Assembly (NCBI GenBank): GCA_020434085.1
Contig: JAGRBM010000286.1
Location: 1,246 to 65,245, forward strand
Length of the DNA: 64,000 bases
DNA from: Chrysiogenia bacterium
GTDB taxonomy: Bacteria > JAGRBM01
Direction of reading: 5' to 3'
The position numbers and the translations under genes were made by a program. Of this stretch, positions 1 through 64,000 are shown piece after piece. Under the pieces are notes generated by a model. It was not told the DNA's origin, did no database searches, and worked only from the letters and a program-made list of their open reading frames with translations. Positions within the stretch are counted from its first letter, which is position 1. Every line of letters begins with the position of its first letter.

Positions 1-58
1 GGGCGAGCAGGTCGGCGCGCAGCTCCTCAATCTGTGCTTGCGTCAGCTCTTCTTCCAT
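1..58 (-). CDS. Partial CDS, N-terminal 19 codons only (MEEELTQAQIEELRADLLA...), running off the window start; function unknown
   Basis: ATG at 58 on the minus strand, preceded by an AGGGG RBS-like run; the frame stays open to position 1. Confidence 0.3.
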   Translation of the reverse strand, partial: MEEELTQAQIEELRADLLA

Positions 59-140
59 GCGAGATATGTGCCCCTTGCCGCGAAGTTTTCGCGCGGCGGC
101 CCGGCATTTTCACTCTACCTGCCGGGAAGGGTGAGTCAAC

Positions 141-1403
141 GTGAATGAAGCACGCAAACGGATTGCCGTTGTCGGCGGAGGCGCCGCCGGATACTTCGGC
201 GCCATCGCCTGTGCCAACGCCCTTCGCGAGGCGGGCGTGAAGTCGCAGGTCATTGTCTTTGAGGGTTCCGACAAGGTCCTCGACAAGGTCCGCATCTCCG
301 GTGGCGGGCGCTGCAACGTGACCAACGCGCAGCAGGACCCGCGCGAGCTGGTGAAGTTCTACCCGCGCGGTGCTCGTGAGCTGCGCGGCCCGCTCACCCG
401 GTTCGGTCCGCGTGAAACGGCAGAATGGTTCACCGCGCGCGGCGTGGAGCTCAAGACCGAAGCCGACGGGCGCCTCTTTCCGGTCACCGATGATTCACGC
501 ACCATCGTTCACTGCTTAAAAGACGCGGCCCGCGCCGCCGGCGTTCGCGTGCGCATCGGCATTCGGATCAAGGCCCTCACCCGGGCCGAAGACGGACGGA
601 TCGGGCTGAGCCTCTCCGACGATACGACCGAGCATTTTGCGGCAGTGCTGCTCGCCACGGGCGGATCGCGCCCGGCCCTCAAGCTGGCGCTCGACGCCGG
701 TCACGAAATCGAGCCGCCGGTCCCCTCGCTTTTTACCTTCAAGATCTCCGACGATCGGCTACGCGGAATGCAGGGCGTTTCCTTCGACAAGGCGCGGCTG
801 CGCCTTCGCGCCGGCGCCGGCAAGCCGCTCGAGGAGACCGGCGCGGTGCTGATTACCCACTGGGGTCTGAGCGGCCCGGCCGTGCTGCGCCTCTCGGCAT
901 GGGGCGCCCGCGCGCTCTTCGAGAGCAAATACCGCGCGCGTCTGTTGGTCTCTTTCATTCCCGGCGAGAACGAGGAGTCGCTGCTCGCGTTTTTGCACCG
1001 GGAAAAGGACGCCCACCCCAAGCGCACCGTGCGCAAGTATCCCCACCCCGACGCGCCCCGGCGCTATTGGGAGAACCTGTGCGAGCTGGCCGGCATTGAG
1101 CCGACGCAGACCTGGGCCGAGGCAACAAAGAAGCAGATGCAGTATCTCGCACGCGAGCTCGGCGCAGCCGAGTTCGAGATCACCGGCAAGGGCGAATTCA
1201 AGGAAGAGTTCGTCACCTGCGGCGGCGTGCGGCTCAAGGAAGTGGACTTCCGTACCATGCAGAGCAAGCTGCTGCCCGGGCTCTACTTCGCCGGCGAGGT
1301 GCTCGACGTCGATGCGCTCACCGGCGGGTTCAACTTTCAGGCGGCCTGGACGACAAGCTGGATCGCAGGCCATGCCATCGCCGGGTCATTCGCCCAGGAA
1401 TAG
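141..1403 (+). CDS. HI0933/BaiN-like NAD(P)/FAD-dependent flavoprotein oxidoreductase
   Basis: 420 aa; N-terminal Rossmann motif IAVVGGGAAG; overall architecture of the HI0933 family (VFEGSDKV...GGGRCNVTN, C-terminal GEVLDVDALTGGFNFQ). Confidence 0.8.
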   Translation: MNEARKRIAVVGGGAAGYFGAIACANALREAGVKSQVIVFEGSDKVLDKVRISGGGRCNVTNAQQDPRELVKFYPRGARELRGPLTRFGPRETAEWFTARGVELKTEADGRLFPVTDDSRTIVHCLKDAARAAGVRVRIGIRIKALTRAEDGRIGLSLSDDTTEHFAAVLLATGGSRPALKLALDAGHEIEPPVPSLFTFKISDDRLRGMQGVSFDKARLRLRAGAGKPLEETGAVLITHWGLSGPAVLRLSAWGARALFESKYRARLLVSFIPGENEESLLAFLHREKDAHPKRTVRKYPHPDAPRRYWENLCELAGIEPTQTWAEATKKQMQYLARELGAAEFEITGKGEFKEEFVTCGGVRLKEVDFRTMQSKLLPGLYFAGEVLDVDALTGGFNFQAAWTTSWIAGHAIAGSFAQE

Positions 1404-2024
1404 AAAGACATTCCCGGCCGCCTGCTTGAGGCGCCACCCCTGCCAACGGGCGACCCATTCCATCGTAGCAATGCTGTAGAAGCTCACGTGGGTGGGGTCG
1501 CCGTGATACCACCAGCTCCCGAAGTCTTCGGGCGGGACCTCCGTCCGGATTCCCAGCACCCCGCCCGGTGCCAGTGCCGCGCCGAGGCGCCCAAACTCCT
1601 TGCGGGGATTCGAAAAGTGTTCGGCCGCCTCGCAGCAGGTGATGAAGTAGTAGTGTTTCTCCAGCGGCGCTGCGTCGAGAAAGTAGAGCGGGTCGTAGTT
1701 CGTCACCGCGTAGCCCTCCCCCATCGCGCTTCCCATTCCCGGGCCCGGGCCGCAGCCGTAGTCGAGCCCCTGCGCCGGGACCGGCACATGCGCGCGCACC
1801 GGATCGGCGAGTGAGCGCAGGTAGTCGAGGTAGCGCGGATCATCCGGGTCGTTCTCGTGTTCGGCATAGACCGCGCGCTCGCCGCGCGCGTCCAGATGCT
1901 GCGCGGCCGGCACAAAGACCAGCCTGCACGTTGCACACTCAAAGTAGTCGCGCTCTCCAAGATGCGGGTCCGTTTTCCGGAAAAAGAGAGCGGCCCCTGC
2001 CGCCTCGCAGAGCGAGCACTTCAC
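1386..2024 (-). CDS. Class I SAM-dependent methyltransferase with N-terminal CxxC...CxxC zinc ribbon
   Basis: Motif I GLDYGCGPGPG; Cys pairs CSLCE and CATC near the N-terminus. The ATG at 2081 would overlap the upstream gene by 61 nt, so a GTG start at 2024, abutting the upstream stop, is more likely. Confidence 0.6.
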   Translation of the reverse strand: MKCSLCEAAGAALFFRKTDPHLGERDYFECATCRLVFVPAAQHLDARGERAVYAEHENDPDDPRYLDYLRSLADPVRAHVPVPAQGLDYGCGPGPGMGSAMGEGYAVTNYDPLYFLDAAPLEKHYYFITCCEAAEHFSNPRKEFGRLGAALAPGGVLGIRTEVPPEDFGSWWYHGDPTHVSFYSIATMEWVARWQGWRLKQAAGNVFLFLGE

Positions 2025-3157
2025 GCGGCGGCCTGACCTGCCGGAGGCACAGCCGGGCGCGCCCTTCGCTGCTGCCACCATTCCTCTGCCGTGGCGGGGA
2101 AGGCGATCGTCGTGATGACTGCCGCCATCAGGAGGAGCCGCCGGGGCTCACTCAGAGCGTCGATCCAGCCCTCCACCGACTGCAGCAGCATCACGATCAC
2201 CAGGTGGAAGGCAAAGCAGATCAGTGGATGCTTTCCCACAAAGCGCAGCGGCCGCCAGGAAAATGCATTGGGGAAACGCCCGGCAATCACGGCCAGAACG
2301 AAACAGAACGCGGCAAAATTGATGACAAAGACAGGCGGGAAGATCGTCTTCCAGCGCAGTTCCGTGGCCAGCCACTGGGGGATCGGCCCGAACCACTCCC
2401 AGCGCGTCGCCAGTCCTGCCAGCACCACGACGATCGCGAGCCCGAGGGCGGGCGCGAAGACTTTCGGCGGGATGGCCTTGAGGAATCCCTTCGGATCCAG
2501 GCGCTTGTATCCCAGGTAGAGCCCCACCACGAAAATTGCCTGCCAGGCCAGCGGGTTGAACAGCCCGAGGTTCGAGCCTTCCACGTTCTCAAGAATCACA
2601 CCGAACAGATAGAACCCACCCACCTGCATCGAAAACCAGAGGGCCGCCGAGATGCCGAGCGCCAGCGCCGGACCGCGTTCATGGAAAGAGCGCAGCACCC
2701 ACGGTGTCATCAGCAGGTAGAGGCAGTACATCGGCAGGATGTCGTAGAAGGTCGGCTGGTAGAGCAGCATGCCCGCGAGGATGCCCTGGCGGACCGGGTG
2801 TTCCCCCATGACGGTGAAACCCCCGTCGCCCGCGATCATGGCGGGAAGGAACTGCGCGGTCACCAGCACAATCAGGAAGGTGCTCATGTGGGTGAGATAG
2901 ATCTTCCACGCCTGCACGCGCGCCGCTCGCGAGAGGGCCTCGTAGCCCTTCTTTTGATAGAGCCGGCTGTATCCCCAGCCGATCACGATTCCCGAGATCA
3001 TGATGAAGCCCGCCGCCGTGGGGGCCCAGCCGTGGGGATAGAAGGAGTAGTTCGAGATCCAGCCCGACGCGGCAAAGGGCCCCATCAGCAGGTGCTGGGA
3101 GAACATGTAGAGAACGAAGAACCCGCGCAGGGTATCGAGTGTGTGATCGCGATTCAT
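2021..3157 (-). CDS. OpgC-like / acyltransferase-3 family integral membrane protein
   Basis: 378 aa, about 10 predicted TM helices; N-terminus RDHTLDTLRGFFVLYM is typical of OpgC/acyltransferase_3. Confidence 0.6.
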   Translation of the reverse strand: MNRDHTLDTLRGFFVLYMFSQHLLMGPFAASGWISNYSFYPHGWAPTAAGFIMISGIVIGWGYSRLYQKKGYEALSRAARVQAWKIYLTHMSTFLIVLVTAQFLPAMIAGDGGFTVMGEHPVRQGILAGMLLYQPTFYDILPMYCLYLLMTPWVLRSFHERGPALALGISAALWFSMQVGGFYLFGVILENVEGSNLGLFNPLAWQAIFVVGLYLGYKRLDPKGFLKAIPPKVFAPALGLAIVVVLAGLATRWEWFGPIPQWLATELRWKTIFPPVFVINFAAFCFVLAVIAGRFPNAFSWRPLRFVGKHPLICFAFHLVIVMLLQSVEGWIDALSEPRRLLLMAAVITTIAFPATAEEWWQQRRARPAVPPAGQAAA

Positions 3158-3276
3158 CGCGGCGCCTCTTCCACCGGGCAGAGCCTAGCAGAGCTGCCCG
3201 GTCGCTACCACAGGGGCGTCTCGTCACAGAAGCTTTACAATTGCGGGCTACCCTGCGCTCCGCCAGGGGAGGCACC

Positions 3277-4380
3277 ATGACCGGTCCAATCACGGAGTGT
3301 TTCAGCGAGAACTACGCGGAGGCCCGCGCCCGCTTTATTGGCGCCGCTCTCAAGGCAGGCGCCGAAATCCGGAGCTTTCCCATCAGCGAAACCGGTCCCG
3401 CCGGGGAAGAACTGAGTATCGACATCGCCTATCTGGGGGCCGAGCGCCCTGCCCGCCTGCTCGTCATCGATTCGGGGATCCACGGCGTCGAGGGCTTTGC
3501 CGGCAGCGCCATTCAGATCCAGTTTCTGAAAGAGCGCATCGGCGGTCCCGAACTGCCCCGCTCCTTCGGCGTGCTGCTCATCCATGCGCTCAACCCCTAC
3601 GGCTTCGCTCACCTGCGACGCGCCAATGAGTGCAACGTCGATCTCAACCGCAACTTCGTGGCACACCCTGGCGGCCACGTCGCCAACTCCGGATACGAAG
3701 CACTCGATTCAGCCATCAACCCCAAGGCCCTCTCCCCGCAGGCCGACGCGCAGGCGCGTGCCTGCTTTGCCATGTACCTGAAGGAATACGGCGAACGCGC
3801 CCTGCAGGAAGCCATTTCCTGCGGGCAGTATTTCAATTCAGGGGGAATCTATTTTGGCGGCCGCGAAGAGCAGACCTCCGTGCGGATTATCCGCCAGATC
3901 GCGCGCGAGGAATTGCGCGGCGCAACGCAGGTCGCCTGGATCGACATTCACACGGGCCTCGGCCAATTCGGCGACTACGTGATGCTCTACGAAGCGGACG
4001 CCGCGGACGAAGCCTTCGCACGCGGGCAGCGCTGGTATGGGGAGAAGGCCCAGGCCGAGGCCGGCGGGCAGGCGCTCTCCCCACCGCTTCCCGGCACCAT
4101 CGATGAAGGGATCCGGCGGGAACTGGCCGGGCGCTGCGAGCTCACCTTCTTCGCGCAGGAATTCGGCACCTACGACACGACGCGCGTCTTCTGGGCGACG
4201 CGGGCCGAGAACTGGCTGCATCACCACGGCGGAGCGGATTGCCCGCGCGCCAAGGAGATCAAGCAGGAACTGCGTGAGGTCTTCGCGCCGGCGAGCGCGA
4301 TCTGGCAGCGCCGCGTTCTAGAGGGAGGGGCCCGCGTGATCGAGCAGGCGATTCGCGGCCTGCTCTCCGAAGAGGCCTAG
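3277..4380 (+). CDS. M14-family zinc carboxypeptidase-like protein (DUF2817/AstE-AspA-like)
   Basis: HxxE zinc motif (GIHGVEGF), ALNPYGF and NVDLNRNF motifs; ATG at 3277 with a GGGGAGG RBS 5-12 nt upstream. The longer ORF from 3139 overlaps the upstream gene. Confidence 0.6.
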   Translation: MTGPITECFSENYAEARARFIGAALKAGAEIRSFPISETGPAGEELSIDIAYLGAERPARLLVIDSGIHGVEGFAGSAIQIQFLKERIGGPELPRSFGVLLIHALNPYGFAHLRRANECNVDLNRNFVAHPGGHVANSGYEALDSAINPKALSPQADAQARACFAMYLKEYGERALQEAISCGQYFNSGGIYFGGREEQTSVRIIRQIAREELRGATQVAWIDIHTGLGQFGDYVMLYEADAADEAFARGQRWYGEKAQAEAGGQALSPPLPGTIDEGIRRELAGRCELTFFAQEFGTYDTTRVFWATRAENWLHHHGGADCPRAKEIKQELREVFAPASAIWQRRVLEGGARVIEQAIRGLLSEEA

Positions 4381-5222
4381 GCCGCCTGCGTTCCCTTGTG
4401 CGGGCGGGCGCTCACCCGGACCTTTGCGCCGCGCGAGCGCAGACTCGATAGCAGGCGACTGCCAAAGTAGCGCGCGCCCGTCAGCAAGCTGAACGATCCC
4501 ACCTGGAGCACCACGTCCCCGTCGCTCCAGCCCATCAGGCCGCTGTAATAGTCATTGAGATCGGCGCGGCGATGGTGAAAGCGCGTGTCCTCTGCCTTTT
4601 TCTGAAAGCAGTTGCCCGCGTTGGCGCGGCGAAACACAAATGCGTCTTCATCGAAACGGGCGTCGGCGTGAACGAACATTTTTTCCCGATGGTCTTCGCT
4701 GATCGCGCGGGCGATGCGCAGGTGCGTCTCACCGGGTCGCTCCGCGAACTCCGGTCCCGGGTAGACCTCGTCGAAATGAAGGGCCACGTTGCCGAGGCTG
4801 CTGAGCACGCAGGCAGCATTGGTGAGCCATACCTTCGAGAGCGGCCGTCGGCGCAGCAGATACTCCACCGCAACCTTCGAAGTGAGAATGTGCGTCAGGC
4901 CGGCGCTGCGGTCCTCGGGGCGCACACAGGTCAGTCCCAGGTGAAAGACCTCTCCCACCCCTTCTACTGGCAGAAGCACAGCAGAACAGAATCCGCCGAT
5001 GTGACCGTCGCGACGCCAGGCCACGGCCAACACCTTGTCGGAGAGCGCCTCCCGCGTTTCCACCAGGCACTGGTAGGCGGGAACTTCCTCGAAACAGGTC
5101 GCCGCACACTCACGCAGCTCTCCGGCGAGGGTCTCAAACTGACCGAGCGAGAGGTGCTTTCCCGGCCGATAGAGAAACTGGATCTGGTAATCGCTGATGG
5201 CACGACCTGCACTGGCGTTCAT
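4377..5222 (-). CDS. Hypothetical protein, possibly a GNAT-fold acyltransferase
   Basis: ORF with a GNAT motif-A-like stretch LTCVRPEDRSAGLTHILTSKV; internal Met (MNASAGR) taken as the start; weak. Confidence 0.35.
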   Translation of the reverse strand: MNASAGRAISDYQIQFLYRPGKHLSLGQFETLAGELRECAATCFEEVPAYQCLVETREALSDKVLAVAWRRDGHIGGFCSAVLLPVEGVGEVFHLGLTCVRPEDRSAGLTHILTSKVAVEYLLRRRPLSKVWLTNAACVLSSLGNVALHFDEVYPGPEFAERPGETHLRIARAISEDHREKMFVHADARFDEDAFVFRRANAGNCFQKKAEDTRFHHRRADLNDYYSGLMGWSDGDVVLQVGSFSLLTGARYFGSRLLSSLRSRGAKVRVSARPHKGTQAA

Positions 5223-5337
5223 GGTTGCCGGTTCCTTCTGCGGGGCGGCGCTGCCGCACCTCGCTGCCATGACCGGCATCCATTGTCGCGAACTTTCGTG
5301 GCGCTCCTGTGGCAGAGGCGCGAAAATCCGCATGCAT

Positions 5338-6201
5338 TTACCCGGGCTCGCCCCTCCAGAGGCTGAGCGCGTCGCCGAGCTTGCGCTTGAATTCTTCCTT
5401 CGCAGGTTCGCTGCGCTCGTAGATCTCGCTTGCCCGGTAGAGGTCCATCACCTGCACGTTGACCAGGTCGGGTTCGATGAAGATGTCGGGCCGTCCGCGC
5501 TCGAGTTTTTCGCGTAGCAGTGCGTTCATCAGGATCTGGTAGCCATTGGCGACGGATTCGGAGAGGCCCGGCAGCTCGGCATCTTCGCCGTCCGGCTTGC
5601 GCCTTCCCATCACATTCACTCCGATGGTGAGATCGCAGTCATCATCGAGCAGATCAAAGGGAACAGGATTGACCATGCCGCCGTCGACCAAGACGCGCCC
5701 TTCGTGCTGGACAGCCGGCAGCAGTCCGGGCATGGCCACAGTGGCACGCATGGCCGGGCCGATGAGACCCTTTTCAAAGATCACAGGCTCCCGGGCCCAG
5801 AAATCGGCGGTGACAACGCGAAGCGGGATGTCCAGCTCGTGAAAATGCCGCGCGTGCATGTGGTCGTAGTAGCCGTAAAAAAAACGATCACCCTTGATCA
5901 GCCCGCCGCTGCCCAGATCGAGGTCGAGCTTTCCCGCCAGCCCCAGCAGGTCACCGGTGAGCTGCGCCGCGAAGGATTCCTCCTTCCGCAGGCGAACCCC
6001 GGAGAGATCTCCCATGACCTCCCGCAGATTCTTCGCAGGAATGCCCGAGCAGTAGAGCCCGCCGATGAGCGCGCCGGCGCTGGCGCCTGTTACGCAGGAA
6101 GCGCGCACCCCGGCCTCTTCGAGGGCTTCGAGAATGAGGATGTGCGCCAGGCCCTTGGCCCCGCCGCTTCCCAGTGCGATGCCGATTTTGGGATCCGCCA
6201 T
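5338..6201 (-). CDS. Patatin-like phospholipase
   Basis: GSGGAKG oxyanion motif, GASAG (GxSxG) nucleophile, DGG catalytic Asp; ATG at 6201. Confidence 0.85.
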   Translation of the reverse strand: MADPKIGIALGSGGAKGLAHILILEALEEAGVRASCVTGASAGALIGGLYCSGIPAKNLREVMGDLSGVRLRKEESFAAQLTGDLLGLAGKLDLDLGSGGLIKGDRFFYGYYDHMHARHFHELDIPLRVVTADFWAREPVIFEKGLIGPAMRATVAMPGLLPAVQHEGRVLVDGGMVNPVPFDLLDDDCDLTIGVNVMGRRKPDGEDAELPGLSESVANGYQILMNALLREKLERGRPDIFIEPDLVNVQVMDLYRASEIYERSEPAKEEFKRKLGDALSLWRGEPG

Positions 6202-6211
6202 GAAGGCTACT

Positions 6212-7402
6212 CTAGCCTGCTTGCTGGACCATGCCAGAGCCCGACGGTTCAAAGGGCAGATACGCCGTCTGGTTGCGCCCGTTGGTTTTCGCACGGTAGA
6301 GCGCCTGATCGGCCGCGGAGATCAGTTCAGTGGCATCGAGGGGTTCCGGGCCCGGTGTCATGATTGTGTAGCCAATGCTCACCGTAATGCTGACGGACTT
6401 GCCCTTGGCCAGCGCGCACGGGTTCTGCTCGACCTGGAGACGCAGTCGTTCCAGCACCGCCCTCACATCACCCTCTTCAATATCGGAGAGTACCAGGACG
6501 AATTCCTCTCCACCCCAGCGCCCTACGTGGTCGTGGGCGCGCAGGCTCTTCTGCATGATTTCCGCCACGCAGGCGAGCACTTCGTCGCCGGCATCATGCC
6601 CGTGTTCGTCGTTCACATATTTGAAGTGGTCCAGGTCCAGCATCGCCATGGCAATGGGATGCTGATGTCGCTGCGCGCGGGAGAGTTCCGCATGGGCGGC
6701 GCGCAGGAACGCGCGCCTGTTGCGCAGCCCGGTGAGAAAATCGGTCTCCGACAGGTAGAGGAGCGCCGCTTCGCTGCGCCGCTCCCGCGAAATCATGACG
6801 GCTGTCAGTCCCAGCGTGATGATCGAAATCAGAATCAATAGAGATCCGATCATTCCGACCCACCAGCCATCGGCGACTCCATCGTTGAGCGGGATGCTTT
6901 TCAGCAATGGAGAGCTGGGTATGATCTGAAAAACCTCCCCCAGCCAGAGCGCGATCAGCAATGCAAGACTGAATCCCACTGCGATGTAAGCCGGGCGGGG
7001 CTCAAACAGAATCAGAACAATCACAGTCGCTGCGATGTAACCGCCAATGAACGGGCCCACGAAAAGCCCGGCGAAGTAGCAAAAGAGGGTAGCCCCCACG
7101 GCAAAGGTCAACGCGACGAACAGGATGTAACCCGGATGCGTGCCCCTGCGTTTTCTCGCCCAGAGTCCCCAGGCAATCTCAGCGATCCAAACGCAAGCCA
7201 GCAGTTGATGCCAGGGTATGTAGAATTCTCGAACAAAGGGCACGTTGTAGTGCTGGGAGATATGGGGAGAGAGCAGTGCGACCGCGGTAATCGCCCAGCT
7301 CGCTCCTGTGATCACAAGCATGATCAACGCCGGCGCCATGGCGCGATCGATCTCGCTCCAGTGTTTGATCAATCCCTGCCGCTGTCGGTGCAATGACGGC
7401 AC
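6212..7402 (-). CDS. Diguanylate cyclase (GGDEF) with an N-terminal multi-TM sensor domain
   Basis: RWGGEEFVLVL GG(D/E)EF motif; about 6 N-terminal TM helices. Confidence 0.85.
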   Translation of the reverse strand: MPSLHRQRQGLIKHWSEIDRAMAPALIMLVITGASWAITAVALLSPHISQHYNVPFVREFYIPWHQLLACVWIAEIAWGLWARKRRGTHPGYILFVALTFAVGATLFCYFAGLFVGPFIGGYIAATVIVLILFEPRPAYIAVGFSLALLIALWLGEVFQIIPSSPLLKSIPLNDGVADGWWVGMIGSLLILISIITLGLTAVMISRERRSEAALLYLSETDFLTGLRNRRAFLRAAHAELSRAQRHQHPIAMAMLDLDHFKYVNDEHGHDAGDEVLACVAEIMQKSLRAHDHVGRWGGEEFVLVLSDIEEGDVRAVLERLRLQVEQNPCALAKGKSVSITVSIGYTIMTPGPEPLDATELISAADQALYRAKTNGRNQTAYLPFEPSGSGMVQQAG

Positions 7403-7534
7403 GCGCGTGAACTCCCCTGAACGTCCCCGGTCCGGTGCACCGCCGCATTTCCCTTGCGACGGATATCCCCAATATCGAGTTGTATGATATTACCAGAAAG
7501 GGCCTTGGAAGTCCCGTGAGAAAGAAACAATAAA

Positions 7535-8824
7535 CTAATTTCCTGACAATGCAGCCTGCTCACGCCGTTCCACGCGCCCACCCCTCCAGAACGCAATTGC
7601 CGCCAGCGCGAAGGTCGGCATCGCCACCATCGCGAGGGCATCCCGCATGGCCGATGCGGAGCTCAGGCCCGCAGCCACACCCAGATCAGAGAGCCAGCCG
7701 GTGACCGGCTGGCTCCAGACATCGCCGATGGCGTGGGCCAGAAAGACATTAAATGCGAAACCCCAGGCCCGCAGATGAGACGGAGATTGTTCAATAATCG
7801 CGCGCTGGACCGGCCCGACATGCACAAAGATAAAGACAATGGATAGTGCCAGAAAGCCCAGCGCGACGATCAGATCGGAACTGAAGAAATAACCCGCCCC
7901 GAGCGCCGTGCCGATCGCCAGGCTGATTGCCGTCACATCGTAGCGAAGCCAGGGGCGCGTCTTCTCCCGCTTCTCCACGAAAAAGCCGCCGCCCATGGTA
8001 CCCACGATCGCGGTGAGCCCGAGCAGCGCGCCGCTCACGATTCCGGCCTGTCCCTCGCTGAGCAGAAAGCGCCGTTGCAGGTCGGTTGGCAGGAACATCC
8101 CCAGCGCTCCCAGCGCGGCGGTTGTCCCGGCGCTGCCGAGCAGGATCCAGCGATAACGTTCGTCCTTGAGCAGTTCCTTGATCGCCTGGGCAAAGCGCAT
8201 CATGTGCCCCGCCGGCCGCGCACCCTCGGGGTGTTCGCCCTCGCGCATGAACGGGGCCAGAACGCCGCGCGGGGCTGAGCCAAACCCCGTAATCATCAGC
8301 CCGACGCGCCAGCCGTAGCCATCTGCCAGCACGCCGCCGAGCCCGAAACCCAGCGCCGATCCCAGCGGTACCGCCAGTGCGTAGGCGGCCATCATCCGCG
8401 TGCGCACCCGCGAGGGGAACAGGTCGGCCACCAGGATCGGTGCGATTGCAGAATAGATTGCTTCGGCTGCGCCGAGCATCAGGCGCGTGCTGCCAAGGAA
8501 CGCGAAGTTCGGGGAGAACGCCCCCATTCCCGCGACGCAGGACCAGAGGATGCAGGTCACGCCGAGCGTCTTCCAGCGCGGAAGCGGATCGAGCCGGTGG
8601 CCGAGCAGGAAGTTCGCCATCATCAGACTGACCAGAAAGAGGCTGCCCAGACTTCCGGCCTGCGCGTCGGTGAGGGCCAGTTCCCTGGAAATCAGCGGAA
8701 GAAATGAAGAGAGTGACCAGCGGTCGATGAAGTTCGCCAGGTTCAGGCAGAACAGCAGCGCAAAGGCCGCTTTTGCGCGGCCCGAGATCGGCTCGTATTC
8801 CTCTGTCAGCGGCTGGGTCGGCAT
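7535..8824 (-). CDS. MFS transporter
   Basis: 429 aa, 12 TM helices, MFS-type repeats (FIDRWSLSSFLP..., GRR loop motifs). Confidence 0.85.
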   Translation of the reverse strand: MPTQPLTEEYEPISGRAKAAFALLFCLNLANFIDRWSLSSFLPLISRELALTDAQAGSLGSLFLVSLMMANFLLGHRLDPLPRWKTLGVTCILWSCVAGMGAFSPNFAFLGSTRLMLGAAEAIYSAIAPILVADLFPSRVRTRMMAAYALAVPLGSALGFGLGGVLADGYGWRVGLMITGFGSAPRGVLAPFMREGEHPEGARPAGHMMRFAQAIKELLKDERYRWILLGSAGTTAALGALGMFLPTDLQRRFLLSEGQAGIVSGALLGLTAIVGTMGGGFFVEKREKTRPWLRYDVTAISLAIGTALGAGYFFSSDLIVALGFLALSIVFIFVHVGPVQRAIIEQSPSHLRAWGFAFNVFLAHAIGDVWSQPVTGWLSDLGVAAGLSSASAMRDALAMVAMPTFALAAIAFWRGGRVERREQAALSGN

Positions 8825-8971
8825 GGGCTCTCGCTCGGGTGCGCCGCAACGCTACACGAGAACGCCGAAAAAAAGCAGCCCACCCGGGCCGCTCCGACGC
8901 GGGCGAAGACTTTCCCGAAATGATCGTGTAAGCCTTGGGGCGCATCTTCAACTGAGCGCGGGAGACGCTAC

Positions 8972-9775
8972 ATGGTTTGGCACATCGATCCGATCCTCTT
9001 TGACCTTGGCCCCATCCAGATTCGCTACTACGGCATCTGCTTCGCCACGGGCCTGCTGCTGGGCCTTCAAACCGCCAAGCAGGCATGGAGCTGGCGCGAC
9101 GGAGATCCCGAGGAAATCGACTCGATGTTTCTATGGTTGGTTCTCGGCGTCGTGGTGGGCTCGCACTGGGTCCACATGATCTTCTACGAGACCCGCCACC
9201 TGCTGGACAATCCATTCCAACTGCTCAATCCCCTTACCTACGGGCAGGGGCTGGCCAGCCACGGCGGGGCCGCCGGCGTCATCACGGCGGTGTACCTGGT
9301 CGCCCGCAAACGCGGCCGGAGTTTCTTCGCCTACGCCGACGTTCTGTCCATCGGCGGCATGTGGATGGTGGTAATGGTGCGGCTCGGCAACTTCTTCAAT
9401 TCCGAGATCGTGGGCCGGCCGACCGACATGCCCTGGGGGGTCATCTTCGCAAACCACCAGGAGAACTTCGCGCGCCACCCCTCCCAGCTCTACGAGAGCT
9501 TTCACGGCGTGCTCTGCCTGGTCTTCACCTACTGGTTCTACAAGCGCTACCACAAGAAGCTGCCCGAGGGCTCCCAGCTGCTGATTACGCTGGTTCTCTA
9601 CTTCGGCGGGCGCTTCCTGCTCGAATACTTCAAGGCCTACCAGGCCCTCTCGGAGAGCTTCCCCTTCACCATGGGCCAGCTTCTGTCGGCACCCATCGTG
9701 ATCGTCGGCGCCTGGGCACTCTTTGGAACAAAGCGCTTCGGCATCCGCCCGGCGCTTTCGGCCACTGCAGAATAA
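8972..9775 (+). CDS. lgt: Prolipoprotein diacylglyceryl transferase
   Basis: Lgt-like N-terminus (IDPILFDLGPIQIRYYGICFATG) and the HPSQLYES signature region. Confidence 0.85.
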   Translation: MVWHIDPILFDLGPIQIRYYGICFATGLLLGLQTAKQAWSWRDGDPEEIDSMFLWLVLGVVVGSHWVHMIFYETRHLLDNPFQLLNPLTYGQGLASHGGAAGVITAVYLVARKRGRSFFAYADVLSIGGMWMVVMVRLGNFFNSEIVGRPTDMPWGVIFANHQENFARHPSQLYESFHGVLCLVFTYWFYKRYHKKLPEGSQLLITLVLYFGGRFLLEYFKAYQALSESFPFTMGQLLSAPIVIVGAWALFGTKRFGIRPALSATAE

Positions 9776-9959
9776 TTGCCACAGAGGGTGCGCAGACCAG
9801 CACCGGAACTGCTGTCATCCTGAAAGAAGGCGCAACGCGCCGCAGTGAAGGATCTCAACCAGCCCCATGACGTTGAGATCCTTCGCTTCGCTCAGGATGA
9901 CAACCAGGAGGTGTCGCATTTTCTCTCTGTGAGCTCTGTGTCCTCTGTGGCGAAAATTC

Positions 9960-10787
9960 TTACTTGGCGTCGCGGGTGCGCTTGTCTACTTCGATCATGG
10001 CGTAGGCCGAGTGGTTGTGGATGGACTCGAAGTTCTCCACTTCCACGGTGTAGGCCTGGATGCGCTCGTCTTTTTCGAGCTGCGCTGCCACATCGCGCAC
10101 GAAGTCCTCGCAGAACTTGGGATTGTCGTAGGCGCGCTCGGTGACGTATTTCTCGTCGGGGCGCTTCAAAACGCCATAGAGTTCGCACGAGGCCTGCTTT
10201 TCAACAAGCTCGATGATCTCCTCGATCCACACGAAGTCGCTGGTTTCGACGGTAACCGTGACGTGGGCCCGCTGGTTGTGGGCGCCGTAGTCGGAGATGT
10301 TCTTGGAGCACGGGCACAGGCTCGTCGCCGGAACGAGCACACGCAGCTTGTCGCAGGCCTTGCCGTCCCTCACCTCACCGATGAGCGAGACGTGGTAGTC
10401 CATCAGGCTTCTCATGCCCGAGACCGGGGCGGCCTTGTCGACGAAGTAGGGGAAGCTCATTTCGATGTGCGAGTCCTTGGACTCCAGGCGCTCGCACACT
10501 TCGGTCATCATCTCGCGAAAACTCTCGACCGAGATTGCCCGCTCGTGACCGTTGAGGATCTCCACGAAGCGCGACATGTGCGTGCCCTTGAAGTGCTCGG
10601 GCAGGCTCACATACATGTTGAAGTCGGCAACCGTGTGCTGGACGCCCTCGCTGCGGTCCTGGACCTGCACGGGGTGCTTGATGTCCTTGATGCCCACCCG
10701 GTTGATGGGAATGCGCCTTGCATCGGCCGCGCCCTGCACATCGGGCATCATGCTGGCCGTGTCTGGAATCTTGTCTGGTGCTGCCAT
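9960..10787 (-). CDS. folE2: GTP cyclohydrolase FolE2/MptA family
   Basis: MPDVQ...[17 protein letters not shown]-terminal signature of FolE2; ATG at 10787 with an AGGAA RBS. Confidence 0.75.
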
Positions 10788-10806
10788 GTTCTGTCGTTCC
10801 TTCGCC

Positions 10807-11427
10807 TCAGCCCTTGGGATGCGCCTTGGAGTCCAAAGGGATCTCCAGGTGCCGTTGCAGGGCCTCGTTCTCAGTAAGTAGCGCGAGCGCGGCGCGAAGT
10901 CCCTCGCGCTGCCCCGGCCATGCAAGGCGCGCGCAGGCGGCCTCGATGTCGAGCCATTCATGCCCGTCGTGTTCGTCGTCGAGCTGCGGCGTGTTCTCCT
11001 CCACCACCGCGACGAAGACGGGGATCTCGTTCACCCGGTCGGCCTCCCACTCATAGAAGCGGTTGAGGTAGGGCACGGTCAGCAGCCGCTTCGGCGAGAA
11101 GCCGGTTTCCTCAGCCAGCTCGCGAAGGCAGGCCTGCCAGGCGCTCTCGCCTGCCTCGATCTTGCCGCCCACCATCCGCCAGTCGCCGCCGTAGATCTTG
11201 CTTGCCGAACGCCGCAGGAGCAGGAACTCGTAACAGCCATCCACCGCGCGGGACTCGCTTGAAACGCCCGCAATGCGGGCGATGTGGCAATCGAACACCC
11301 GGATCACCGGGCTTCTGGGTGTGGGACTGGTCACTTGGTCTCCGCTCCGACACAGGAGAGCCTGGAGGGCGCCTCGCGCGGGTCCCGAACCACCAATGCC
11401 GGGCCGCGTCATTCCGGGGAGTTTCAT
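10807..11427 (-). CDS. NUDIX hydrolase
   Basis: Nudix box [23 protein letters not shown]; start placed at the internal Met (MKLPG) of the longer ORF. Confidence 0.75.
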
Positions 11428-11494
11428 AGCAAGATTTCGCCGAAAAGGCGAAGGGGGAGCTGAATGGGGCTCAGGGGTCTGCTGGAACGGGGCT

Positions 11495-12541
11495 TTATAC
11501 CTGGCCTGTCGGGCTATTTGACTCGAGCCACCCCTGAATGGCCGGCCACGTTTCCCTCTCCGCATGGATACCCATGATCAGGTCCTCGTGCCCGTAGTCG
11601 TGCGTGTGCCCATAGGTGCGCCCGAAACGCTGCTCGTGCGTTCCGAATCGGCCCGACGCCTCGTGAGGGCACTGGAGGTCCGCGCACCCGGACATGGAGA
11701 GTACCGGGTAATCATAGCCGCGCTCTTCGAGCAGCTCGGTATACGGGCGGCCCTGGCTACTGAGCATCCCCCGACCGTTGATTGCGCCTGCCAGGTCGCG
11801 CAGCACCTTCGAGCTGATCGGGTGTATCCCCAGGGTCAGCAAGCGCCGGTAGACATTCATTTCAACATTCCGGTGGTTCACCAGTGAACCCAGACGCGCC
11901 CACGAGAAAAAGCGGCTGAGCTCGGCAAGCGGGATCAGGAGGAATTTGGCGGGCACGGCGGGAATTGCGTGACTGAGCGGGGCGAGCCCCACGATCTTGT
12001 GGAATGCGCTGGGAGTGCCGCTGTAGTCGAGCGAGGCGGCAATGGCGATCGCGCTCTTGATCTTGCCCGGGTCAACGGCACCGACCGCATGCGCGCCGTA
12101 GAGCACGATTCCGCCCATGGAGTGGCCGATGTAGTGAAGCGCGCGCTGGCCCGAGCGCTCAAGGACCGCGTCGATGACTGCCGGAAGGTCGAGCTCGCAG
12201 TGCTCGGCAATGCCGTGTCCCCAGACCGGTCCCTGGCTGGATGCCGGCGGCCGGCTCAGCCCGTGCCCGCGCAGCTCAAGTGAGTAGACCTCGTACCCCT
12301 CGCGTGCCAGATGCGCCGCAAGCGAATACCGGGGGTCGATGTCGAAAGTCAGCCGGTTGCTGGCCAGCCCGTGGCAGAGGAGGACGACCTCACCGCCCGA
12401 ACGCGGTTGCGAGTAGCTCGACACTGCGAGGCGCCAGCCATCGGGAGTCTCAATGGTGAGAACTTCCCGCGCCGATTCGCGCACTTCCCAAAATTGCAGT
12501 TGCCGGGTCGGTACCGGCAAGTGTGAACTGAGCTCTTCCAT
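11495..12541 (-). CDS. Alpha/beta-fold hydrolase
   Basis: GHSMGG nucleophile elbow; HGLASN oxyanion region. Confidence 0.8.
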   Translation of the reverse strand: MEELSSHLPVPTRQLQFWEVRESAREVLTIETPDGWRLAVSSYSQPRSGGEVVLLCHGLASNRLTFDIDPRYSLAAHLAREGYEVYSLELRGHGLSRPPASSQGPVWGHGIAEHCELDLPAVIDAVLERSGQRALHYIGHSMGGIVLYGAHAVGAVDPGKIKSAIAIAASLDYSGTPSAFHKIVGLAPLSHAIPAVPAKFLLIPLAELSRFFSWARLGSLVNHRNVEMNVYRRLLTLGIHPISSKVLRDLAGAINGRGMLSSQGRPYTELLEERGYDYPVLSMSGCADLQCPHEASGRFGTHEQRFGRTYGHTHDYGHEDLIMGIHAERETWPAIQGWLESNSPTGQV

Positions 12542-12699
12542 CTTCTGTCCCCTCCCGTGGCGGGATCTCCACGGAGGAGTCCACAGGCAACACGTATTAC
12601 ATTGTAGTTCAATGCGCTACGATAGAAAGGGGAAAAAATTGCTGGAATATTAATGGCTTAGGGACGTGCGATGTGTAGGGGCGATAGCCAAACCATCTT

Positions 12700-13167
12700 T
12701 CACTTCGCTTTTGGCCCCACCAGCAGCTTCACGTCGGCGCGAGCTACCTCGGTGCCGGCCTCGTCGTGCAGGTGGACCTGGGTCTTGTGCTCGATGCGCT
12801 CGCTGGTCTCGGGAATGCCTGCCTCGCAGGTGGCGGTGATGGTGCCGCGGGCCTTCTTGTAATACTGGATGGTCAGCTCCACCGGAATGAACTGGAGCTT
12901 TGGCGAGAGCCCCGCCATCGGCGCCAGGTTTCCGGTAAACTCTGCCAGATTGAACAGGGCCGCGGCGTGCAGGCAGCTCAAATGATTGCGCAGCGCCTTG
13001 CGGTCGCGCATCTCCACTTTGGCAAAGCCCGGCCGCAGCTCGACGATGCGCGGGTGGATGCTGGCGGTGTAGGGCACGACAAAGCGCAACACCTGCGGGA
13101 ACAGGGCCTTGCCGCCGGGGATTTTCTCCGCGGCGCTCCAGGCGCGCATCAGGGTGTTCTCACTCAT
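12700..13167 (-). CDS. Hot-dog fold protein, DUF4442-like (possible acyl-CoA thioesterase)
   Basis: 156 aa; LRFVVPYTASIHPRIVEL...RNHLSCLHAAALFNLAEFTG pattern; ATG at 13167 with a GGAGG RBS. Confidence 0.6.
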   Translation of the reverse strand: MSENTLMRAWSAAEKIPGGKALFPQVLRFVVPYTASIHPRIVELRPGFAKVEMRDRKALRNHLSCLHAAALFNLAEFTGNLAPMAGLSPKLQFIPVELTIQYYKKARGTITATCEAGIPETSERIEHKTQVHLHDEAGTEVARADVKLLVGPKAK

Positions 13168-13322
13168 TTGTCGACCTCCGCGCAGCATCCCGAATGCCCG
13201 CGCCCTCTCCCATAGCGCGCTCACGAGCGGCGGTCACTTTTTCCGTGAATTGGTTTCAGTTCCACGCTACCCTTTTAAGCATCCGACGCGACCCAGGGCT
13301 ACGGGCGCGAAGCGGAGGCGCC

Positions 13323-13820
13323 ATGAAAGAGATCCACACCGAACACGTCTTTCCCATTTCGCCCGAACGATTGATGGAACTGATGGACGAGGATGCCTAC
13401 CGCGACTTTGTCGCGGAGCGCATGCCGGGTCTGGTCGATTTCGAGCGGCTTGAGTTTCGCTGGGACGGTGATACCCGCATCCGGCGGGTTCGCATGAAGT
13501 TCGACACGCCGCTTCCGGCGCTCATCAAGCGGGCGCTTCCCAGCAAGGGCGAAGGATGGCTCGAGGAGACGAACCTGCTCTATCCCAAAGAGCGGCGCAT
13601 GGAGAGCACCATGGTTTCGACGGTGACCAAGACCGTGCGGCTCGTCCATTTCCACGAAGGTTCCCACCCCGGCGAGACCCGCCGGGTATCGCATTCACGG
13701 CTGGAGGCGAAAGTCCCGCTGGTTGCCGGCGCGCTCGAAAAGCTGATGGAGCGCGAAGCTCACAAACACAAGGACAGCGAATTCGACATCACGATGGCAT
13801 TTCTCCAAGAGATGGCCTGA
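13323..13820 (+). CDS. SRPBCC-like (DUF2505-type) ligand-binding protein
   Basis: 165 aa; ATG at 13323 with a GGAGG RBS; paralogous to 48548..49045 (shared IRRVRMKFDTPLPALIKRAL / KIVRVYPDLHLPAWIERAL). Confidence 0.5.
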   Translation: MKEIHTEHVFPISPERLMELMDEDAYRDFVAERMPGLVDFERLEFRWDGDTRIRRVRMKFDTPLPALIKRALPSKGEGWLEETNLLYPKERRMESTMVSTVTKTVRLVHFHEGSHPGETRRVSHSRLEAKVPLVAGALEKLMEREAHKHKDSEFDITMAFLQEMA

Positions 13821-13828
13821 GGGGATTG

Positions 13829-14872
13829 TCACGGCGCCGGGTTCGGCGATTCCAGATGAATCCGATCGATTTCCTTGAGGACTTCCTCGCTCAGCTCCAG
13901 GTCGATGCTGGCGATGTTGTTCCTAAGCTGCGCCATGGTGGTGGCGCCGATGATGGTCGCGGTCGTGTAGGGACGTGAGTTCACGAAGGCCAGCGCCATC
14001 TGCGCCGGGTCGAGGCCGTGTTTCTTTGCCAGCGCCACGTACTTCTCAATCGCCGCGTCGGTCTGGGGGCTTTCGTAGCGCTGCTGCCTTTGAAAGAGCG
14101 CCTTGCGCGAGCCCTCCGGCAGCGCGCCGTTCAAGTATTTGCCGGTCAGGAAACCCTGCCCCAATGGGGAGTAAGCGAGCAGTCCCACCTTGTCACGGTG
14201 ATAAAACTCCGAGAGCCCTTCCTCGAAGGTGCGGTTGATCAGGTTGAACGCGTTCTGCACGCTCTGCACCCGCGGCAGGTTCTTTGTCTCGCTCGCCTGC
14301 AGGAATTTGGAAACGCCCCACGGCGTTTCGTTGGAGAGCCCCACGTGACGGATCTTGCCGGCCTTCACCAGATCGGCGAGCACTTCGAGCGTTTCCTCGG
14401 GCGCTACCTCGTCGCGGCTTTCCTTGTGCGTGTAGGCGAGCCCACCAAACAAGGGGATCGGACGGTCGGGCCAGTGAAGCTGGTAGAGATCGATGTAATC
14501 GGTTTGGAGGCGCTTTAGACTCTGGTCCACCGCATACTCGATGTTCTTGCGATCGAGCCGGGTGCGCCCTTCCCACGGGCGGAACCAACCCATCTGCGAG
14601 CGACCGACTACCTTCGTTGCAATGACGACCTTGTCGCGGTTCTTGCGCGCCGCAAGCCAGGTGCCGACGATCTCCTCGGTGCGCCCCTGCGTATCGGCCT
14701 TGGGCGGAATGGCGTAGAGCTCCGCCATGTCGAAGAAGTTAATCCCCTGATCCAGCGCGTAGTCGAGCTGCTCGTGGCCCTCGGCCTCCGTGTTCTGCTC
14801 GCCGTAGGTCATGGTCCCCAGGCAGATCAGGCTGACATCGAGATCGGTGCTTCCAAGCTTGCGGTATTTCAT
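13829..14872 (-). CDS. Aldo/keto reductase (Tas/YajO-like)
   Basis: MKYRKLGSTDLDVSLICLGTMTYG N-terminus and AKR barrel length (347 aa). Confidence 0.85.
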   Translation of the reverse strand: MKYRKLGSTDLDVSLICLGTMTYGEQNTEAEGHEQLDYALDQGINFFDMAELYAIPPKADTQGRTEEIVGTWLAARKNRDKVVIATKVVGRSQMGWFRPWEGRTRLDRKNIEYAVDQSLKRLQTDYIDLYQLHWPDRPIPLFGGLAYTHKESRDEVAPEETLEVLADLVKAGKIRHVGLSNETPWGVSKFLQASETKNLPRVQSVQNAFNLINRTFEEGLSEFYHRDKVGLLAYSPLGQGFLTGKYLNGALPEGSRKALFQRQQRYESPQTDAAIEKYVALAKKHGLDPAQMALAFVNSRPYTTATIIGATTMAQLRNNIASIDLELSEEVLKEIDRIHLESPNPAP

Positions 14873-14965
14873 GGGAGCGAGGATATCACGCCCCGCCCGG
14901 GACTGGGAATGCGCACAGAAAACCCCGCATGGAGCGGGGTTTTCTGGCCGCGACTGTCGGCGAGG

Positions 14966-15250
14966 CTAGTTCTTGAGTTCCTCGCGCAGGGTGTCATAGC
15001 GCTCGCTCAGGTTTTTGAGAAACACCTTGAACTGCAGGCGCGACTCATGGGCGCTGTCCTTCATTTCCTCGCCCACCTGTTTGAGTTTGGACTGGGCCTG
15101 CTGGAATTCCTTCTCCAACTCGTCCCAGCGGTCGCGCACCTCGGCCTTGCCGAGATTGTATTTCAGCTTGAGTTCGTCGCGGCGCTGCTTGAGCTCGTCG
15201 GCAAGCTGCTGGATTGAATCATTCGAAGTATCAGAAGTCTGGGTTTCCAT
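14966..15250 (-). CDS. Small coiled-coil protein (94 aa), unknown function
   Basis: ATG at 15250 with an AGGAGGA RBS; heptad-rich K/E sequence (QQLADELKQRRDELKLKY...). Confidence 0.45.
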   Translation of the reverse strand: METQTSDTSNDSIQQLADELKQRRDELKLKYNLGKAEVRDRWDELEKEFQQAQSKLKQVGEEMKDSAHESRLQFKVFLKNLSERYDTLREELKN

Positions 15251-15503
15251 GGGTCCTCCTTTGACCGTTGAAGATGGGGTGCAGACAAATGCCTGCCATT
15301 CGGCTCGACGTAGAATCGTCCGGATGGAAGCGCACTGGCGCTCAAGCGAATGTCTGGAAGTCAGGTGGTTGTGAAGCAATCTGGCATCATCACCCGCTAC
15401 GTTAACATCCCCGCAGCCGGGACCAAAACGCGCGGCAGTGCTGCCCTTATGCGCGGGTTCAGCGGTCATGCGAAAGCGCGCGCGGCCCGAAGGATATGGT
15501 TGC

Positions 15504-17138
15504 CTAGTTCAAACGGAATCGCGCCACCGCATTGGAGAGCTGATCGGCCATGTGGGAGAGTTCCCCGGCAGTGGCGGCGATCTCTTCGGTACTGCCGGCG
15601 TTTTCTCGCGCAACGGATGCGATCTCGCCGATCTTGGCGGCCACGTTGTCGGAGGTGGCCGCTTGCTGCTCGGCGGCGGAGTTGAGTTCGGCCACGAGCT
15701 GTGCGGTTCCCGACGCCGCGGCGAGAATGGATTCAAGCGCGCCGCCGGTCCGGCTGGCCAGATCCGCGCTGGCGGTGACCGCTTCCTGCACCCCGCCCAT
15801 GGACTCGCGCACCTGCTCGACGAGCCCCTGAATGCTGGTGAGCTGGGCCTCGATGCTCTTGGTGGACGCCGCGCTCTTCTCGGCGAGCTTGCCCACTTCG
15901 TCAGCGACCACTTCAAACCCGCGGCCGTGCTCTCCCGCGCGGGCGGCCTCGATTGCGGCGTTGAGCGCAAGCAGCTTGGTCTGGCCGGCAATTTCCTGGA
16001 TCACTTCGAGAACCTTGCCGATGTCGCCGGCATGACGGGCCAGTTCCTCTACCTGGTTGCCCGCCTGATCGACCGCACCGGAAACCGAACTCATGTGCCC
16101 CACGCTCTCGCTCACGACGGAGCCGCCCTCGGTGGCGAATTCGTGCGTTTGTTCGGAGGCCCTGCGGACGTTCTGTGCATTCTGTGAGATGACCTGCACA
16201 CTCTGCGCCATCTCCTCGGCGGAGGCGGCGACCTCATTGGCCTGCCGTGACTGCTGCTCGCTTCCATCGGCGAGGCTGTTGGATGAAGCGGCAATCTGCG
16301 TTGCCGACGTGCCCAGTTCCGCGCTGGAGCGACGGATCTCCGCAATCACCGTGCGCAGGCTCTCAATCATGCGCTTCATCGCGGCAACAAGTTGGCCGGT
16401 TTCGTCACTGGACCTCACATCCAGCTTCAGATCGAGCTGACCTTCGGCCAGATGGTTCGCCGCCTCAACCGCTTCCTGCAGGGGGCGCGTAATGGCACGG
16501 GTAACCCCCATGGACATCAGGAACAGAACGACTACCAGCCCCAGAATCAGGGCGCCCATGATCATCAGGGCGTAGACTTCGTTCTCGACGACCTTTGCAA
16601 AACCATCGGCCATCAGGGTGTTGGTCGTCTGGTAAAACCCGTCAAGGTCGGCACGCAGGCCGAGGTAGGACTCGCGCATCCGCCCCAGGTCGGCGATGAC
16701 ATTCTCATCGGCCAGACCGCCCAGCAACTGTTCCGTTGCAGCACGGGCACGCTGGTAGTAGTCAGAAAAGGCCGCTTCGAGCTCTTTGACCTGCCGGGCA
16801 TCCAGACTTTCATTCTTTTCGGCTTGCTTGAGGAGAGAGAGGAACCGATCGCGCAGGTCGTCGGTGTCGTCGAGGAGCAGCGGGTCTTCGGTGGCGGCGG
16901 CATCCTGCATGCCGCGCTGGATCTCCGAGAGGATCTCGCGCAGGTCGCGGCTCAGGGCCATGGCCGGCACTTCGGCGTCGCGGATTCTCTCAATCAGTTC
17001 ACGATTCGACCGGCCGAAGTGCTGGGATACCCATAAAATAATCAGGAGCATCACCAGCACCACGGCCGGCATCGTGAGCAGTTTCACGCGGAGCGGCTGG
17101 TCGCGCCAAAGCTTTCCCAGGGGGTTTTTGTCCGCCAT
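15504..17138 (-). CDS. Methyl-accepting chemotaxis protein
   Basis: Two TM segments, a HAMP domain, and the conserved MCP signalling motif [27 protein letters not shown]. Confidence 0.9.
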
Positions 17139-17180
17139 GGCTTTGCTTTCTCTCGCCCGAACCCCGCCCGCAAGCAGTTC

Positions 17181-17627
17181 TTACCTGAGCGTGATCACCT
17201 TCACGCCGCTGACATCTGCACCGGCGCTGACATAGCCGATGGCGCCGCGGTTCTTCTTCACGAAGTCCACGACTGCGGCATCGCTGGAAAGCTCCGGCGG
17301 CGGAACGCCGCGGCCCGAGAAGATCTGCTTCTGCCAGTAGGATTTCACCGCCGTTACCGAACGCCCGTGCACGGTCTCGGAAAACGCCTCCCGAACCGCC
17401 GAGTCGGGCGCCTGGTCCACCGGGTCCGCGGAGGTGCCATCGTCCCACGTGCTCACACGCTTGATGAAGAGCTTGGCAACGTCCTTGGCGTCCATGGACG
17501 CCACCGGATTGCCTGAGTTGACGATCAGCTTGAAGGACTCGGCCGCATTCGCCGGACCGCTCAGCCCGAGGAGCGAGCCCAGGAGGACAAGGCAAACAGT
17601 GAGGGTAAATTTCTTGATTGTATTCAC
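17181..17627 (-). CDS. Periplasmic substrate-binding-like protein (PBP-like, phosphate-binding family)
   Basis: Signal peptide ending ANA-AE; 148 aa; IGYVSAGAD pattern. Confidence 0.55.
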   Translation of the reverse strand: MNTIKKFTLTVCLVLLGSLLGLSGPANAAESFKLIVNSGNPVASMDAKDVAKLFIKRVSTWDDGTSADPVDQAPDSAVREAFSETVHGRSVTAVKSYWQKQIFSGRGVPPPELSSDAAVVDFVKKNRGAIGYVSAGADVSGVKVITLR

Positions 17628-17645
17628 GCTTTTGTTCCTCCTTTC

Positions 17646-18953
17646 CTAGAAGCTGAACTGCGCGCCGGCTTCGAAGAGATGGTTGCTCTCATCAAGCGGC
17701 GGACCCGCGTAGGGGGTAACAAAGGTAACGAATGCACCGATGGCCTCCGGCTGCGAATAGCGGTTGCCGTCGATGTAATGATAGGCCGTCTTGATGACAA
17801 AATGGGTATTGAACCAGTAGTTCAGCGCCACACCGTAGTCCACGTGACGGTCGATGGACTTTGGAAGCGCTGCAGCGAGCACGGGATTGTCGCTGATGTC
17901 ACCCTTGTAGTAATCGAGTCGGCCGGCAAGCTGCACGTGGTCGACGAACATGTAGGCAACTTCCAGATACGCTGCGGCAGTCTTATAGAACCTCTGTGCA
18001 TAGGTGTAGACGCCTTCGGTGCGGATCAGCAGATTGTCGCCCGCGTATTCAATGTGCGCGCCCACCGAACCACGCTCCGCATGCGTGACAAACGGGGGAA
18101 ACGTAAAGGTGTCACCCGATTTCAGGCCAAAGTAGCCCGAAGTACCGAAGCTCAGCCCCTCAATCGGCGTCGTCACGTGCAGTCGCCCGCCAAGAACATC
18201 CAGAAGAACCGTTTCCACAGTATTGGTGGGCGAGAGTTCCAGATCTGAAATCACCTGGCCACCGTACACATCATACTGCAGGCCCCAGTCGTCGGAGTAG
18301 ACATTGCCGGTAATGCCGCCGCCCTGGTAGGACTCGGCCACCACGGCCTGCGCGCCGTAAATACCCTGAGGCACGTCAAGGAAGGGACGGAGCGTGCCCA
18401 CATCGTAAATCTCGGTATAGATGCCGAAAGGCAACTTCACCTGCCCGGCACGGAGACGAAACGCGTCGCTGTAGTGCCATTCGGCGAAGGCATAGTCGAG
18501 TTCAATATCGCTCTCCGGGGACTTGGTGACCGTTCCCTGCGGCACCGCAACAGTGCAGCCGTTTGCCAGCGCTGGCGGGGGAACAGGAATCGCGGCGCAG
18601 GGCGGCGAGGCCAGCGGGAATGTGAATGTGTTCGTATCGAGCGTGCGCCCCTGCATGAGCGTCCAGTTGGCCTGGATCACCGCAGTAATGTCCTCGGTAG
18701 GCCGCGCGGACACGTTCAGCGATCCGGAGACGTTCGTATAGTTGCCCTCTTCATCGCCCTCGGCGTAGATGTAGCCTTCGTTGCTGGTGCGCTTGTAGGC
18801 CCAGCTTCCGTAGCCGTGTACCTGGACACTGTCGCCGATGCCTTCCGCCTTTGCGGCCCTGGGGCCGGCTACCAGACTCATTGCAATCGCCAAAAACATG
18901 ACGATGGCACCGGTTCGCCAGCGTTGTACTGTACTGATTCCCTGACCTCTCAT
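17646..18953 (-). CDS. Outer-membrane beta-barrel porin-like protein
   Basis: Signal peptide, alternating amphipathic beta-strand pattern, C-terminal ...GAQFSF (terminal Phe). Confidence 0.6.
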   Translation of the reverse strand: MRGQGISTVQRWRTGAIVMFLAIAMSLVAGPRAAKAEGIGDSVQVHGYGSWAYKRTSNEGYIYAEGDEEGNYTNVSGSLNVSARPTEDITAVIQANWTLMQGRTLDTNTFTFPLASPPCAAIPVPPPALANGCTVAVPQGTVTKSPESDIELDYAFAEWHYSDAFRLRAGQVKLPFGIYTEIYDVGTLRPFLDVPQGIYGAQAVVAESYQGGGITGNVYSDDWGLQYDVYGGQVISDLELSPTNTVETVLLDVLGGRLHVTTPIEGLSFGTSGYFGLKSGDTFTFPPFVTHAERGSVGAHIEYAGDNLLIRTEGVYTYAQRFYKTAAAYLEVAYMFVDHVQLAGRLDYYKGDISDNPVLAAALPKSIDRHVDYGVALNYWFNTHFVIKTAYHYIDGNRYSQPEAIGAFVTFVTPYAGPPLDESNHLFEAGAQFSF

Positions 18954-19988
18954 ATGACCCTACTCTCCGTTAATAATGATTTTGCCGCCGGCGTCTGCCT
19001 CAACCCCGCGGACTTTGGAAAACAGAATTAGAATGTGAAATGCCTGACTTATGCCTCTGAAGTGTTTGGTCAAAAAAGCATAACTCGTGCCAAAACAGTG
19101 TACATTCGTGCAATCCACCAATGGCTCAGGAGCGACTCAGCAAGCTGAATCCCCCTGTGTTGCGCAAAACTGTGCTGTGATGCCGGAGTCAGTAATTGTC
19201 GTTTCTGGCGATTAGTAAAAAACAATTGGACGCATTTGGCAAGTCATGGGGCGCTTCACCAAAGACTGGGCGTGGTTTGCCAGAAGTGAGTCGCGATCAT
19301 CCCATTTGGATCGCCAATGGTTTGTCGGTTTGTGGCAAATTGCACCAGGGTAGTGCGGAAGAAACTGGCGCGCCCGGGTGGAGGAGTTTAGAACCGCAGT
19401 GCGGGAAATGGCAGCCTGAGAGCGGCCTGCCACTATTTTGCCTGCTGAAAACAATGGGAGGAGGCTTCTCTTCCGGTAATCTGGGCGATACCAAATCCCT
19501 GACGCGCCGAACCCACCTCAGTAGCCGACCACCCTTTGCCCTGTCCGAGTCTACGTCCACTCCGGGCAGCCGGAGCCGGTGTCGAAACCTTACGGGCATG
19601 GCTGCTGCTCCCCCCCACTATTATCGCCGCGCAAAAGATGGGCCAGCGTGCTGCGGGACTCCCATCCCGCCCCAGTGCATCAGCAATTTCAATCCGACGA
19701 TCAATCCGCGGATTTCGGGAGAACTGCACAGCTTGCATACAGATCACTCAGCAGGAGCGCCGTGCCTGAGAGGGCCGTCAGAAATGCCAGCTTGGAAATC
19801 AGGGGAGCGGTACCCTTCGCCAGCACGGCGCCGGTGAGTGAGCTGGCCGCCGACATGTCACAAGCGAACACCTCGTGACTGATCACGGATACATAACGGA
19901 CGCAAAGTTTCGTGCTTTAATGCAGACTTGTGCCGTTTTGGACAATGATTATTCATCAGTAATTCAAAACAAAGGGTGTCCAGATGAT

Positions 19989-21821
19989 TCAGTCCAAATC
20001 ATAACCATTCATACCGCCTGCATCGCGCCATGCTTTTAATAGCTTGAAATAGGCCACGGGACCCGCGCCGTAGAACCCATCCTTGAGACTCCGCTGATCG
20101 GGTTTCCCCTCGTTGTTATAGTAACCTGGAGTGCATGATTCCAAAAACTTCACGCTCATTTTGCCCAATTTGACGATCTCCGCCACCCATTTTTCCTCGG
20201 CGTCGCGCGTGACTTCGATTCTTCTCTTTCCGTCCCTGAAACAGTGCATGAGAATGTGCGAGATGTGCCTTGATTGCTCGTCCATGTGATGCGGAAAATT
20301 GGCGGTAAATGCGGCCTGCGAGTTATTGAGAAAAAACATGTTCGGGAAACCGTGTGTGGCCATGCCATGGAGCGTCGCCATGCCGTCGGACCACTTTTCC
20401 GTCAGCGTCTGCCCGCCCTTGCCCCGGACCTCAAAACCCGCGCGTCGCGTAAAACTGGTTCCCACCTCAAACCCAGTGGCAAAGATCAGACAATCGAGTC
20501 GATACTCACGACCGTTGGCAACAACGCCGGCTTCCGTCACGCACTCCACACCCTGCCCATTGGTATCCACTAGGTGAACGTTCGGCCGATTGAAAGTGTC
20601 GAGATATTCGTCGTGAAAACATGGACGCTTGCAGAACTGACGATACCAGGGCTTAAGTGAATTCGCCGTTTTCCGGTCATGCACGACCTGATCCACCCGG
20701 TCTCGAATCTGGTTCATCTTCTGAAAGTCTGCAATCTCGACCTTTGCGCTGAGACTCTCTCGCGCCAGTGCACCCGAATTTCCATCGCGAATCATCCTCA
20801 TCAGATTTCCGATGATTTCGGTCCAGCCGTCATTTACAAGGTCTTCTTCCGCGATTCCTCCCGATGTGAGAAGCGTGAAGTTTCGGATCCGCTCCTTCTG
20901 CCAACCGGGCTTCAGGCTGTCGAACCACTTACGGTCGGTCTCACTGTCGTTCCGCGCGTCGATTGATGAAGGCGTCCGCTGAAAGACATAGAGTTCTTTG
21001 GAGGAAGCTCCGAGGTGGGGAACGCACTGCACCGCCGTCGCACCCGTACCGATGATTCCAACCGATTTATCCTTGAGTTTGTGCAGGTTTCCGCCAGCGT
21101 CACCGCCAGTGTAGTCAAAATCCCAGCGGCTTGTGTGGAACGTGTGACCAAGGAATTTTGAAATACCCCTGATTCCCGGCAATTTGGGACGGTTGAGCGG
21201 GCCCGGCGCAAGACACACGAACTTTGCGCGGATTCGATCCGTCCGGTTCGTCTGCAGGATCCACCGCGCTGCTTGCTCATCCCAATCGATCCAAGTCACT
21301 TCCGTCTGCAAGCACGCATTCTTATAGAGATCATACTTTTCCGCAATCGCCTTGCTATGCGCGAGGATCTCGGCAGCCCGTAAGTATTTCCTTGAGGGGA
21401 CGGTTCCTACTTCCTCGATCAGCGGGAGATAGATATACGACTCCACATCGCACGCCGCGCCGGGATAGCGGTTCCAGTACCAAGTGCCCCCGAAATCGCC
21501 ACCCTTTTCAATAATCCGGATGCTGCCCATTCCGGCTTCGCGCAGTCTGGCGCCGAGAATAAGTCCGCTGAACCCGCCGCCGACAATCACCACATCGACT
21601 TCATCGTGGAGCGGCGCGCGCACAAAACCGGGGTCGACATAGGAATCGTCAGCATAGTGTGAGAAATCGCCCGTTACCTCAAGATACTGCTCATTCCCGT
21701 CCTCCCGCAAGCGCTTGTCACGCTCGGCCCTGTACTTTTCTCGAAGCTCGGCGGGGTCGAAGCCCAACTCATCGGCGAGAGTGTGCCGGCCTGGCCTGTC
21801 CGCGTGCGATTGAGAGCTCAC
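19989..21821 (-). CDS. Type I Baeyer-Villiger monooxygenase (610 aa)
   Basis: Two Rossmann folds (VVIVGGGFSG; GIIGTGATAVQ) and the BVMO fingerprint FLGHTFHTSRWD. Confidence 0.85.
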   Translation of the reverse strand: MSSQSHADRPGRHTLADELGFDPAELREKYRAERDKRLREDGNEQYLEVTGDFSHYADDSYVDPGFVRAPLHDEVDVVIVGGGFSGLILGARLREAGMGSIRIIEKGGDFGGTWYWNRYPGAACDVESYIYLPLIEEVGTVPSRKYLRAAEILAHSKAIAEKYDLYKNACLQTEVTWIDWDEQAARWILQTNRTDRIRAKFVCLAPGPLNRPKLPGIRGISKFLGHTFHTSRWDFDYTGGDAGGNLHKLKDKSVGIIGTGATAVQCVPHLGASSKELYVFQRTPSSIDARNDSETDRKWFDSLKPGWQKERIRNFTLLTSGGIAEEDLVNDGWTEIIGNLMRMIRDGNSGALARESLSAKVEIADFQKMNQIRDRVDQVVHDRKTANSLKPWYRQFCKRPCFHDEYLDTFNRPNVHLVDTNGQGVECVTEAGVVANGREYRLDCLIFATGFEVGTSFTRRAGFEVRGKGGQTLTEKWSDGMATLHGMATHGFPNMFFLNNSQAAFTANFPHHMDEQSRHISHILMHCFRDGKRRIEVTRDAEEKWVAEIVKLGKMSVKFLESCTPGYYNNEGKPDQRSLKDGFYGAGPVAYFKLLKAWRDAGGMNGYDLD

Positions 21822-21824
21822 GTG

Positions 21825-23327
21825 TTATCTCGCATTCGTTTCGGAATCAGCCGGAGAAACGTACGCTCGCGCCCGATTCCGTCTGGTGAAACGAATGAAG
21901 CGGTCTTCAATCGGATCCTTCTTCAGCATCGGGATATCGCGATAGTAATCGTGCGTAAGCCTCCAGGGTCTGTGGCTTCCCTGGCGTGGCATGCGATATG
22001 CGGCCCGCCTGACGTAGCCAGACATGATTGAGCCCATCACGGTTTCGGATGTGCGGCACCCCTCGGTATCGATCGGCGTGGCTACCGAGTATTTCTTTTT
22101 ATCCATGTGCCGAAGCAACCGGCAGACATATTCCGCAGCCAGATCTGCACGCAACGTCCACGAGGCGTTGGTGTAGCCAATGACAATTGAAGCATTCGGC
22201 ACACCCTCGATCAAAACGCCCTTGTAGAGCATGGAGTCACCGGCGTGATGCGGCTTGCCGTCCACGACAAGCGTCATTCCGCCCAGGAACTGCAGGTCCA
22301 GGCCGGTGGCACTCACAATGATGTCCGCATGGAGTTCCTTGCCCGATTGCAGCAGAATTCCCTCCTTCGTGAACCTGGCTATCTGGTCGGTCACCACACT
22401 GGCCTTACCGCTGCGCAGAGCCTTGAAAAGATCCCCGCCCGGCATGGCGCAAATCCGCTCGTCCCAAGGATCATAATTGGGAGTAAAGTGCCGTATGTCG
22501 ATCTGCTTGCCGAGCTGGCGCCGCGCCAACGCAAGGATGATACTGCGAGCTTGGTCTGGAAACGCCCGTGAAGCAACGAAGCTCCACCGTTGCAGAGCGA
22601 TGTTCCGCTTTCGCATGATTCGATAAGCAACGCTGTCCGGAAGTAACGTCATCAGGCGGGCTGCCATTGGATCGACTTCAGGCAGCGACATCATGTACGT
22701 AGGCGAACGCTGCAACATCGTGATGTGCTCGGTTTTGTCGGCCATCGCCGGGAGCAGCGTTACCGCCGTTGCACCGCTACCGATGATTACAACGCGCTTG
22801 CCCTCGTAGTCGAGATCCTCCGGCCAATGCTGGGGGTGAATGACTCGCCCCTCGAAGTCCTTCTCACCGGGAAAATCGGGCTTATAGCCTTTGTCGTAGT
22901 TGTAATAACCTGTGCACAGCATGAGGAAGCCGGCGCTCCAGGTTTCCTCTTTGCCGTCATTTTCCCGCTTGGTTCTGATCGTCCAGCACTGATCCAAACT
23001 GTCCCAACAAGCATCGACAACCTTCCTGTCGTAGTGGATCTTTTTGTCAACCCCGTTTTCGACAGCAGTCTCCACGATGTAGCGCTTGATCGACGGGCCA
23101 TCGGCCAGAGTTTTTGGATCTGTCCACGGTCGGAAGTTATAGCCGAACGTAAACATGTCGGAATCCGACCGGATTCCAGGGTACTTGAAAAGATCCCAAG
23201 TTCCGCCCATGGACTCGCGGCGCTCGAGAATCGCAACCGATTTATTGGGACACTCACGCGCCAAGTGACACGCGGCCCCGATGCCTGAAATACCGGCGCC
23301 GACGATCAGGACGTCAAAATCTGGCAT
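21825..23327 (-). CDS. EthA/AlmA-like flavin-binding (Baeyer-Villiger type) monooxygenase
   Basis: N-terminus DVLIVGAGISGIGAACHL...ILERRESMGGTWDLFKYPGIRSDSDMFTFGYNFRPW closely follows the EthA/AlmA pattern; FEGRVIHPQHW fingerprint; 3-nt gap to the upstream gene. Confidence 0.85.
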   Translation of the reverse strand: MPDFDVLIVGAGISGIGAACHLARECPNKSVAILERRESMGGTWDLFKYPGIRSDSDMFTFGYNFRPWTDPKTLADGPSIKRYIVETAVENGVDKKIHYDRKVVDACWDSLDQCWTIRTKRENDGKEETWSAGFLMLCTGYYNYDKGYKPDFPGEKDFEGRVIHPQHWPEDLDYEGKRVVIIGSGATAVTLLPAMADKTEHITMLQRSPTYMMSLPEVDPMAARLMTLLPDSVAYRIMRKRNIALQRWSFVASRAFPDQARSIILALARRQLGKQIDIRHFTPNYDPWDERICAMPGGDLFKALRSGKASVVTDQIARFTKEGILLQSGKELHADIIVSATGLDLQFLGGMTLVVDGKPHHAGDSMLYKGVLIEGVPNASIVIGYTNASWTLRADLAAEYVCRLLRHMDKKKYSVATPIDTEGCRTSETVMGSIMSGYVRRAAYRMPRQGSHRPWRLTHDYYRDIPMLKKDPIEDRFIRFTRRNRARAYVSPADSETNAR

Positions 23328-23360
23328 CTGCCGCCACTCCGGCTTGCGCTCGCAAGCATT

Positions 23361-24152
23361 TCAGGCGACCTTGTACTGTTCAGCGAACCGGGCCTTCCAA
23401 GCCGATACGAGATCATAGCTGTCGTGCTGCCAGGGGTGAAATCCTGGGCGACCATATTCGAGCAGACGCGCTGCAGTCCGTCTCAAAAGTCCCGTACGTC
23501 TATTGAACAAATTTCTTCCAAGGCGGCGCCATGATTTGAAATTCAAGAGCTGGCCGTCAGAACCCATTACATAGATCATTACACCCAAGCCGACCGGGGC
23601 AAATGCCGCAGCAGCGACTGGAACGACCGCCAGGCGGCGCACATCTCCACCGCCGATCGCGCGAAATACGTCGAACGCGACAGCTTTGTGCTCGGTCTCT
23701 TCGATCGCATGCCAGAGCCACATTGAGCGTTGCGACGGGTGGATGTTCTTCTGAATCTCTTCGTTCCTGAGAACCTCCTCGGCCAACGTAGCGGTAAAAT
23801 GCTCGGCCATGCAGGTAAGCGCCAACTGATCCTTCTCGGGCACGTATTTCTTGACCAGGCCAAACGCAACCCCCAACCATTGGTCTAGTCGCTCAATATC
23901 AACTCCCGCTCCCCTCAATCGCCTGTTGTAGTCTACGTGCGCTTTTGTATGCAGCACTTCCTGGCCGATGAACGCTTTGACCTGCTTCTTGAGCACTGGG
24001 TCGGTCACGCGATCACGAAAATTCCGAACCGATTCAATAAAGAAAAGCTCTCCCTCCGGAAACAGCAACGATAGCATATGGAAAAAGTGCGAGGTCGCAG
24101 GGTCGTTATCGAAAAAATAGATCGGGCTATCTTCGATTTCACTCAGGTTCAT
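23361..24152 (-). CDS. Predicted metal-dependent hydrolase (PF10118-like)
   Basis: HFFHMLSLLFPEGELFF and HTKAH / EETEHK His-rich motifs; ATG at 24152. Confidence 0.55.
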   Translation of the reverse strand: MNLSEIEDSPIYFFDNDPATSHFFHMLSLLFPEGELFFIESVRNFRDRVTDPVLKKQVKAFIGQEVLHTKAHVDYNRRLRGAGVDIERLDQWLGVAFGLVKKYVPEKDQLALTCMAEHFTATLAEEVLRNEEIQKNIHPSQRSMWLWHAIEETEHKAVAFDVFRAIGGGDVRRLAVVPVAAAAFAPVGLGVMIYVMGSDGQLLNFKSWRRLGRNLFNRRTGLLRRTAARLLEYGRPGFHPWQHDSYDLVSAWKARFAEQYKVA

Positions 24153-24312
24153 CTTCCGAACTTCGATATCCGCGCCGAAGGGCAAAACTGTTGCCTGCAC
24201 CCCCTTTTTCCGCGATGATCGGGTCGGAACAACGGCTCGGCCACTTACATCATTTTTATGCGATGTCACCACGAAGTTTGATTGCATGTGATACACCTTA
24301 TCGAATTATTGC

Positions 24313-25590
24313 TCAGCCCTTCGCGGTTGCAATGGGGCCGCCCCAAACCGCCCGACGGTCCTGTTTTGCGAGCCATCGATTGATGATCGAGCCGACACCG
24401 CCGAAGATGTCATTGCCGAAGACGTCTCTCTCCCGCATCTCCATATCTTCGCTCAGTTCTCCAAGCCCCAGCAACGTGTAATCCCGGAAGCCTTCGTACT
24501 TTTCGGGCTCCAGCACGCGCACCCATCGGTTGAACAGGATGTTTGCGCCCATCAGAAACTCCGTACGTTCGAATGGGAGTTTGAACCCGGAGTTTTCTGC
24601 AAGGCGTGACACTTTCGAAAGAGTCTTTCCAAAGAAAGCAAATGTGTCGTATCCCAGCGTTTCGAACAGCGGTTTGAACTCAAGAATCAGCGGGGCGATT
24701 GGAACAAACATCATGGCGCGCGCCCACTTGTACCGTGCGCTGTGCGTAACATGGTGCGGAATATTGCCGAGCTTCGCGTAGGTCTGCGGGAACGCCGAAT
24801 GACGCGATTCGTCCATATGAAATCCTCGCATAATATGGCGCAGGCCTGGCTGGTTCTCGAGGAATCCGAAAATGCTCGTGGCGAATCCTTCCAGAACGAC
24901 ATTCATCCCGAACAGCTTGTGGTAATAATCCTTGCGAGCGATCGTCTCAAGCAGCGCCTTGCCGGCACCGCTCATCGGATAAATCCGGTCCAACGATTTG
25001 CACATTTCCCGCAGCGTGAAGAAGTGCTTGGCCTCTTCCATTACCTGCATTGCCATGCCGAGTTTTGCACCGGTGCCCTGGACCACCGGCATCAACGTCG
25101 CCGAGGTAAAGAGCGCGTATGCTTCGCCGTGGGTGATGAAGGATACAAGGCGCATCAGGGCTTCCCGCTGCTCTGGGCTGTGGGCCTCCTGAAACTCCCT
25201 TCGAACTTCCTCGGATGTGGCAATCCCAACCGACTCCTTGATTTCCTCGGTGAGGACCACGGGATCGAGACCGCTGGCCGCTGCAGTCACAGCGCCCCCT
25301 TTGCGGGCCACGTAGTCGGCCTTTGACGCATCGTGGATGTTCAGATACGGCGCAATCAGCTCCGCCTTCCAGATATGTGCAAGGGCCTTTTCATAGTTGC
25401 GCTGGGTAAGCAGTTCCATCTCCCCGCCATAGAAGGTCGCCGTGGTATCATCGTATCGATTGGCCATGTGCTTGGGATTGTCCGCCCATCGCCGGAACTG
25501 CGCATCCAAGAAGCGCTCATTCAGGACCTGGATACCCTGGATTCCGTATTTAAAAGCCGCGTCTGCTCGCTGTTGAGTCATGATTTCCAT
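24313..25590 (-). CDS. Ferritin-like diiron-carboxylate protein, paralog 1 (425 aa)
   Basis: Two E...ExxH sites (HGEAYALF...MEEAKHF; LEGFATSIF...MDESRHSAF); ATG at 25590 with a GAGGGA RBS. Confidence 0.7.
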   Translation of the reverse strand: MEIMTQQRADAAFKYGIQGIQVLNERFLDAQFRRWADNPKHMANRYDDTTATFYGGEMELLTQRNYEKALAHIWKAELIAPYLNIHDASKADYVARKGGAVTAAASGLDPVVLTEEIKESVGIATSEEVRREFQEAHSPEQREALMRLVSFITHGEAYALFTSATLMPVVQGTGAKLGMAMQVMEEAKHFFTLREMCKSLDRIYPMSGAGKALLETIARKDYYHKLFGMNVVLEGFATSIFGFLENQPGLRHIMRGFHMDESRHSAFPQTYAKLGNIPHHVTHSARYKWARAMMFVPIAPLILEFKPLFETLGYDTFAFFGKTLSKVSRLAENSGFKLPFERTEFLMGANILFNRWVRVLEPEKYEGFRDYTLLGLGELSEDMEMRERDVFGNDIFGGVGSIINRWLAKQDRRAVWGGPIATAKG

Positions 25591-25767
25591 AATTTCCCTC
25601 GTGCACAGATTTTTTTAGGTTTTATTGAAGTGGGGGGGCATCCGGATCTGCCCGCCGGAGCCCGACAGCCGTGTCGCACTCATGATCAAAACACTATTAC
25701 AAAACAGGCAATCAAGTCAAATAATTATTGCAACCCATTGATATTATTAACAAAAATAGTATAGTTA

Positions 25768-25796
25768 TTGCTATGCTTTAAAATGATGCTATAAAT
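25768..25796 (+). promoter_or_regulatory. Candidate sigma70-like promoter (TTGCTA-N16-TATAAAT) for diiron paralog 2
   Basis: Hexamers in an AT-rich divergent intergenic region, about 80 nt upstream of the ATG at 25879. Confidence 0.35.
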
Positions 25797-25803
25797 CGAC
25801 CAT

Positions 25804-25821
25804 AAGCTGAAGCGTCAGCTT
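25804..25821. promoter_or_regulatory. Inverted repeat AAGCTGA-N4-TCAGCTT (candidate operator)
   Basis: Perfect 7-bp arms read directly; lies between the putative -10 and the start codon of 25879..27018. Confidence 0.4.
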
Positions 25822-25878
25822 ACTTCGGTGCGCCGGTTGGGCGATGGCCAGCGGAAAACAAATGCGCGAAAGGGACAA

Positions 25879-27018
25879 ATGAACATGGAACGATATCTGG
25901 AAGAAAAACGTGTATCTTATGGAAACTTCGACGGCATCGAATGGAATGACCTGACCGAGGTCAAGAAAATGCGGGAGTCGACCCGCATCACCACTCCCTT
26001 GGATATCAACTGGACTTGGGACTACGTCGGGCAGGTCGAGGAACTCCGTCGCCTCTATGATATATCGAAACGCCGCATGTGGGATGCGGAACGAGATCTG
26101 GACTGGAGCGAACCGATCGACCGCTCCAAACAGTGGGGCCAACACCCCAAGACCAGTCCCATAGCGCAACTCTTACAGATGCGCGGCGCCGGCGAGGACG
26201 AAATTCGAGAAGCGACCTGGGAGAGTTTTGAATATACGTGTTCGCAGTTGCTTCATGGCGAACAGGCTGCTCTTGAGATCTGCGGGCAGCTTACCGCTGC
26301 CTGTCCGGATGTCGACATGAAATTTTTTGCCGGATCGCAGGTTTTCGACGAAGTCCGCCATATGGAGGTCTTTGCGAAATTCCTGCAGCGAAAACTCGGT
26401 AAAATCCACCCTCTGGATCCCAATGTGAAATTCCTGCTCGAAGAAATCATGAAGGCCGATTGCTGGGAGAAGAAGACTCTCGGGATGCAGACGCTCTTTG
26501 AAGGAATGGCCCTCGGCGTAATGGATATGATGAAGAACGCGAGCGATGTCCCGCTCTTCGATGAACTGATCACCCGCGTAATCCTCGACGAATCGCGCCA
26601 CGCTGCATTCGGAATCATCTCGATGAAGAGGGTCATGGAATCGTGCGAAACATCGCCCGAGATGAAAGCCGATCTGGAGGATTGGGCCTTCAACATCCTC
26701 GAGTGCCTGAATGCAGGCCAGTACTATGGCGTCATATCCGCTTTGGGGCCGAAGTACGGCATCGATGCACACAATGTGTCGGCCATGATGTACGCCTCGA
26801 CCGACGCGCTTGAAGCCAAAAGTGTGATCTACACCCATGCCGTAATCCCCCACCTCAAAAAACTCGGCCTGATTACCGAACGCACTGAAGAAAAGTATCG
26901 CGATGCGGGATTGATCAAGGATATCACAAAGGTGGGGACCTACTCCGTCACTACGGAGAATGCCTGGGACCAAGCACCCGTGTTGCCGATGGCCAACTCC
27001 GTCGCGGCCAAAAACTGA
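25879..27018 (+). CDS. Ferritin-like diiron-carboxylate protein, paralog 2 (380 aa)
   Basis: LHGEQAAL...FDEVRHMEVF and EGMALGV...LDESRHAAFG diiron motifs; ATG at 25879. Confidence 0.7.
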   Translation: MNMERYLEEKRVSYGNFDGIEWNDLTEVKKMRESTRITTPLDINWTWDYVGQVEELRRLYDISKRRMWDAERDLDWSEPIDRSKQWGQHPKTSPIAQLLQMRGAGEDEIREATWESFEYTCSQLLHGEQAALEICGQLTAACPDVDMKFFAGSQVFDEVRHMEVFAKFLQRKLGKIHPLDPNVKFLLEEIMKADCWEKKTLGMQTLFEGMALGVMDMMKNASDVPLFDELITRVILDESRHAAFGIISMKRVMESCETSPEMKADLEDWAFNILECLNAGQYYGVISALGPKYGIDAHNVSAMMYASTDALEAKSVIYTHAVIPHLKKLGLITERTEEKYRDAGLIKDITKVGTYSVTTENAWDQAPVLPMANSVAAKN

Positions 27019-27182
27019 ACGGAAGGCACTGGAATATCCTGACAGCCGTTTACGGGGAGCACTGGTGGCTCCCCGTAAACGGCCTGCATGCGCCGCTGCC
27101 GTGGGAGTGACGAGTCCCTTTCCCGAAAAGCTCTTGCGACTTCGGAGAGCTTTCTGTTCTGCACAGCAACCAGAGGCCAACC

Positions 27183-28334
27183 ATGTTTGAAGATTTTTTT
27201 GAGAAGTATTTCGATGACACTCACCGACAATTTCGCGCGACGTGTAAGAAGTTTGCCGAAAAAGAGATCGCGCCGAATGCCTACCAATGGGAGGAAGCTG
27301 AACAGTTTGATCGTGAGCTCTATAGAAAGGCCGCAAACGCCGGGATTCTCGGCATTTCATTCCCCGAGCAATACGGCGGTGGTGGCGGGGATATCTTTCA
27401 CAGTATTTGCATGAGCGAGGAGCTGATTCGCGGAGGCTCCACTGGGACCGTGGTCGGCTTGGGCTCGCTGGGGATTGGTCTTCCGCCCATTCTGGACCTC
27501 GGAACGGAAGAGCAGAAAACAAAGTACATTCCTTCCGTCATGAGGGGGGACAAAATCGCGGCCCTGGCAATCACAGAGCCTGGTGCGGGCAGCGACGTGG
27601 CGGGCGTATCTACCAGTGCGACACGTAACGGAGATCACTATATCGTCAACGGCACCAAGATATTCATTACTTCGGGCGTCCGCGCCGATGTGGTGAGTGT
27701 TCTGACCCGCACGGGTTCCGATCCGCACGGCGGTCTCACGTTCTTTGTGATGGAACGGGGAATGCCGGGTTTCAGTGTGTCGCGCGCACTCAAGAAGACT
27801 GGCTGGAGAGCATCGGACACAGCCGAGCTCTCCTTCGACAATGTACGGGTGCCGGTCGCGAACCGACTCGGTCCTGAAGGAAGCGGCTTCCTGACGCTGA
27901 TGAAAAACTTCCAGAACGAGCGCCTCGGACTTGCAATTCAGGGATACGTTATCGCCGAGATATGTCTCGAGGAAGCGATCCGGTATGCCCGGGAGCGTCA
28001 GGCATTCGGGAAAGCGCTGAGCAGATTTCAGGTCACGCGGCACAAACTTGCCGACATGGCGACCAAGGTTTTTACGGCCAAGACCGCGGCCTACGAATGC
28101 GCGTCGCGTGTAAAGAGCGGCCAGTATCTTGTGAAAGAAATGTCCATGGCGAAGAATTACGCCGCACAAATCGCACAAGAAGTCTCGTACGAAGCGGTCC
28201 AGATTTTCGGAGGCAGTGGATATATGAGAGAAACGCTGGTGGAACGCTTGTCGCGGGATGCCCGATTGCTGCCAATCGGCGGTGGAACCCAGGAAATCAT
28301 GAATGAAATAATTGCCAAAATGATGCAGATCTGA
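27183..28334 (+). CDS. Acyl-CoA dehydrogenase
   Basis: 383 aa; ACAD N/M/C domain order; FGGSGYMRE C-terminal motif; catalytic-base region IGGGTQEI. Confidence 0.9.
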   Translation: MFEDFFEKYFDDTHRQFRATCKKFAEKEIAPNAYQWEEAEQFDRELYRKAANAGILGISFPEQYGGGGGDIFHSICMSEELIRGGSTGTVVGLGSLGIGLPPILDLGTEEQKTKYIPSVMRGDKIAALAITEPGAGSDVAGVSTSATRNGDHYIVNGTKIFITSGVRADVVSVLTRTGSDPHGGLTFFVMERGMPGFSVSRALKKTGWRASDTAELSFDNVRVPVANRLGPEGSGFLTLMKNFQNERLGLAIQGYVIAEICLEEAIRYARERQAFGKALSRFQVTRHKLADMATKVFTAKTAAYECASRVKSGQYLVKEMSMAKNYAAQIAQEVSYEAVQIFGGSGYMRETLVERLSRDARLLPIGGGTQEIMNEIIAKMMQI

Positions 28335-28564
28335 GACCGGAATCAGCAAGGTGAAAGCCCGCCGGTTTCGCGGAACGGATCGTGAGTAATAGCCCGGCGT
28401 GTTTCCCTGACATGCGCGATTCCAACATACTGGCGGCGCGTGGCCAGCAACCTGAGGTCGCATCCCCGAGAGTGTTGGGTAGTACCGCCGTTTTTCACCG
28501 AAACCGTTTACCGCCCGTCACATCCATTTTGGGGCGATTCGATACTTCCGCGCTGGCGGACATC

Positions 28565-30115
28565 CTATTCGAAGTGGTAATGGCTCAACGGAAAATGCCT
28601 GCTTCGCCAGAGCATTTCGTAGCTCGACGCCGGTCGAAGGAATGGAGCGTCCCCATGACGATCGAAGTAGTAGCTGTTGGCGCCGCCGCAATTGTTGTTA
28701 AAAAACACCGTGTTCTTCTGACGCTTCAGCGTCATCTCAAAGTGCTTGTCGTGAGCGTCCTGCTTGATCTCGACACGGGTAGCGTTCTTCCTGCGCGCTT
28801 CCCGAATACAGCGAAGCGCGTGGGTCGTCTGGGCTTCCACCATCGCAAACCAGGATGACCCCGAAAAGGAATATGGGCCCAGAATCAGAAAGTAGTTGGG
28901 AAATCCCGGGACGGAAGTCCCCTCGTATGCCTGGTAGCGATTCTCAGCCCAGAATCCGCCCAAATTCATGCCGCTGCGTCCGGTCACATCGTAGGAAGGC
29001 AAATTTCCCTTTTCGAACGTCCTGTATCCGGTTGCCGCAATCAGAACATCGATCGCTCGCTCCGTCCCGTCGGCCGTAACAATCCCATTCTTGGTGATCC
29101 TTTTGATCGGCGTGGTTATGAGCCCCACGTTTTCACGCCCAAACGTGCGGAAATAGTCGTTGGAGAAAGACGGCCGCTTGCACCCGAAGCCGTAATGTGG
29201 AATCAGCTTCGCCCACAAGTCCGGACGATTGGGAAGCTGCCGCTTGATATTCCGAATGCCGGCGACTTCGGCCCGTTTGACGATACCCGGCATCTGCCTG
29301 TTGTACACGACGCCAGTGACCATCACGAGCTCGGTTCCCAGGTCCGTGGCGATTCGAAGTCCCCGCTGAATCATCGGAACACGACGGAAAAGCAGTTTTA
29401 TCCAGTTCGGAATCTCCCTGTCGGGTTTAGGAAGTACCCAGATTGGAGTGCGCTGATAGACATCCAGATGCTGCACCTTCGGGGCAATTTCCGGCAATAA
29501 TTGGACCGCAGTAGCCCCCGTGCCGATCACCGCTACCCGTTTCCCCTCCAACTTGAAACTGTGGTCCCATTTCGCCGTATGAATCAGCTTGCCCTCGAAA
29601 GAGTCGATGCCTTCAATGTCGGGCAGCTTGGGGTGGATTAATCCCCCGGTGGCTGAGATAATGTAGCGTGCGGTAAGCTCTTCCCCATCGTTTACGCGAA
29701 CCCGCCACAAGTTACATGCTTCATCGAAAGTTGCCGACTCCACACTGGTGCTGAACCGCATCTTCTCACGAACGCCGTATTTGCGGGCACAATGCTGGGC
29801 ATAGGCTTGCAGCTCCCGGCCCGGTGCAAACACACGAGACCAGTTGGGGTTGGGTTCAAAGGAGTAGGAATACGTAAACGAGGTGATATCGACGGCGATC
29901 CCGGGATAAGAATTGTCCCGCCATGTACCTCCAAGATCACCAGCACGCTCGAGAATGATGTAAGGACCGATGCCTGCCTTGTTCAGCTTAATTCCGGCGC
30001 CGATGCCAGAAAAGCCCGAGCCGATTATGATCACTTCATAATCAGGCCGGGGTGACGGCGATATCGAGACGTCATTCCGGCCATTGGACCCTACCGATGC
30101 GGACGCAAATCCCAT
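28565..30115 (-). CDS. Type I Baeyer-Villiger monooxygenase (516 aa)
   Basis: VIIIGSGFSGIG Rossmann fold, GGTWRDNSYPG, BVMO fingerprint FEGKLIHTAKWD. Confidence 0.85.
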   Translation of the reverse strand: MGFASASVGSNGRNDVSISPSPRPDYEVIIIGSGFSGIGAGIKLNKAGIGPYIILERAGDLGGTWRDNSYPGIAVDITSFTYSYSFEPNPNWSRVFAPGRELQAYAQHCARKYGVREKMRFSTSVESATFDEACNLWRVRVNDGEELTARYIISATGGLIHPKLPDIEGIDSFEGKLIHTAKWDHSFKLEGKRVAVIGTGATAVQLLPEIAPKVQHLDVYQRTPIWVLPKPDREIPNWIKLLFRRVPMIQRGLRIATDLGTELVMVTGVVYNRQMPGIVKRAEVAGIRNIKRQLPNRPDLWAKLIPHYGFGCKRPSFSNDYFRTFGRENVGLITTPIKRITKNGIVTADGTERAIDVLIAATGYRTFEKGNLPSYDVTGRSGMNLGGFWAENRYQAYEGTSVPGFPNYFLILGPYSFSGSSWFAMVEAQTTHALRCIREARRKNATRVEIKQDAHDKHFEMTLKRQKNTVFFNNNCGGANSYYFDRHGDAPFLRPASSYEMLWRSRHFPLSHYHFE

Positions 30116-30163
30116 TTCATCACCTCCAACAGTATCTTCCTTCCCATCTGTTCCGGCGTAAAC

Positions 30164-30607
30164 CTACTTTTTCTTCGGATCCCGAATCAGCAAAGTACCT
30201 TGCGCCGCACAAACCAACCGCCCCTCATTGGAAACCTCGCCCCTTACCACTGCTGTCGTCTTTGTCATCGCGATGACTTCCGCGCTGCCATCGAGAGTCC
30301 CCGTCTTCACCGGCGCAAGATAATTCAATTTGAATTCAGTCGTCGCGGCCCACTGGCCGGGTGCCATCAGCGGATAGAGTACGACTCCAAGAATATGATC
30401 CATGTAACCAGCGAGTACGCCACCATGCATGTTTCCAATAGGCGTTAGCAGCTCCTTCCGCACTGGAAGCACGGCCTTGAGCGTACCGGGGCCGAGTTCC
30501 GTCACTTCGCATCCAAGAAATTTTGGCAGCCCGGTCATGGCGTTATTGGCCGCCATAATCCCCTTGGCTATTTGTGCGTTGAATTTCTCTGAAAAGTCTG
30601 CCTTCAC
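30164..30607 (-). CDS. PaaI-type hot-dog thioesterase
   Basis: 147 aa; NMHGGVLAGYMDHILG motif typical of PaaI/4HBT thioesterases. Confidence 0.8.
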   Translation of the reverse strand: MKADFSEKFNAQIAKGIMAANNAMTGLPKFLGCEVTELGPGTLKAVLPVRKELLTPIGNMHGGVLAGYMDHILGVVLYPLMAPGQWAATTEFKLNYLAPVKTGTLDGSAEVIAMTKTTAVVRGEVSNEGRLVCAAQGTLLIRDPKKK

Positions 30608-31500
30608 TTGTACCCTCTTTGCTTTTTGTTCGCAGCTGCCCAGCGCAGAAAATTCATAAACACCTTCTGTCCCCGCAACCCCCGACGAAAGACTCCGTAG
30701 TCCATCGCATGAGGTGCCTTGGAAGGCACGGACTTAACGCGGTCCCAGTAGATGCGAATCCGCTCAGGCTGAAACATCTCCGCCTGCATATGGCGCGTAG
30801 CGCGCGCAATTGCCCAGAGACCAAGTGGCGCGAGCGGCGCGACGATTGCCAGTTCCATCAAGTCGGAAATGCCAAACTTAAGGTCGGCTTTTTCCGATTT
30901 CTTGCCCTTGCGGTCAAGAAGCCAGTAGTCCATCGCTAGATGGTGGGATTCGTCGACGTCAATTCGTCGAAAGACTTCATCCTGAAGTGAGTCCTTGACC
31001 TTCTCCTTCAACAGCGGGATCAGGAGGCCGTCGAGCCCGATCTCGAAGAGAACAATCTGCGACGCCGTCACTTCATGTAAGAATCGGCTTTGAGATTGCC
31101 AAATATGTCGAATCGCCCGAAAATTGAGCCGCGTCAACAGCGGCATATCCTGCCAACTGACGCCGAGCCGCTTGGCCATGGCTATCTCGGATCGCGCGTG
31201 GCGCATTTCGTCGACGTAAAAATATTCATAAATCTGCTTCGCGCGAGAATCCCCGACATACCGCGCACAAAGCCGAAATATTTCAGCAGCCTGATATTCC
31301 AGGCCGGCCGTGAACACCAACATCAGACCCAGTTCTTTGCGCTCCCGAGACGACAGGTCGTCCGCCCCTTCGAGCGGCCGATCCCAGTCAAACTGATGCA
31401 CGGACCATTGCGTTTCGCGCGTGATGCGGAGCATTCTGTCCAAGTCGACGACATCTCTGCTACCATTTCCCTTGCTCTCGACTACTGATACTGAACTCAT
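30604..31500 (-). CDS. Ferritin-like diiron-carboxylate protein, paralog 3 (298 aa; group A)
   Basis: TQWSVHQFDW N-terminal motif; YVDEMRHARSE and DVDESHHLAMDYWLL diiron motifs; 4-nt overlap with the downstream thioesterase. Confidence 0.7.
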   Translation of the reverse strand: MSSVSVVESKGNGSRDVVDLDRMLRITRETQWSVHQFDWDRPLEGADDLSSRERKELGLMLVFTAGLEYQAAEIFRLCARYVGDSRAKQIYEYFYVDEMRHARSEIAMAKRLGVSWQDMPLLTRLNFRAIRHIWQSQSRFLHEVTASQIVLFEIGLDGLLIPLLKEKVKDSLQDEVFRRIDVDESHHLAMDYWLLDRKGKKSEKADLKFGISDLMELAIVAPLAPLGLWAIARATRHMQAEMFQPERIRIYWDRVKSVPSKAPHAMDYGVFRRGLRGQKVFMNFLRWAAANKKQRGYK

Positions 31501-31540
31501 CTCATCAACTCCTTGGGGATTCCGGCGTCCAGTCGGGAAG

Positions 31541-32911
31541 TTAACCAGACGATTTTGGATAGAAAAAGCCGGCGTCCAGCCAAAACGGCTTCTTCAGAAC
31601 CGCTTTCTGATGCACGAATGTATCGAAAGTTCGGCGGCCGTGGTAGCTGCCCATCCCGCTGGGACCCACCCCGCCAAAGGGGAGAGACTGATTGCCGGCA
31701 TGCATCACGGTGTGATTGATGCACATCCCGCCGGACGATGTAGTCTTGACGGCGCGACGCTGCAGGTGCTGATCGCGAGTAAACAAGTAGCATGCAAGCG
31801 GTTTCGGCCTACCGCGCACGAATGCAAGTGCTTCATCCATGCTGTCCACGCTCAACACGGGCAGCACTGGACCGAAAATTTCCTCGCTCATGACCGGGCT
31901 TTGCGGCGTCACATTTCGGATCACGGTCGGCGCAATATAGAGATCGTCTCTGTCGCTTTCGCCCCCGACGACCAACTCGCCGTCATTGAGGAACCGTGAC
32001 ACACGCTCGAAATGACGTTCGTTGACGATTCGCGCATAGCGTTTGCTTCTTTGTGGATCGGAGCCGTAAAAATCGCGGATCGTCGCTTTCAGACATTCGA
32101 GCAACTCAGATTCGACTTTCTGATGGACAAGCGCATAGTCCGGCGCAATGCAGGTTTGCCCCGCATTCATGAATTTGCCGAGTGCAATGCGTCGCGCTGT
32201 GACATCCAAATCAGCTGTTGTATCCACGATGCAAGGACTTTTCCCTCCAAGCTCCAAAGTGACCGGCGTCAAATTTTCGGAGGCGGCATTCATCACAACA
32301 CGTCCGATCGTGCCATTTCCGGTATAGAAAATATGATCGAATCGCTGTGCAAGAAGCGTCTGGGTCTCTTCCGGACCGCCCTCGACAATCCGTATGCAAT
32401 CGGAATCGATGTAATCACCAAGCCTGTTTGCAAGCAGATCCGAAGTATGCGGCGCAATTTCCGACGGTTTCACAACCGCACAGTTCCCGGCGGCAATCGC
32501 TCCGGCCAGTGGAATCAACGTGAGTTGGACCGGATAGTTCCAGGCTCCAATTATCAGGACAACGCCAAGCGGATCCTTATGGATATAACTCGCCGCCGGC
32601 TGCAGCATCAGCGGCGAGGGAACTTTTTGCGGCCTCAGGTAACGCTTTAAATTGAACTTGAGGCTCGCAATTTCCATTCCCACGGAAAGTACGTCGGCTG
32701 CCATTGCTTCCTGCGCAGGCTTGCCAAGATCGGCAGACAGGGCACGGAGTATAGCCGTCCGTTGCTCGTAGCAAAACTTCAACAATCCCGTAAGTTGCCG
32801 TTGACGCCAGCGAAGCGGTTGCGCATGCCCTGCGTCGAAGTGCCTTCGAAGCTCTTCAACCACCCTTGCGATTCGATGCCTTTCAGCATCCTTGAGCATA
32901 GAACTCCCCAT
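31541..32911 (-). CDS. Aldehyde dehydrogenase (class 3 / fatty aldehyde dehydrogenase-like)
   Basis: ELGGKSP Glu motif and catalytic Cys motif FMNAGQTCIAPDY. Confidence 0.85.
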   Translation of the reverse strand: MGSSMLKDAERHRIARVVEELRRHFDAGHAQPLRWRQRQLTGLLKFCYEQRTAILRALSADLGKPAQEAMAADVLSVGMEIASLKFNLKRYLRPQKVPSPLMLQPAASYIHKDPLGVVLIIGAWNYPVQLTLIPLAGAIAAGNCAVVKPSEIAPHTSDLLANRLGDYIDSDCIRIVEGGPEETQTLLAQRFDHIFYTGNGTIGRVVMNAASENLTPVTLELGGKSPCIVDTTADLDVTARRIALGKFMNAGQTCIAPDYALVHQKVESELLECLKATIRDFYGSDPQRSKRYARIVNERHFERVSRFLNDGELVVGGESDRDDLYIAPTVIRNVTPQSPVMSEEIFGPVLPVLSVDSMDEALAFVRGRPKPLACYLFTRDQHLQRRAVKTTSSGGMCINHTVMHAGNQSLPFGGVGPSGMGSYHGRRTFDTFVHQKAVLKKPFWLDAGFFYPKSSG

Positions 32912-32928
32912 GCGTGCCTACCTCCTCG

Positions 32929-34017
32929 TTACCGAGGGAGCGCACGCTCCTCTTGAATTATGACTTCAAACTCACCAGTTCGCTCGTCAAAAGCCATTAC
33001 GTCGCAGGCACACCAATTGGATACCGCAGATTCCATGACTCCCACCAGAAGAATGGGATTCACCTTTTTGCCGGCGACCCCTGCCTGGAGTGCCGCGAAA
33101 CTCAGATCGACAAGCCGTCGCGGTCGCCGCTCAAGCTCGCCCCATGCCCAATCCAAAAGCCCTTCGCGCTGGTTCATCACGTGCTTGAGAGCACCGTTGC
33201 CGTCCGAAAACAACGGTCCGTGCGAAGGCAATACCAACCCAAGATCCCAATCCGTCAGTTTCACCAGTGAACGAAGGTACACCGAAACGTCGTCACCCAT
33301 GGATCGCATGATCGGGGTTCCGTGCTCCAGAATTACGTCACCGGTTACCGATGCCCGACGCTCCGCCTCGACAAACACAAGGTGGTGCGGATTGTGCCCT
33401 GGGGTTTCAATCGTTTCCCACAAGTATCGCCCGGCTTCAAACTCATCTCCTTCCCTGAGACCCCTGGAAAATGGTATCGAGGTCGCGTCCTCGGCGAACT
33501 CGTGATACTCCGTCTCCGTTGAATCCGGGTTGGATTCTCCTGAAAATACCTTGTTACATGCATCGGCATCCATCGGAATGTAGCGTTTCACTTGGTCTCG
33601 AATCGCAGGAGCGTAGTTGAGGTGCGTAATCAGCGCTTTCCATGAACTGGTCTTTCTGTTGTAGGCAGAGAAATCTTCGCATAGCCCGATGCACCCTGTG
33701 TGCGCAACATGTTCAATATGGCCGGCCCGGCCCGCGAGAACGGCTCCCCCTCCCATATGGTCCACATGAGAGTGCGTGTACACGATCTGTTCGATATCGC
33801 CCAGGGTAATTCCTAGGCGTTTCAGTTGGACGACCAATGCATTTTGTGTCATCTCATGCGGAAGCCCTGCATCAAGCAGCGTCACCGGGCCGGGTCCACC
33901 CACAGCCAGATGAACGTAAACACTTCCGTATTTGGGTTGTGGCAGGCGAATCCTGTAGAGCCCGGGCAGTACTTCTTTCGGCTCGGCGAGGTTTTCCGTC
34001 TGGCATTGAATTGACAT
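32929..34017 (-). CDS. MBL-fold metallo-hydrolase
   Basis: HSHVDHMGG (HxHxDH) motif; paralogous to 47478..48536. Confidence 0.8.
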   Translation of the reverse strand: MSIQCQTENLAEPKEVLPGLYRIRLPQPKYGSVYVHLAVGGPGPVTLLDAGLPHEMTQNALVVQLKRLGITLGDIEQIVYTHSHVDHMGGGAVLAGRAGHIEHVAHTGCIGLCEDFSAYNRKTSSWKALITHLNYAPAIRDQVKRYIPMDADACNKVFSGESNPDSTETEYHEFAEDATSIPFSRGLREGDEFEAGRYLWETIETPGHNPHHLVFVEAERRASVTGDVILEHGTPIMRSMGDDVSVYLRSLVKLTDWDLGLVLPSHGPLFSDGNGALKHVMNQREGLLDWAWGELERRPRRLVDLSFAALQAGVAGKKVNPILLVGVMESAVSNWCACDVMAFDERTGEFEVIIQEERALPR

Positions 34018-34150
34018 GCTGAAACATCTCCATGTTGTCTTTCGTTACCGAAACAACGAGTTCGAGCTTTTTCATGCTTAAACATTAAGGGAGCCGTTGT
34101 TCGTTGCCGACCCCTCGCCCAGATCCATCCATAATTTCCACGGAATCCGG

Positions 34151-34951
34151 CTACATCATGTCCATTCCCATTCCGCACGTGACGCCGCCGTCCACTACAA
34201 GAGTCGTTCCCGTAACGAAATCAGCCAGGGGACTTGCCAGGAACACACAGGCCCTTGCGATGTCGTCAGGAACGCCGATTCTCTTCAACGGAGTGCGCTT
34301 CAGTAACGGTTTTCGAATCATGTCGGGAATCTCTTTTAGCCCCATTCTGAGCATCGGCGTATTGACGGCACCCGGACAGACCGCATTCACCCGAATTCCA
34401 TGCTGGCCAAGCTCCATTGCAAGCGCTTTTGTAAAGCCGACGACCCCGTGCTTGGACGAACAATATGCTGTGAGCAACGGCGATCCGATCAGCCCTTCAA
34501 CCGAAGAGATGCTGACAATCGCACCGCCTCGTTTTTTCAGCAAAGGGACCGCGGATCTGGAGCAGAAAAATATGCCGTTGAGGTTGGGACCGATCACTTC
34601 GTGCCATTGCTCGTCGGTTTGAAACTCGGCCAGGTTGCCTTTACCCACACCGGCGCAGTTTATGAGGGCGTCGAGCCGCCCGAATTCCTTTTCAATCGCC
34701 TTGGCACTCTGCATTGCTTGTTTCGAATCAGCGGTATTCGAGACTTCGATGATCACCTTCCGTCCGAACTGCGCCCGGATCAAATCTTTCGTTTCCTGCA
34801 GGCCTTCTTCATTCAGGTCGGTACCGTAAATGTCGGCACCGTGTGCGGCAAAACGCAGTGCAACACCGCGCCCAATTCCTGACGCTGCTCCCGTTACCCA
34901 GGCGATTTTGTCCGAGAAATCCGTTAGTCCGGTATCCATTACATCTGCCAA
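34151..34951 (-). CDS. Short-chain dehydrogenase/reductase (SDR)
   Basis: TGAASGIGRG cofactor motif; catalytic YCSSK; 266 aa. Confidence 0.9.
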   Translation of the reverse strand: MADVMDTGLTDFSDKIAWVTGAASGIGRGVALRFAAHGADIYGTDLNEEGLQETKDLIRAQFGRKVIIEVSNTADSKQAMQSAKAIEKEFGRLDALINCAGVGKGNLAEFQTDEQWHEVIGPNLNGIFFCSRSAVPLLKKRGGAIVSISSVEGLIGSPLLTAYCSSKHGVVGFTKALAMELGQHGIRVNAVCPGAVNTPMLRMGLKEIPDMIRKPLLKRTPLKRIGVPDDIARACVFLASPLADFVTGTTLVVDGGVTCGMGMDMM

Positions 34952-35013
34952 AGCCGGTTTACCCCTGCATCCGTGTCTAAAAATTCAGCGGGACTCTGTG
35001 GAGATCATCATGA

Positions 35014-36015
35014 TCAGCTTGTACGCCCTGTAGCCAAAAACAGCGCGGCTTTAAAAAGGCCGGGGCGTTTCTCAAAGAAATCGACAGCGGATTTCATGAA
35101 GTCCACGGACACTCGAAACGATTTGACTTCCATGGAATGTGGAGCTTTAGCATCGACGCTGAGCAGACGACCCCAGTAGGCTACGAACTCATCACCACCC
35201 ATCGGGGCTTCACGTACGCTCCATGCAAATGAGACGAGCCCCATCGCCGCGAAGCCGAACGAGAGCGGCCGAAACGGATAGGAGTATTTCTTGCCATTTC
35301 GTCTTCGCTTAGCCTTGAGGCCGTGCTTCGCTGCTTGCCCCTTCTCATCCAGTAACCAGTAATCCATGGCTATATGACGTGCTTCGTCACGATCGATGAG
35401 CTTGAAAACCTCCATCAAGAGCGGGTCATTGCTCATCTTTTTCAATGTCGGGAGTAGAATTGTATCGAGAGCGAGTTCGGCGATGGGGATGCCCGAGGCT
35501 CCAAATTCGTGGAGCAGCCTGCTCACTGGAGTTCTTCCTGCGCGGCGGATATCCTGTGAAAACTGCTTGAACATCGCACGAACCGGAAAGGGCAAATCAC
35601 GCCACGTAACTCCCAACCGCTTGGCGAGCTCGACCTCGGAATCCGCATGTCGCTGCTCATCCAAGGCAATCAACTGAAAAATGGTTTTTGCGGTCTTGTC
35701 ATTAGAGTGTCTGGCATGGTTCATGAACGCATCAACTCCGAGCCGCTCAAAGCCCGCGGTCATCAGGAGCATTTTCCCTAGCAGTTTCCTCTGTTTCCGA
35801 GTCTTTGCAATGTCATCCGCAATCGGCGAGTGCCAGTCAAAGTCGTGAACCGACCACTGGTTGCGCATGGCCACCTCGAGGAGGGTTTCAAGATTGACGG
35901 ACTTCGAGCGCCTCACGCCGAGGCCATCGACGTCAGAAAGTTGCGTGGCCAATCCAGCCGCGCTTTCCGCATTCAACACATGATTCTCTGAATTTTCTGG
36001 CGTACTTCTAGCCAT
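35014..36015 (-). CDS. Ferritin-like diiron-carboxylate protein, paralog 4 (334 aa; group A)
   Basis: NQWSVHDFDW; ALDEQRHADSE; DRDEARHIAMDYWLL; start taken at the Met at 36015 (the longer ORF reaches 36099). Confidence 0.7.
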   Translation of the reverse strand: MARSTPENSENHVLNAESAAGLATQLSDVDGLGVRRSKSVNLETLLEVAMRNQWSVHDFDWHSPIADDIAKTRKQRKLLGKMLLMTAGFERLGVDAFMNHARHSNDKTAKTIFQLIALDEQRHADSEVELAKRLGVTWRDLPFPVRAMFKQFSQDIRRAGRTPVSRLLHEFGASGIPIAELALDTILLPTLKKMSNDPLLMEVFKLIDRDEARHIAMDYWLLDEKGQAAKHGLKAKRRRNGKKYSYPFRPLSFGFAAMGLVSFAWSVREAPMGGDEFVAYWGRLLSVDAKAPHSMEVKSFRVSVDFMKSAVDFFEKRPGLFKAALFLATGRTS

Positions 36016-36100
36016 GGTCGGATCGATACCTCGCGTGACCAGAGCCCTCCCGCTGGGCCAAGTATATCGGTTGGCTGCGGGAGCAGCGGAGATCAACATG

Positions 36101-36126
36101 TGTAATATAGCATTTGCTATATTACA
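36101..36126. promoter_or_regulatory. Perfect 12-bp inverted repeat TGTAATATAGCA-tt-TGCTATATTACA (candidate operator)
   Basis: Read directly in the 270-bp divergent intergenic region between diiron paralog 4 and the ACAD operon. Confidence 0.5.
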
Positions 36127-36258
36127 AAGTCTAGTTGAAAATGACCTATACTTGAGGTAGCGTTTTTGCGCTGCGTGGGCGTGCGTGTCGACGAAGCTTC
36201 AAATGGGCGTAGTCGCCCCTAATCGGCAAAAAGCCTGTATATTCAGTTACTTTTAAAC

Positions 36259-36274
36259 ATTGCTCTAGAGCAAT
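36259..36274. promoter_or_regulatory. Perfect 16-bp palindrome ATTGCTCTAGAGCAAT (candidate operator or RBS-proximal regulatory site)
   Basis: Read directly; ends 10 nt before the ATG at 36285 and abuts the RBS AGGGGG. Confidence 0.5.
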
Positions 36275-36284
36275 AGGGGGTCTC

Positions 36285-37397
36285 ATGAACTTTGACTTTT
36301 CGCAAGACCAGAAGCTACTTCAGATGTCTGCTCAGGGCTTCCTCAGAGACCATGCGAGCTTGGCAGGGGTCAGGAAAATCCTGGATACAGATGCGGACTG
36401 GGATGCGACCCTCTGGACTCGGATGGCTGAACAGGGCTGGCAGGGCACCGCAATACCCGAAGAGTTCGGGGGGGCGGGTTTGGGTTATCTGGAACTGGCT
36501 CTCCTTTCCGAAGAGCTGGGAGCCTCTTTGGCACCTGTGCCGTTCTCGTCGTCAGTCTATTTCGTTACCGAAGCGGTCTTGCACTTCGGCACCGATGAGC
36601 AGAAGCGCAAGTACCTTCCAAAGCTTGCCACAGGCGAAACAATCGGCGCCTTGGCCTGGGCGGAAGGCCCAGGCATGCCAGGAGTGTCAGGACCGCTGAA
36701 AACATGCTTCGATGGAAACTCCCTCAGCGGCACCAAACTGCCGGTACTCGATGGCCAGGTTGCGAACCTGGCAGTCGTTGTGACATCGGAAAACGACGCC
36801 CTCAGCTTGGTCCTCGTAGATCTGAATTCCGATGGGGTCCAGCGCTCTCGGCTCGACTCCATGGATCCGACGCGATCTCAATCGAGCATTAGTTTTAATG
36901 GCGCCCCCGGCGAGCGCCTTGGTTCCTCCGGTGACGGGAGTCGAATACTTGATTGGCTCCTCGACCGGGCGGCTGTCCTCGTCGCATTTGAACAGCTTGG
37001 CGGGGCGAATCGAGCGCACAAAATGTCGCTCGAATATGCGAAGGAGCGATACGCGTTTGGCAGACAGATCGGCTCTTTCCAGGCCATCAAGCACAAAATC
37101 GTCGACATGTTGATGAGCGTGGATCTGGCGCGCTCCAACTGTCTCTACGCTGCATGGGCGCTACAGAACAATACTGATCTTCCCGTTGCTGCCGCGGCAG
37201 CGCGGGTTGCAGCAACCGAAGCATTCGAGTTCTGCTCCAAGGAAAACATTCAGGTTCACGGAGGTATCGGTTTTACCTGGGAGGCCGATGCTCACTTGTT
37301 TTTCAAAAGATCCAAGCTGCTGACGCTCTGGCTCGGAAATGCGGATCTCTGGCGTGACCGCCTGATGGCCAAACTCGACGACAAGCACGCGGCCTGA
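36285..37397 (+). CDS. Acyl-CoA dehydrogenase family protein (370 aa)
   Basis: ACAD N-terminal/middle/C-terminal domain architecture; IQVHGGIGFTWE C-terminal motif. Confidence 0.85.
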   Translation: MNFDFSQDQKLLQMSAQGFLRDHASLAGVRKILDTDADWDATLWTRMAEQGWQGTAIPEEFGGAGLGYLELALLSEELGASLAPVPFSSSVYFVTEAVLHFGTDEQKRKYLPKLATGETIGALAWAEGPGMPGVSGPLKTCFDGNSLSGTKLPVLDGQVANLAVVVTSENDALSLVLVDLNSDGVQRSRLDSMDPTRSQSSISFNGAPGERLGSSGDGSRILDWLLDRAAVLVAFEQLGGANRAHKMSLEYAKERYAFGRQIGSFQAIKHKIVDMLMSVDLARSNCLYAAWALQNNTDLPVAAAAARVAATEAFEFCSKENIQVHGGIGFTWEADAHLFFKRSKLLTLWLGNADLWRDRLMAKLDDKHAA

Positions 37398-37452
37398 CAC
37401 CTGGAACCCAATCGACTGAGCCGCCGCTTGCGGCGGGAAGGGAACTTCTACA

Positions 37453-38700
37453 ATGGATTTCAACGATACCAAGCAGGAAAGCGAATTTCGGAATGAAGCA
37501 CGAGCGTGGCTCAACGCCAATGCCAAGAAACGAGAAGACTCCGAAGACTTCTTCAGCATGTTTTCCGAGCGTGACGATTCCAATATGGTCGAAGCCGCCA
37601 AGGCATGGCAGGCCAAGAAAGTGGATGCGGGATGGGCGGGCATCACCTGGCCAAAGAGCTTTGGCGGCAGAGGCGGTTCGCCGATGCAGTCCGTCATCTG
37701 GGGTCAAGAAGAGTCAAAATTCAATGTCCCGCCCAATATCTTTGCGATCGGCATCGGCATGGCGGGCCCGACCATCATGGCCCATGGGACCAAGGAGCAA
37801 AAAGAGCAGCTTCTTCCGCCCATGCTTCGGGGCGACGAGATCTGGTGTCAGCTGTTCAGTGAGCCGGGTGCCGGCTCCGATCTCGCCGGGCTGAAGACTC
37901 GCGCCGTCAAAGACGGTGATGTCTGGGTCATCAACGGCCAAAAAGTCTGGACCTCGGGGGCGCACTACTCGGACTGGGGAATTCTCGTAGCACGGACCGA
38001 CTTCGACGCACCCAAGCACAAGGGCATTACGTACTTTGTCGTCAATATGAAAAGCCCGGGGATCGAGGTCAGGCCCATCAAGCAGATATCGGGTGGAGCG
38101 AACTTCAACGAGGTGTTCTTCACGGACGTTCGAATTCCCGACTCCAACCGCCTGGGCGGCGTGAACAAGGGTTGGCCGGTGGCTCTGACCACATTGATGA
38201 ACGAACGTTTCACAATTGGTGGCGGCGGCATGATGGGCGGCGGATTTGGGTTTGAAGACCTGGTCCAGCTAGCCAAGAAATTCGGTCAAAATGGCACCGC
38301 TGCGTACGGCGACATCGGTGTGCGCCGACGCCTTGCCGACATATACATTCGCTCCAAGGGACTTCAATACACCGGATATCGCGCCATCACGGCGCTCTCC
38401 AAGGGTGGGATACCCGGCCCCGAAGCCTCCGGCGGAAAGCTCATTTTTGGACAACTTTTGCAGGACATGGCGGCGCTGGCGCTCGAAATTCAGGGCCCCG
38501 TCGGCAGCCTGACCGAGGCATCGATCACGGCGCAGAATGCCGTGTGGCAAGAAGCCTTCATGTGGGCGCCCGGTATTCGCATTGCCGGCGGCACCGATGA
38601 AGTTCTTCGCAACATCATCGGCGAACGCGTACTCGGACTTCCAGGTGACGTTCGTGTTGATAAGGATGTGCCGTTCAGCAAAATCCCTTCGGGAAACTAG
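37453..38700 (+). CDS. Acyl-CoA dehydrogenase family protein (415 aa)
   Basis: ACAD architecture; GQKVWTSGA motif; adjacent to a second ACAD, a possible heteromeric pair. Confidence 0.85.
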   Translation: MDFNDTKQESEFRNEARAWLNANAKKREDSEDFFSMFSERDDSNMVEAAKAWQAKKVDAGWAGITWPKSFGGRGGSPMQSVIWGQEESKFNVPPNIFAIGIGMAGPTIMAHGTKEQKEQLLPPMLRGDEIWCQLFSEPGAGSDLAGLKTRAVKDGDVWVINGQKVWTSGAHYSDWGILVARTDFDAPKHKGITYFVVNMKSPGIEVRPIKQISGGANFNEVFFTDVRIPDSNRLGGVNKGWPVALTTLMNERFTIGGGGMMGGGFGFEDLVQLAKKFGQNGTAAYGDIGVRRRLADIYIRSKGLQYTGYRAITALSKGGIPGPEASGGKLIFGQLLQDMAALALEIQGPVGSLTEASITAQNAVWQEAFMWAPGIRIAGGTDEVLRNIIGERVLGLPGDVRVDKDVPFSKIPSGN

Positions 38701-38785
38701 CGCTGGAACTGCGCGCGTGTGCAGCCGCACAAAAGTTCCGGTCCGGTGATCGACCGCGAAGGGGAACAATCGAAGGGGAACAATA

Positions 38786-40348
38786 ATGAATGAGAAACTT
38801 CCGCTCGGATTCTGGCAGTGGGCACAGAAGGCGCCGGATCGGCATGGACTCGTCTCCCCTGATGGTAAGGAATATTCGGCGGGCGAGTTGCTTCAATTGA
38901 TCAACCAGCTATCGCATGGCCTGCGGTCCTTGGGGCTTCAAAAGGGCGACGGGATCGCAATGATGTTGGGAAACGGTACGGAATGGGTCGCATTGGCCCT
39001 CGCAGCATCACAGATCGGACTTTATTATACGCCGATTAATTATCACCTCACCGGGGAGGAAGCCGCTTACATCGTCGACGATTGCGAAGCGAAAGTCCTG
39101 ATAGTCGACGCCGCCTACTCCGATGCCGCACGTGTCATCGCGCAGCAGGCATCACTCCCTCAGGACCGGCGGTTTTCCGTGGGTTCTGTTGAGGGCTACC
39201 GGCCTTTTTCAGAAATTCACCAGGGCCAGCCAACGGACCTGCCTGAGAATCGCCTGGCAGGCCAGAATATGAACTACACGTCTGGAACGACTGGAAAACC
39301 CAAAGGTGTCCGACGACCGCTCATGCCCGCTACCCCTGAGCAAGCGGCACAGTTGGGAACACTGCTGGCCGGTCTCTTCAACATACCAGCTGGTTCCTAC
39401 GACGGGGTACATCTATGTGCCGGACCGCTCTACCACACCGCGCCCGGCGCCTTTAGCCTGATGGGTCTGCATCTTGGCCAGTCACTGGTGCTGATGCATC
39501 GATGGGATCCCGAGAAAACACTTGAACTGATCGATAAATTTCGCGTAACAACCACCCATCTGGTCCCGACCATGTTTCACAGAATGCTCGCACTGCCCGA
39601 TGAGGTCAAATCCAGATACAAGTTCGATTCCCTCAGGAGCGTCATTCATGCTGCTGCACCCTGTCCTCCGGATATCAAGCACCGAATGATCGAATGGTGG
39701 GGCCCGGTAATCTATGAATACTACGGCGCCACTGAAGGCGGCGGAACGTCGGTAAAACCCAAGGAATGGCTTCAGCATCCGGGTACCGTGGGGCGCGCAT
39801 GGCCGGGTTCCACGATCAAGGTTCTTGACGATGAAGGGAATGAGTGCCCACCGAACACTCAGGGAACGGTCTATATGGGGTCACCCATCGGATCCTTCGA
39901 GTACTACAAGGACCCGAAGAAGACGAACGAGAATCGCCGGAAAGACCTTTTCACTGTGGGAGATATTGGTTACCTGACCGAAGACGGCTTTCTCTTCCTG
40001 TGCGACAGAAAGTCAGACATGATCATCGCCGGCGGTGTGAACATCTACCCGGCAGAAATTGAAGCCGTCTTTCTTTCCCATCCCAAAGTCGCAGATGTGG
40101 CTGTTTTTGGAGTCCCCGACAACGATATGGGAGAGAGTGTCTACGCAGTGATCCAGCTCAGTGAAGGATCAGAGGATCTCGATGCCTTGAAGAATGAGCT
40201 CAATAAGTTTGCCGAGGCAAAGTTGGCCAAATTCAAGTTGCCGCGCGGGATGGAGTTCCGGAAAGAACTCCCTCGTGAGCCCAGTGGCAAACTTTTCAAA
40301 CGAAAACTTCGCGACGAGTTCTGGAAACATTCGGGTCGGCACATCTAG
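38786..40348 (+). CDS. Acyl-CoA synthetase (AMP-binding, fatty-acid-CoA ligase)
   Basis: YTSGTTGKPKGV AMP-binding motif; 520 aa. Confidence 0.9.
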   Translation: MNEKLPLGFWQWAQKAPDRHGLVSPDGKEYSAGELLQLINQLSHGLRSLGLQKGDGIAMMLGNGTEWVALALAASQIGLYYTPINYHLTGEEAAYIVDDCEAKVLIVDAAYSDAARVIAQQASLPQDRRFSVGSVEGYRPFSEIHQGQPTDLPENRLAGQNMNYTSGTTGKPKGVRRPLMPATPEQAAQLGTLLAGLFNIPAGSYDGVHLCAGPLYHTAPGAFSLMGLHLGQSLVLMHRWDPEKTLELIDKFRVTTTHLVPTMFHRMLALPDEVKSRYKFDSLRSVIHAAAPCPPDIKHRMIEWWGPVIYEYYGATEGGGTSVKPKEWLQHPGTVGRAWPGSTIKVLDDEGNECPPNTQGTVYMGSPIGSFEYYKDPKKTNENRRKDLFTVGDIGYLTEDGFLFLCDRKSDMIIAGGVNIYPAEIEAVFLSHPKVADVAVFGVPDNDMGESVYAVIQLSEGSEDLDALKNELNKFAEAKLAKFKLPRGMEFRKELPREPSGKLFKRKLRDEFWKHSGRHI

Positions 40349-40371
40349 GCGACTTACGTGGGGATTATTTC

Positions 40372-41568
40372 GTGGCAAAGCACAGAACATCAATCCGCGG
40401 GCAGGCAGCCATCGTCGGCGCGCATGATATCGTCTCACCTACCGGGAAGCTCGATGGAACCGAGAGACAGCTGGAAGTTCGGGCGATTCGCGCCGCGCTG
40501 GACGATGCGGGTCTGAAGCTGAGTGACGTGGATGGGTTGCTCTGCACCGGCATGATGATGCCTTCCATGGATCTCGCAGAACATCTCGGGATCCAACCTC
40601 GGTACACCGATACCACGATGACCGGAGGTTCGAGTTTTGAGGTAATGGTCGAGCACGCCGCTCTGGCCATCACCTGCGGGCTTTGCGAGGTTGCCATCAT
40701 CGTCTATGCAGCAACCCCGCGTGCCAAGGGCGGCGGGCGAAAGTACGCCGCGATGATGCAGGCAATGATGGAACCGGGAAACCCACCGCCCATGGCGGAG
40801 TGGGAATTGCCATACGGCCTGCTGAGTCCGTCCGGAGCGTACGCGCTTGCCGCAAGCAGGCACATGCATGTTTATGGCACGACTCCGGAACAACTTGCTC
40901 AGATCGCCGTTTCGACACGGCAATGGGCGAGCATGAACAAGAATGCAAGATATCAGGAGCCGATCACCATTGATGACGTCCTGGCATCCCCCTACGTAGC
41001 AGAACCTTTACATCGCCTTGATTGTTGCCTTGTTACAGACGGTGCCGGTGCAATTGTCATGACTTCGGCCGAGCGTGCGAAGGATTTGAGGAAACCGCCG
41101 GTGTACGTTCTCGGTGCGGCAACCCACCATGACCACGCCATGATGATCGCACAGATGCCCGATCTGACACGGACCGCCGGAGCTGTCTCCGGGCCGCGAG
41201 CGTTCGAGATGGCCGGGATCACCCCCAGGGACGTCGATGTTTTCGAGGGATATGATTCCTTTACGATTACCTTGCTTTTGCACCTCGAAGATCTGGGATT
41301 TTGCCCGAAGGGCGAAGGCGGTCGGTTTGTCGAAGGAAATCGACTCGGCCCCGGAGGGTCACTACCCACCAATACCAACGGCGGAGGACTCTCATACACC
41401 CATCCAGGAATGTATGGAATGTTCCTGCTTGTCGAGGCGACAAGACAGCTGCGTGGCGAATGCAACGACCGCCAGGTCTCTGATGCTGAAATTGCCGTAG
41501 CTCACGGATGTGGCGGCATCCTTTCATCAACGGGGACGATTGTTCTTGGAACGGAGGGCACGCTTTGA
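40372..41568 (+). CDS. SCP-x / nsLTP-type thiolase (thiolase-like protein)
   Basis: 398 aa; thiolase fold with a C-terminal HGCGG-like region; paired with the downstream DUF35 protein, as in SCP-x/Ltp systems. Confidence 0.75.
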   Translation: MAKHRTSIRGQAAIVGAHDIVSPTGKLDGTERQLEVRAIRAALDDAGLKLSDVDGLLCTGMMMPSMDLAEHLGIQPRYTDTTMTGGSSFEVMVEHAALAITCGLCEVAIIVYAATPRAKGGGRKYAAMMQAMMEPGNPPPMAEWELPYGLLSPSGAYALAASRHMHVYGTTPEQLAQIAVSTRQWASMNKNARYQEPITIDDVLASPYVAEPLHRLDCCLVTDGAGAIVMTSAERAKDLRKPPVYVLGAATHHDHAMMIAQMPDLTRTAGAVSGPRAFEMAGITPRDVDVFEGYDSFTITLLLHLEDLGFCPKGEGGRFVEGNRLGPGGSLPTNTNGGGLSYTHPGMYGMFLLVEATRQLRGECNDRQVSDAEIAVAHGCGGILSSTGTIVLGTEGTL

Positions 41569-41576
41569 GCGGACGA

Positions 41577-41978
41577 ATGTCAGTCGGGACGTCCGGGACG
41601 GGTACCCCCTTTTGGGATGCCACCCGGGAAAAGCGCCTTGTTTTGCAATGGTGCAAGGCTTGCGACCGCGCAATTTTCTACCCACGAGATTTCTGCCCGA
41701 ATTGCTTGGGGGAGGAACTGGTCTGGGAAGACGCGAAAGGCACCGGAGTTGTTTATGCCCTTAGCGTCATGCACAAGCCCGGCAATCCTCTAATGGCCCA
41801 GAGAGTTCCATATATCGTCGCGATCATCGAGCTTGCCGAGGGCGTACGTATGCTGTCGACAGTCGTGGGCGACGGACGGATCACTGCAAAGGTAGGCGAT
41901 AAGGTACGGGTTTCCTGGGAAGATCTCAATGATGGTCGCTATCTTCCGGTGTTCGAACTAATCGCTCGGACATCCTGA
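41577..41978 (+). CDS. DUF35 OB-fold / zinc-ribbon protein (thiolase partner)
   Basis: CKACDRAIFYPRDFCPNC zinc ribbon followed by an OB-fold; ATG at 41577, 9 nt after the thiolase stop. Confidence 0.7.
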   Translation: MSVGTSGTGTPFWDATREKRLVLQWCKACDRAIFYPRDFCPNCLGEELVWEDAKGTGVVYALSVMHKPGNPLMAQRVPYIVAIIELAEGVRMLSTVVGDGRITAKVGDKVRVSWEDLNDGRYLPVFELIARTS

Positions 41979-41992
41979 TCAGAGGATATCCC

Positions 41993-43411
41993 ATGCTTCA
42001 TAACCGTGTCATCCGCAGCGTTGTTTCCGTCCTGTTTTTCACCCGTATCCTGATGAGCTACGTCTGGTTCGGGATGGTTACTCAGAAGCGCATTCCCAGA
42101 GGCCAGGGCATGCGACGCAGGGCTTTGGAATCACTGCACGAGATCAATGCAAAGAGAATGTATGGCTATTTTGTTCGCCTGAAGGGCGTATATATCAAAA
42201 TCGGCCAATTCCTCTCCACCCAGGCCGCTTTCTTGCCTCCGGCCTATCTCATTGAAATGGTCAAGATGCAGGATCAAAACCCGATCGCTCATGAGTCGGC
42301 AATTCGCACGCGAATTGTGGAGGAGTTCGGTGCACAACCAGAAGAGATCTTCGCCCGATTTGACGCCGCACCTTTGGCTTGCGCCTCGATCGGGCAGGTT
42401 CACCGTGTTCGACTCAAGGATGGGCGCCAGGCGGTTCTAAAGGTGAAATATCCCGGCATCGACCGGTTCTTTTTTGCAGACCAGAAAGTCGTAAAGCTGA
42501 TGCTGCCCTGGTTTATTCGGATTCTTGAATACGGCCTTTATCAGGAGTCCACCGGCATCAATTACAACGCGCTGATCGACGAATTCGTCAAATACATCAG
42601 CAAAGAGTTGGATTATCGCAACGAAGTACTCAATCAGGAGAGGATGTACGAACAGTTGGAGGGAATGCGCAACAGGCGTATGGTGGCCATTCCACGGCTC
42701 TACAAGGAGTATTGCCGTGACTCCATCATCTGCATGGAGTTCATTGATGCCCTGAAAATAGTGCCGTGGTATACGAACCCCAAAGTCCCCAATCAGAAGA
42801 AAGACTGGATTTTTCGGTGCATGGTCGAGTGCCTGTTCTATACCATTGCGTACCACGGCTTCTTTCAGGCTGACACGCATCCTGGCAATTTTATGGTGCT
42901 GGATGACGATCCGGAGAATCCCGATGTCCCAGCGACACTGGTGATGCTGGATTTCGGGTGCACCAAGGATTTCCCGGAAGGATTCCGCCTCGGGGTTGTC
43001 GAAGTCGTCAATGGATATCTGACGAAGATGCCCGAGAAGATCACTGCCGCGCTGTGGAAACAGGGATTTCGCACCAAGTTACAGACACTCGAATCCCTCG
43101 AATTGTGGGTAACCCAAGGCGTCGGAGTTACAGACGAGATTCTCGGATTCTTTCGGGACGGCACCGATATCGTCGAACACTTGCGCCACAACCTCGCCGA
43201 AATGGCTTCTGAATTTCTTGAACTTCACGACGCTCACCGGATCGCTGCAGTCCCGGAGCATTACGCATTGCTCGCACGCGTGATCGCTACGGCACCGGTT
43301 CCGCTTGAGGAATACATGCCGCGGGTGGATTTCCTGCCGATTGCGCTCACATATGTCAGCGTACTTGCAAGCAAGGCACGCGAGGACTCGCCTCGAGCGG
43401 CCGCATCATAG
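41993..43411 (+). CDS. ABC1/UbiB (Coq8-like) atypical protein kinase
   Basis: IKIGQFLST, ASIGQVHRVRL (Lys region), HADTHPGNFMV catalytic motif. Confidence 0.8.
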   Translation: MLHNRVIRSVVSVLFFTRILMSYVWFGMVTQKRIPRGQGMRRRALESLHEINAKRMYGYFVRLKGVYIKIGQFLSTQAAFLPPAYLIEMVKMQDQNPIAHESAIRTRIVEEFGAQPEEIFARFDAAPLACASIGQVHRVRLKDGRQAVLKVKYPGIDRFFFADQKVVKLMLPWFIRILEYGLYQESTGINYNALIDEFVKYISKELDYRNEVLNQERMYEQLEGMRNRRMVAIPRLYKEYCRDSIICMEFIDALKIVPWYTNPKVPNQKKDWIFRCMVECLFYTIAYHGFFQADTHPGNFMVLDDDPENPDVPATLVMLDFGCTKDFPEGFRLGVVEVVNGYLTKMPEKITAALWKQGFRTKLQTLESLELWVTQGVGVTDEILGFFRDGTDIVEHLRHNLAEMASEFLELHDAHRIAAVPEHYALLARVIATAPVPLEEYMPRVDFLPIALTYVSVLASKAREDSPRAAAS

Positions 43412-43486
43412 CTCATGATACTCCGGCTGGGACCGCCGGGAGTTTGACCATGAATACCAAGCGAACATGCAGGGAGATATAGGCCG

Positions 43487-44602
43487 ATGAGTACAAAGAA
43501 GACCTCGAAAAAGAGTAATAACACCGAGAAAAGACGAGCTTCTACCAAAACGGGCAAACCCGTCGGTTCGCAGCGGGTTCGTGGCAAAACGCTGGTGACC
43601 GGCGCCGCCGGTTTTATCGGCTCTCATGTCGTACGTGAGTTGCTCAAAGAGGGCAGAGAAGTCCGCGCCTTGGTAATGCCCGGAGAGAATCGAAAAAACC
43701 TGGAAGCACTGGATGTCGAAATCGTAGAGGGAAATCTTCTAGAGCCCTCCACTCTCAAACCGGCTGTAACGGGCTGCTCGCGCATTCACCATTTGGCCGC
43801 CATTTATGCGATCTGGCTCCCGCGACGAGAGAAGATGTTCGAAGTCAACTGCATCGGCTCGTTGAACCTTCTCTGGGAAGCCTATCATCAGTCGGTCGAA
43901 AAACTCGTCTTTACATCGTCGATCGCGGCAGTAGGCATCAAGCCCGGCAAGACGCCCGCAAAGGAGGACGACCGATTTAACCAGGTGGCTGCGGCAAACG
44001 ATTACGTCAACTCCAAATGGCTTTCTGAAGAGGAGGCGAAGACCTTTGTTCGCCAGGGAATGGACATTTCGTTCTGCAACCCCGGATTTCCCTTTGGCGC
44101 AAGAGACGTCGCGCCGACCCCGACCGGCCAGATATTGCTCGATATCGTGAATGGGAAGAATCGATTCTACTTTGACGCGGGATTTTCCGCAGTGGACGTT
44201 GAAGATGTGGCACGGGGTCACGTACTGGCTGAAAAACACGGAAAGCCTGGTGAACGCTACATCCTTTCAAATCACAATCTGACGTTCAAGGAATTTTACG
44301 ATTTGATTTCCGACGTGAGTGGTGTTCGGCACAAGGCGAGGAAACTCCCGATCCAGTTCGCCGCTCCCCTTGGTGATTGGCTTGAGCGCCGGGCCGATCA
44401 AACAGGCAAACGGCCTGTGCTGACGGGAAGCGGTATTCGCTATGCGAACAACTACCTGTACTTCGATAACTCGAAAGCGCGCAACGAACTGGGCCTGACA
44501 TTCACGCCGATTGAGGACAGCATCAGACGCGCAATTTCATGGTTTGCGGAGAACCGCTACATCACGAACCAGGAGTTTCTTCGGCGCTACCGGAATTGCT
44601 GA
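43487..44602 (+). CDS. NAD-dependent epimerase/dehydratase family (extended SDR)
   Basis: TLVTGAAGFIGSHVV Rossmann motif; 371 aa. Confidence 0.8.
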   Translation: MSTKKTSKKSNNTEKRRASTKTGKPVGSQRVRGKTLVTGAAGFIGSHVVRELLKEGREVRALVMPGENRKNLEALDVEIVEGNLLEPSTLKPAVTGCSRIHHLAAIYAIWLPRREKMFEVNCIGSLNLLWEAYHQSVEKLVFTSSIAAVGIKPGKTPAKEDDRFNQVAAANDYVNSKWLSEEEAKTFVRQGMDISFCNPGFPFGARDVAPTPTGQILLDIVNGKNRFYFDAGFSAVDVEDVARGHVLAEKHGKPGERYILSNHNLTFKEFYDLISDVSGVRHKARKLPIQFAAPLGDWLERRADQTGKRPVLTGSGIRYANNYLYFDNSKARNELGLTFTPIEDSIRRAISWFAENRYITNQEFLRRYRNC

Positions 44603-45524
44603 CCGACGGGCTTTCCAATCGTGCAGCCACGAGCGACTCGAGTGCTGCCCGCTCATCCTGCGAGTACGGGGTCGGGTCCACGGGCTCCAGGAATCGCACC
44701 TGAATGCGCTCCCTACGAAGGATGTGGCTGCCGCGAGGCAGAGCCCGATCGGCGCCGACGATCCGGATCGGGATAATCGGCGCGCGGGCCTCGATGGCCA
44801 AGATGAAAGCGCCGCGTTTCATCGGCAGCAGGCGTCCGTCCCAGCTGCGTGTGCCCTCGGGAGAGACGAGGATGGAAATGCCCCGTTCCCTCACGTCCTG
44901 CGCTGCTTGTGCAATGCTCCCCCGCCACTGATCTTCGTCGTAGCGATCGACGAGGTAGTGCTGTTGCCTTTTCAGCCACTTTCCATAGAGTGGCATCCGA
45001 CTAAGTTCGACGTTATAGAGACTGCGAAACCGGCGGTCGGCTATGGCACCCAGAATCAGATGGTCGAGATGGCTGGTCTGGTTCCACATGAAAATAGCGC
45101 CCGACTCTGCCGGCGGACAGTTCTCCGTTCCCGAGATGGTCAGCTCCACACCGAGTGCACCGAGCAGTTCCCGGCAAATGTAGCGCTCTCGCTCCACACC
45201 CGGCAGGGCATCGCTTGCGCGAAGGATGGCTGGAAATCTGAAGGCTGCCTGCAACCATGCACGAATGGAATGGATACGTTCCATTGCGGAGTAGCCGGGC
45301 GGTTGCCATCCGAGGGGCGGAAGAATGCCTGCATCACGGGCCTCGGCATCGCTCATGCCGACATCCTTTTGCGGCTGCAGGTGCTTCCAGAATTGCCAAG
45401 CGGGAACACTGGCCCGAACGTGATCGGATTTTTTGTCCATCAGAACTCGACGCCGGTACCAATGATCGGGCCATGGAACCGGTATCTCAACTTCCGCCCG
45501 GGGTGCAGATCGCCGGGAGTCCAA
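44562..45524 (-). CDS. Lysophospholipid/1-acylglycerol-3-phosphate acyltransferase family (PlsC-like)
   Basis: NQTSHLD (HxxxxD) and PEGTRS motifs; the true start may be an internal Met; 41-nt convergent overlap with the upstream epimerase. Confidence 0.7.
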   Translation of the reverse strand: MDSRRSAPRAEVEIPVPWPDHWYRRRVLMDKKSDHVRASVPAWQFWKHLQPQKDVGMSDAEARDAGILPPLGWQPPGYSAMERIHSIRAWLQAAFRFPAILRASDALPGVERERYICRELLGALGVELTISGTENCPPAESGAIFMWNQTSHLDHLILGAIADRRFRSLYNVELSRMPLYGKWLKRQQHYLVDRYDEDQWRGSIAQAAQDVRERGISILVSPEGTRSWDGRLLPMKRGAFILAIEARAPIIPIRIVGADRALPRGSHILRRERIQVRFLEPVDPTPYSQDERAALESLVAARLESPSVSNSGSAEETPGS

Positions 45525-45758
45525 TCAAGAGCGTGACCGGTATCCGGCCCAGATACTCGGGCCCGCGCTTTGCATCTCGAATGCATAGCGAATACTGCCC
45601 TTGAGCGTCAAGACAAAACCATCCCCCACCGATCCCTCCGATCAGCGGCAGGGCGCGATTCCAAGATCGATGATCCCATTGGTTACGTGTGCCAACGAGC
45701 CCATCGGCCTGAAGTAGCGGGAATTCGATCTTGAAAGCCGATTGCCGAATCGGCACTA

Positions 45759-45796
45759 TTGATCAACTTAAATTGATTGATGTGTACGGGTATCAA
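45759..45796. promoter_or_regulatory. Cluster of TTGAT/ATCAA inverted and direct repeats (candidate operator array)
   Basis: TTGATCAActtaaaTTGATTGATgtgtacgggtATCAA, AT-rich in a GC-rich genome, upstream of the acyltransferase gene. Confidence 0.3.
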
Positions 45797-46023
45797 CAGT
45801 CTTTCAATTGGGCCTCTCGGTATCGTCCATCGTCGGTGCATTTTGTGCCGCGTGCCAGTGGAACGGTGCCTCAAATGCCTGCGGTCGCGCACGACCTAAC
45901 CGATGAACGGAAGGGCCGTCCGGGGCGAAATCTACAAGGAAGCGGCCATCTCGCAGCGGTTTCCCGGGGGCAATATGACGGCGTTTGACAAAATTCGCCG
46001 AAGCTTATGGCGGTCACCGGTCC

Positions 46024-47466
46024 CTAGACGCTCGGCAGCTCCACCCAAAAGACCGAACCTTCTCCTGGTTCGCTCTCAACCCAAATGCGGCCGCCGTGCA
46101 TTTCGACAAATCTTTTAACAATCGAGAGCCCGAGCCCCGTGCTGAGTGCATTGCCGATCTTTTGGTTTTCGTGCTTGCGCCTGCGGGCAAGTGCCATAGG
46201 ATCAAAGAGAATGGCTTGCACTTCCGGGGGGATGCCGGTTCCGGAATCCCGCACGGCGATCCGCGCCCTACCTTCTGCCACCCGGGCCAACTCCATCGTG
46301 ATGGTACCTCCTTCGGGTGTGTGAATCACGGCATTCTGGACGAGATTTGTAAACGCCTGGACCAGTTTCGATCTGTCGGCGTAAAAAGCGGGATCGGCGC
46401 CGCAATCAACAAATTTGAGCCTGGTGTTCTTGAGCCTGGCATTGGCTGTCTGGGTTGCTTCGACGTCATGGACAAGGTCCCCGTATGAGAAATGGGAGCG
46501 CGAAAGGACGATTTTCCCCCCTTCCAGGCGGGCAGAATCCAGCAGATTCGAGATCAGTTCCAGCATTCTTTGACTTGCGCCATGAATTTCACGGGCATGG
46601 GTAAGAGCGCTCTCACGTGAGCCATCGAGTTCCATCACCAGGAGTTCGCTGTAGCCTCCCACGGATACGAGTATATTTTTGAGATCATGGGAGCACACGG
46701 CAAGCATTTCATTCTTTGTCTGCACGGCGGCCTCCGCCACCCGACGCCGCAGCTCTACTTCGTACGTAAGCAGACCGGCGCAAAACGCGGATCCATAGTT
46801 GATCATATGAGCTACCAGGAGGACTACAATTGGAAATGTCGGAATGCCATAAAATTCATAGGCCGGAAGCCGATGCCCCAGCAGGGGGGAATAGGGAAGA
46901 ACACCGAAATATTCCAAACTCACAATGAGGGCGTAGGCCCCGGAGCACATGGCCGCATACGCAAGACCCCAGAAAAAATTCAAAAACAGGCTGGCAAGCG
47001 TAACGAGCAAAGGATAGAAAACAACCACCACGCTGGTCAGAGAACCGAAGAGATGAATTGCAAAAGTTATAACGAAGACATCGAGAGCCGCAAGCACCGC
47101 GAAGATCGCTCTGGGCGCTACCCTGAAGAGAATGAGGACGATCAGGATCGCGTTTAGAAAGCTGTAGGCACCCGCGATCGGCAGGTAGTCGTAGAACATC
47201 GGCGCCAGCATGGCTGCCATCAGGAAAGAAGAGAGGATAACGATTCTGGCGAAGGCGGCACGGCGGTACCTCTGATAACCCTCGCGCTCGCCGCCAAACA
47301 AAAAGTAGGCATGCCCGAGAACCGAACGCAGTCGCCCGAGATATCTATCGTAGCGTGAGAGGTCCGCCCAGCGCTCAAGACGTCCGAGGTACCCCTCGAT
47401 ATCCTTTTCGAACTCGGCGAATTCGTCAGCTTTTGTGTCGCCTTGGGGCGTTTCCGGTGTCGGCAT
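46024..47466 (-). CDS. Sensor histidine kinase with a multi-TM N-terminal domain (no cognate response regulator nearby)
   Basis: H-box SHDLKNIL; G1 DSGTGIPPE; G2 GLGLSIVKRFVEMHGG; about 6 N-terminal TM helices. Confidence 0.85.
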   Translation of the reverse strand: MPTPETPQGDTKADEFAEFEKDIEGYLGRLERWADLSRYDRYLGRLRSVLGHAYFLFGGEREGYQRYRRAAFARIVILSSFLMAAMLAPMFYDYLPIAGAYSFLNAILIVLILFRVAPRAIFAVLAALDVFVITFAIHLFGSLTSVVVVFYPLLVTLASLFLNFFWGLAYAAMCSGAYALIVSLEYFGVLPYSPLLGHRLPAYEFYGIPTFPIVVLLVAHMINYGSAFCAGLLTYEVELRRRVAEAAVQTKNEMLAVCSHDLKNILVSVGGYSELLVMELDGSRESALTHAREIHGASQRMLELISNLLDSARLEGGKIVLSRSHFSYGDLVHDVEATQTANARLKNTRLKFVDCGADPAFYADRSKLVQAFTNLVQNAVIHTPEGGTITMELARVAEGRARIAVRDSGTGIPPEVQAILFDPMALARRRKHENQKIGNALSTGLGLSIVKRFVEMHGGRIWVESEPGEGSVFWVELPSV

Positions 47467-47477
47467 ACACGCTTAGT

Positions 47478-48536
47478 CTAGCGTGAAGGGGTAGCCTCGA
47501 AAAGATAGTGACGCCCGTCATCATGGCGTCGGACACGGCCTGCCTCTTCCATAACTTCCAGGTTCCCCAGAAGTTCGCAGGTGGCGAGAAAAAGCTGCAT
47601 TCCAAACGCCTTCGGGAAGAGTCTTTCGGCCAGTTGACGCAGGTTGGAGGGGCCCATCTCGCCCAATGCATTCCATATTTTTTTCTGACGTTTATCATAA
47701 AAAAGGAACAGGGAGTCGATAACCGCCTCGTGCCCGGCGAATGGCAGCCCATGTCCCGGGAGGACGCAGGAGAGGTTCAGCTTGCGCACCCGCTCGATCT
47801 GTTCGAAATAACTGGCCAGAGAGCGGAACTTCAGATTGTAGTCCCTTTCTCCCTCGGGGCCCAAATCAATGAGCGGGTTGGGACTGGTTTCCTGAAGCAA
47901 ATGGTCGCTGGAGAAGATCAGCCCCTGATCAGGTTCGTGATAGCAGACGATCTCACGCGTGTGTCCGGGAGTATAAAGAACTTCGAGCACAAAATCCTGG
48001 AATGGAATCCGGTCCCCTTCCTTAACAAGCGTGACATCACCCTGGATGCAGGGGGCCATGGCTCGCATCATTTCCCCGGAGAGCGCCAGCGTGGCGAACA
48101 CCTGTTCGTCCAGACCGAGACGCAAGAAAAATTCTCTATAAACAGGCTTGCGCTGGGCTACCGCGTCCGTATCGTTGAGAGCAAATGAGTCCACGCTGTG
48201 TTCGCCGATGAATACCTGTGCGCCGGAAAGCTGCCTGACGCGTTCCGCGAAACCGAAATGATCGGGATGGGCGTGGGTAATCAGAATTCTCTCAAACTGA
48301 TCCGGCCGATATCCGATGGCTTCAAGGTAATCTACAAAGACCTTCCAGGCTGCAGGGCTGTTGAGGCCGGCGTCAACGAGAGTGAGCGGTTCTTCGATAA
48401 TGTAGCAGTTGACGGTGGGAACGCCCGGAAAATCGAGCGGCGTCCTTACTTGGTGAATCCCGCGAGGCAAATCCACCTTGTGAGCGATCATTGTGCCCCG
48501 ATCCAGTGGTACTTGTTTCTTCTGGCTTGCATCCAC
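47478..48536 (-). CDS. MBL-fold metallo-hydrolase
   Basis: ITHAHPDHFG motif; paralog of 32929..34017. Confidence 0.8.
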   Translation of the reverse strand: MDASQKKQVPLDRGTMIAHKVDLPRGIHQVRTPLDFPGVPTVNCYIIEEPLTLVDAGLNSPAAWKVFVDYLEAIGYRPDQFERILITHAHPDHFGFAERVRQLSGAQVFIGEHSVDSFALNDTDAVAQRKPVYREFFLRLGLDEQVFATLALSGEMMRAMAPCIQGDVTLVKEGDRIPFQDFVLEVLYTPGHTREIVCYHEPDQGLIFSSDHLLQETSPNPLIDLGPEGERDYNLKFRSLASYFEQIERVRKLNLSCVLPGHGLPFAGHEAVIDSLFLFYDKRQKKIWNALGEMGPSNLRQLAERLFPKAFGMQLFLATCELLGNLEVMEEAGRVRRHDDGRHYLFEATPSR

Positions 48537-48547
48537 GTTGTATCGCC

Positions 48548-49045
48548 CTACGCGGCTGATCTACGGTCAATGTATTGTTGGGTCAAATCGGCTTCCCGGT
48601 CATACATGCCAGCCATGCGGGCCATGTAGAATCGCTCGACGGCTCGCCCCACCAGCCGGACTTCACACTCAAACGATCCCTTGAAACGCCGTATCGTCCC
48701 GCCCCGTCCGTCTGGCTCGTAGAGGGTTTTGCCGTTTAGTTTTCCGATCCGGGCTTCCCCCGAAACCGTCTCAATCATCGTCTCCTTATCGAGAACGTAA
48801 TTCATCTCAAAATAGGGTTCGCGATGCTTGAGGGCCCGTTCGATCCAGGCGGGCAAGTGCAGGTCCGGGTAAACTCGAACAATTTTGCGCCGCTGGGTTG
48901 GAGAGTCTTCGTAAACGAGGCGGTCAGATTGGCGAATTGTTCCCAGGTGCTCAATCAGATATCGGCGAAAGCCGCTATCGTCGATCCAATTGACCAACTC
49001 GATGGGGGGGAGGGGAAAACAGTGTCTGAATTCGAATTCCTGCAT
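48548..49045 (-). CDS. SRPBCC-like (DUF2505-type) protein, paralog of 13323..13820
   Basis: 165 aa; shared motifs with 13323..13820; 4-nt gap to the merR-like gene upstream. Confidence 0.5.
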   Translation of the reverse strand: MQEFEFRHCFPLPPIELVNWIDDSGFRRYLIEHLGTIRQSDRLVYEDSPTQRRKIVRVYPDLHLPAWIERALKHREPYFEMNYVLDKETMIETVSGEARIGKLNGKTLYEPDGRGGTIRRFKGSFECEVRLVGRAVERFYMARMAGMYDREADLTQQYIDRRSAA

Positions 49046-49049
49046 GAAT

Positions 49050-50531
49050 TCATTCCTGCGGCCATGCGCGCTGATAGGCGTATTGGCCGAAATTCGACGC
49101 TGGATCGCGGAGGATCACTTGCTGGAAGGCCTCGTTGGCCTGTTTTTTTTCCCTTTTGAGATCAAAGGCCTCTCCGAGATAAAAGTAGGTATTGACCCGG
49201 TATATCTCGTTGAATCCCTTGAATGGAAGCCCCAGTTGGGCTTCGGTGTGTGTATCGACGATTTCCAGAAGGTCTCTCAGCGCGCCGATTCCCTCGTCTA
49301 CCTGATTGAGAGGCGCCGGAAGAATCGTGTAGGCGCGTCCTTTCATGAGGAGGATTTCAAGACGGTCCTTGAGGCGCCGGGGCGTAAGTCGCAGGCTTTC
49401 CTGGAACAACTGGAGCGATTTATTTAGCCACTGGGCCGGTGAGATGACCCCACCCACCCGCGCGGCCTGCATTAAGTTGGCTATCGCGGCGTAGGCTGTG
49501 GTTCTCGCATCGTGGGGCGCGACTTTGTGCGCTTTGGCGGCCATCTGAACCGCCTCGTCCGTCCGATTAAGAAACGTATCGGCGACGGTTTTGAGTAGCA
49601 TCGCGTCGGAGTCATATTTGTCGTTTTTGAGTATCCGGGTGGCCTGTTCAGCACCCTCTTCGTAGCGCCCGATCGCGAGGTAAGCCTCGGCAAGTCGGAG
49701 CTGCAGATCACGTCTTTGCTTCGCGTCGCCGTCGCGCAGCTGGGTTTCGATCTCTTCAATCTGGGAGGGAATAGCGTGCTTTTCCAAAAATGCTTCACTG
49801 GGGATATAGATCTTCTTTCGCAGTTTTTCGACAGACAGCGGGCCTTCTTCATATGCGCGCTCGAAATGCAGCCGAAGAGCTCGTGTCTTCGCGGCTTCCA
49901 AAAATCGGTTAATGAGTGAATCGATTTCCCCCAACCGTCCCACTACTTCCCGGAAACTGGCGTCCCCGTCAATGGTGTGAATGAGGGCCTTGGATTCCTT
50001 GGTAACGACGGCTTCGATCGGGTTGAGAAGGTCAACGAAGAATTCGACGGGCAGTCCCTTGCTGTGAGCGGTCGAAACGATCCACGCGATTTTCCGTTCT
50101 TCGCCGGAGAGCGGCCCTTCGATGGCGCTGATGAGCCCGGCCTCCGCAAGGTATTTCTGCAAGTCCTCTGGTATTTCAACTTCGGCCGCGGGCTCCGTCG
50201 CCAGAACACCAACGCTGGGCGGAAGAAACCCTTTCCCCTCGGTTGCCCGCTCGAACATGTCAGCCACCAGGCTGAGTTCGAGCGCCTGGGCATCGTAGTT
50301 GCCCTGCTTGAAAAGCTGAGCGATGAAGGCCAGTGGGAGTTTCTTTTCCTTTTGTAGCTTGCGGACGAGTTCGAGAAGCTTGAGATGGTTTTCGTCGTAA
50401 AGGGCCAGTTTTTCGCGTACTTTGCGGGGCGGGGGCAGGATCCCCGCCCGCAAATAGTAGTGGATTGTTTTGCCGGCCACGCCCGCGGCATCTGCCAATT
50501 CTGAAAGTTTAAATTGTTTCTTTTTCGCCAT
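49050..50531 (-). CDS. MerR-family HTH transcriptional regulator fused to a long helical/TPR-like domain
   Basis: N-terminal FKLSELADAAGVAGKTIHYYLRAGIL MerR HTH; 493 aa, with alpha-helical repeats in the rest. Confidence 0.7.
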   Translation of the reverse strand: MAKKKQFKLSELADAAGVAGKTIHYYLRAGILPPPRKVREKLALYDENHLKLLELVRKLQKEKKLPLAFIAQLFKQGNYDAQALELSLVADMFERATEGKGFLPPSVGVLATEPAAEVEIPEDLQKYLAEAGLISAIEGPLSGEERKIAWIVSTAHSKGLPVEFFVDLLNPIEAVVTKESKALIHTIDGDASFREVVGRLGEIDSLINRFLEAAKTRALRLHFERAYEEGPLSVEKLRKKIYIPSEAFLEKHAIPSQIEEIETQLRDGDAKQRRDLQLRLAEAYLAIGRYEEGAEQATRILKNDKYDSDAMLLKTVADTFLNRTDEAVQMAAKAHKVAPHDARTTAYAAIANLMQAARVGGVISPAQWLNKSLQLFQESLRLTPRRLKDRLEILLMKGRAYTILPAPLNQVDEGIGALRDLLEIVDTHTEAQLGLPFKGFNEIYRVNTYFYLGEAFDLKREKKQANEAFQQVILRDPASNFGQYAYQRAWPQE

Positions 50532-50605
50532 GGCCTCAAAAATACCACGAGTTCAAATAGTTATGATGCGCGCCCGGTCCCTTGCCCCGTGCAGTATAAT
50601 CCAGC

Positions 50606-50638
50606 CCTTGACGGCGAATCAAGGATAGTGTTTACTAT
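50606..50638 (+). promoter_or_regulatory. MerR-type promoter: TTGACG -35 and TACTAT -10 with a 19-bp spacer, overlapped by the inverted repeat CCTTGA-N7-TCAAGG
   Basis: Read directly; lies between the divergent merR-like gene and diiron paralog 5. Confidence 0.5.
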
Positions 50639-50714
50639 ATTTGTAGTCGGATGGGCGTTTTCCGGGGTCTTTCCCGGAGTGCCTCAATGGATACGGAGCA
50701 AAGGAGCGACTCTT

Positions 50715-51647
50715 ATGGCGGAGCTAGTTCAAAGAGCAACTCGTGAGCAACTTACCAAGGTGGATGCCAGTGACAACATTTACAAGGTGGACCTGTGGCT
50801 CAAGACGGCACCGCAGGGCTATCTCGTCAAGACCCGTTACGGAAAATACGAGGACCGGCCAATCGAAGAGAATCCCCTCCTTTTTGAAGAAGGGGATCTG
50901 CGGGACCAGCAGCTGATGACCCTCGCTCATTTCGTGGTGGGGGAGCGGGCGGCCCTCCTCTCGGCAGCGGGCTGTATTCCCCGTGAGCCTGACCATGCGG
51001 CGCGGGCGTTTCTCTCGACCCAGACGGCTGATGAGGGGCGGCATGTGGAGGTCTTCTCCCAGCGCCTCTTCGACCTGGGGGTAACCAGGGAACAGTTTGA
51101 GGACTTTCTCGACAGCTGGACCAATCCCTATCTCAAAAAGTTTTGCCTTGCCCTCGAAGACCTCGTCAAGAATGGCGATTACGTCGCTGCCATCGTTTGC
51201 AACAATATCATTCTGGAGGGGCTCGCTTTCAGCGTCTTTGAGTTCTCCCGCGGGATAAGCCAATTCATGGATCCCGTTGGCGAGCAGGTGCTCTGCGGCG
51301 TCATCGCCGACGAGCGTCGGCACGTCGGTTTTGGGGAAAATCATCTTGCAAAACTCGTGGCCCGTTTTCCCGAAAGCAAGCGTAAAATCGAGAATGCCCA
51401 GAAGGAACTGTCCGGGTTCATGATGGCCAGCTTCAAGAGCATGCTCAGCAAGTTTGGATCAGTTATGAATCGGACGATCGGCGAATACAAAGAAGTTCTT
51501 GGCGATTTCGAGCCGTATCCGGGAATCAAGCTTGGTCGCTCGAACTCCGAAGATCTGATGGGCGCAATGTGGACCAAGATGGAGCGGGAGTTCAAAGACC
51601 GTCTCACCCGGATCGGCGTGGATTACCAAGAGCCGTACCAGAATTAG
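50715..51647 (+). CDS. Ferritin-like diiron-carboxylate protein, paralog 5 (310 aa)
   Basis: ATG at 50715 with an AAGGAG RBS; GERAAL...TADEGRHVEVF and EGLAFSV...ADERRHVGFG motifs. Confidence 0.7.
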   Translation: MAELVQRATREQLTKVDASDNIYKVDLWLKTAPQGYLVKTRYGKYEDRPIEENPLLFEEGDLRDQQLMTLAHFVVGERAALLSAAGCIPREPDHAARAFLSTQTADEGRHVEVFSQRLFDLGVTREQFEDFLDSWTNPYLKKFCLALEDLVKNGDYVAAIVCNNIILEGLAFSVFEFSRGISQFMDPVGEQVLCGVIADERRHVGFGENHLAKLVARFPESKRKIENAQKELSGFMMASFKSMLSKFGSVMNRTIGEYKEVLGDFEPYPGIKLGRSNSEDLMGAMWTKMEREFKDRLTRIGVDYQEPYQN

Positions 51648-51708
51648 CCCTTCCTCAACGGATCCGGTCGCCGATGCCCATACATTGCGGATCAAGTGAG
51701 GGTAGAAG

Positions 51709-53781
51709 ATGTCCCAGGATATCAGCACAAAAGCGCGGAGCCACAAGCACCCGCTGAAAATTGCGCCGCCTAAGAAGATCCCTGTCCATGTCGGCGAAGA
51801 CGCCGATGAGACCGTTACCTTGGAAGGCCTGGCCCCCCACGTTGAACTCCCCGAGGGACTGGCGTTCGATAAGTCGAAGTTTGATTCGGTTGGGACGGGA
51901 GCCGGCCATCCCCCCCTGAAGGTGCCTCCGCCGCCAAGGCCCAAGGCCGCCAAGCGTCCGCCCCTGTCTCCCCCGGCTGCCTCACCATCCGCTTCGGACA
52001 CAGCACATGACGGAGAAGAAGAGGTCATCATTGAGCAGCGTCGTCCGAAGGAAAAGAAGGTTGTAGGCGGTCGCCTGCAGAATCCAGACGCACTGGCCCG
52101 GCTGGAACCACCCGATTTCTCCGCAATTCCGCCGGATCCTGAGGTACACGTCCCCTCCAGACTCCGGGCAGATCCGCAGCGGCTCGTGGAAATTGCGCGT
52201 GTGCTATTCCGCCACGGCCTCGGGTTTCCCCTGGAATGCGTCCGGGGCAGGAACTCGCGCAAGGCCCTTGCCCGGCGGTTGCGCCTGGCTTTTGAAGAGC
52301 TGGGTCCGACCTTTATCAAGCTGGGGCAGATGGTGGCGTCGAGTCCCGGAATTTTCCCAAGGGAAGTATCCGATGAATTCCTCAAATGCCTCGATAAGGT
52401 CCCCGCGTTTCGGTTTTCGGAAGTAAAACGCATTCTTGGGGACGAGCTCGGACCCGGTTGGGAGGCCCGATTTCAGAAGATCGAGGCCGTTCCGGTTGCT
52501 GCCGCAAGCATCGCCCAGGTCCACTTCGCCGAATTGGCCGACGGCACGCCTGTCGTCATCAAAGTGCAGCGACCGGGCATTCAAAAGGTCATTGAGCGGG
52601 ATCTCGGAATTCTGTTTTTGCTGGCGAAAGGGCTTGTGCGTGCCTTCGAAAATGCCCATCTGGCCAATCCGGTGGGAATCGTCTCGGATTTCAATCAGAC
52701 GCTGCATGAGGAACTCGACTTCCGACTGGAAGCCAACAGCATGGAGCGGTTCAATGCGGTGTTTTCCTCTGCTGGAGACAAGCGCATCTATGCGGCCCAA
52801 GTGTACCGCGAACTTACCACGAAACGCATCTTGGTGATGGAGCGGCTACATGGCGCCCGGGTGGACGACCTCGATTCGATTCGAAATCTTGGTGTGGACC
52901 CTGAAGACGCTCTCCGCCTCGGAATCAAGGCAGTTCTTCGTACGATGATGTTGCATGGATTTTTCCATGGCGATGTGCATGCGGGCAATCTCCTCATCAC
53001 CGCAGATGCCGGCGTCCATTTCATGGATTTCGGAATCGTCGGCAGGCTCGACGACGAGCGAAGTAAACGCGTCACTCACCTTCTGGTTTCGCTCATGGCG
53101 GGCACTTTCGAGAACCTGGCCGACGTGCTCATGAAGCTGGGTACTACAAATGCAAAGACCGACCGGATTCAGCTGAAGGATGATCTGAAGAACCTGCTGG
53201 GACAGTTCAAGGACACGGCGCTTGGTGCGCTCAACTTCGGAGACCTGCTGACCGCCGTCGTCAAAGCAGCCGTACGGAACCATGTGCGCCTTCCGCGAGA
53301 GTTCGTTCTACTGGTGAAACAGATAGTTTACTTCGACCGCTACGCCCACGTTCTTGCTCCCGATCTGAATATATTCGACGACCGTTTCTTGATCGATTTC
53401 CTGTGGCGTGACCCGCTGGGTCGAAAACGATTTCCGCAGATGCAGATGATCGGCATGCTTGGAAATGTCCGCTCCATCAAGGATCTTCGCAATAATCGCC
53501 GGCGCTCTTTCGACGAGCTTCCGGAGCGGTACAGGGGGAAATACCGATACTGGGATGGCTCTCCCCTTCAGCCCAATGAGCTCCAGTGCGTTGTCTGCAA
53601 CATCATCGTGATTGCCAAACGCCCGTTTCAGGTCGGAGACAGGGTGTTCTGTCAACCCTGCGGCACCAAAATGGTGGTGATCGAGAAGGAAGGAAAACTC
53701 ACGGCCGAACCGATTTATTCCCAAGAAGCGCAGGCATCCTTCCGGATAACAGAGGGTTTGCAGGAATTCGCGCCGATCTGA
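51709..53781 (+). CDS. ABC1/UbiB (Coq8-like) kinase with a Pro-rich N-terminal extension and a C-terminal Cys-rich (zinc-ribbon-like) tail
   Basis: [35 protein letters not shown]1 motifs; C-terminal CVVCN...CQPCG. Confidence 0.8.
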
Positions 53782-53808
53782 GAATTCCATTACTGGGGGA
53801 TTACGGAA

Positions 53809-54684
53809 ATGCTTGATCTGGAATCGCTGCTGGAGAAGTCCCACGCGGGTCAGTGGTCGGTCGCTGATTTCGATTGGGAAACGCCGTTTCCACCGGGGCT
53901 GCCGATCAGTGAGCGCAAGCGCCAGCTGCTGGGAAGAGTCCTGCTTTTCACTGCAGGGGTTGAACGTTTGGGCGCCTACGCATTTCAGATTAACGCCCGG
54001 AACTCGATGCACCCGACCGTCCGGGAGCTCTTCGAGGTCATCGCAAAAGATGAGTTCCGGCACGCGGAGGCTGAGACTCTTCTGGCGAGACGGCTGGGGG
54101 TCGAATGGAAAGATCTGCCGTGGCTCATGCGCCGGGCCTTCAAGGTGCTCTCGCACGACCTGCGGAAACTGAAGGGAGTACGAGGTCGCCTCTTCCACGA
54201 AATCGTGGGGACCCAGATCGTCCTGTTCGAACTTGGACTCGATTCGCTTTGGAGTCCGACGGTCCGGGAGATGATTGACGATCCGTTCCAGAACGAGATT
54301 ATCCGCATGATCGACCGCGATGAATCACGGCATCTGGCCATGGACTACTGGTTGCTCGAACAGAAGGGCACGGGTACTGACCGCACTTCGCTCAATGCGC
54401 GGCGAATTCTAGCCAACCTTCCCTTGCGCCTTTCGTCGGCAGCACTGGGAGCGGGCGCATTCCTGACGTTTTTCTGGAGTGTCCGGAACCTCGAAATCTC
54501 ACCCGAACGATTTGATGACTACTGGACTCGCGTACAGGCAATCGTCGACAAATCGCCGCACGCGCGCAGATTTCCGCCGCATCGCACGACGGTGGGTCTG
54601 ATAGACGCACTTGTGAACTTTTTCGACGGAAATAAGGCAGCATTCAAGGGATTTATGCTTCTGGTGACAGGACGAAATATTTAG
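53809..54684 (+). CDS. Ferritin-like diiron-carboxylate protein, paralog 6 (291 aa; group A)
   Basis: GQWSVADFDW; AKDEFRHAEAE; DRDESRHLAMDYWLL. Confidence 0.7.
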   Translation: MLDLESLLEKSHAGQWSVADFDWETPFPPGLPISERKRQLLGRVLLFTAGVERLGAYAFQINARNSMHPTVRELFEVIAKDEFRHAEAETLLARRLGVEWKDLPWLMRRAFKVLSHDLRKLKGVRGRLFHEIVGTQIVLFELGLDSLWSPTVREMIDDPFQNEIIRMIDRDESRHLAMDYWLLEQKGTGTDRTSLNARRILANLPLRLSSAALGAGAFLTFFWSVRNLEISPERFDDYWTRVQAIVDKSPHARRFPPHRTTVGLIDALVNFFDGNKAAFKGFMLLVTGRNI

Positions 54685-54693
54685 ACGGAGGAA

Positions 54694-55431
54694 TTGTCCA
54701 TGCGTACCGACAGCGATCTTTACGCGATCAGGCCCGGGCAGGCGCTCGATGCCGCCATAAAGGGAATGAAAAATCCTGATGATACCAAGCAGGCTGCGCG
54801 GATGGTTGAGGCATTGCAGGGAAGATCTCCTCTGCGCATGCTTCAGCGCGTCAAGCGCAGCAGCAAGGGGCGCCGCCTGCTGCAGGAAAGGCCCGATCTG
54901 CTCTCGGCGCTCAAGGACGCCAAGTGGTTGGCTTCCCTGCCCGAGGGTACCTTGGGCCGTGAGTATTACGAGTTTTGCCAGCGCGAGCAGCTCACCCCCG
55001 GAGGACTGGATGAAGCCGTGGCCGAGGGGTTTGATCGTTCACGTCTGGAGCGCATGAGCGAGGACGAGCAGTTTCTGCAGACGTGGATGCGTGATACGCA
55101 CGACCTCTACCACGTGTTGACAGGTTACGGAACCGATCTGCTCGGAGAATTGGGCGTCCTGACCTTTACCGCGACACAGACCAGGAATCCGGCAATCTGG
55201 TTCATGGTGCTCGTAGGTGGAACGGTGTTTGCGGCCAGAGGGCATGCGAACCCGAGGCTGTTTGCGGGCGCAATCTGGCGGGGGCTCCGCGCGCGCTCGA
55301 TCATCACGCCGAATTGGAAGAGGCTTCTTGAACAGCCCTTGTCGCAGATTCGCCGGGAACTGCGCGTCCCCCAGCCCCCGCGATACAAACCGGCCTACAC
55401 AAGCCTGGACCGGTCGGCGATGCAGCTATAG
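54694..55431 (+). CDS. Coq4-family protein (ubiquinone-biosynthesis Coq4-like)
   Basis: HDLYHVLTGYGTDLLGE matches the Coq4 zinc motif HDxxH-x11-E. Confidence 0.65.
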   Translation: MSMRTDSDLYAIRPGQALDAAIKGMKNPDDTKQAARMVEALQGRSPLRMLQRVKRSSKGRRLLQERPDLLSALKDAKWLASLPEGTLGREYYEFCQREQLTPGGLDEAVAEGFDRSRLERMSEDEQFLQTWMRDTHDLYHVLTGYGTDLLGELGVLTFTATQTRNPAIWFMVLVGGTVFAARGHANPRLFAGAIWRGLRARSIITPNWKRLLEQPLSQIRRELRVPQPPRYKPAYTSLDRSAMQL

Positions 55432-55434
55432 CCG

Positions 55435-56699
55435 TTGGTGGAAGGGGGACTCATGCCGCCATTTAATCCGCTCGTCGTATTCACTAAAAATGATCGCTTT
55501 GCCGAATACCGGCGGGCGAGGGCCGAATGTCCGGTGAGTCAGTCACGGCTTCTACCGATGTGGAACGTGATGTGCTACGACGATTGTGTGCGCGTGCTCA
55601 GAGACCCCGAACATTTTGCTTCCAGTCCGCGTGTTGCATTCGAGCGAAAGGCGCAAGGTGCCAAGGGCCTGACCGGGGCGCTCGATATGGCACAGGTGTT
55701 CGAATTACTGCCGCCGATGATGCAGCACATGATGGTGGCGACCGCCCCCCCGATCACCAGCGCTTGCGTTCACTCGTTACAAAGGCATTTACGCCCCGCA
55801 TGATCACGCAGCTCGAACCCAGAATCTCTGAACTGTCCGACGAACTGTTCGATGAGATCGAGAAGAAAGATAAGTTCGACCTAATGGAGGATTTTGCCAT
55901 TCCGCTTCCCATCTACGTGATCGCGGAGATTCTGGGAATCGATCCCCACATGTGCCATCAATTCAAGGACTGGTCGAACAAGATGGTGCTCGACCCGACA
56001 GCAAATATTTTCCTGAATGCCGGCAAGCCGATGGATATGGATTGGCTTGAAGAGTTTACAGACTATTTCGGTCGCCTCTTCGAGGAGCGACGCAAGCGGC
56101 CGATGGGAGATCTGATCAGTCAGCTGGTGAAGCTTGAAGATGCCGGGGATCGGCTGTCCGGTGACGAACTTCTTGCCATGTGCGGCATTCTTCTGGTCGC
56201 GGGGAACGAAACTACAACCAATTGGCTCGGCAATGCGCTTGTTGCTCTGACGGAGTCCCCAGAAGCTTTGAGGGAGCTTGAGCAGGATCCCTCGCTGATC
56301 CCCTGTGCGATGGAAGAAGTCCTCCGGTTTTACTCGCCGGTGCAGTGCCTGTTTCGATTTGCGAAAGAAGGCGCGAAGATCGGTGACCGTGAGATCCCGC
56401 CGGGCGAGGGCGTGCTGGTCTGGATTCAGTCGGCGCACCGGGACGAGGCGGTTTTCGATCAGCCTGATTCGTTCGACATCCACCGCGATCCCAATCCTCA
56501 TATCGCATTCGGCAGCGGCATCCATTTTTGTCTGGGCGCCCCGCTTGCGCGACTGGAAGCGAAGATCGGGATGGAGAAACTGCTTGGCAGACTGCCCGGC
56601 ATCGTGCGTGCGAGTGAAAACCCGGTACGATATCGCAAATCGATCATGCTTTATGGGCCCGACCGCGTGGACCTCGCCTCCAAGCAAAGAGCAGCGTAG
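55435..56699 (+). pseudogene. Cytochrome P450 interrupted by a -1/+1 frameshift at a C7 homopolymer (55745..55751)
   Basis: The N-terminal 100 aa (PPFNPLV...MMQHMMV) sit in frame 1 and the rest in frame 3: DPPDHQRLRSLV, I-helix AGNETT, EEVLRF, heme loop FGSGIHFCLGAPLA. Adding one C restores a continuous P450. Confidence 0.75.
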
Positions 56700-56897
56700 A
56701 AAGACTTCGGCTTTCTCTGCGTTATTCCACTTGCTGCGCGAGCCTGCGGCAAATTGCGTGCGATTGATGCGGAAAGGTGATTGAGGAATGCGCGTACCGA
56801 ACAAGTTCCGGCAGTTCCCTGCACGGTCGGCTTATTTGAGGCCTCGTCCGGCCATCGCACAATTTCTCCCGACCGCCATTGTCTCAGATTTTCAACC

Positions 56898-58262
56898 TCA
56901 AAAACTCCAGCGCATTTCCGCGAACGCCGTCGTATTGTCTTCCAGAAAGCCGAATTGGGAGATGTTTTCGCCCTTGTAGATTTCTCCGCCGACCGTGGCC
57001 TTCCATTCATCCGTCAGGTCATAGGTCAGTTTGGGCCGGAGAAACCAGTTGGTTCTCTCGAAGTTGATGACATAGGTCAGATCGAGGTCGAGAGTATCGT
57101 TCCACCACTTCTTGTTGAATCGCACGGATACACCGTTTTGCCATGTGTCCAACTGACTTGTGAACAAGGCGTTGTATTGGGCCAACTGATCATCCGGGCG
57201 CCCCAACACCGTCTCGTACTTATGGAACACCCTTCTTCCATAGTACTGGACGATCAGGTTGGTGCTGTTCCCAAAGTCCTTTTCAATGCCAAGAACATAA
57301 AAAGCGTAGGGGGTTTGGATGTCCCTGCGCCGGCCTTTGGAATTCTTCGTATGAACGTACGCACCTTCCCCCCGAAACCCCCAGCTCCCGTGGATATACA
57401 CGAAATCCGCTCCCGCACCGTGTATACGGTGGTGCGAAAGTTCGACAACCGTCACCGGCGGAGGCGGGACGATCAGATTTACTTCCGGCAGTTTGTTGAA
57501 GCCCGTAAAATAGCTCACGGACCACTCAATATCTCCGCCGGACTGGTCCAGTTTGAAACCGAACTCGCCGTTTTCGATTTCCACATCCGGAGGCTGCTGC
57601 TGAAAGGATATTCCAGGAACCGAGGGAAGCGGAATCACGCTGGCTGTTGGCACCGGCTGCCAGACGCCTGTCACGCGGAAGCCCTTGGGAAGATAGTAGT
57701 CGGCTTTGACGCCGAAGACGCCGATTCGCTGATCGAAAGGGTCCGGAAAGAGAAGCGTCAGATTTCTCGCCGAGAGCCAGTCGGTGGGATTGATCTCATC
57801 GGCACGGCCCCAAACAATGATCTGCTTTCCGACCCGGAGTTCCAGGTCCCCGGCATAGACGTCGACATAGCCCTCGCGCAACTCCAACGTGACCTCTTCG
57901 TAGAGAGTCTGCGTTCGCCCATCCCAATGGTTTGGCGTGGTTGAGTGATTCAGGTCTTGCGCCATCACCCGAGCCTCGCCATAGAGCCTGACGTGATCGC
58001 CAAATCCGGGCTCCGACCTAAGAACAAGATTGAGGCCGGGAAAATGCCGATTCTTGGTTAGGGATTTGTCCGAACTAAAATAATCAAAAGCCGCATAACC
58101 GTGGATCCCTGCTTGCTTGACGGGGTTCCATAGTTTCATGAACGGGGTTTCACGGCCCTCTGGAATCGGACCCGGGCCGTCCTCTGCCGCTGCGGCGGTC
58201 GGGAGGGAGGCAAGAATGATTCCAAGAAAGAGCAGATTGCGAAAATGAAACGTCGTCCGCAT
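56898..58262 (-). CDS. Outer-membrane beta-barrel protein (DUF1302-like?) in the exporter operon
   Basis: Signal peptide MRTTFHFRNLLFLGIILASLPTAAAA; C-terminal ...EMRWSF; ATG at 58262 is 4 nt after the upstream stop. Confidence 0.55.
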   Translation of the reverse strand: MRTTFHFRNLLFLGIILASLPTAAAAEDGPGPIPEGRETPFMKLWNPVKQAGIHGYAAFDYFSSDKSLTKNRHFPGLNLVLRSEPGFGDHVRLYGEARVMAQDLNHSTTPNHWDGRTQTLYEEVTLELREGYVDVYAGDLELRVGKQIIVWGRADEINPTDWLSARNLTLLFPDPFDQRIGVFGVKADYYLPKGFRVTGVWQPVPTASVIPLPSVPGISFQQQPPDVEIENGEFGFKLDQSGGDIEWSVSYFTGFNKLPEVNLIVPPPPVTVVELSHHRIHGAGADFVYIHGSWGFRGEGAYVHTKNSKGRRRDIQTPYAFYVLGIEKDFGNSTNLIVQYYGRRVFHKYETVLGRPDDQLAQYNALFTSQLDTWQNGVSVRFNKKWWNDTLDLDLTYVINFERTNWFLRPKLTYDLTDEWKATVGGEIYKGENISQFGFLEDNTTAFAEMRWSF

Positions 58263-58266
58263 GTTT

Positions 58267-59106
58267 CTAGCGCTTGAGATAACGTTCGCTGAACGTGTAT
58301 TCCGGGACGCCCACATTTACCTTGATCTCATCGAAAGAAATTTCCGTGACTCCTCCTGTCTGCAAATTTTTCATTCGAAGCGACTTCGCCATCCAGCGAC
58401 CGAGCTTGGGGTCCGCCTCGAAAAGGTCGCTCGCGCCAAACTCTTTCAGAGGGCGCCCTGCAAGGTCGGCGTATTCACCTTTAACGGTCATGTAATTGTC
58501 AGTCCGGATCCACTGGATTTTCTTCCCGTAGCCGGTGTTGCGTTTTACTTCTTCCGACACAGGAGTGGACTCGACCACGTAACAATTGTGCTCGCCACAC
58601 GGCTCGGTCTTCACAAGCGTGTGATTCCAGTCCTCCACCCGCGGGGTGATCACGTCTCCGTAGGAGAAGTCCGATCCCATGAAACTGTCCCGCTTGTTCG
58701 ACGCTACCAGCCTCCGGACCTTTTTGAGGGCTGGAAGGTAAACCCAGATATCGTCGTCTCCTCCCGAGTGTTCCCGGGTCAGGGTCGCCGTGCCGCGCAC
58801 GTCCGGAGGGCTCAGGAATTTCGCCACGCGCTCCTGGTCGATCCCGTTGGGAAGGAGTCTGGAGAAGGACTCGGCTTTGCGCTCGCGCCGGATCCCCCTC
58901 GAATCAATGAGTACCATGGTCATTCTGGACTCGGAATCGGTGAGCTTTCCGACCATGAAGTTCTTCTTCATGATCTCGATGACGTCGGGTGGCCCGGCGC
59001 TTTCGACAGCTTCCTCCCCATGAGCCGGAAGACTCATGGAAACGGCAAACCCAATGCCGAGGACAATCATTACCGTTCTAAAATTATGCATTGCATACCT
59101 CCTCAT
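58267..59106 (-). CDS. LolA-like outer-membrane lipoprotein-sorting family protein
   Basis: Signal peptide; 279 aa; LolA-like fold signature (DIWVYLPALKKVRRL); GGAGG RBS before the ATG at 59106. Confidence 0.55.
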   Translation of the reverse strand: MRRYAMHNFRTVMIVLGIGFAVSMSLPAHGEEAVESAGPPDVIEIMKKNFMVGKLTDSESRMTMVLIDSRGIRRERKAESFSRLLPNGIDQERVAKFLSPPDVRGTATLTREHSGGDDDIWVYLPALKKVRRLVASNKRDSFMGSDFSYGDVITPRVEDWNHTLVKTEPCGEHNCYVVESTPVSEEVKRNTGYGKKIQWIRTDNYMTVKGEYADLAGRPLKEFGASDLFEADPKLGRWMAKSLRMKNLQTGGVTEISFDEIKVNVGVPEYTFSERYLKR

Positions 59107-59124
59107 AGCAGCAAGACCTCCGGT

Positions 59125-61470
59125 TTATTGGTCCTTCTGCGGTTTCAGAAAAAATGCCTTCGGCCGCACGTGTTTGATCAATGCCGGGAGAACCGTGATC
59201 GCTCCCAGGGAACTGATGACCATCGCCAACGCCACCAGAAGGCCCAATTTCCGGTGGAACCCAAACGGTGAGAGCGCCAGGCAGAGATAACCCGCGGTAA
59301 TCGCGCTGGACACAAAAAATACCGCCTTGCCCGAAGTGCGCATGGTGGTGAGCAGAGCTTCGTCGAAATTCTGATTCTTGCGGAGTTCCTCCTTAAGACG
59401 GAAGATAAAATAAAGGGCGTAATCAGCACCGATTCCCACAGCCATGGGCAGGATGGCCGAAGTTCCTATATCCAGATTGGCGCGGAAAAATCCCAGGGCC
59501 GCAAACTCCCCGAATACTGAAAGGATGAGCGGGACGGTTACAAGCAGGCCCGCGACGAGTGAACGCAGGACAAGCGAAGCCAGAACAACCACTATGAGCC
59601 AGATCTGGACGATGTTGCGGATCTTGCCTTCCACCATGACGTGGTTGAGCGCGTCGGCCGAGGCCACCGAGCCGGCGATCTTGACCTCATAGCCGGGCGG
59701 AAAATGCTTGGGGATGTAATCCCGTACTTTTCGAATGATCTCGTCAGCGACTGCCGTGTTGTCCTTCTTCATGAAGGTCTGGATGATCGCCTTATCATAG
59801 GTTTTGGTCACGTACGCATCAAAATCATCCGGTCCCCCGGAGATGGAATACAGAAAAAGGTATTGGGCAATGAGTTCCTGCGAGTCGGGAATTCTCTCGA
59901 ATTCGGGATCATCGGCATTCATCGCTTTGTTCATTTTCTTGAGGAAATCGACGATGGAGAGCGTCTTGCCGACGGCTTCCTGTTCTCCAAGGAGATCCTG
60001 CAGGCCCTCCATGCTCCTGAGAACTTCGGGGTTCTTGAGTTTATCTGGTTCCTTGCCGTCGATGACGAAGAGAAGATTGTTGGTTCCCGCAAACCGGTCA
60101 TTCAGCCAGGTGTCGTCTTGGTAAAACTGGTCCTTGGGGCTGAAATAGGGCTTGAGGCTGTTGTCTATCTTTACCATGGACGTGCCGTAGCCCCATGCGC
60201 CGAGGGCCACCACCGTCGCTCCAATGATGGCTTTGCTGCCGGAACCGCTTACATAGGGTGCAAGCCATTCGAGCGCCCCGTCGAGATATTTTCTTTCGAC
60301 CGACTCGGCCTGCGCCTCCTTTTGCTTCGGTGCGGGCAGCATCGCCCGCAGGGCCGGAATCATCGTCATTTCGATGACCAGGACCGAAAGAATGCCGAAA
60401 CCGGTGAAGAGCCCAAACGTGCGGATGGTCGTGGTCTGGAAGGTCATGAGCGAAAAAAAGGCGAGCGCGGCGATAATGCCCGTGGTCAGCATGACGGTTC
60501 CCACCTTGACGGTAGACTCGATCACCGCCTTGCGATTGTCCTGATAAACGGCATATTCCTCGTAATAGCGCTTGAGTATCTGAACGGCGTGCCCGGCTCC
60601 CACGGCCAGGATCAGAATGGGCGTGGTGGCGTTGAAGGGATCGAGAGCGACGCCCACGATCCCCATCAAGCCAAGTCCCCACACGACCGCCAGCAGGGCC
60701 GTCAACAACGGAAGAAACAACCCCTGGAGAGTGCGGAATGCCTCGAAATGAACAAGCCCGATAACGATGACGGCAATGATAAAATAGATGGCCATTCGTT
60801 CCGAGTATTTCGCCATCCACGATGCGGCCACTGGGAAACCCGAATAATGAATTTCTACCGAGTCATCCAGCTCGCTCTGCACGATTTCTTCAACCACCTT
60901 ATGGATCGAGGGAAAATCAGGCAGCTCCCGATTGAAGCGGAAATCGGCCAGAATCGCGGCCGTCTTCCCGTCCTTGGAATAGATCGAATTGGCAAACAGC
61001 GGATTCCGAAAGAGCTTATCCTTGAGTTCCTGCATCTCCCGTTCGGTAGCCGGCACTGTTTCCATGAACGGAGTCACAATCATCCCGTCTTCGGTCCCCA
61101 GAATATCCTTTGCCCGATTTGCGGAGATGGAAAGAACGTTGGCCCGGATGATTCCGGGAACCAGAAGTAGTTTGTCGGTAATTTGTTGGATTTTCTCAAG
61201 AACAATGGGCTGAAAAATATCGCCCTGCTTCGGTGCGATTCCAATCACTACAATGTTTTTCCCGCCAAAAATATCGTCGATTTCGTTTTGGGCCTGGATG
61301 TACGGGTGGCCCTGGGGAAGATTTTTGTCCGGGTCTACTTCGACATGGAGATTCCCGAGATTTGCACCCAGATAGACCGAAATCACGCCCAATATGACCA
61401 TCACTGCAACGCGATACCGGACAATCGCCTCAACATAGGATCGCAACATTATTGGTGCTCCTTTTTCCAA
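59125..61470 (-). CDS. RND-superfamily MMPL-type exporter
   Basis: 781 aa; two 6-TM bundles with large periplasmic loops; typical MMPL/RND-exporter layout. Confidence 0.85.
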   Translation of the reverse strand: MEKGAPIMLRSYVEAIVRYRVAVMVILGVISVYLGANLGNLHVEVDPDKNLPQGHPYIQAQNEIDDIFGGKNIVVIGIAPKQGDIFQPIVLEKIQQITDKLLLVPGIIRANVLSISANRAKDILGTEDGMIVTPFMETVPATEREMQELKDKLFRNPLFANSIYSKDGKTAAILADFRFNRELPDFPSIHKVVEEIVQSELDDSVEIHYSGFPVAASWMAKYSERMAIYFIIAVIVIGLVHFEAFRTLQGLFLPLLTALLAVVWGLGLMGIVGVALDPFNATTPILILAVGAGHAVQILKRYYEEYAVYQDNRKAVIESTVKVGTVMLTTGIIAALAFFSLMTFQTTTIRTFGLFTGFGILSVLVIEMTMIPALRAMLPAPKQKEAQAESVERKYLDGALEWLAPYVSGSGSKAIIGATVVALGAWGYGTSMVKIDNSLKPYFSPKDQFYQDDTWLNDRFAGTNNLLFVIDGKEPDKLKNPEVLRSMEGLQDLLGEQEAVGKTLSIVDFLKKMNKAMNADDPEFERIPDSQELIAQYLFLYSISGGPDDFDAYVTKTYDKAIIQTFMKKDNTAVADEIIRKVRDYIPKHFPPGYEVKIAGSVASADALNHVMVEGKIRNIVQIWLIVVVLASLVLRSLVAGLLVTVPLILSVFGEFAALGFFRANLDIGTSAILPMAVGIGADYALYFIFRLKEELRKNQNFDEALLTTMRTSGKAVFFVSSAITAGYLCLALSPFGFHRKLGLLVALAMVISSLGAITVLPALIKHVRPKAFFLKPQKDQ

Positions 61471-61485
61471 TTCCGTATTCGCTCA

Positions 61486-62112
61486 TTAGTGATCGGGGAG
61501 TGGGGATCCGCAGAAAAGCCGGAGTGTTGTTTCTACGAGAACATCAACGGGGCGTGGCTCAGGCCGCTGAACCTCCATGGTCAGGAGCGCATTCAGAATC
61601 CCGCTGAGCTTGAGCGCCAACTCTTCACCCGTAGCCCCCACAAACTCGCCCGATGCCAGGCCGCTCTCAAAGGTCTCTACGAGCCCGGTCTGGTAACGAT
61701 GGTACTTCGCCAGTACGCCCCGCCCGAACTGCGCCTGGAGGCGCATTTCAAAGCCGAGAGTCTCATTGACGAAGAGTTTCAGTAGCAGGGGGTTCTCCTC
61801 AAAATAGGAGAGTTGTTCACGGACTGCATTCTCAATCCTTTGCCGGGCCCCGTCCGCCCCCCCCAACGCGGCCTCTACCCGGTCCAGGAGTTCGGCGAGG
61901 TGCTGGTCAAGCATTTCCTGATAAAGCGCTTCCTTGCTTGAGAAATGGAGATAGAGCTTTCCTACGGAAAACTCGGCCGATTGGGCTACGTCCCGCATGG
62001 TGGCCGTGTGGAAGCCCTTTTCAACGAAAACCTGCATGGCGGCATTCAGTATGTCCCTGCGGTGGCGGGCTTCCTCGGCTTCCTGACGCGCTTTGCTGGC
62101 ATAGCGAGGCAT
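61486..62112 (-). CDS. TetR/AcrR-family transcriptional regulator
   Basis: N-terminal HTH RRDILNAAMQVFVEKGFHTATMRDVAQSAEFSVGKLYLHF; 15 nt upstream of the MMPL gene. Confidence 0.85.
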   Translation of the reverse strand: MPRYASKARQEAEEARHRRDILNAAMQVFVEKGFHTATMRDVAQSAEFSVGKLYLHFSSKEALYQEMLDQHLAELLDRVEAALGGADGARQRIENAVREQLSYFEENPLLLKLFVNETLGFEMRLQAQFGRGVLAKYHRYQTGLVETFESGLASGEFVGATGEELALKLSGILNALLTMEVQRPEPRPVDVLVETTLRLFCGSPLPDH

Positions 62113-63087
62113 TCGTCAATATTATGAACATTGATTCATCATGTCAATAGGTATTCATATTAGCGAAACCTTCGGCTAGGATGGAAGGAGCCATAGCCAA
62201 GTTATTGGAGTTACATGCAAATTCCGCTACCGTTCGAATTTCGGTCGATCAGACATATCAATCAAGCAAACCTGAGGGCTCCGCGCAGGAGATGACCGCG
62301 CGTGAAACCTCTTCGCGAGTGAGCTCTCGGACCGCAGCCGGGCGACTTGTCCGGGTTCGCGCTGCTCGAACCGAACCCGAGCCGTTCCGAGCCGACGTTC
62401 GAACCGAATGGGCCGCACGCGGACCGCGCACGAGCGGGCGGAAAATTTTACCAGGCCGCGCGCGTTCCGATCCCGCATTTCCCAGCGCCGCGCCCGAGTG
62501 GCACCCGAAATCCCTCGTGCGGCAAGCGCTCCGCACGCGTACCGGAGGTTCTAGCACTCCAGCGCACCTCGCCGGGCCCCGTCGTGGTGGACGAAATGAG
62601 TTCGGAGGGGGCAAATCCCATTCCGGCAAGGGAACTGTGCAAGCGCGGTTCGCACAATGTTTAGCACGGTGCAAGGCCGAGCATTCCGGTTCGCGACGCA
62701 CATGCGGTGAGAACCCGAACCCGGCATGGCTGGAAGGTGTTACCTATGTTAGGGATCGGACAACAGTCCACCACAGGGCCACCACGGAAGTGCCTAATTT
62801 TATTGAAAGATTAGCGAAGTGGTGGAGATGGTGGAGCTAGACGTGACGCGCCGGCGCGAAATTTAGCGGCAGGGAAGCACGCGCGTACAAACTACCGTTT
62901 TCCACGTGAGCCCACGCAAGGGATATTTTTGTTCACCCCCGCGCGGCGCATTCTTGGGGCATGGCTACCCCGCTCCCAGTGCCGCAGTTCGAATTCTCGC
63001 GCGAAGAGATCGCCGCGCTGGCGGAGGTTTTCGCGCTGCTGCTAGAATGGGACGCGGAGGAGCGGGCGCACAAGCCCGCACAAAGCC

Positions 63088-64000
63088 ATGAACAACCAAT
63101 CCCTGAGTGCGACTGATCTTCCTTCCTGGCTCGGCGCGAGCCGCAGGGCCGTGGGCATCGTCCGCGTCTCTTCCCACAAGCAAGGCGACGGGAATTCCCC
63201 CGATGTGCAACGCGCGGGAATCGAGCGCTACGCCACGAGTCTTGGACTTGATCTGACCGGCATTGAGATCATTGAGGAATCGGCGAAGAGCTCATCAAGC
63301 CGGAAGAAATTCCACGAGGCCATGGCTCGCGCCAGACGAAAGCGCGTCCGGCACCTCGTCTTCTGGGTCTGGGACCGCATCGCCCGAAACTATACCGACG
63401 TCGAGAAGCTTGAGGAACAGGTCCGCGACGATCTCTTCGTCCTGCACGTCGCCAACGAGCGGCGCGTACTTCACGCGCTCAGCACCGATTCCGAGTGGCT
63501 GACAGCCGATGTGAACACGCTCACGAGCAAACACTATTCGAGAGAGCTTCGACGCCGGGCCATCGAGAGCATGGCCGAGAAGGCCCGGGCCGGGTGGTTC
63601 CCCATGAAGGCACCGCTCGGATATCGCAATGCCAAGGCTCGCACCGCCGGAGGCGGGATCAAGGACCGCGGCGGCACCATCGAGACGGTTCCCGAGCAGA
63701 AAGCACTCGTCCGCCGCATGGCGGCGCTACGGATCGATGGCTACAGCCTCGACCGGATTGCGACAAAGGTGCTCGAAGAAGGCCTCGTGCCCCGCTCCCA
63801 TGAACGGGGTTTCAAAGGCCCCGGCGCGGTTTCCAGGGTCGAGAGCATCCTCAAGAATCCCTTTTACCGGGGCGAGTTTCTCTGGCGCGGCGACGTCTAC
63901 GAAGGAAGGCACGAAGCCTTCTTCACCCAGTCCGAATGGGAAGCCCTGCAGGCGACATTCGGGACAATCCCGGCGCATACCAAGCGCACCCGCCATTCCG
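63088..64000 (+). CDS. Large serine recombinase (partial; continues past the window end)
   Basis: Hand translation of frame 1 gives VGIVRVSSHKQ (catalytic Ser), VFWVWDRIARN, GWFPMKAPLGYR, ILKNPFYRGEF, which are resolvase plus recombinase-domain hallmarks; no stop before 64000. Confidence 0.75.
   Translation, partial: MNNQSLSATDLPSWLGASRRAVGIVRVSSHKQGDGNSPDVQRAGIERYATSLGLDLTGIEIIEESAKSSSSRKKFHEAMARARRKRVRHLVFWVWDRIARNYTDVEKLEEQVRDDLFVLHVANERRVLHALSTDSEWLTADVNTLTSKHYSRELRRRAIESMAEKARAGWFPMKAPLGYRNAKARTAGGGIKDRGGTIETVPEQKALVRRMAALRIDGYSLDRIATKVLEEGLVPRSHERGFKGPGAVSRVESILKNPFYRGEFLWRGDVYEGRHEAFFTQSEWEALQATFGTIPAHTKRTRHS

Follow-up and report, generated by a model that had tools for sequence, protein, structure and literature searches.

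A low-GC gene island of an uncultured Chrysiogenia bacterium combining Baeyer-Villiger monooxygenases, ferritin-like diiron proteins and an atypical thiolase-fold protein

Gene inventory, operon layout and recurrence of the island

The window analysed here is a stretch of 64,000 nucleotides from contig JAGRBM010000286.1 of a Chrysiogenia bacterium. It harbors a gene island of about 43 kb (approximately 19.4-62.1 kb of the window), which is larger than the region 19989-44602 delimited in the initial annotation. The GC content of the island is lower than that of its flanks, its junctions are variable, and integrase or transposase genes adjoin it in variants. The inventory includes seven diiron proteins, two ABC1 kinases and one Coq4-like gene, and genes for PlsC-type acyltransferases are present as well. 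The main features are listed below.

19989-21821, minus: Baeyer-Villiger monooxygenase (BVMO) B610, PockeMO/PtlE/large-ketone clade
21825-23327, minus: BVMO B500, EthA/AlmA-like architecture
23361-24287, minus: PF10118 protein, putative ferritin-like diiron oxygenase type (ligands and predicted fold)
24313-25590, minus: Fer425, ferritin-like diiron protein, group B (no Pfam family)
25760-25774: operator-like half-palindrome TATAGTTATTGCTAT, divergent promoter region
25879-27018, plus: di396, diiron paralog, group B (diiron motif; weak AurF match)
27183-28334, plus: homomeric-type acyl-CoA dehydrogenase (ACAD; all three ACAD domains)
28565-30115, minus: BVMO B516, classical type I (fingerprints; CHMO/PAMO match of about 236 bits)
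30164-30607, minus: PaaI/4HBT hot-dog thioesterase (PF03061 and TIGR00369 over cutoff; HGG motif)
30604-31500, minus: di298, diiron paralog, group A (diiron motif)
31541-32911, minus: class-3-like aldehyde dehydrogenase (ALDH; PF00171, 285 bits; ALDH3-like GQTCIAPDY motif)
32929-34017, minus: MBL-fold hydrolase 1, candidate esterase/lactonase (PF00753; intact HSHVDH)
34151-34951, minus: classical SDR, candidate secondary-alcohol or 3-hydroxyacyl dehydrogenase (family models)
35014-36015, minus: di361, diiron paralog, group A (diiron motif)
36106-36121: perfect palindrome TATAGCATTTGCTATA, between operons 2 and 3
36285-37397, plus: ACAD small subunit-like, PimD/IpdE2-like (family models)
37453-38700, plus: ACAD large subunit-like, PimC-like (family models)
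38786-40348, plus: acyl-CoA ligase (AMP-ligase), FadD4/PRK12406-like (family models)
40372-41568, plus: thiolase-fold protein, Ltp2/Sal-like (no thiolase catalytic Cys; Y294DSF)
41577-41978 (about), plus: stand-alone DUF35 protein, C4 zinc ribbon and OB (PF12172, PF01796; Cys49/52/63/66)
41993-43411, plus: ABC1/UbiB-family atypical kinase a (PF03109, 173 bits)
43487-44602, plus: HpnA/SdmB-like NAD-dependent extended SDR (TIGR03466, 323 bits, cutoff 368)
47478-48536, minus: MBL-fold hydrolase 2 (PF00753; HAHPDH motif)
49050-50531, minus: MerR-TPR regulator (domain matches)
50514-51647, plus: di377, diiron paralog, group B (diiron motif; weak Ald_deCOase match)
51709-53781, plus: ABC1/UbiB-family atypical kinase b (PF03109, 218 bits)
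53809-54684, plus: u291, diiron paralog, group A (diiron motifs)
54694-55431, plus: Coq4-family protein (PF05019, 103 bits)
55453-56699, plus: CYP109/107-like P450, frameshifted near 55745
56898-61470, minus: DUF1302-like, LolA-like/DUF1329-like and MMPL/RND transporter genes (Pfam matches; hydrophobic-substrate transport)
61486-62112, minus: TetR regulator, right end of the low-GC island

The bulk of the previously listed gene content was recovered, namely the three BVMOs, SDR, ALDH, ligase, three ACADs, DUF35 protein and diiron paralogs. Both annotated MBL-fold hydrolases exist, but just the first lies within 19989-44602; its PDB relatives are weak only. Likewise, one hot-dog thioesterase is located in this region, whereas the sole other hot-dog protein found, a DUF4442 member, is encoded at 12700-13224. 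The P450 suggested as a hydroxylase candidate is real but lies outside the region (55.4-56.7 kb), is CYP109/107-like rather than CYP153-like, and is frameshifted by 1 base in a C7 run.

Three tight same-strand gene runs end where the initial annotation had placed them (minus 25590-19989, minus 36015-28565 and plus 36285-44602), and the start of di361 at 36015 agrees with its homologues. In contrast to the claim that each of these operons mixes diiron, BVMO and beta-oxidation genes, the three classes are not combined in every operon. Operon 1 encodes two BVMOs and two diiron proteins, and operon 2 two diiron proteins, SDR, MBL-fold hydrolase, ALDH, thioesterase and one BVMO; operon 3 contains only CoA-ester enzymes, ABC1 and the HpnA-like gene. 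A palindromic motif, ATAG-N5-GCTAT, was built from two sites in the window itself, each in a divergent promoter region; in relatives it is confined to orthologous promoter regions. The pattern of TATAGTTATTGCTAT is also found at those of loci L016-L021, and L006 and L007 keep TATAGCATTTGCTATA in the corresponding intergenic regions.

L006, contig CAZMGV010000028.1 (L016/L022) and L026 each carry the complete gene set as a group, with the genes rearranged. Part of this synteny reflects common descent, since the relatives sharing the cluster are close (60-98% identity). Smaller modules extend further. A PF10118 gene is followed by a same-strand BVMO gene at 12 of 80 metagenome loci, and at 10 of 39 when only loci of 10 kb or more are counted; such loci span 42-73% GC and often carry an SDR gene after the BVMO gene, and about 75-85% of PF10118 loci have no BVMO gene nearby. 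Adjacency of PF10118 and a B500-type gene was seen at four unrelated metagenome loci. In a Moraxellaceae MAG, an AraC gene lies divergent to three PF10118 genes followed by BVMO and alpha/beta hydrolase genes. Plasmid pMYCCH.01 of Mycolicibacterium chubuense NBB4 carries a divergent TetR-PF10118 pair, a run of SDR, group-A diiron, two BVMO and alpha/beta-hydrolase genes, and ligase/ACAD genes. The identity of B516 to the BVMOs of this plasmid cluster is 36-47%, and 39% to the BVMO of the MAG. In L092, a gene for a 790-aa ABC1+AurF-like fusion adjoins a group-A diiron gene, a PF10118 gene and Mce lipid-uptake genes. The triad of diiron, SDR and BVMO genes, often with a hydrolase gene, stands beside PF10118 or group-A genes in independent lineages.

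Rearranged recurrence in relatives, the palindrome common to two promoter regions and the modules in unrelated taxa indicate that the linkage is not due to chance and agree with the earlier notion of a coordinated pathway. A patchwork of oxidoreductases accumulated without a pathway on a horizontally acquired island is hardly credible: operon order does vary among relatives and some genes are decaying (di298 in L006, the P450 in the window), but the same families are kept together through several rearrangements, promoter regions have a palindrome in common, and Moraxellaceae, Mycolicibacterium and diverse metagenome contigs carry some of the sub-modules too. The region 19989-44602 would form the core of a catabolic island of this uncultured diderm, and the island is probably mobile and co-regulated.

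Monooxygenases and ferritin-like diiron proteins

All three BVMOs contain two Rossmann motifs and both BVMO fingerprints, scored as FxGxxxHxxxW[P/D] and [A/G]GxWxxxx[F/Y]P[G/M]xxxD. The top PDB match of B610 is PockeMO (5mq6, E 5e-132), and its score against the NCBIfam PtlE model is 795 bits, under the cutoff of 1100. Alignment of B500 with solved type I BVMOs is limited to the N-terminal ~215 aa. For AlmA-type BVMOs, conversion of 2-alkanones to esters has been shown by experiment (PMC12388405).

The diiron paralogs are real as annotated, with E..DExRH..E..DExxH motifs, and the ligands are invariant across three ferritin-like families: PF10118, group A (di298, di361, u291) and group B (Fer425, di396, di377). 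Similarity to known diiron families is marginal (Pfam E-values of 1e-3 to 1e-5, under gathering scores), the three families give weak hhalign scores against each other, and no COQ7 family match was obtained for the island's diiron proteins. In group A, di298 shares 37% identity with both di361 and u291, and u291 40% with di361; in group B, di396 and Fer425 are 29% identical, and a domain homologous to di396 forms part of the ABC1 fusion in L092. Relatives of di361 comprise only 7 clusters among 5.8e9 proteins, and its family profile retrieved 126 representatives among 1.84e9.

The PF10118 protein had been counted as an ester hydrolase, in line with the Pfam name 'metal hydrolase'. It has a full diiron ligand set, and its predicted model resembles the diiron oxygenases CmlI and AurF, so that ligands and predicted fold appear to rule out the hydrolase assignment. 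In Acinetobacter, PF10118 paralogs occupy housekeeping contexts. The predicted model of Fer425 is nearest to aldehyde-deformylating oxygenase and R2lox (R2-like ligand-binding oxidase). Neither a ferredoxin nor a reductase for the diiron proteins or the P450 is encoded. The missing hydroxylation would be the best-supported role for the diiron paralogs, as had been guessed initially.

These enzymes bear on the original scheme, in which n-alkanes or methyl ketones would pass from alkane via 2-alkanol and 2-alkanone to alkyl acetate, with PF10118 and MBL esterases and thiolytic beta-oxidation downstream. The EthA/AlmA-like B500, the Fer425 model and the ALDH3-like ALDH are consistent with it, as is an A. 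haemolyticus plasmid from oil-contaminated soil on which a PF10118 gene adjoins a ferredoxin-P450-reductase operon. Yet the predicted PF10118 fold is that of an oxygenase, no AlkB, CYP153, LadA or rubredoxin is encoded within the 64-kb window, the only P450 candidate is of another type and frameshifted, B610 is PockeMO/PtlE-like and the ACAD pair PimCD/IpdE-like. Together with the thiolase-fold protein described below, this makes the literal scheme unlikely and leaves n-alkanes or waxes unsupported as substrates. The analogy to mycobacterial wax-ester chemistry has no specific support either.

The CoA module and the nature of the lipid substrate

Residues of the thiolase-fold protein were read from alignments to 4u4e, CtSal (9myr) and TcLtp2 (6ok1), using the catalytic-residue definitions for Ltp2/Sal aldolases from PMC12329534. 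The closest solved relative, 4u4e (397 bits), is deposited only as 'Thiolase'. The protein shows T84-G-G-S-S without Cys, Gly occupying the site of the nucleophile, and the HDCF motif is replaced by YDSF; these motifs are kept in L006 and L022. Of the annotated SCP-x thiolase with DUF35 partner, the fold and the partner therefore stand, but not the catalytic Cys. By its residues the protein should be incapable of thiolysis, and a working SCP-x thiolase appears ruled out by the missing nucleophile and the YDSF motif as in the Ltp2/Sal pattern. No FadA/FadB-type enzyme is encoded, and no enoyl-CoA hydratase that could feed an aldolase. A complete thiolytic beta-oxidation was consequently not upheld; lacking Cys and hydratase and with the YDSF pattern, the module is non-canonical and probably aldolytic, and the thiolase-fold protein is probably a retro-aldolase. 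Aldolase chemistry is not assured, because the third motif position is Ser: Ltp2 carries His there, and the corresponding C304S change abolished activity of CtSal. Also counting against an aldolase, the DUF35 protein stands alone as in true thiolase complexes (BbsAB, archaeal thiolase/HMGS) and is not fused to a MaoC hydratase.

An alternative substrate class would be cyclic or polycyclic terpenoids (steroid-, hopanoid- or sesquiterpenoid-like). P450 and diiron proteins would hydroxylate, dehydrogenases form ring ketones, BVMOs convert the rings into lactones by ring opening and MBL lactonases hydrolyse these, with aldolytic removal of a carboxylic side chain as in bile-acid catabolism (Scd-Shy-Sal-Sad). 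Camphor catabolism employs multiple BVMOs and a P450, which the three BVMOs would parallel. The proximity of B610 to PockeMO (polycyclic ketone MO) and PtlE, a CYP109/CYP125/vitamin-D-hydroxylase-like P450, a sterol-sensing-domain match of the MMPL transporter and an HpnA/SdmB/3beta-HSD-like gene in the operon of the thiolase-fold gene (same operon in L022, 91% identity) point in this direction; the Ltp2/Sal-like pattern with DUF35, heteromeric-type ACAD pair, ligase and ALDH mirror steroid side-chain genes. However, KstD, KshAB, HsaA-D or TesB-type ring-degradation genes and a MaoC-DUF35 hydratase are absent from this set, steroid-specific NCBIfam models all remain far under their cutoffs, and PF10118-BVMO-SDR modules occur in very varied contexts, which leaves terpenoid breakdown doubtful.

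Remodelling or synthesis of the cell's own membrane lipid (quinone-, hopanoid- or wax-type) would fit the Coq4-family, ABC1/UbiB-family, HpnA-like and PlsC-type genes and the MMPL transporter. It is quite improbable, given that no prenyltransferase, methyltransferase, cyclase, PKS or FAS genes accompany them, degradative families dominate (BVMOs, hydrolases, ALDH, ACADs, ligase), the ABC1 proteins fall far under the cutoff of the UbiB equivalog model, and the lower GC, variable junctions and integrase/transposase neighbours fit accessory catabolic DNA.

Proposed pathway and comparison with known systems

We propose, with a probability of about one half, that the island acts on a long alkyl or isoprenoid chain, hydrophobic and soluble in the membrane, and oxidises it at internal carbons, combined with aldolytic shortening; several features speak for a branched or bulky chain rather than a plain n-alkane. 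Diiron oxygenases of three novel ferritin-like families would hydroxylate a C-H bond, possibly with a contribution of the P450, while ABC1/UbiB-type ATPases and the Coq4-like protein may handle the lipid substrate by analogy to Coq8/Coq4/Coq7. The SDR would convert the secondary alcohol to a ketone, into which the three type I BVMOs, by family membership, would insert oxygen to give an ester or lactone, presumably cleaved by the MBL-fold hydrolases. ALDH and ligase would yield acids and CoA esters. The PimCD-like ACAD pair may then desaturate these, and the thiolase-fold protein with DUF35 may perform retro-aldol cleavage to acyl-CoA and a new aldehyde or ketone that returns to ALDH or BVMOs. 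Of the subterminal scheme suggested initially, the logic from secondary alcohol via ketone, ester, hydrolysis and acid to CoA ester is thus retained at family level and by comparative genomics, but not the canonical beta-oxidation. In P. putida, DUF1302/DUF1329 mutants show fitness defects on fatty esters. With three ketone-to-ester enzymes and seven iron oxygenase-like proteins, apparently for a greasy long-chain compound, the island offers candidates for the enzyme that starts 'subterminal' hydrocarbon oxidation.

Known systems include the short-chain subterminal clusters acmAB of Gordonia TY-5 and mekAB of P. veronii (Kotani 2007, cited in PMC6304351). Both are two-gene units of BVMO and alpha/beta-type esterase, acting on acetone or butanone. 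The island shares the joint encoding of BVMO and ester hydrolase; its hydrolase candidates, however, are MBL-fold and its context points to large lipids. The chn, cdd and cam operons combine dehydrogenase, BVMO, hydrolase and ADH/ALDH. The island has the same enzyme set, multiple BVMOs and a P450 as in cam, and B610 in the bulky-ketone clade of PockeMO and PtlE, but it lacks type II BVMOs and an alpha/beta lactonase, and B610 stays below the PtlE cutoff.

The AlmA/EthA route of Acinetobacter (PMC12388405; Yin et al. 2024 cited there) resembles B500 in architecture, fingerprints and ketone-to-ester logic, and the Moraxellaceae MAG has PF10118 genes and AraC/TetR regulators beside BVMOs; the island differs in its three BVMO sub-types, seven diiron proteins, ABC1/Coq4 genes, non-thiolytic CoA module and lack of an alpha/beta esterase. 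With Ltp2-ChsH2(DUF35) and Sal-Shy(DUF35) with Sad and Scd (PMC12329534) it shares the thiolase fold, Gly at the nucleophile, Tyr in YDxF, a DUF35 partner, the heteromeric-type ACAD pair, CoA ligase and ALDH. The motif is YDSF as compared with YDHF in Ltp2 and YDCY in Sal, His344 takes the position of Ltp2 Tyr344, DUF35 stands alone, and MaoC hydratase and steroid ring-degradation genes are missing.

For the pMYCCH.01 cluster (MYCCH_RS28275-28335), no published characterisation was found. It resembles the island in the divergent TetR and PF10118 genes, in the nearby ligase and ACAD, and in a tight operon of SDR, group-A diiron protein (87.6 bits to the A4 profile), two B516-type BVMOs and hydrolase. 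Where the island has MBL-fold hydrolases and the thiolase-fold/DUF35 pair, this cluster has an alpha/beta hydrolase and a biotin-dependent acyl-CoA carboxylase, respectively, and ABC1 or Coq4 genes are absent from the stretch viewed. AurF/CmlI and aldehyde-deformylating oxygenase share the four-helix diiron core and ligand pattern, despite the marginal sequence similarity. Unlike the Coq7-Coq8(UbiB)-Coq4 set the island has no COQ7 family member, but it shares with that set the co-occurrence of ABC1 and diiron proteins, fused in L092, and a Coq4-family gene in the same operon.

Gene content and extent of the island

Most of the gene inventory proposed by the initial annotation was borne out by an ORF listing and by Pfam and NCBIfam scans of the window. 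The genes are arranged in three long operons, a divergent pair and an outer part.

Gene content of the island (window coordinates, strand, description)
Operon 1, intergenic gaps of 3-33 bp
19989-21821, minus, B610, Baeyer-Villiger monooxygenase (BVMO)
21825-23327, minus, B500, BVMO
23361-24287, minus, PF10118 protein
24313-25590, minus, Fer425, 425 aa, without Pfam match
Pair divergent from operon 1
25879-27018, di396, diiron protein
27183-28334, standard acyl-CoA dehydrogenase (ACAD)
Operon 2
35014-36015, minus, di361, diiron protein
minus, in this order: SDR, MBL hydrolase, ALDH, di298 (diiron protein), PaaI/4HBT thioesterase
28565-30115, minus, B516, BVMO
Operon 3
plus, ending at 44602, in this order: PimD/IpdE2-like ACAD, PimC-like ACAD, FadD4-like ligase, thiolase-fold protein (40372-41568), DUF35 protein, ABC1 kinase, HpnA/SdmB-like NAD-dependent enzyme
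Outer island
PlsC, histidine kinase, MBL2, DUF2505 protein, MerR-TPR regulator
operon di377-ABC1b-u291-Coq4-P450 (di377, 50514-51647; u291, 53809-54684; P450, 55453-56699)
transport and regulation: DUF1302-like, LolA/DUF1329-like and MMPL transporter genes, TetR regulator

Two MBL-fold hydrolases and two hot-dog thioesterases had been placed between 19989 and 44602. One of each is indeed encoded there, but MBL2 lies outside (47478-48536) and the sole other hot-dog protein found is a DUF4442 protein at 12700-13224. Likewise, the P450 counted into the picture exists but is located beyond that region. Diiron, BVMO and beta-oxidation genes are not, as had been stated, combined in every operon: operon 3 lacks both BVMO and diiron genes, and operon 1 lacks a CoA-ester enzyme. 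The SDR, the BVMOs and the MBL hydrolases, the latter with intact HxHxDH motifs, are co-operonic candidates for a set of secondary alcohol dehydrogenase, BVMO and esterase. The ORFs scanned over the 64 kb of the window included no enoyl-CoA hydratase, rubredoxin, ferredoxin or reductase, and no alkane hydroxylase of the AlkB, CYP153, LadA or SDIMO type with its electron carriers. Pfam scans detected no MaoC or ECH gene in the island, and the window yielded no hits in tRNA and Rfam scans.

The unit reaches beyond the region delimited initially. The GC content is 52-58% from about 18 to about 62 kb, compared with 60-66% in the flanks, and four nearly identical assemblies (L001-L004) agree with the window as far down as about 19366; the left junction lies at about 19358-19368. 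The two assemblies that extend past this junction (L001 and L003) each run on into different DNA. One of these variants carries a phage-type integrase at the junction (L003, 8475-10224), and a 98%-identical strain harbors an rve transposase (L026, 15894-17213). A search for att-like direct or inverted repeats at the island ends returned only 13-mers, consistent with chance. Taken together, the unit is probably a mobile genomic island. The higher-GC flank at 10807-14872 encodes further lipid-type proteins, namely a NUDIX protein, an alpha/beta hydrolase, the DUF4442 hot-dog protein, a DUF2505 protein and an aldo-keto reductase; DUF2505 thus occurs in two copies, the second at 48548-49045. A strong GC-rich inverted repeat (CCGTTTACGGGGAGC...GCTCCCCGTAAACGG) directly follows di396 (about 27045-27085) and is likely to be a terminator between this gene and the adjacent ACAD gene.

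The best solved relatives of the P450 are of the CYP109/CYP107 type and not CYP153 alkane hydroxylases. Compared with an intact homologue of 415 aa in a related contig (L016), a C7 run (about 55745-55752) differs by one base and shifts the frame, which reflects either an assembly error or a pseudogene. ABC1a, one of the two ABC1/UbiB-family kinases, scores 176 bits against the UbiB model TIGR01982 (cutoff 488) and matches the general ABC1 domain only, and is not, by this measure, an equivalog-level UbiB. For the DUF1302 and DUF1329 genes of P. putida, fitness defects are on record for growth on fatty esters.

Baeyer-Villiger monooxygenases and diiron proteins

The BVMO fingerprint FxGxxxHxxxW[P/D] is present in B610 (FLGHTFHTSRWD), B500 (FEGRVIHPQHWP) and B516 (FEGKLIHTAKWD), and all three also contain the second fingerprint [A/G]GxWxxxx[F/Y]P[G/M]xxxD and two GxGxx[G/A] Rossmann motifs. 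Together with homology to solved BVMOs, which is full-length or N-terminal depending on the protein, these motifs assign them to the type I BVMOs (class B flavoprotein monooxygenases), predicted to convert ketones to esters or lactones with NADPH and O2. Sequence comparison divides them into three sub-types. B610 is nearest to the polycyclic-ketone monooxygenase PockeMO (5mq6, E 5e-132) and reaches 795 bits against the PtlE model, below the cutoff of 1100. B516 is a classical CHMO/PAMO-like enzyme, and B500 aligns with solved BVMOs over its N-terminal half only, which we take to be typical of the EthA/AlmA group.

The PF10118 protein had been read as a third ester hydrolase, in agreement with the family name ("predicted metal-dependent hydrolase"). 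Membership in the family is clear (271.7 bits against a Pfam cutoff of 33.2), but the hydrolase reading does not hold: neither a hydrolase fold nor a hydrolase active site was found for the protein. Instead, E83, E113xxH116, E165 and E200xxH203 are invariant in a 40-member alignment of the family. E/ExxH/E/ExxH is the classical diiron-carboxylate ligand set, so the family name is misleading. The predicted models of the PF10118 protein and Fer425 show a four-helix-bundle core like that of known diiron oxygenases, and one PF10118 homologue additionally matches the Pfam AurF model. The supposed third esterase is therefore more likely a fourth kind of oxygenase.

The same E...ExxH...E...ExxH set is invariant in the alignments A1-A4, including those of PF10118 (A2), Fer425 (A3) and group A (A4). 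Group A comprises di298, di361 and u291, which are mutually 37-40% identical, and group B comprises Fer425, which clusters with di396 and di377 at 26-29% identity. Profile-profile comparison of the three families gave marginal results, with a weak match between group A and Fer425 (E 0.003) and none of PF10118 to either. The seven ferritin-like proteins are treated as three separate families, placed in one superfamily by motif and fold. Group A is very rare, with 7 clusters among 5.8 billion in an indexed search and, in an exhaustive profile search of 1.84 billion, 126 representatives at E<=1e-3 and 17 at E<=1e-30. The 82 clusters of the Fer425 family stem without exception from MAGs or metagenomes, and a plasmid tblastn search with Fer425 gave short, weak matches only.

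Distant Fer425 homologues occur in the arrangement TetR-Fer425, in part followed by a small ORF and an alpha/beta hydrolase gene, without BVMOs; Fer425 is therefore not BVMO-linked everywhere. In MAGs labelled Bdellovibrionota, Deltaproteobacteria and Solirubrobacterales (L008-L012, L013, L014, L015), the Fer425 homologue usually adjoins a TetR or other HTH gene, and a BVMO is absent from all of these loci. A small ORF of 79 aa and an alpha/beta hydrolase gene lie nearby in L013-L015. An ORF of the same length in the related contig L006 (11940-12179) was considered as a conserved small partner and rejected: it is the remnant of a di298 homologue, whose N- and C-terminal ends were joined by an internal deletion, and the ORFs of 79 aa in L013 and L015 are not related to it. 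Literature searches on PF10118/COG3687, or on a cluster of BVMO, ferritin-like and ABC1 genes, yielded nothing usable.

Conserved neighbourhoods

The earlier argument that the linkage of these genes exceeds chance is strengthened, since the same families are kept together in rearranged relatives and sub-modules recur in unrelated taxa. The JGI contig L006 contains within 18 kb the order ABC1-DUF35-thiolase-like-ligase-ACAD-ACAD, divergent from di361-SDR-Fer425-MBL-(di298 remnant)-4HBT-PF10118-BVMO-BVMO; its proteins are mostly 58-84% identical to those of the window, and PF10118 only 39%. The MAG contig CAZMGV010000028.1 carries the full set of three BVMOs and every module within 31.9 kb, yet in another order, with the ABC1b-u291-Coq4-P450 block adjoining MBL-SDR. 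Both divergent promoter regions of the window contain the motif ATAG-N5-GCTAT (TATAGCATTTGCTATA) at 36106-36121 and 25760-25774. The first site is a perfect 16-bp palindrome; the palindrome statistic is circular, as both sites served to define the motif. In the relatives, the motif is confined to the orthologous promoter regions (L006, 7445-7458; L016, 6001-6014). The TetR (61486-62112) and MerR-TPR (49050-50531) proteins are candidate regulators for this operator-like element.

A same-strand BVMO gene was found within about 3.5 kb downstream of PF10118 at 12 of the 80 metagenome loci, and at 10 when only the 39 loci spanning 10 kb or more are counted, compared with a background that we roughly estimate at <1%. 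The BVMO is either of the B500 type and directly adjacent (four loci, GC content 42-71%) or of the B516 type and followed by an SDR. A Moraxellaceae MAG shows an AraC gene divergent from three PF10118 genes, a BVMO and an alpha/beta hydrolase gene. Plasmid pMYCCH.01 of the cultured Mycolicibacterium chubuense NBB4 (L111, record positions 470342-485085) carries a divergent TetR-PF10118 pair beside a tight SDR-diiron-BVMO-BVMO-alpha/beta-hydrolase operon, the diiron protein of which scores 87.6 bits with the group A profile. Genes for a ligase, an ACAD and a biotin-dependent acyl-CoA carboxylase are located nearby, and this strain is a possible experimental proxy for the island. An Acinetobacter haemolyticus plasmid from oil-contaminated soil (L109, record positions 109835-124620) harbors a Tn3-flanked unit in which an AraC-ferredoxin-P450-reductase operon precedes genes for PF10118, TetR, BtrH-N and two PaaI thioesterase proteins, a further pairing of PF10118 with PaaI thioesterases in a hydrocarbon context.

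Most PF10118 genes have no BVMO link, and the A. baumannii paralogs stand in housekeeping contexts, so the link applies to a subset of the family only. Two Pseudomonadales MAGs (L025, L024) encode di361 homologues of 36-37% identity; the first shows no synteny with the window, and in the second only PF10118 and MMPL genes lie beside the homologue. A connection between ABC1 and diiron proteins is seen in a high-GC metagenome contig (L092), where an ABC1 kinase and an AurF-like diiron domain are fused in one protein of 790 aa (ORF at 1598-3970, minus strand). Up to 13922, this ORF is accompanied by a second ABC1 gene, genes for a group A diiron protein and a PF10118 protein, and a lipid-uptake operon of the MlaE/Mce type. 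This arrangement mirrors the order di377-ABC1b-u291 in the window.

Thiolase-fold protein, proposed route and known systems

The protein encoded at 40372-41568 had been described as an SCP-x thiolase, a designation contradicted by the absence of both the nucleophilic Cys and the HDCF motif of SCP2-thiolases. These positions are occupied by T84-G85-G86-S87-S88 and by Y294-D-S-F, respectively; judged by these residues, the protein cannot be a thiolase. Among solved structures it is closest to 4u4e (397 bits), to CtSal (9myr), an aldolase acting on bile acids, and to TcLtp2 (6ok1), a steroid aldolase. The T84-GGSS stretch aligns with the GG of CtSal including Gly89, which in this enzyme stands in place of the thiolase Cys, and Sal "cannot catalyze thiolytic cleavage" (PMC12329534). 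Y294DSF aligns with Y294DHF of TcLtp2 and Y302DCY of CtSal, the Tyr of which is the catalytic base (PMC12329534). The second catalytic residue differs: Ser296 stands at the position of Sal Cys304, the C304S variant of CtSal being inactive (PMC12329534), and His344 at that of Ltp2 Tyr344, with Tyr342 close by. The DUF35 of the window is a separate protein of about 133 aa and is not borne on a MaoC hydratase as in ChsH2 or Shy. An aldolase function may be proposed for the protein. GGSS and YDSF are both kept in the L006 and L022 homologues. They are also common to the window protein and PDB 4u4e, which is deposited only as "Thiolase"; the thiolase catalytic residues are therefore missing there too, and a search for a functional assignment of this entry found none.

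A canonical beta-oxidation route is not encoded among the ORFs scanned: ACADs are present, but there is no hydratase and no functional thiolase, and the sole candidate for the 3-hydroxyacyl-CoA dehydrogenase is a generic SDR. BVMO family membership, the diiron ligand sets and predicted folds, the loss of thiolase residues and the conserved co-localisation are directly supported. For the route itself, the diiron proteins, and the P450 where intact, would hydroxylate a hydrophobic chain, the SDR would turn the alcohol into a ketone, the BVMOs would form esters, and the MBL hydrolases would cleave them. Acyl-CoAs would then be made via ALDH and ligase, and the PimCD-like ACAD followed by the thiolase-fold/DUF35 pair would shorten the chain non-thiolytically, giving an acyl-CoA and a new carbonyl that returns to the ALDH or a BVMO. 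The ABC1 and Coq4 proteins plausibly extract or present the membrane-dissolved substrate, a role suggested because of the analogy to the Coq8/Coq4/Coq7 set, which serves as its model, and because of the L092 fusion. An aldolase step is expected for chains with a tertiary or hindered beta-carbon, such as 3-methyl-branched isoprenoid acids, which would yield methyl ketones. This expectation, the resemblance of one BVMO to PockeMO and that of the ACAD to PimCD make a branched or bulky lipid a somewhat more likely substrate than an n-alkane. A literature search on an isoprenoid-ketone route gave nothing usable.

We consider one joint reading as tentative, with a probability of roughly one in four. 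According to it, the soluble hydroxylases still missing from long-chain subterminal oxidation would be the PF10118, group A and Fer425 families, passing secondary alcohols to the SDR and the AlmA/EthA-type BVMOs; together with the ABC1/UbiB-type ATPases and the Coq4-like protein, these families would form a CoQ-synthome-like machine drawing hydrocarbon or isoprenoid chains from the bilayer; and the YDSF aldolase would regenerate carbonyls by thiolase-free C-C cleavage.

Subterminal oxidation via BVMOs is established chemistry. For AlmA-type pathways, documentation of the enzyme that supplies the secondary alcohol remains poor (PMC12388405). For this step, the island and its recurring sub-modules nominate assayable candidates: PF10118, a large family labelled "metal-dependent hydrolase" everywhere despite its diiron ligands and predicted diiron-oxygenase fold, and two ferritin-like families without a Pfam model. 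The YDSF thiolase-fold class, including 4u4e, may carry Ltp2/Sal-type aldolytic cleavage beyond steroids, and the ABC1-diiron link by genomic neighbourhood and gene fusion hints at a general lipid-presentation role of bacterial ABC1 paralogs. As a minimal consequence, the terms "hydrolase" for PF10118 and "acetyl-CoA acetyltransferase" for YDSF proteins should disappear from automated annotation.

The island satisfies the full definition of none of the four closest systems. Its chemistry is common to AlmA/EthA-type subterminal oxidation, the short-chain acmAB/mekAB units and the cycloalkanone and camphor BVMO pathways, and its C-C cleavage logic to aldolytic steroid side-chain degradation. With the steroid side-chain module (Scd-Shy-Sal-Sad) it shares a heteromeric-type ACAD pair, ligase, DUF35 and, in the divergent operon, ALDH, but differs from it in the Ser at the third position of the motif, the stand-alone DUF35 and the missing MaoC hydratase. 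What is genuinely new is that the island contains three diiron families lacking characterisation, of which one is wrongly annotated across genomes, that these are linked to ABC1 kinases, and that a YDSF protein of the thiolase fold occurs outside a steroid context. With its functions predicted, the island is best described as a variant of BVMO-centred catabolism not described before.

Follow-up and report, generated by a model that had tools for sequence, protein, structure and literature searches.

Six ferritin-like genes in a low-GC island

The window, a stretch of 64,000 nucleotides analyzed as a whole, contains a compositionally distinct, low-GC island of ~43 kb (about 19–62.5 kb of the window). 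The island holds six genes for ferritin-like proteins (denoted P1 to P6) together with three Baeyer–Villiger monooxygenases (BVMOs), dehydrogenases, acyl-CoA enzymes, two UbiB kinases, Coq4, a P450, and an RND transporter. The six genes are:

P1, 24313..25590 (−), 425-aa ferritin-like dimetal protein whose N-terminal extension is conserved; leads the operon P1–PF10118–BVMO–BVMO
P2, 25879..27018 (+), 379-aa ferritin-like dimetal protein of the AurF periphery; divergent from P1, with an acyl-CoA dehydrogenase next
P3, 30604..31500 (−), 298-aa group-A ferritin-like dimetal protein; gene order ALDH–P3–4HBT thioesterase–BVMO
P4, 35014..36015 (−), 333-aa group-A ferritin-like dimetal protein; leads the operon P4–SDR–MBL–ALDH–P3–4HBT–BVMO
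P5, 50715..51647 (+), 310-aa alpha-type member of the ferritin-like alpha–beta–Cys4 cassette family; leads P5–ABC1–P6–Coq4–P450
P6, 53809..54684 (+), 291-aa group-A ferritin-like dimetal protein; flanked by the ABC1 kinase and Coq4

All six ORFs are present at the positions listed in an earlier note on this DNA, and each carries two ligand sets, as that note had described, in the complete pattern E/ExxH/E/ExxH. The starts of P2 (25879), P4 (36015), and P5 (50715) match gene calls on near-identical contigs and homologue alignments. All six ligands are invariant in group A, the P6 family including P3 (32 sequences; E52, E82, H85, E141, E172, and H175 of P6), in the P1 family (26 sequences; E156, E186, H189, E234, E261, and H264), and in the P5 family (26 sequences; E77, E107, H110, E168, E200, and H203). 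In the P2 family (40 sequences), five residues (E158, H161, E208, E238, and H241) never vary, and at least 90% of the members retain E128. Judged from these alignments, conservation of the ligand set across 26–40 homologues per family excludes chance by far. Structure modelling, proposed in the earlier note as a check, covered P6 and gave a confident predicted model with an R2-like fold. The N-terminal motif of P3 reads WSVHQFDW, not ending in DFDW as first reported, and the first motif of P1 is EEAKH.

Four families joined by profile comparison

P3, P4, and P6 share 37–40% identity (BLAST, E 1e-56 to 1e-76), with P3 at 37% to both others and P4 and P6 at 40%. P1, P2, and P5 form three separate families, linked to each other only at 26–29% identity (P2 with P5, E 1e-10; P1 with P2, E 1e-11; P1 with P5, E 2e-7). 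The proposed subgroups, P3/P4/P6 on the one hand and P2 with P5 on the other, are thus borne out, and P1, once described as divergent, is no outlier, since it matches both P2 and P5. BLAST detects no similarity between the P3/P4/P6 and P1/P2/P5 groups. Profile comparison links the families at 97.5–99.7%, from 97.5% (E 7e-12) for group A with the P2 family to 99.7% (hhalign) for the P1 and P2 families. Because the two groups are joined by profile comparison only, the genes represent four families (P1, P2, P5, and P3/P4/P6) and not six close paralogues. The four families are anciently separated and uncharacterized, and their members are putative iron-binding helical-bundle proteins of the ribonucleotide-reductase-R2/AurF type.

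Relation to known diiron enzymes

Every named-family match of P1–P6 among Pfam and NCBIfam models lies under its curated threshold, and source names read only “ferritin-like domain-containing” or “hypothetical”, in keeping with the view that these proteins are unrecognized. Some sources label homologues “rubrerythrin”. The suggested membership in the acyl-ACP desaturase, AurF N-oxygenase, or Coq7 families failed in every test; the COQ7 Pfam model, for example, gave nothing at E ≤ 1 for any of the six. The six come closest to the AurF-like, R2lox, aldehyde-deformylating oxygenase (ADO), and VlmB families.

R2lox (GkR2loxI 4hr0, SaR2loxII 7qbk, and M. tuberculosis Rv0233) shares the R2-type ferritin fold of ~300 aa, the E/ExxH/E/ExxH ligands, the lack of a dedicated reductase gene, and placement in lipid- or alkane-oxidation gene clusters. 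P2 and P5 also carry, as R2lox does, Phe in place of a radical Tyr after the first ExxH. In PDB profile searches, the P1 family (82 proteins, all MAG-derived) finds R2lox 7qbk at E 5.5e-5, and the P2 family (1320 representative clusters matching at E<1e-3) finds R2lox at 7e-12 and ADO at 3e-9. However, none of the six has the Val/Tyr pair of the ether cross-link at the equivalent positions, R2lox lacks both the N-terminal W..DxDW motif of group A and P2 and the long P1 extension, and the NCBIfam R2lox models score only 12–30 bits against cut-offs of 194–315.

P2 (20.3 bits) and P4 (22.6 bits) fall below the cut-off of 29.6 for AurF (PF11583), a model matched by 39 of 40 P2-family members (best E 9e-17); group A shares a profile link and the N-terminal motif with this P2 family. 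P4 has further weak matches to rubrerythrin and MiaE 8fhb. P5 scores 26.3 bits for Ald_deCOase (PF11266), whose cut-off is 28, and several close relatives have a precomputed PF11266 match. The closest solved relative of P5 is VlmB/“protein 60”, the valanimycin diiron oxygenase (8wvr, 6d9f); the alignment (E 3.8e-17, ~275 residues) brings all four ligand motifs into register. VlmB acts on aliphatic substrates, hydrazines that it oxidizes (PMC11705231). Similarity to VlmB is nonetheless low, and P5-type genes differ in being coupled to a Cys4 protein and, in the window lineage, to a UbiB kinase.

These resemblances could mean that the six are ADO-like or AurF/VlmB-like N-oxygenating enzymes that make hydrocarbons or N-oxidized natural products. 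The near-threshold ADO score of P5, the overlap of PF11583 with the P2 family, the deposition of 6d9f with aldehyde-deformylating activity, and a NAD_binding_4/thioester-reductase-like protein and an acyltransferase in the window all point that way. Such a biosynthetic role is nevertheless very improbable. An extra His, placed four residues ahead of the second ExxH, characterizes the AurF/CmlI site; all six lack it (Val/Ile in P2, P5, and group A), and the aromatic-amine pathway context is missing too. The window lacks hydrazine-synthase, NRPS/PKS, and amine-supplying genes, and no gene of the azoxy pathway, such as a VlmO-type hydrazine synthase, lies nearby. ADOs are ~230 aa and lack the N- and C-terminal extensions of the six, which are 60–200 residues longer; TIGR04059 scores 25 bits against a cut-off of 223, and the acyl-ACP reductase partner is missing. 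Aldehyde dehydrogenase, the BVMOs, and a full beta-oxidation set indicate breakdown.

Catabolic context of P1–P4

The neighbors of P1–P4 include the following features:

BVMO_a and BVMO_b, 19989..23327 (−), type I Baeyer–Villiger monooxygenase and FMO-like gene, respectively; complete the P1 operon
PF10118 “Metal_hydrol” protein, 23361..24296 (−), directly downstream of P1
BVMO_c and 4HBT thioesterase (30164–30607), 28565..30607 (−), downstream of P3
ACAD operon, 36285..44602 (+), divergent from P4: ACAD_2–ACAD_3–acyl-CoA ligase–SCPx-type thiolase–DUF35/ChsH2 OB–ABC1_a–HpnA/3beta-HSD-like reductase

BVMO_a and BVMO_b match the FMO-like and Pyr_redox_3 Pfam models, and BVMO_a scores 795 bits against the PtlE BVMO model. 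ACAD_2 and ACAD_3 are of the heteromeric pimD/pimC/IpdE2-like type. The claim that every copy sits in an operon with a flavin monooxygenase or beta-oxidation genes holds for P1–P4; P5 and P6 stand with a UbiB/ABC1 kinase, Coq4, and a P450.

Gene order recurs in related MAGs at 60–90% identity, in four modules: P1–PF10118–BVMO, ALDH–P3–4HBT–BVMO, the ACAD operon divergent from P4, and MerR divergent from P5–ABC1–Coq4/P6. P1–PF10118–BVMO_b is kept in loci L010 and L014, ALDH–P3–(4HBT)–BVMO in L006, L012, L014, and L024, P4 with ACAD_2/ACAD_3 in L012 and L014, and the ACAD operon in L014, L018, and L024. Farther afield, the BVMO context of P1 is absent around its homologues in distant genomes, and one distant group-A gene neighbors TetR, a 3beta-HSD-like reductase, and a luciferase-like monooxygenase.

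The P5–P6 operon and the Cys4 domain

Two further features belong to the operon led by P5:

Cys4 domain (CxxC–17 aa–CxxC), 53509..53718 (+), C-terminus of the ABC1/UbiB kinase ABC1_b (gene 51709–53781), between P5 and P6
Coq4-family protein, 54694..55431 (+), directly downstream of P6; Pfam Coq4 1.7e-29, HDLYH-x11-E present

The adjacency of a P6-type gene and Coq4 is conserved in other loci. A dimetal-carboxylate protein, a UbiB-family kinase, and Coq4 in one operon recall the eukaryotic CoQ metabolon, in which a functional link of COQ4, COQ7, and COQ8/UbiB is documented (PMC7615680). P5–ABC1–P6–Coq4(–P450) might accordingly modify quinone or isoprenoid-lipid head groups and not be catabolic. 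The kinase scores 325 bits to TIGR01982, the HDxxH-x11-E motif of the Coq4 domain is intact, and one tightly spaced operon, conserved in another MAG at 60–66% identity, holds two dimetal proteins; the neighborhood also has another UbiB kinase and an HpnA/SdmB-like reductase. This role is unlikely, though it deserves weight, given that the window has no prenyltransferase, methyltransferase, or decarboxylase genes (UbiA/E/G/D/X types) or other ubiquinone genes, COQ7 finds no match among the six, and both kinases are under the UbiB equivalog cut-off. Catabolic-type genes and a P450 surround the operon, which is controlled by a divergent MerR–TPR regulator.

The Cys4 domain matches free-standing small proteins of L033–L035 (tblastn, E 1e-16 to 1e-20), with all four Cys invariant. 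In ~76 of 80 metagenome loci, a small Cys4 gene lies directly 3′ of a P5-type gene, an arrangement seen wherever upstream sequence exists; among these loci, the ABC1–Cys4 fusion occurs in the window lineage only. P5 shares 43% identity with the alpha gene in a Terricaulis cassette. The Cys4 domain is a candidate for a previously unnoticed partner module of P5. The earlier statement that no redox partner is nearby is right in that no canonical ferredoxin or reductase ORF was found near the six genes, but it overlooked this domain in the adjacent kinase. Searches of Pfam and the PDB found no relative for the domain; rubredoxin and rubrerythrin models are not significantly matched. Its zinc-ribbon-like spacing and insignificant zinc-finger matches make an electron-transfer role speculative.

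Rubrerythrin combines a diiron four-helix bundle with a rubredoxin-like Cys4 domain. The P5 cassette parallels this architecture if its alpha/beta and small proteins are counted together, although it spreads the modules over separate polypeptides or joins Cys4 to a kinase, its bundle is of the large R2-like type, and its Cys4 spacing is 17 residues. Some of the six (above all P5), or even all of them, could then be redox-stress proteins (rubrerythrin-like peroxidases, NO/ROS scavengers, or lipid-peroxide detoxifiers) with Cys4 as a rubredoxin-like electron entry. The P5-type cassette is autonomous: 31 long loci show no recurrent metabolic neighbors, the P5 family elsewhere has no lipid genes beside it, and NorB directly precedes P5 homologues in two loci (L036 and L037). 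For the P5 family, a redox or stress role fits no less than a catabolic one. The abundant O2-consuming flavoenzymes of the island would also produce peroxide, and the rubrerythrin label on some homologues and the weak Rubrerythrin Pfam matches of P4 and P6 agree. Such a role, for some or all of these proteins, is distinctly unlikely: those matches are local and sub-threshold, the R2/ADO-type fold (~290–425 aa) is large beside a ~140-aa rubrerythrin core, the closest solved sequence relative is the oxygenase VlmB, and P1–P4 lie within order-conserved catabolic operons.

Ferritin-like genes are paired in operons (P4 with P3, P5 with P6, and alpha with beta in the wider P5 family), a pairing that resembles heteromeric hydroxylases with one structural subunit. 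It is exceedingly improbable that the six are non-catalytic lipid-binding, scaffold, or regulatory subunits that keep the ferritin fold, like PaaC or the sMMO beta subunit, as structural subunits in known systems have lost their metal ligands and every family here keeps the ligand positions, the cassette beta paralogue included.

Proposed function

P1–P6 are most likely O2-activating dimetal oxidases. The full reading, to which we assign a probability of about 0.55, is that six R2-like proteins of four families with intact sites perform reductive O2 activation on hydrophobic substrates. The lipid part of the original proposal comes from gene context and applies to P1–P4 in the window lineage only; the wider P5 family is not lipid-linked. 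For these four of the six, context suggests a link to alkyl or isoprenoid oxidation.

The mechanism is modelled on R2lox, ADO, AurF, and VlmB. The proteins would be soluble or peripheral, with an R2-like ferritin fold and a four-carboxylate/two-histidine dinuclear site, Fe/Fe or Mn/Fe, and the island brings the four families together with flavin monooxygenases and acyl-CoA enzymes. A hydrophobic substrate would sit in a channel above the metals, where reductive O2 activation would be followed by two-electron oxidation (hydroxylation, desaturation, or C–C scission). Products of P1–P4 could then pass through a dehydrogenase, Baeyer–Villiger monooxygenase, hydrolase/thioesterase, aldehyde dehydrogenase, and acyl-CoA ligase into (branched-chain type) beta-oxidation; the operons of P1–P4 themselves encode this route. 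Among published precedents, long-chain hydroxy fatty acids co-purify with R2lox (PMC9314684), and GkR2loxI, encoded beside ADH, ALDH, acyl-CoA ligase, ACAD, and thiolase genes, is reported to hydroxylate alkanes without a dedicated partner gene, on weak evidence from crude lysates in which ligand mutations had only a modest effect (PMC10867098).

P5 would derive from a widespread, self-contained alpha–beta–Cys4 cassette. Its Cys4 module may serve the dimetal protein either by relaying electrons in the manner of rubredoxin, as happens in rubrerythrin, or by acting as a structural adaptor. Fusion of Cys4 to a UbiB-type kinase beside P5 and P6, with Coq4 next, suggests membrane-lipid-directed assembly.

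A possible seventh dimetal protein

The PF10118 protein (Pfam, 271.7 bits) has residues invariant in six homologues: E83, E113xxH116xxxH120, E165-H166, H196, and E199/E200xE202H203. These motifs are in register with group A, at an hhalign probability of only 6.8%, and a single-sequence AF2 model has a pLDDT of 34. The protein is a possible, unproven candidate for a seventh dimetal helical protein. Its gene recurs beside P1, P6-like, and P4-like genes.

Six genes with a conserved dimetal ligand set

The lipid-oxidation island encodes six ferritin-like dimetal proteins, P1–P6. All six open reading frames proposed in the earlier note were confirmed in place by ORF listing and translation, and their starts are those in the gene calls of near-identical contigs.

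Genes of P1–P6 (ORF listing and translation) and metal ligands from family alignments
P1: 24313-25590, minus strand; E156, E186, H189, E234, E261, H264
P2: 25879-27018, plus strand; E128, E158, H161, E208, E238, H241
P3: 30604-31500, minus strand
P4: 35014-36015, minus strand
P5: 50715-51647, plus strand; E77, E107, H110, E168, E200, H203
P6: 53809-54684, plus strand; E52, E82, H85, E141, E172, H175

The Glu / Glu-x-x-His / Glu / Glu-x-x-His set that had been read from each protein is indeed present in all six and kept within every family. With each protein aligned to 25–39 homologues (25–88% identity), the six ligands are invariant in all families, with one exception: at the first Glu position of P2, conservation is at least 90%. 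Given this conservation, the ExxH pairs are not due to chance. P1–P6 have the four-helix-bundle core, with Glu on helices 1 and 3 and ExxH on helices 2 and 4, that defines the ferritin-like dimetal-carboxylate superfamily (R2-like catalytic class). With each of the six as query, tblastn over the entire window gave no further copy.

The P1 and P2 families share an HGE motif, in which a conserved His stands just ahead of the first ligand Glu (H154-G-E156 in P1, H126-G-E128 in P2). P1 additionally has a conserved His258, three residues ahead of ligand E261. These histidines are possible extra or second-sphere ligands, setting P1 and P2 apart from R2lox and aldehyde-deformylating oxygenase (ADO).

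Relationships among the six proteins

The six had been described as a single paralogous family with P1 as its divergent member; BLASTP and profile comparison divide them into four families instead. In all-against-all BLASTP, P3, P4, and P6 (group A) are mutually 37–40% identical (E 1e-56 to 1e-76), and P1, P2, and P5 are joined at 26–29% identity (E 2e-7 to 1e-11), which removes P1 from the position of outlier. Significant BLAST similarity between these two sets was not found. In profile–profile comparison the P2 family is the bridge, matching the P1 and P5 families with 99.7% probability each and group A with 97.5% (E 7e-12), the latter alignment covering the N-terminal QW..DxDW motif; group A and the P5 family have no significant link by the same method.

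P1, P3, P4, P5, and P6 each have their own orthologue, at 60–90% identity and with its own neighbours, in related metagenome-assembled genomes (MAGs), so the six are old paralogues from four families rather than products of recent local amplification. Multiplicity is a lineage trait, since at least eight group A copies occur in the related MAG CAZMGV01 (comparison loci L009-L011, L013, L014, L018, and L030) and three in Bdellovibrionota MAG007 (L016, L022, and L024). The genome of the window probably holds further group A copies outside it. A search of 5.8 billion sequences gave 69 group A proteins at E<1e-5; the P1 family has 82 proteins, the P5 family at least 450, and the P2 family 1320 representative clusters. 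Close relatives of P1–P6 are MAG-derived without exception, and a protein identical to P6 is named ‘ferritin-like domain-containing protein [Chrysiogenetes bacterium]’.

Comparison with characterized families

All six proteins lie under the curated cut-offs of Pfam and NCBIfam, with weak matches scattered across the ferritin clan (among them AurF, Phenol_Hydrox, Ald_deCOase, Ribonuc_red_sm, MiaE, Rubrerythrin, and R2lox). Against solved structures, the P2-family profile matches R2lox at 7e-12 and ADO at 3e-9, and the P1-family profile matches R2lox at 5.5e-5. For P5 the match is 6d9f/8wvr, a VlmB homologue (E 3.8e-17), and the alignment takes in all four ligand motifs.

The earlier note had looked to the AurF, acyl-ACP desaturase, and Coq7 families, the thresholds of which are missed in all six. 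Against a gathering threshold of 29.6 bits, the AurF/CmlI model (PF11583) gives 20.3 bits for P2, 22.6 for P4, and 14.3 for P5, with no match in P1, P3, or P6; it is matched by 39 of 40 P2 relatives. In AurF/CmlI structures, the third His ligand lies four residues ahead of the second ExxH Glu. This His is missing: at −4, P2 and P5 have Val and group A has Ile168, with at least 90% conservation, and the conserved H258 of P1 stands at −3, outside the AurF register. For acyl-ACP desaturase (PF03405, gathering 22.7 bits) the sole match is P4, with 14.7 bits over 28 residues, and for the Coq7/CLK-1 hydroxylase (PF03232) none of the six has a COQ7 match at E<=1.

P5 comes within 1.7 bits of the ADO family in Pfam (PF11266; 26.3 bits, threshold 28) and falls about 200 bits short of the ADO equivalog TIGR04059 (25.4 bits, threshold 222.65); the other five match neither. 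The radical Tyr of ribonucleotide reductase (RNR) R2 is found four residues past the first ExxH His, as Y122 in E. coli. Here P2 and P5 have Phe, P1 has Leu, and P6 has Glu in its place, and P5 alone matches PF00268, at 18.9 bits against a Pfam threshold of 33.6. The bacterial multicomponent monooxygenase (BMM) hydroxylase model (PF02332) yields 15–19 bits against 24.4, and no BMM partner gene (reductase, Rieske ferredoxin, or MmoB-type) was found in the window. Storage ferritin and Dps were rejected on protein size, R2-like fold, and operon context. The ether cross-link of R2lox is formed by a Val at +3 from Glu1 and a Tyr at −5 from Glu3 (E69/V72 and Y162/E167; PMC10867098). Judged by sequence register, both are missing: +3 is Ala in P1, P2, and P5 and Gly in P6, and at −5 P1 and P2 have Met, P5 has Asn, and P6 has Gln. 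The NCBIfam R2lox models (PRK08326), with thresholds of 194–315 bits, score at best 29.8 bits, for P5, an order of magnitude under.

With these defining features missed, P1–P6 fall outside the AurF, ADO, R2lox, desaturase, Coq7, RNR R2, and BMM families. They are new, uncharacterized branches of a well-known superfamily and in all likelihood work like these families, though members of none. On present evidence, the locus is not a new kind of system.

Operons and neighbouring genes

Operons of the island, in gene order (BVMO_a, BVMO_b, and BVMO_c are flavin monooxygenase genes)
Minus strand: P1, PF10118 ‘Metal_hydrol’, BVMO_b (FMO-like), BVMO_a (795 bits to the PtlE model)
Plus strand: P2, acyl-CoA dehydrogenase
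Minus strand: P4, SDR, MBL hydrolase, aldehyde dehydrogenase, P3, 4HBT thioesterase, BVMO_c
Plus strand: ACAD_2/ACAD_3, acyl-CoA ligase, SCPx-type thiolase, DUF35/ChsH2 OB protein, UbiB kinase, HpnA/3beta-HSD-like reductase
Minus strand: MerR-TPR regulator, DUF2505, MBL, histidine kinase
Plus strand: P5, UbiB kinase, P6, Coq4, P450
Minus strand: TetR, RND (MMPL/sterol-sensing), DUF1329, DUF1302

An operon with a flavin monooxygenase or beta-oxidation genes, which the earlier note had assigned to every copy, is found for P1–P4 but not for P5 and P6. Arrangements that recur in related MAGs are P1-PF10118-BVMO, ALDH-P3-(4HBT)-BVMO, the ACAD operon divergent from P4, and the MerR gene divergent from P5-ABC1-Coq4/P6. 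The P1 context is not kept outside the lineage, as P1 homologues in distant genomes are preceded by a TetR or HTH regulator, with no BVMO. For one distant group A gene, the operon is under TetR control and also encodes a luciferase-like monooxygenase and a 3beta-HSD-like reductase. P4 and the ACAD_2 operon diverge from a promoter region that contains a perfect 12+12 palindrome, TGTAATATAGCA-TT-TGCTATATTACA (36101-36126). The palindrome occurs once in the window, with 0 expected by chance, and may serve as the operator of a regulator of the TetR or MerR type.

The ACAD pair encoded within 36285-44602 is like the heteromeric pimC/pimD/IpdE2 types and is accompanied by an SCPx-type thiolase with a DUF35/ChsH2 OB protein. 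Heteromeric ACADs and SCPx thiolases with DUF35 are types tied to branched or bulky acyl chains. The reductase of the same segment reaches 323 bits against HpnA, for which the cut-off is 368, and 190 bits against the sterol demethylase SdmB, and the RND transporter (59125-61470) has sterol-sensing and HpnN-like similarity. Together, the ACAD pair, thiolase/DUF35, reductase, and transporter suggest that the lipid substrates are bulky, branched, or polycyclic.

The Coq4-family protein (54694-55431, plus strand) keeps the whole HDxxH-x11-E metal motif (HDLYHVLTGYGTDLLGE). In related MAGs its gene always adjoins a P6-type gene, in reversed order in L004 and L005.

Beside P1 is a PF10118 ‘predicted metal-dependent hydrolase’ (23361-24296, minus strand) with invariant E, ExxHxxxH, EH, and HxxEExEH motifs. 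These are in register with the group A dimetal ligands, and PF10118 recurs adjoining P1-, P4-, and P6-type genes in other genomes. Comparison with ferritin-like families by hhalign gives 1.7–6.8% probability, which is not significant; a PDB profile search returned no match; a single-sequence AlphaFold model has a pLDDT of 34; and nothing useful was found in the literature on PF10118 and COG3687. The protein may be a cryptic seventh dimetal helical protein.

A Cys4 module linked to P5

Neither the intergenic gaps of the island, all of which were searched, nor its flanks contain an ORF for a ferredoxin, rubredoxin, or reductase. The earlier statement that no ferredoxin or reductase partner is encoded nearby therefore holds for such ORFs, but a candidate partner is encoded at 53509-53718. 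In Terricaulis, Acidimicrobiales, and other contigs, P5 homologues (alpha) are followed by a second P5-like paralogue (beta) with intact ligands and then by a protein of 85–97 residues with a CxxC-17-CxxC module (Cys4). Free-standing Cys4 genes include L033 7656-7946, L034 7657-7950, L035 7640-7930, and L037 5931-6188. In tblastn against the window, this small protein matches 53509-53718 (E 1e-16 to 1e-20), the ~70-residue C-terminus of the UbiB-type kinase ABC1_b (51709-53781), which lies between P5 and P6. All four cysteines are invariant.

A metagenome scan found 280 Cys4 relatives, of which 80 were mapped (L040-L119). A P5-type gene is directly upstream of Cys4 wherever upstream sequence exists (~76 of the 80 loci), the order being alpha-beta-Cys4 in most and alpha-Cys4 in six. 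Kinase fusion followed by P6 and Coq4 is confined, among the 80, to the two loci of the window’s lineage. Across 31 long loci, the alpha-beta-Cys4 cassette has no recurrent neighbours. For the module itself, neither Pfam nor PDB yielded a relative, and there was no significant rubredoxin match. A diiron bundle paired with a Cys4 module resembles rubrerythrin, but the cysteine spacing is nearer that of a zinc ribbon. The module is a candidate electron relay or adaptor.

P5 homologues of 48% identity lie directly downstream of qNOR-type NorB in two loci (L036 4537-7868 and L037 2526-6188); one belongs to a Bdellovibrionota MAG, and in L037 the Cys4 gene is next. This placement hints that the wider P5 family may handle NO or redox stress rather than lipids; for the P5 cassette, a role in redox stress competes seriously with lipid oxidation.

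Proposed mechanism and significance

Ferritin-fold dimetal oxidases carry out difficult C–H and N oxidations. To our knowledge, several branches, R2lox above all, are without an agreed substrate. The locus places four uncharacterized branches in informative, conserved gene contexts: beside Baeyer-Villiger monooxygenases, beside heteromeric acyl-CoA dehydrogenases, and between a UbiB kinase and Coq4. The Cys4-kinase fusion offers a testable hypothesis for electron supply or assembly of such enzymes and a rare hint of what UbiB and Coq4 homologues do in bacteria. The context is unusually informative and of interest to specialists in dimetal oxygenases and UbiB/Coq4 biology.

The best-supported reading is that O2 would be activated reductively at a dinuclear Fe/Fe or Mn/Fe site and a hydrophobic substrate then oxidized. 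The operon logic of P1–P4 fits a subterminal route, in which hydroxylation would be followed by SDR dehydrogenation, Baeyer-Villiger insertion, ester cleavage by a hydrolase/thioesterase, aldehyde oxidation, CoA activation, and beta-oxidation. Among related enzymes there is precedent: long-chain hydroxy fatty acids bind to R2lox (PMC9314684), VlmB oxidizes aliphatic substrates (PMC11705231), and GkR2loxI, from a comparable gene cluster without a partner gene, is reported on modest evidence to hydroxylate alkanes (PMC10867098). The UbiB kinase and Coq4 encoded with P5 and P6 call to mind COQ7, COQ8, and COQ4 in the CoQ metabolon of eukaryotes (PMC7615680), an analogy that suggests P5 and P6 may act on a membrane isoprenoid lipid. 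Of the proposal of unrecognized O2-activating enzymes oxidizing lipids, what stands is that P1–P6 are uncharacterized and below curated cut-offs; catalysis and lipid substrates, like all else beyond fold, ligands, relationships, and gene linkage, are what we infer. Should these genes prove to encode lipid hydroxylases, they could supply the missing first step of subterminal alkane/isoprenoid oxidation in uncultured marine and sediment lineages.

Taken jointly, the parts might form a new type of partner-poor lipid-oxidizing machinery, improbable as a whole at roughly one chance in eight. The R2-like families and PF10118, as a seventh dimetal protein, would perform initial C–H oxidations for Baeyer-Villiger breakdown of long-chain/isoprenoid lipids, and the UbiB-type kinase with its rubredoxin-like Cys4 and Coq4 would be a bacterial CoQ-metabolon-like complex that extracts membrane lipid and delivers lipid and electrons to P5/P6. 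Were this so, UbiB/COQ8 and COQ4 homologues would gain a defined biochemical role outside quinone biosynthesis.

The low-GC island and its flanks

The region from ~19 to 62.5 kb of the window has ~55% G+C, against ~62% in the flanks. The related MAG CAZMGV01 has the same contrast, with 53–57% in syntenic contigs and 60–62% in its 142-kb contig (L010, L011, L014, and L018 versus L013 and L030). In a 98%-identical strain, an rve-family integrase (L006 15894-17213) adjoins BVMO_a, past the last monooxygenase. Neither a tRNA nor a flanking repeat was found as a boundary sign. The composition and integrase suggest that the lipid-oxidation region is a transferable genomic island. Lipid metabolism is not limited to it, as the high-GC flank also holds lipid-related genes.

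Lipid-related genes of the high-GC flank
5338-6294, minus strand: patatin-like phospholipase
13194-13820, plus strand: second DUF2505
12700-13224, minus strand: DUF4442 thioesterase-like protein
11495-12541, minus strand: alpha/beta hydrolase

Follow-up and report, generated by a model that had tools for sequence, protein, structure and literature searches.

Heteromeric acyl-CoA dehydrogenases (ACADs) of the published alpha2beta2 type divide their labour between two subunits, with the isoalloxazine ring and the catalytic Glu held by alpha and the ADP-ribose contacted by beta (PMC11153573, PMC8399759). ChsE4-ChsE5 (FadE26-FadE27, PDB 4X28) and IpdE1-IpdE2 (PDB 6WY8/6WY9) are each encoded by two adjacent ACAD genes. 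The catalytic Glu of helix G (LxxER) and the flavin-site motifs are found in only one subunit; the second has neither, yet retains the RxxFG/Q/HGG contacts. A two-subunit ACAD is also found in the pimFABCDE operon, which combines a ligase, the pimeloyl-CoA dehydrogenase PimCD and a thiolase-type gene. For C8-C12 dicarboxylates there is a specific requirement for PimCD-like pairs (PMC12543098), and therefore the presence of a paired ACAD does not by itself indicate a steroid substrate.

All characterised thiolases use a nucleophilic Cys (PMC3406046). The steroid side-chain retro-aldolases of the TcLtp2-ChsH2(DUF35) (PDB 6OK1) and CtSal-Shy(DUF35) (PDB 9MYR) complexes have the SCP2-thiolase fold, but with a Gly at the nucleophile position. 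A Tyr is the proven base of both, in the motifs YDHF and YDCY, respectively; Sal, with its Gly, is incapable of thiolysis and its Cys304Ser variant is dead (PMC12329534). The DUF35 partner, a C4 zinc ribbon followed by an OB fold, is in these systems the tail of a MaoC hydratase. On the other hand, free-standing DUF35 proteins partner SCP2-type thiolase-fold enzymes in the benzoylsuccinyl-CoA thiolase BbsAB (PDB 7PXP) and in the archaeal thiolase/HMG-CoA synthase/DUF35 complex (PDB 6ESQ), and these are true thiolases.

The locus compared here with these systems lies in a window of 64 kb, the whole stretch of DNA that was analysed. We cautiously favour its interpretation as a beta-oxidation-like module in which CoA-activated carboxylic acids, probably branched, bulky or otherwise non-standard, would undergo aldolytic and not thiolytic carbon-carbon cleavage.

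Gene order and recurrence of the cluster

According to the ORF list, positions 36285-41978 carry five co-directional genes, for two ACADs, an AMP-forming ligase, an SCP2-type thiolase-fold protein and a DUF35 protein, with intergenic gaps of 55, 85, 23 and 8 nt. The tandem ACADs of unequal length described in the initial annotation were confirmed by the ORFs (370 and 415 aa, 55 nt between them). The ligase, SCP-x thiolase and DUF35 genes that it placed 3' of the ACADs are present in that order, but the identity as a thiolase did not stand, the Cys being absent. Besides two related species (loci L007 and L008), 10 metagenome contigs from this organism carry the same five-gene set; with this recurrence, the arrangement is not a product of chance.

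At 77 of the 80 species-level loci, a DUF35 gene lies directly 3' of the thiolase-fold gene, and the remaining three are contig ends. A ligase 38-59% identical to that of the window adjoins this pair in 37 of the 80 loci, an alpha-type ACAD stands beside it in 28, a short-chain dehydrogenase (SDR) occurs within 6 kb in 30, and a diiron gene of an unrelated subfamily is found next to it in 22. The ligase and the alpha-type ACAD are recurrent neighbours of the pair in the Acidimicrobiales, which belong to another phylum.

The paired acyl-CoA dehydrogenases and the ligase

The first gene (36285..37397, plus strand) encodes the 370-aa putative beta, non-catalytic subunit, and the second (37453..38700, plus strand) the 415-aa putative alpha subunit, predicted to be catalytic and to bind the FAD isoalloxazine. 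The beta protein matches the N- and C-terminal ACAD domains of Pfam and not the middle domain PF02770, whereas alpha matches all three. The closest solved relative of beta is 6wy8_A (Tcur3481; IpdE2, the beta chain), with 4x28_D (ChsE5) also matched, and those of alpha are 4x28_A (ChsE4) and 6wy9_A (IpdE1). The best matches thus run from alpha to alpha and from beta to beta, at an identity of just 31-32%.

When the FAD-binding residues were aligned, the catalytic Glu was found in alpha alone, as were the flavin-site motifs. Its Glu251, in the sequence LMNER, aligns with ChsE4 Glu247 and is kept in 132 of 136 relatives; SEPxAGSD and KxWTS are conserved, Pro93 aligns with ChsE4 Pro89, the MCAD-Glu position is occupied by Gly, and the RxxFG motif is missing. 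The beta subunit has no Glu at either base position (Ala229 at that of ChsE4, Leu350 at that of MCAD), and its flavin site is degenerate, with Pro153 in place of the flavin-site Trp. It keeps R255-x-x-F-G...Q266 and HGGxGF (120/120), the motifs for contact with the FAD that the other subunit binds. At the level of residues, this pattern matches the published division of labour. Natural beta-alpha fusions of 758-819 aa account for 20 of the best 150 representatives of 50% clusters, and the N-terminal half of one of them (P0243) is 44% identical to beta. The earlier proposal of a heteromeric alpha2-beta2 enzyme thus holds for the best PDB relatives, the residues and the fusions; by their sequence signature, the two proteins would assemble into an active alpha2beta2 ACAD.

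Unlike ChsE4-ChsE5 and IpdE1-IpdE2, the window pair is ordered beta then alpha, has no steroid-catabolic context and belongs to a family found widely among Proteobacteria and Myxococcota, where its gene neighbours vary and fusions also occur. Pairs of the same order and lengths recur in Zavarzinia, Myxococcaceae and a deltaproteobacterium, in unrelated, non-steroid gene contexts. The top NCBIfam model of alpha is pimC_large (full length, 241 bits), and pimD_small is matched by beta over its full length (156 bits), both far below the equivalog cut-offs of 624 and 653. Compared with the pimFABCDE operon, the cluster lacks hydratase and hydroxyacyl-CoA dehydrogenase genes of the pimE/pimF type, and its thiolase-type gene lacks the Cys nucleophile.

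The third gene (38786..40348, plus strand) encodes an AMP-forming acyl-CoA ligase of 520 aa with the domains AMP-binding and AMP-binding_C. Its top NCBIfam models, PRK12406 and FadD4, are both matched below their cut-offs; with scores of about 200 bits, the bile-acid-CoA ligase BaiB, FadD5 and FadD13 are its nearest relatives of solved structure.

The beta-alpha pair adjoins the thiolase-fold/DUF35 pair in only 3 of the 80 loci, and thus the two units may be functionally independent. A PimCD-like ACAD and its ligase could then serve medium-chain or dicarboxylic acids, next to a thiolase-fold/DUF35 pair with a separate role. The full-length Pim matches and the dicarboxylate requirement of PimCD-like pairs fit this, as do the beta-alpha pairs without a thiolase-fold gene at L087-L089 and the thiolase-fold/DUF35 pair without any ACAD in Macondimonas. 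However, the Pim scores are far below the equivalog cut-offs, the genes follow one another at short distances on the same strand, and alpha-type ACAD and ligase recur beside the thiolase-fold/DUF35 pair in another phylum; mere adjacency is rather unlikely.

The thiolase-fold protein and its DUF35 partner

The fourth gene (40372..41568, plus strand) encodes a 398-aa thiolase-fold protein, a putative retro-aldolase. In Pfam it matches PF22691 Thiolase_C_1 with 213 bits and Thiolase_N with just 24.9 bits, under the cut-off. Among solved structures 4u4e_A ranks first (397 bits), followed by CtSal 9myr_A and TcLtp2 6ok1_A, all before true thiolases. PDB 4U4E, named 'Thiolase', is 54% identical and has identical GGSS, YDSF and THPG motifs, which places it in the same family; the record searched describes no function. 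The initial annotation had described the protein as an SCP-x type partnered by DUF35; it indeed belongs with the SCP2-type proteins that have DUF35 partners and is not grouped with classical FadA.

The position of the nucleophilic Cys is occupied by Gly86 in the window protein and by Gly in 119 of 119 homologues, and the assignment as a thiolase was rejected. The absence of this residue excludes thiolysis via an acyl-enzyme. It also makes implausible the activity implied by the NCBIfam model PRK06158, 'acetyl-CoA acetyltransferase', although the protein passes its cut-off (507 bits against 421). Lacking the thiolase Cys, the protein most likely works as an aldolase in splitting carbon-carbon bonds. 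Y294-D-S-F at the position of the HDCF motif, H344-P-G and C218-C219 are invariant in the 119 homologues. The motif opens with Tyr-Asp as in Ltp2 and Sal but reads YDSF, not YDHF or YDCY. His344, the retained histidine of the thiolase GHP motif, aligns with the acid Tyr344 of Ltp2, where Sal has Gln352, and the family carries Ser at the position of Sal Cys304. The second catalytic residue would thus be His, neither the Tyr of Ltp2 nor the Cys of Sal. Identity to the aldolases (36%) is barely higher than to a true archaeal-type thiolase (34%). That enzyme, 7YVY, has the Cys nucleophile and an HDAF motif, unlike the window protein; HDAF is also present in BbsB, whose alignment spans the C-terminal part only, and BbsAB and 6ESQ give lower scores (134 and 117 bits). 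Together, the residues suggest an uncharacterised variant of the thiolase-fold aldolases.

The DUF35 gene is listed as an ORF at 41508-41978 (156 aa, plus strand). The start at 41577, called on contig L003, is more probably the true one and gives a free-standing protein of 133 aa (41577..41978) with the zf-ChsH2 and OB_ChsH2_C domains. It contains a canonical C-x2-C-x10-C-x2-C ribbon, and among solved structures it comes closest to the DUF35 domains of ChsH2 (6ok1_B) and Shy (9myr_B), bound to Ltp2 and Sal. It differs from these in being a separate protein, as in BbsAB and 6ESQ.

Proposed pathway

In the aldolytic pathway that we propose, the ligase, assigned by enzyme family, would make an acyl-CoA, and the alpha2beta2 ACAD would oxidise it to the 2-enoyl-CoA. 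The alpha subunit would supply the substrate pocket, the base Glu251 and the flavin ring site, and the catalytically dead beta subunit would contact the ADP moiety of FAD from across the subunit interface. The 3-hydroxyacyl-CoA would come from a hydratase encoded elsewhere or from another oxygen-inserting step, for which the 64 kb hold no candidate. Judged by its active-site residues, the Cys-less thiolase-fold protein, held by DUF35, could then split it by retro-aldol cleavage, with Tyr294 as the base and His344 as the likely acid, into acetyl- or propionyl-CoA and an aldehyde or ketone. More speculatively, the divergent aldehyde dehydrogenase, SDR and oxygenases could process the carbonyl product.

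No enoyl-CoA hydratase of the MaoC or crotonase type was found among the 66 ORFs of the window, and there was no hydratase enrichment among 124 neighbours of the thiolase-fold/DUF35 pair in 27 other loci. KstD, Ksh, Hsa and other ring-degradation families, and a MaoC hydratase fused to DUF35, were likewise absent from the 64 kb. The steroid, isoprenoid or hopanoid substrate suggested initially is unsupported in view of these absences, the occurrence of the same ACAD pair in unrelated contexts and the dicarboxylate role of PimCD-like pairs.

A direct orthologue of the igr-like (ChsE1-ChsE2/ChsH1-ChsH2/Ltp2) or Sal-like side-chain modules would share the logic of a two-subunit ACAD, a Cys-less thiolase-fold aldolase and DUF35, and Ltp2, Sal and their DUF35 domains are the nearest characterised relatives. 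Yet orthology is improbable at 36% identity, with the catalytic acids missing (Ltp2 Tyr344 replaced by His, Sal Cys304 by Ser), with neither a fused nor a separate hydratase, and in a family common in Acidimicrobiales and oil-associated Macondimonas, there amid housekeeping genes. Equally improbable is a thiolase-fold/DUF35 pair that is not a degradative lyase and instead joins substrates by aldol addition, acts as a decarboxylase or provides a scaffold without catalysis, possibly linked to lipid modification via the HpnA-like SDR and a downstream acyltransferase. In its favour, a weak decarboxylation of malonyl-CoA is all that the Cys-less relative TbSLP shows, thiolase/HMG-CoA synthase and PhlABC are examples of biosynthetic complexes in which DUF35 proteins serve as scaffolds, no hydratase is linked, and PlsC-like, ABC1 and Coq4-like genes are close by; but Tyr294, His344 and Cys218-Cys219 do not vary from phylum to phylum, which speaks for catalysis, and the genes that usually flank the pair, for ligase, ACAD, SDR and oxygenases, are of a catabolic type. 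Thiolytic beta-oxidation of steroid, isoprenoid or hopanoid side chains, with a heteromeric FadE-type ACAD and an SCP-x thiolase/DUF35 removing acetyl- or propionyl-CoA, is very unlikely: the likeness of the ACADs to ChsE4-ChsE5 and IpdE1-IpdE2, Pro93 at the pocket-widening ChsE4 position, BaiB as the top solved relative of the ligase, and an HpnA/3-beta-HSD-like SDR, a P450 and an RND transporter in the window would agree with it, but not the missing Cys, the missing ring-degradation and MaoC genes, the HpnA score under cut-off or the non-steroid contexts of the pair.

Flanking genes and palindromes

Downstream, 14 nt 3' of the DUF35 gene and co-directional with it, an ABC1/UbiB-like atypical kinase is encoded (41993..43411, plus strand; PF03109). 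It is present in L008 and missing at the corresponding place in L007, and is probably not an obligatory part of the cluster. The last co-directional gene (43487..44602, plus strand) encodes an extended SDR of the HpnA-like/3-beta-HSD family, which scores 323.5 bits against TIGR03466 HpnA (cut-off 367.65) and 190 bits against SdmB. Its counterparts in L007 and L008 share 83-91% identity with it, and its closest solved relative is 3wj7_A, a 'putative oxidoreductase'. PlsC-like and Coq4-like genes also lie near the cluster, and elsewhere in the window there are genes for a P450 and for an RND transporter that contains a sterol-sensing domain.

On the minus strand, an aldehyde dehydrogenase (31541..32911; PF00171, 285 bits) is a candidate consumer of an aldehyde product, and at L089 such a gene lies directly 3' of the beta-alpha pair. 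It is accompanied by a classical FabG-like SDR (34151..34951; adh_short_C2, 220 bits) and by a divergent ferritin-like diiron protein (35014..36099) with weak AurF and Phenol_Hydrox matches. The latter probably starts at Met29 and has about 333 aa. Its residues E118, E148xxH151, E208 and E239xxH242 are invariant, and an AF2 model (pLDDT 75.7) suggests RNR-R2 and R2lox as the top folds. The divergent intergenic region contains an operator-like, perfect 12+2+12 palindrome (36101..36126) that had no match in 100 shuffles; L007 and L008 retain part of its core. A second palindrome of 16 bp (36259-36274) is located just 5' of the ribosome-binding site of the beta gene.

Organization of the gene cluster

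The ORF list and the Pfam assignments agree on five forward-strand genes, and the arrangement and coordinates given for them in the initial annotation were borne out exactly. They encode the 370-aa ACAD beta (36285-37397; Pfam ACAD), the 415-aa ACAD alpha 55 nt 3' of it (37453-38700; Pfam ACAD), a 520-aa AMP-binding ligase (38786-40348; Pfam), a 398-aa thiolase-fold protein (40372-41568) and a DUF35 protein first called as 156 aa (41508-41978; Pfam zf-ChsH2 and OB_ChsH2_C). The thiolase-fold protein matches the SCP2-type C-terminal domain Thiolase_C_1 with 213 bits, and its Thiolase_N match of 24.9 bits is under the Pfam cut-off. For the DUF35 gene, a start at 41577, 8 nt past the preceding stop, is more likely; the resulting 133-aa protein is so called on another contig and retains the zf-ChsH2 and OB_ChsH2_C domains. 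The co-directional run spans 36285-44602, with successive gaps of 55, 85, 23, 8, 14, and 75 nt. Promoter and terminator consensus scans of 34.8-46.2 kb yielded the same counts as shuffled sequence and were uninformative on operon limits. The cluster was found on 10 metagenome contigs, and an NCBI MAG encodes an identical thiolase-fold protein labelled "thiolase [Chrysiogenetes bacterium]". The earlier interpretation of the cluster was half right, standing for the heteromeric ACAD and falling for the thiolase and for a steroid or hopanoid substrate.

The ACAD pair is predicted to be of the heteromeric type

Cholesterol catabolism is the context in which alpha2beta2 ACADs were first described. 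The best solved relatives of the window's alpha protein are the alpha subunits ChsE4 (4x28_A, 177 bits) and IpdE1 (6wy9_A and 6wy8_B), and that of beta is the beta subunit Tcur3481 (IpdE2, 6wy8_A), with the beta subunit ChsE5 (4x28_D) also matched. The two window proteins share 23% identity over 152 residues. Alpha was aligned with 136 cluster representatives and beta with 120 homologues. Glu251 of alpha, in the motif L-M-N-E-R, aligns with the catalytic residues Glu247 of ChsE4 and Glu of IpdE1 and is kept in 132 of the 136 sequences, and the position of the MCAD-type Glu is occupied by Gly. The flavin motifs S-E-P-x-A-G-S-D and K-x-W-T-S are conserved in alpha, and R-x-x-F-G is absent from it. 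In beta, the ChsE4-type base position is Ala229 (119/120 homologues) and the MCAD-type position is Leu350; none of the 120 homologues has a Glu at either site. The check for missing FAD-binding residues suggested in the initial annotation gave a positive answer for beta, the flavin-site motifs of which are degenerate in the alignment: Pro153 replaces the flavin-site Trp, and A-E-G-P-G-M-P-G stands for SEPxAGSD. Beta also lacks a Pfam match to the ACAD middle domain PF02770 and carries a KLPVLDG motif. R255-x-A-F-G-R...Q266 is kept in all 120 homologues of beta, and H-G-G-x-G-F is retained as well.

According to the mapping from published structures, the RxxFG...Q/HGGxGF elements of ordinary ACADs extend across the dimer and contact the FAD of the neighbouring subunit at its ADP part (PMC11153573). 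In alpha2beta2 ACADs, the isoalloxazine is bound by alpha, which also provides the Glu and the substrate site; beta contacts the ADP-ribose, resulting in two active sites per tetramer (PMC11153573; PMC8399759). Judged by its motifs, the residue pattern of the window pair is that of this published division of labour, with a predicted isoalloxazine site in alpha only and predicted contacts to the ADP moiety from beta. The pair is thus assigned to the heteromeric alpha2beta2 type, its assembly being a prediction, and the initial claim of a heteromeric ACAD holds: the catalytic Glu and the flavin motifs are confined to alpha, the solved relatives match subunit by subunit, and natural fusions exist. 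Pro93 of alpha occupies the position of ChsE4 Pro89 and LCAD Pro132 and is shared by 88 of 136 relatives. A Pro at the ChsE4 Pro89 position leaves helix E unwound and the pocket larger (PMC11153573), so that Pro93 may hint at, but does not prove, a substrate that is bulky or branched.

The fusions emerged when alpha was searched against all 1.84 billion cluster representatives. Among the best 150, 20 are proteins of 758-819 aa with alpha as the C-terminal half. The N-terminal half of one of them (P0243) matches beta at 44% identity over 365 residues, and all 20 are natural single-chain fusions, beta preceding alpha as it does in the window. Beta homologues at 53-59% identity are abundant, and in Zavarzinia, on a Myxococcaceae contig and in a deltaproteobacterial genome the gene after beta encodes an alpha of 414-415 aa, the last genome with an ALDH gene and an MBL-fold gene flanking the pair. 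The adjoining, co-oriented ACAD genes are also conserved in L007 and L008, two related loci with the same five genes. The natural fusions and the recurrent beta-alpha gene pairs lend independent support to the heteromeric reading. The alpha2beta2 ACADs are therefore widespread outside steroid degraders, even as single fused chains, with the window pair as a clean sequence-level example. For annotation, a lone "ACAD" without the catalytic Glu is to be regarded as a subunit rather than a pseudo-enzyme.

The thiolase-fold protein has a Gly at the nucleophile position

The thiolase-fold protein passes the NCBIfam model PRK06158 "acetyl-CoA acetyltransferase" with 507 bits (cut-off 421). Its solved relatives are, in rank order, 4u4e_A ("Thiolase", 397 bits, 54% identity), CtSal (9myr_A, 216 bits) and TcLtp2 (6ok1_A, 199 bits); true thiolases rank lower (7yvy 157 bits, BbsB 134, archaeal 117), and classical thiolases match with E-values of 1e-5 or worse. 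Residue-by-residue alignments and a MAFFT alignment with 119 homologues were used to inspect the active site. The position of the thiolase nucleophile, a Cys in 7YVY, is Gly86, and it is Gly in 119/119 homologues as well as in 4U4E, Sal and Ltp2. The HDCF/HDAF motif of SCP2-thiolases is replaced by Y294-D-S296-F in all 119 sequences, exchanging His for Tyr and Cys for Ser, and the GHP histidine is kept as T-H344-P-G, likewise in 119/119. Cys218-Cys219 are invariant and common to Ltp2.

Every characterised thiolase works via an acylated Cys (PMC3406046), and CtSal, with Gly at the nucleophile position, is incapable of thiolysis (PMC12329534). TcLtp2 uses the Tyr of YDHF as base and Tyr344 as acid; CtSal uses Tyr302 of YDCY and Cys304 in these roles, and its C304S variant is inactive (PMC12329534). 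The window protein combines the Gly at the nucleophile position with the catalytic-type Tyr that opens the YDxF/Y motif in Ltp2 and Sal, Gly86 and Tyr294 both being invariant. The second catalytic residue differs, with His344 at the site of Ltp2 Tyr344 and Ser296 at the site of Sal Cys304. Because the Tyr base is that of Ltp2 and Sal, with Ser at the Cys304 site and His344 at the Tyr344 site, the protein is read as a putative retro-aldolase with a Tyr/His pair, which would be a third active-site arrangement. A literature search for a characterised example of the Tyr/His arrangement in the YDSF clade found none; another thiolase-type pair, IpfDE of ibuprofen degraders, is described as a thiolase without residues given.

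Orthology to Ltp2 or Sal was rejected on the second catalytic residue, since C304S inactivates Sal, and on the missing hydratase fusion. The identity of 36% to the aldolases against 34% to the archaeal-type thiolase argues for a separate clade. An SCP-x thiolase, as initially proposed, or any other SCP2 or classical thiolase is ruled out by Gly in place of the nucleophilic Cys in the window protein and all 119 homologues and by YDSF in place of HDCF/HDAF.

The DUF35 partner and the hydratase step

The initial annotation was correct on the DUF35 partner, a zf-ChsH2 and OB_ChsH2_C gene directly following the thiolase-fold gene. Its zinc ribbon is canonical (C-x2-C-x10-C-x2-C in the 133-aa protein), and its best matches among solved structures are the DUF35 domains in the crystal structures of Ltp2 (6ok1_B) and Sal (9myr_B). 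It lies directly 3' of the thiolase-fold gene in 77 of 80 species-level loci, the other three being contig ends. In the window, DUF35 is a protein of its own, whereas Ltp2 and Sal each have a DUF35 partner that forms the tail end of a MaoC hydratase, ChsH2 and Shy, respectively. By its active-site residues, the thiolase-fold/DUF35 pair is a predicted variant of the known thiolase-fold aldolases, belonging to a large family with the database name acetyl-CoA acetyltransferase.

None of the 66 ORFs of the 64-kb window matches a hydratase family (MaoC or crotonase/ECH), and MaoC and crotonase are outside the top 25 Pfam families among 124 neighbours of the pair at 27 diverse loci. The step from the enoyl-CoA to the aldolase substrate is therefore unaccounted for, and would involve either an unlinked hydratase or a different route.

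Genomic neighbourhood of the pair

With the thiolase-fold protein as the query, 80 species-level loci were collected. Full window synteny occurs only in L007 and in the Bdellovibrionota MAG L008. A ligase with 38-59% identity accompanies the pair in 37 of the 80 loci, an SDR in 30, an alpha-type ACAD in 28, a flavin monooxygenase in 12 and a beta-type ACAD in only 3. Many Acidimicrobiales have the order ACAD, thiolase-fold, DUF35, ligase, SDR and AurF-like diiron protein, with an ACAD of the alpha type (LMNER with the helix-G Glu present, RxxFG absent). At about 28 loci this alpha-type ACAD (gene 8540-9928 in L052 and its equivalents) contains an insertion of some 50 residues that is rich in Gly; as no beta gene is in the vicinity, it looks like an orphan alpha subunit. 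The Pfam census of the 124 neighbours at 27 loci gave AMP-binding (8), SDR (7), P450, ACAD and THAP4-like haem-binding (5 each), and FMO-like and luciferase-like proteins (3 each). In Candidatus Macondimonas, oil-associated gammaproteobacteria represented by four loci (L009, L010, L013 and L017), the thiolase-fold protein is 73% identical to that of the window, and the pair is set among housekeeping genes (PmbA/TldD, GST, pyridoxamine-phosphate oxidase, ketoacyl synthase) with no ligase or ACAD.

The thiolase half of the cluster outweighs the ACAD half in significance, as a large conserved family is named thiolase without having the nucleophile and shares its Tyr base with the steroid aldolases. 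If its members are aldolases, the thiolysis step is mis-assigned in metabolic reconstructions of many environmental genomes, and the family would offer new biocatalysts for forming and breaking C-C bonds; the solved structure 4U4E is at hand for guiding experiments. The PRK06158/4U4E family, with Gly for Cys, YDSF and the retained His, is widespread in Acidimicrobiales, Gammaproteobacteria and the window lineage. A broader proposal, which we consider rather improbable, is that it constitutes a third class of thiolase-fold C-C lyases, Tyr/His-dependent, oxygenase-partnered and hydratase-independent. The oxygenases may then be ferritin-like diiron proteins, P450s and Baeyer-Villiger monooxygenases that create or consume hydroxy or carbonyl substrates. 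If true, this would provide a hydratase-independent shortening of beta-branched or otherwise blocked acyl-CoAs, and thousands of "acetyl-CoA acetyltransferase" annotations would be wrong.

Substrate

The proposed steroid or hopanoid substrate found no support, as the Pfam and NCBIfam matches of the 64-kb window include no genes for steroid ring degradation or for a side-chain hydratase (KstD, KshAB, HsaA-D, ChsH). The best full-length NCBIfam matches of alpha and beta are PimC (241 bits) and PimD (156 bits) of the TIGR03204/TIGR03203 set, far under the equivalog cut-offs of 623.85 and 652.7, respectively, and an identification as PimCD was rejected. In beta-proteobacteria, C8-C12 dicarboxylic acids specifically require PimCD-like paired ACADs (PMC12543098), and a two-subunit ACAD alone is therefore no pointer to steroids. 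The ligase has generic matches (PRK12406 and FadD4 under cut-off; BaiB, FadD5 and FadD13 at about 200 bits), and an HpnA-like SDR scores 323.5 bits against the HpnA cut-off of 367.65. Attempts to derive a substrate from either protein, including a search for PDB relatives, gave sub-threshold or generic matches only.

Divergent genes, diiron proteins and palindromes

The divergent genes upstream of the ACADs encode two paralogous ferritin-like diiron proteins together with an SDR, an MBL-fold hydrolase, an ALDH and a 4HBT thioesterase; as a speculation, these enzymes could act on a product that is an aldehyde or ketone. Of the five ferritin-like diiron proteins that the window encodes, three are paralogues with 37-40% mutual identity and invariant E, ExxH, E, ExxH ligands (35014-36099 and 30604-31500 on the reverse strand, 53809-54684 on the forward strand), from a family with only 7 clusters among 5.8 billion proteins. 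The other two (50514-51647, forward; 24313-25590, reverse) are 30-34% identical to the AurF-like protein that adjoins the thiolase-fold/DUF35 pair in 22 of the 80 loci, mostly in Acidimicrobiales. For the divergent diiron protein encoded at 35014-36099, a PDB sequence search returned marginal matches to MiaE and ADO only, and AF2 with Foldseek a generic RNR-R2/R2lox ferritin fold (TM 0.45-0.48). The sequence, homologue and fold searches led to no functional assignment for it.

The intergenic region between this diiron gene and ACAD beta contains a perfect 12+2+12 palindrome, TGTAATATAGCA-TT-TGCTATATTACA (36101-36126; 0 matches in 100 shuffles), and a 16-bp palindrome, ATTGCTCTAGAGCAAT (36259-36274). 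L007 and L008 preserve part of the core of the former and of the adjoining AGTTGAAAATGA stretch. Both palindromes look like putative operator sites.

Remaining genes of the window

The G+C content is 0.60-0.66 in positions 1-18000, 0.52-0.58 in 18000-62000 and 0.61 past 62 kb, with third-position codon GC in parallel. This pattern may reflect acquisition of the whole catabolic region as an island of about 44 kb, or a chimeric assembly of the contig. Three flavin (Baeyer-Villiger/FMO-like) monooxygenases are encoded at 19989-21821, 21825-23327 and 28565-30115, with a PF10118 metal-dependent hydrolase amid them (19989-30115). The large ORFs 24313-25590, which is the diiron protein related to the AurF-like one, and 26173-27522 have no family match. 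Genes for two atypical kinases of the ABC1/UbiB type and for a Coq4-family protein (41993-43411, 51709-53781 and 54694-55431) are interleaved with those of the diiron proteins, a set that recalls ubiquinone-biosynthesis accessory proteins within a region that otherwise looks catabolic. The stretch 55527-62112 encodes a P450, DUF1302 and LolA-like/DUF1329 proteins, an MMPL/RND transporter with a sterol-sensing-domain match and a TetR regulator, and probably serves to take up or export hydrophobic compounds.
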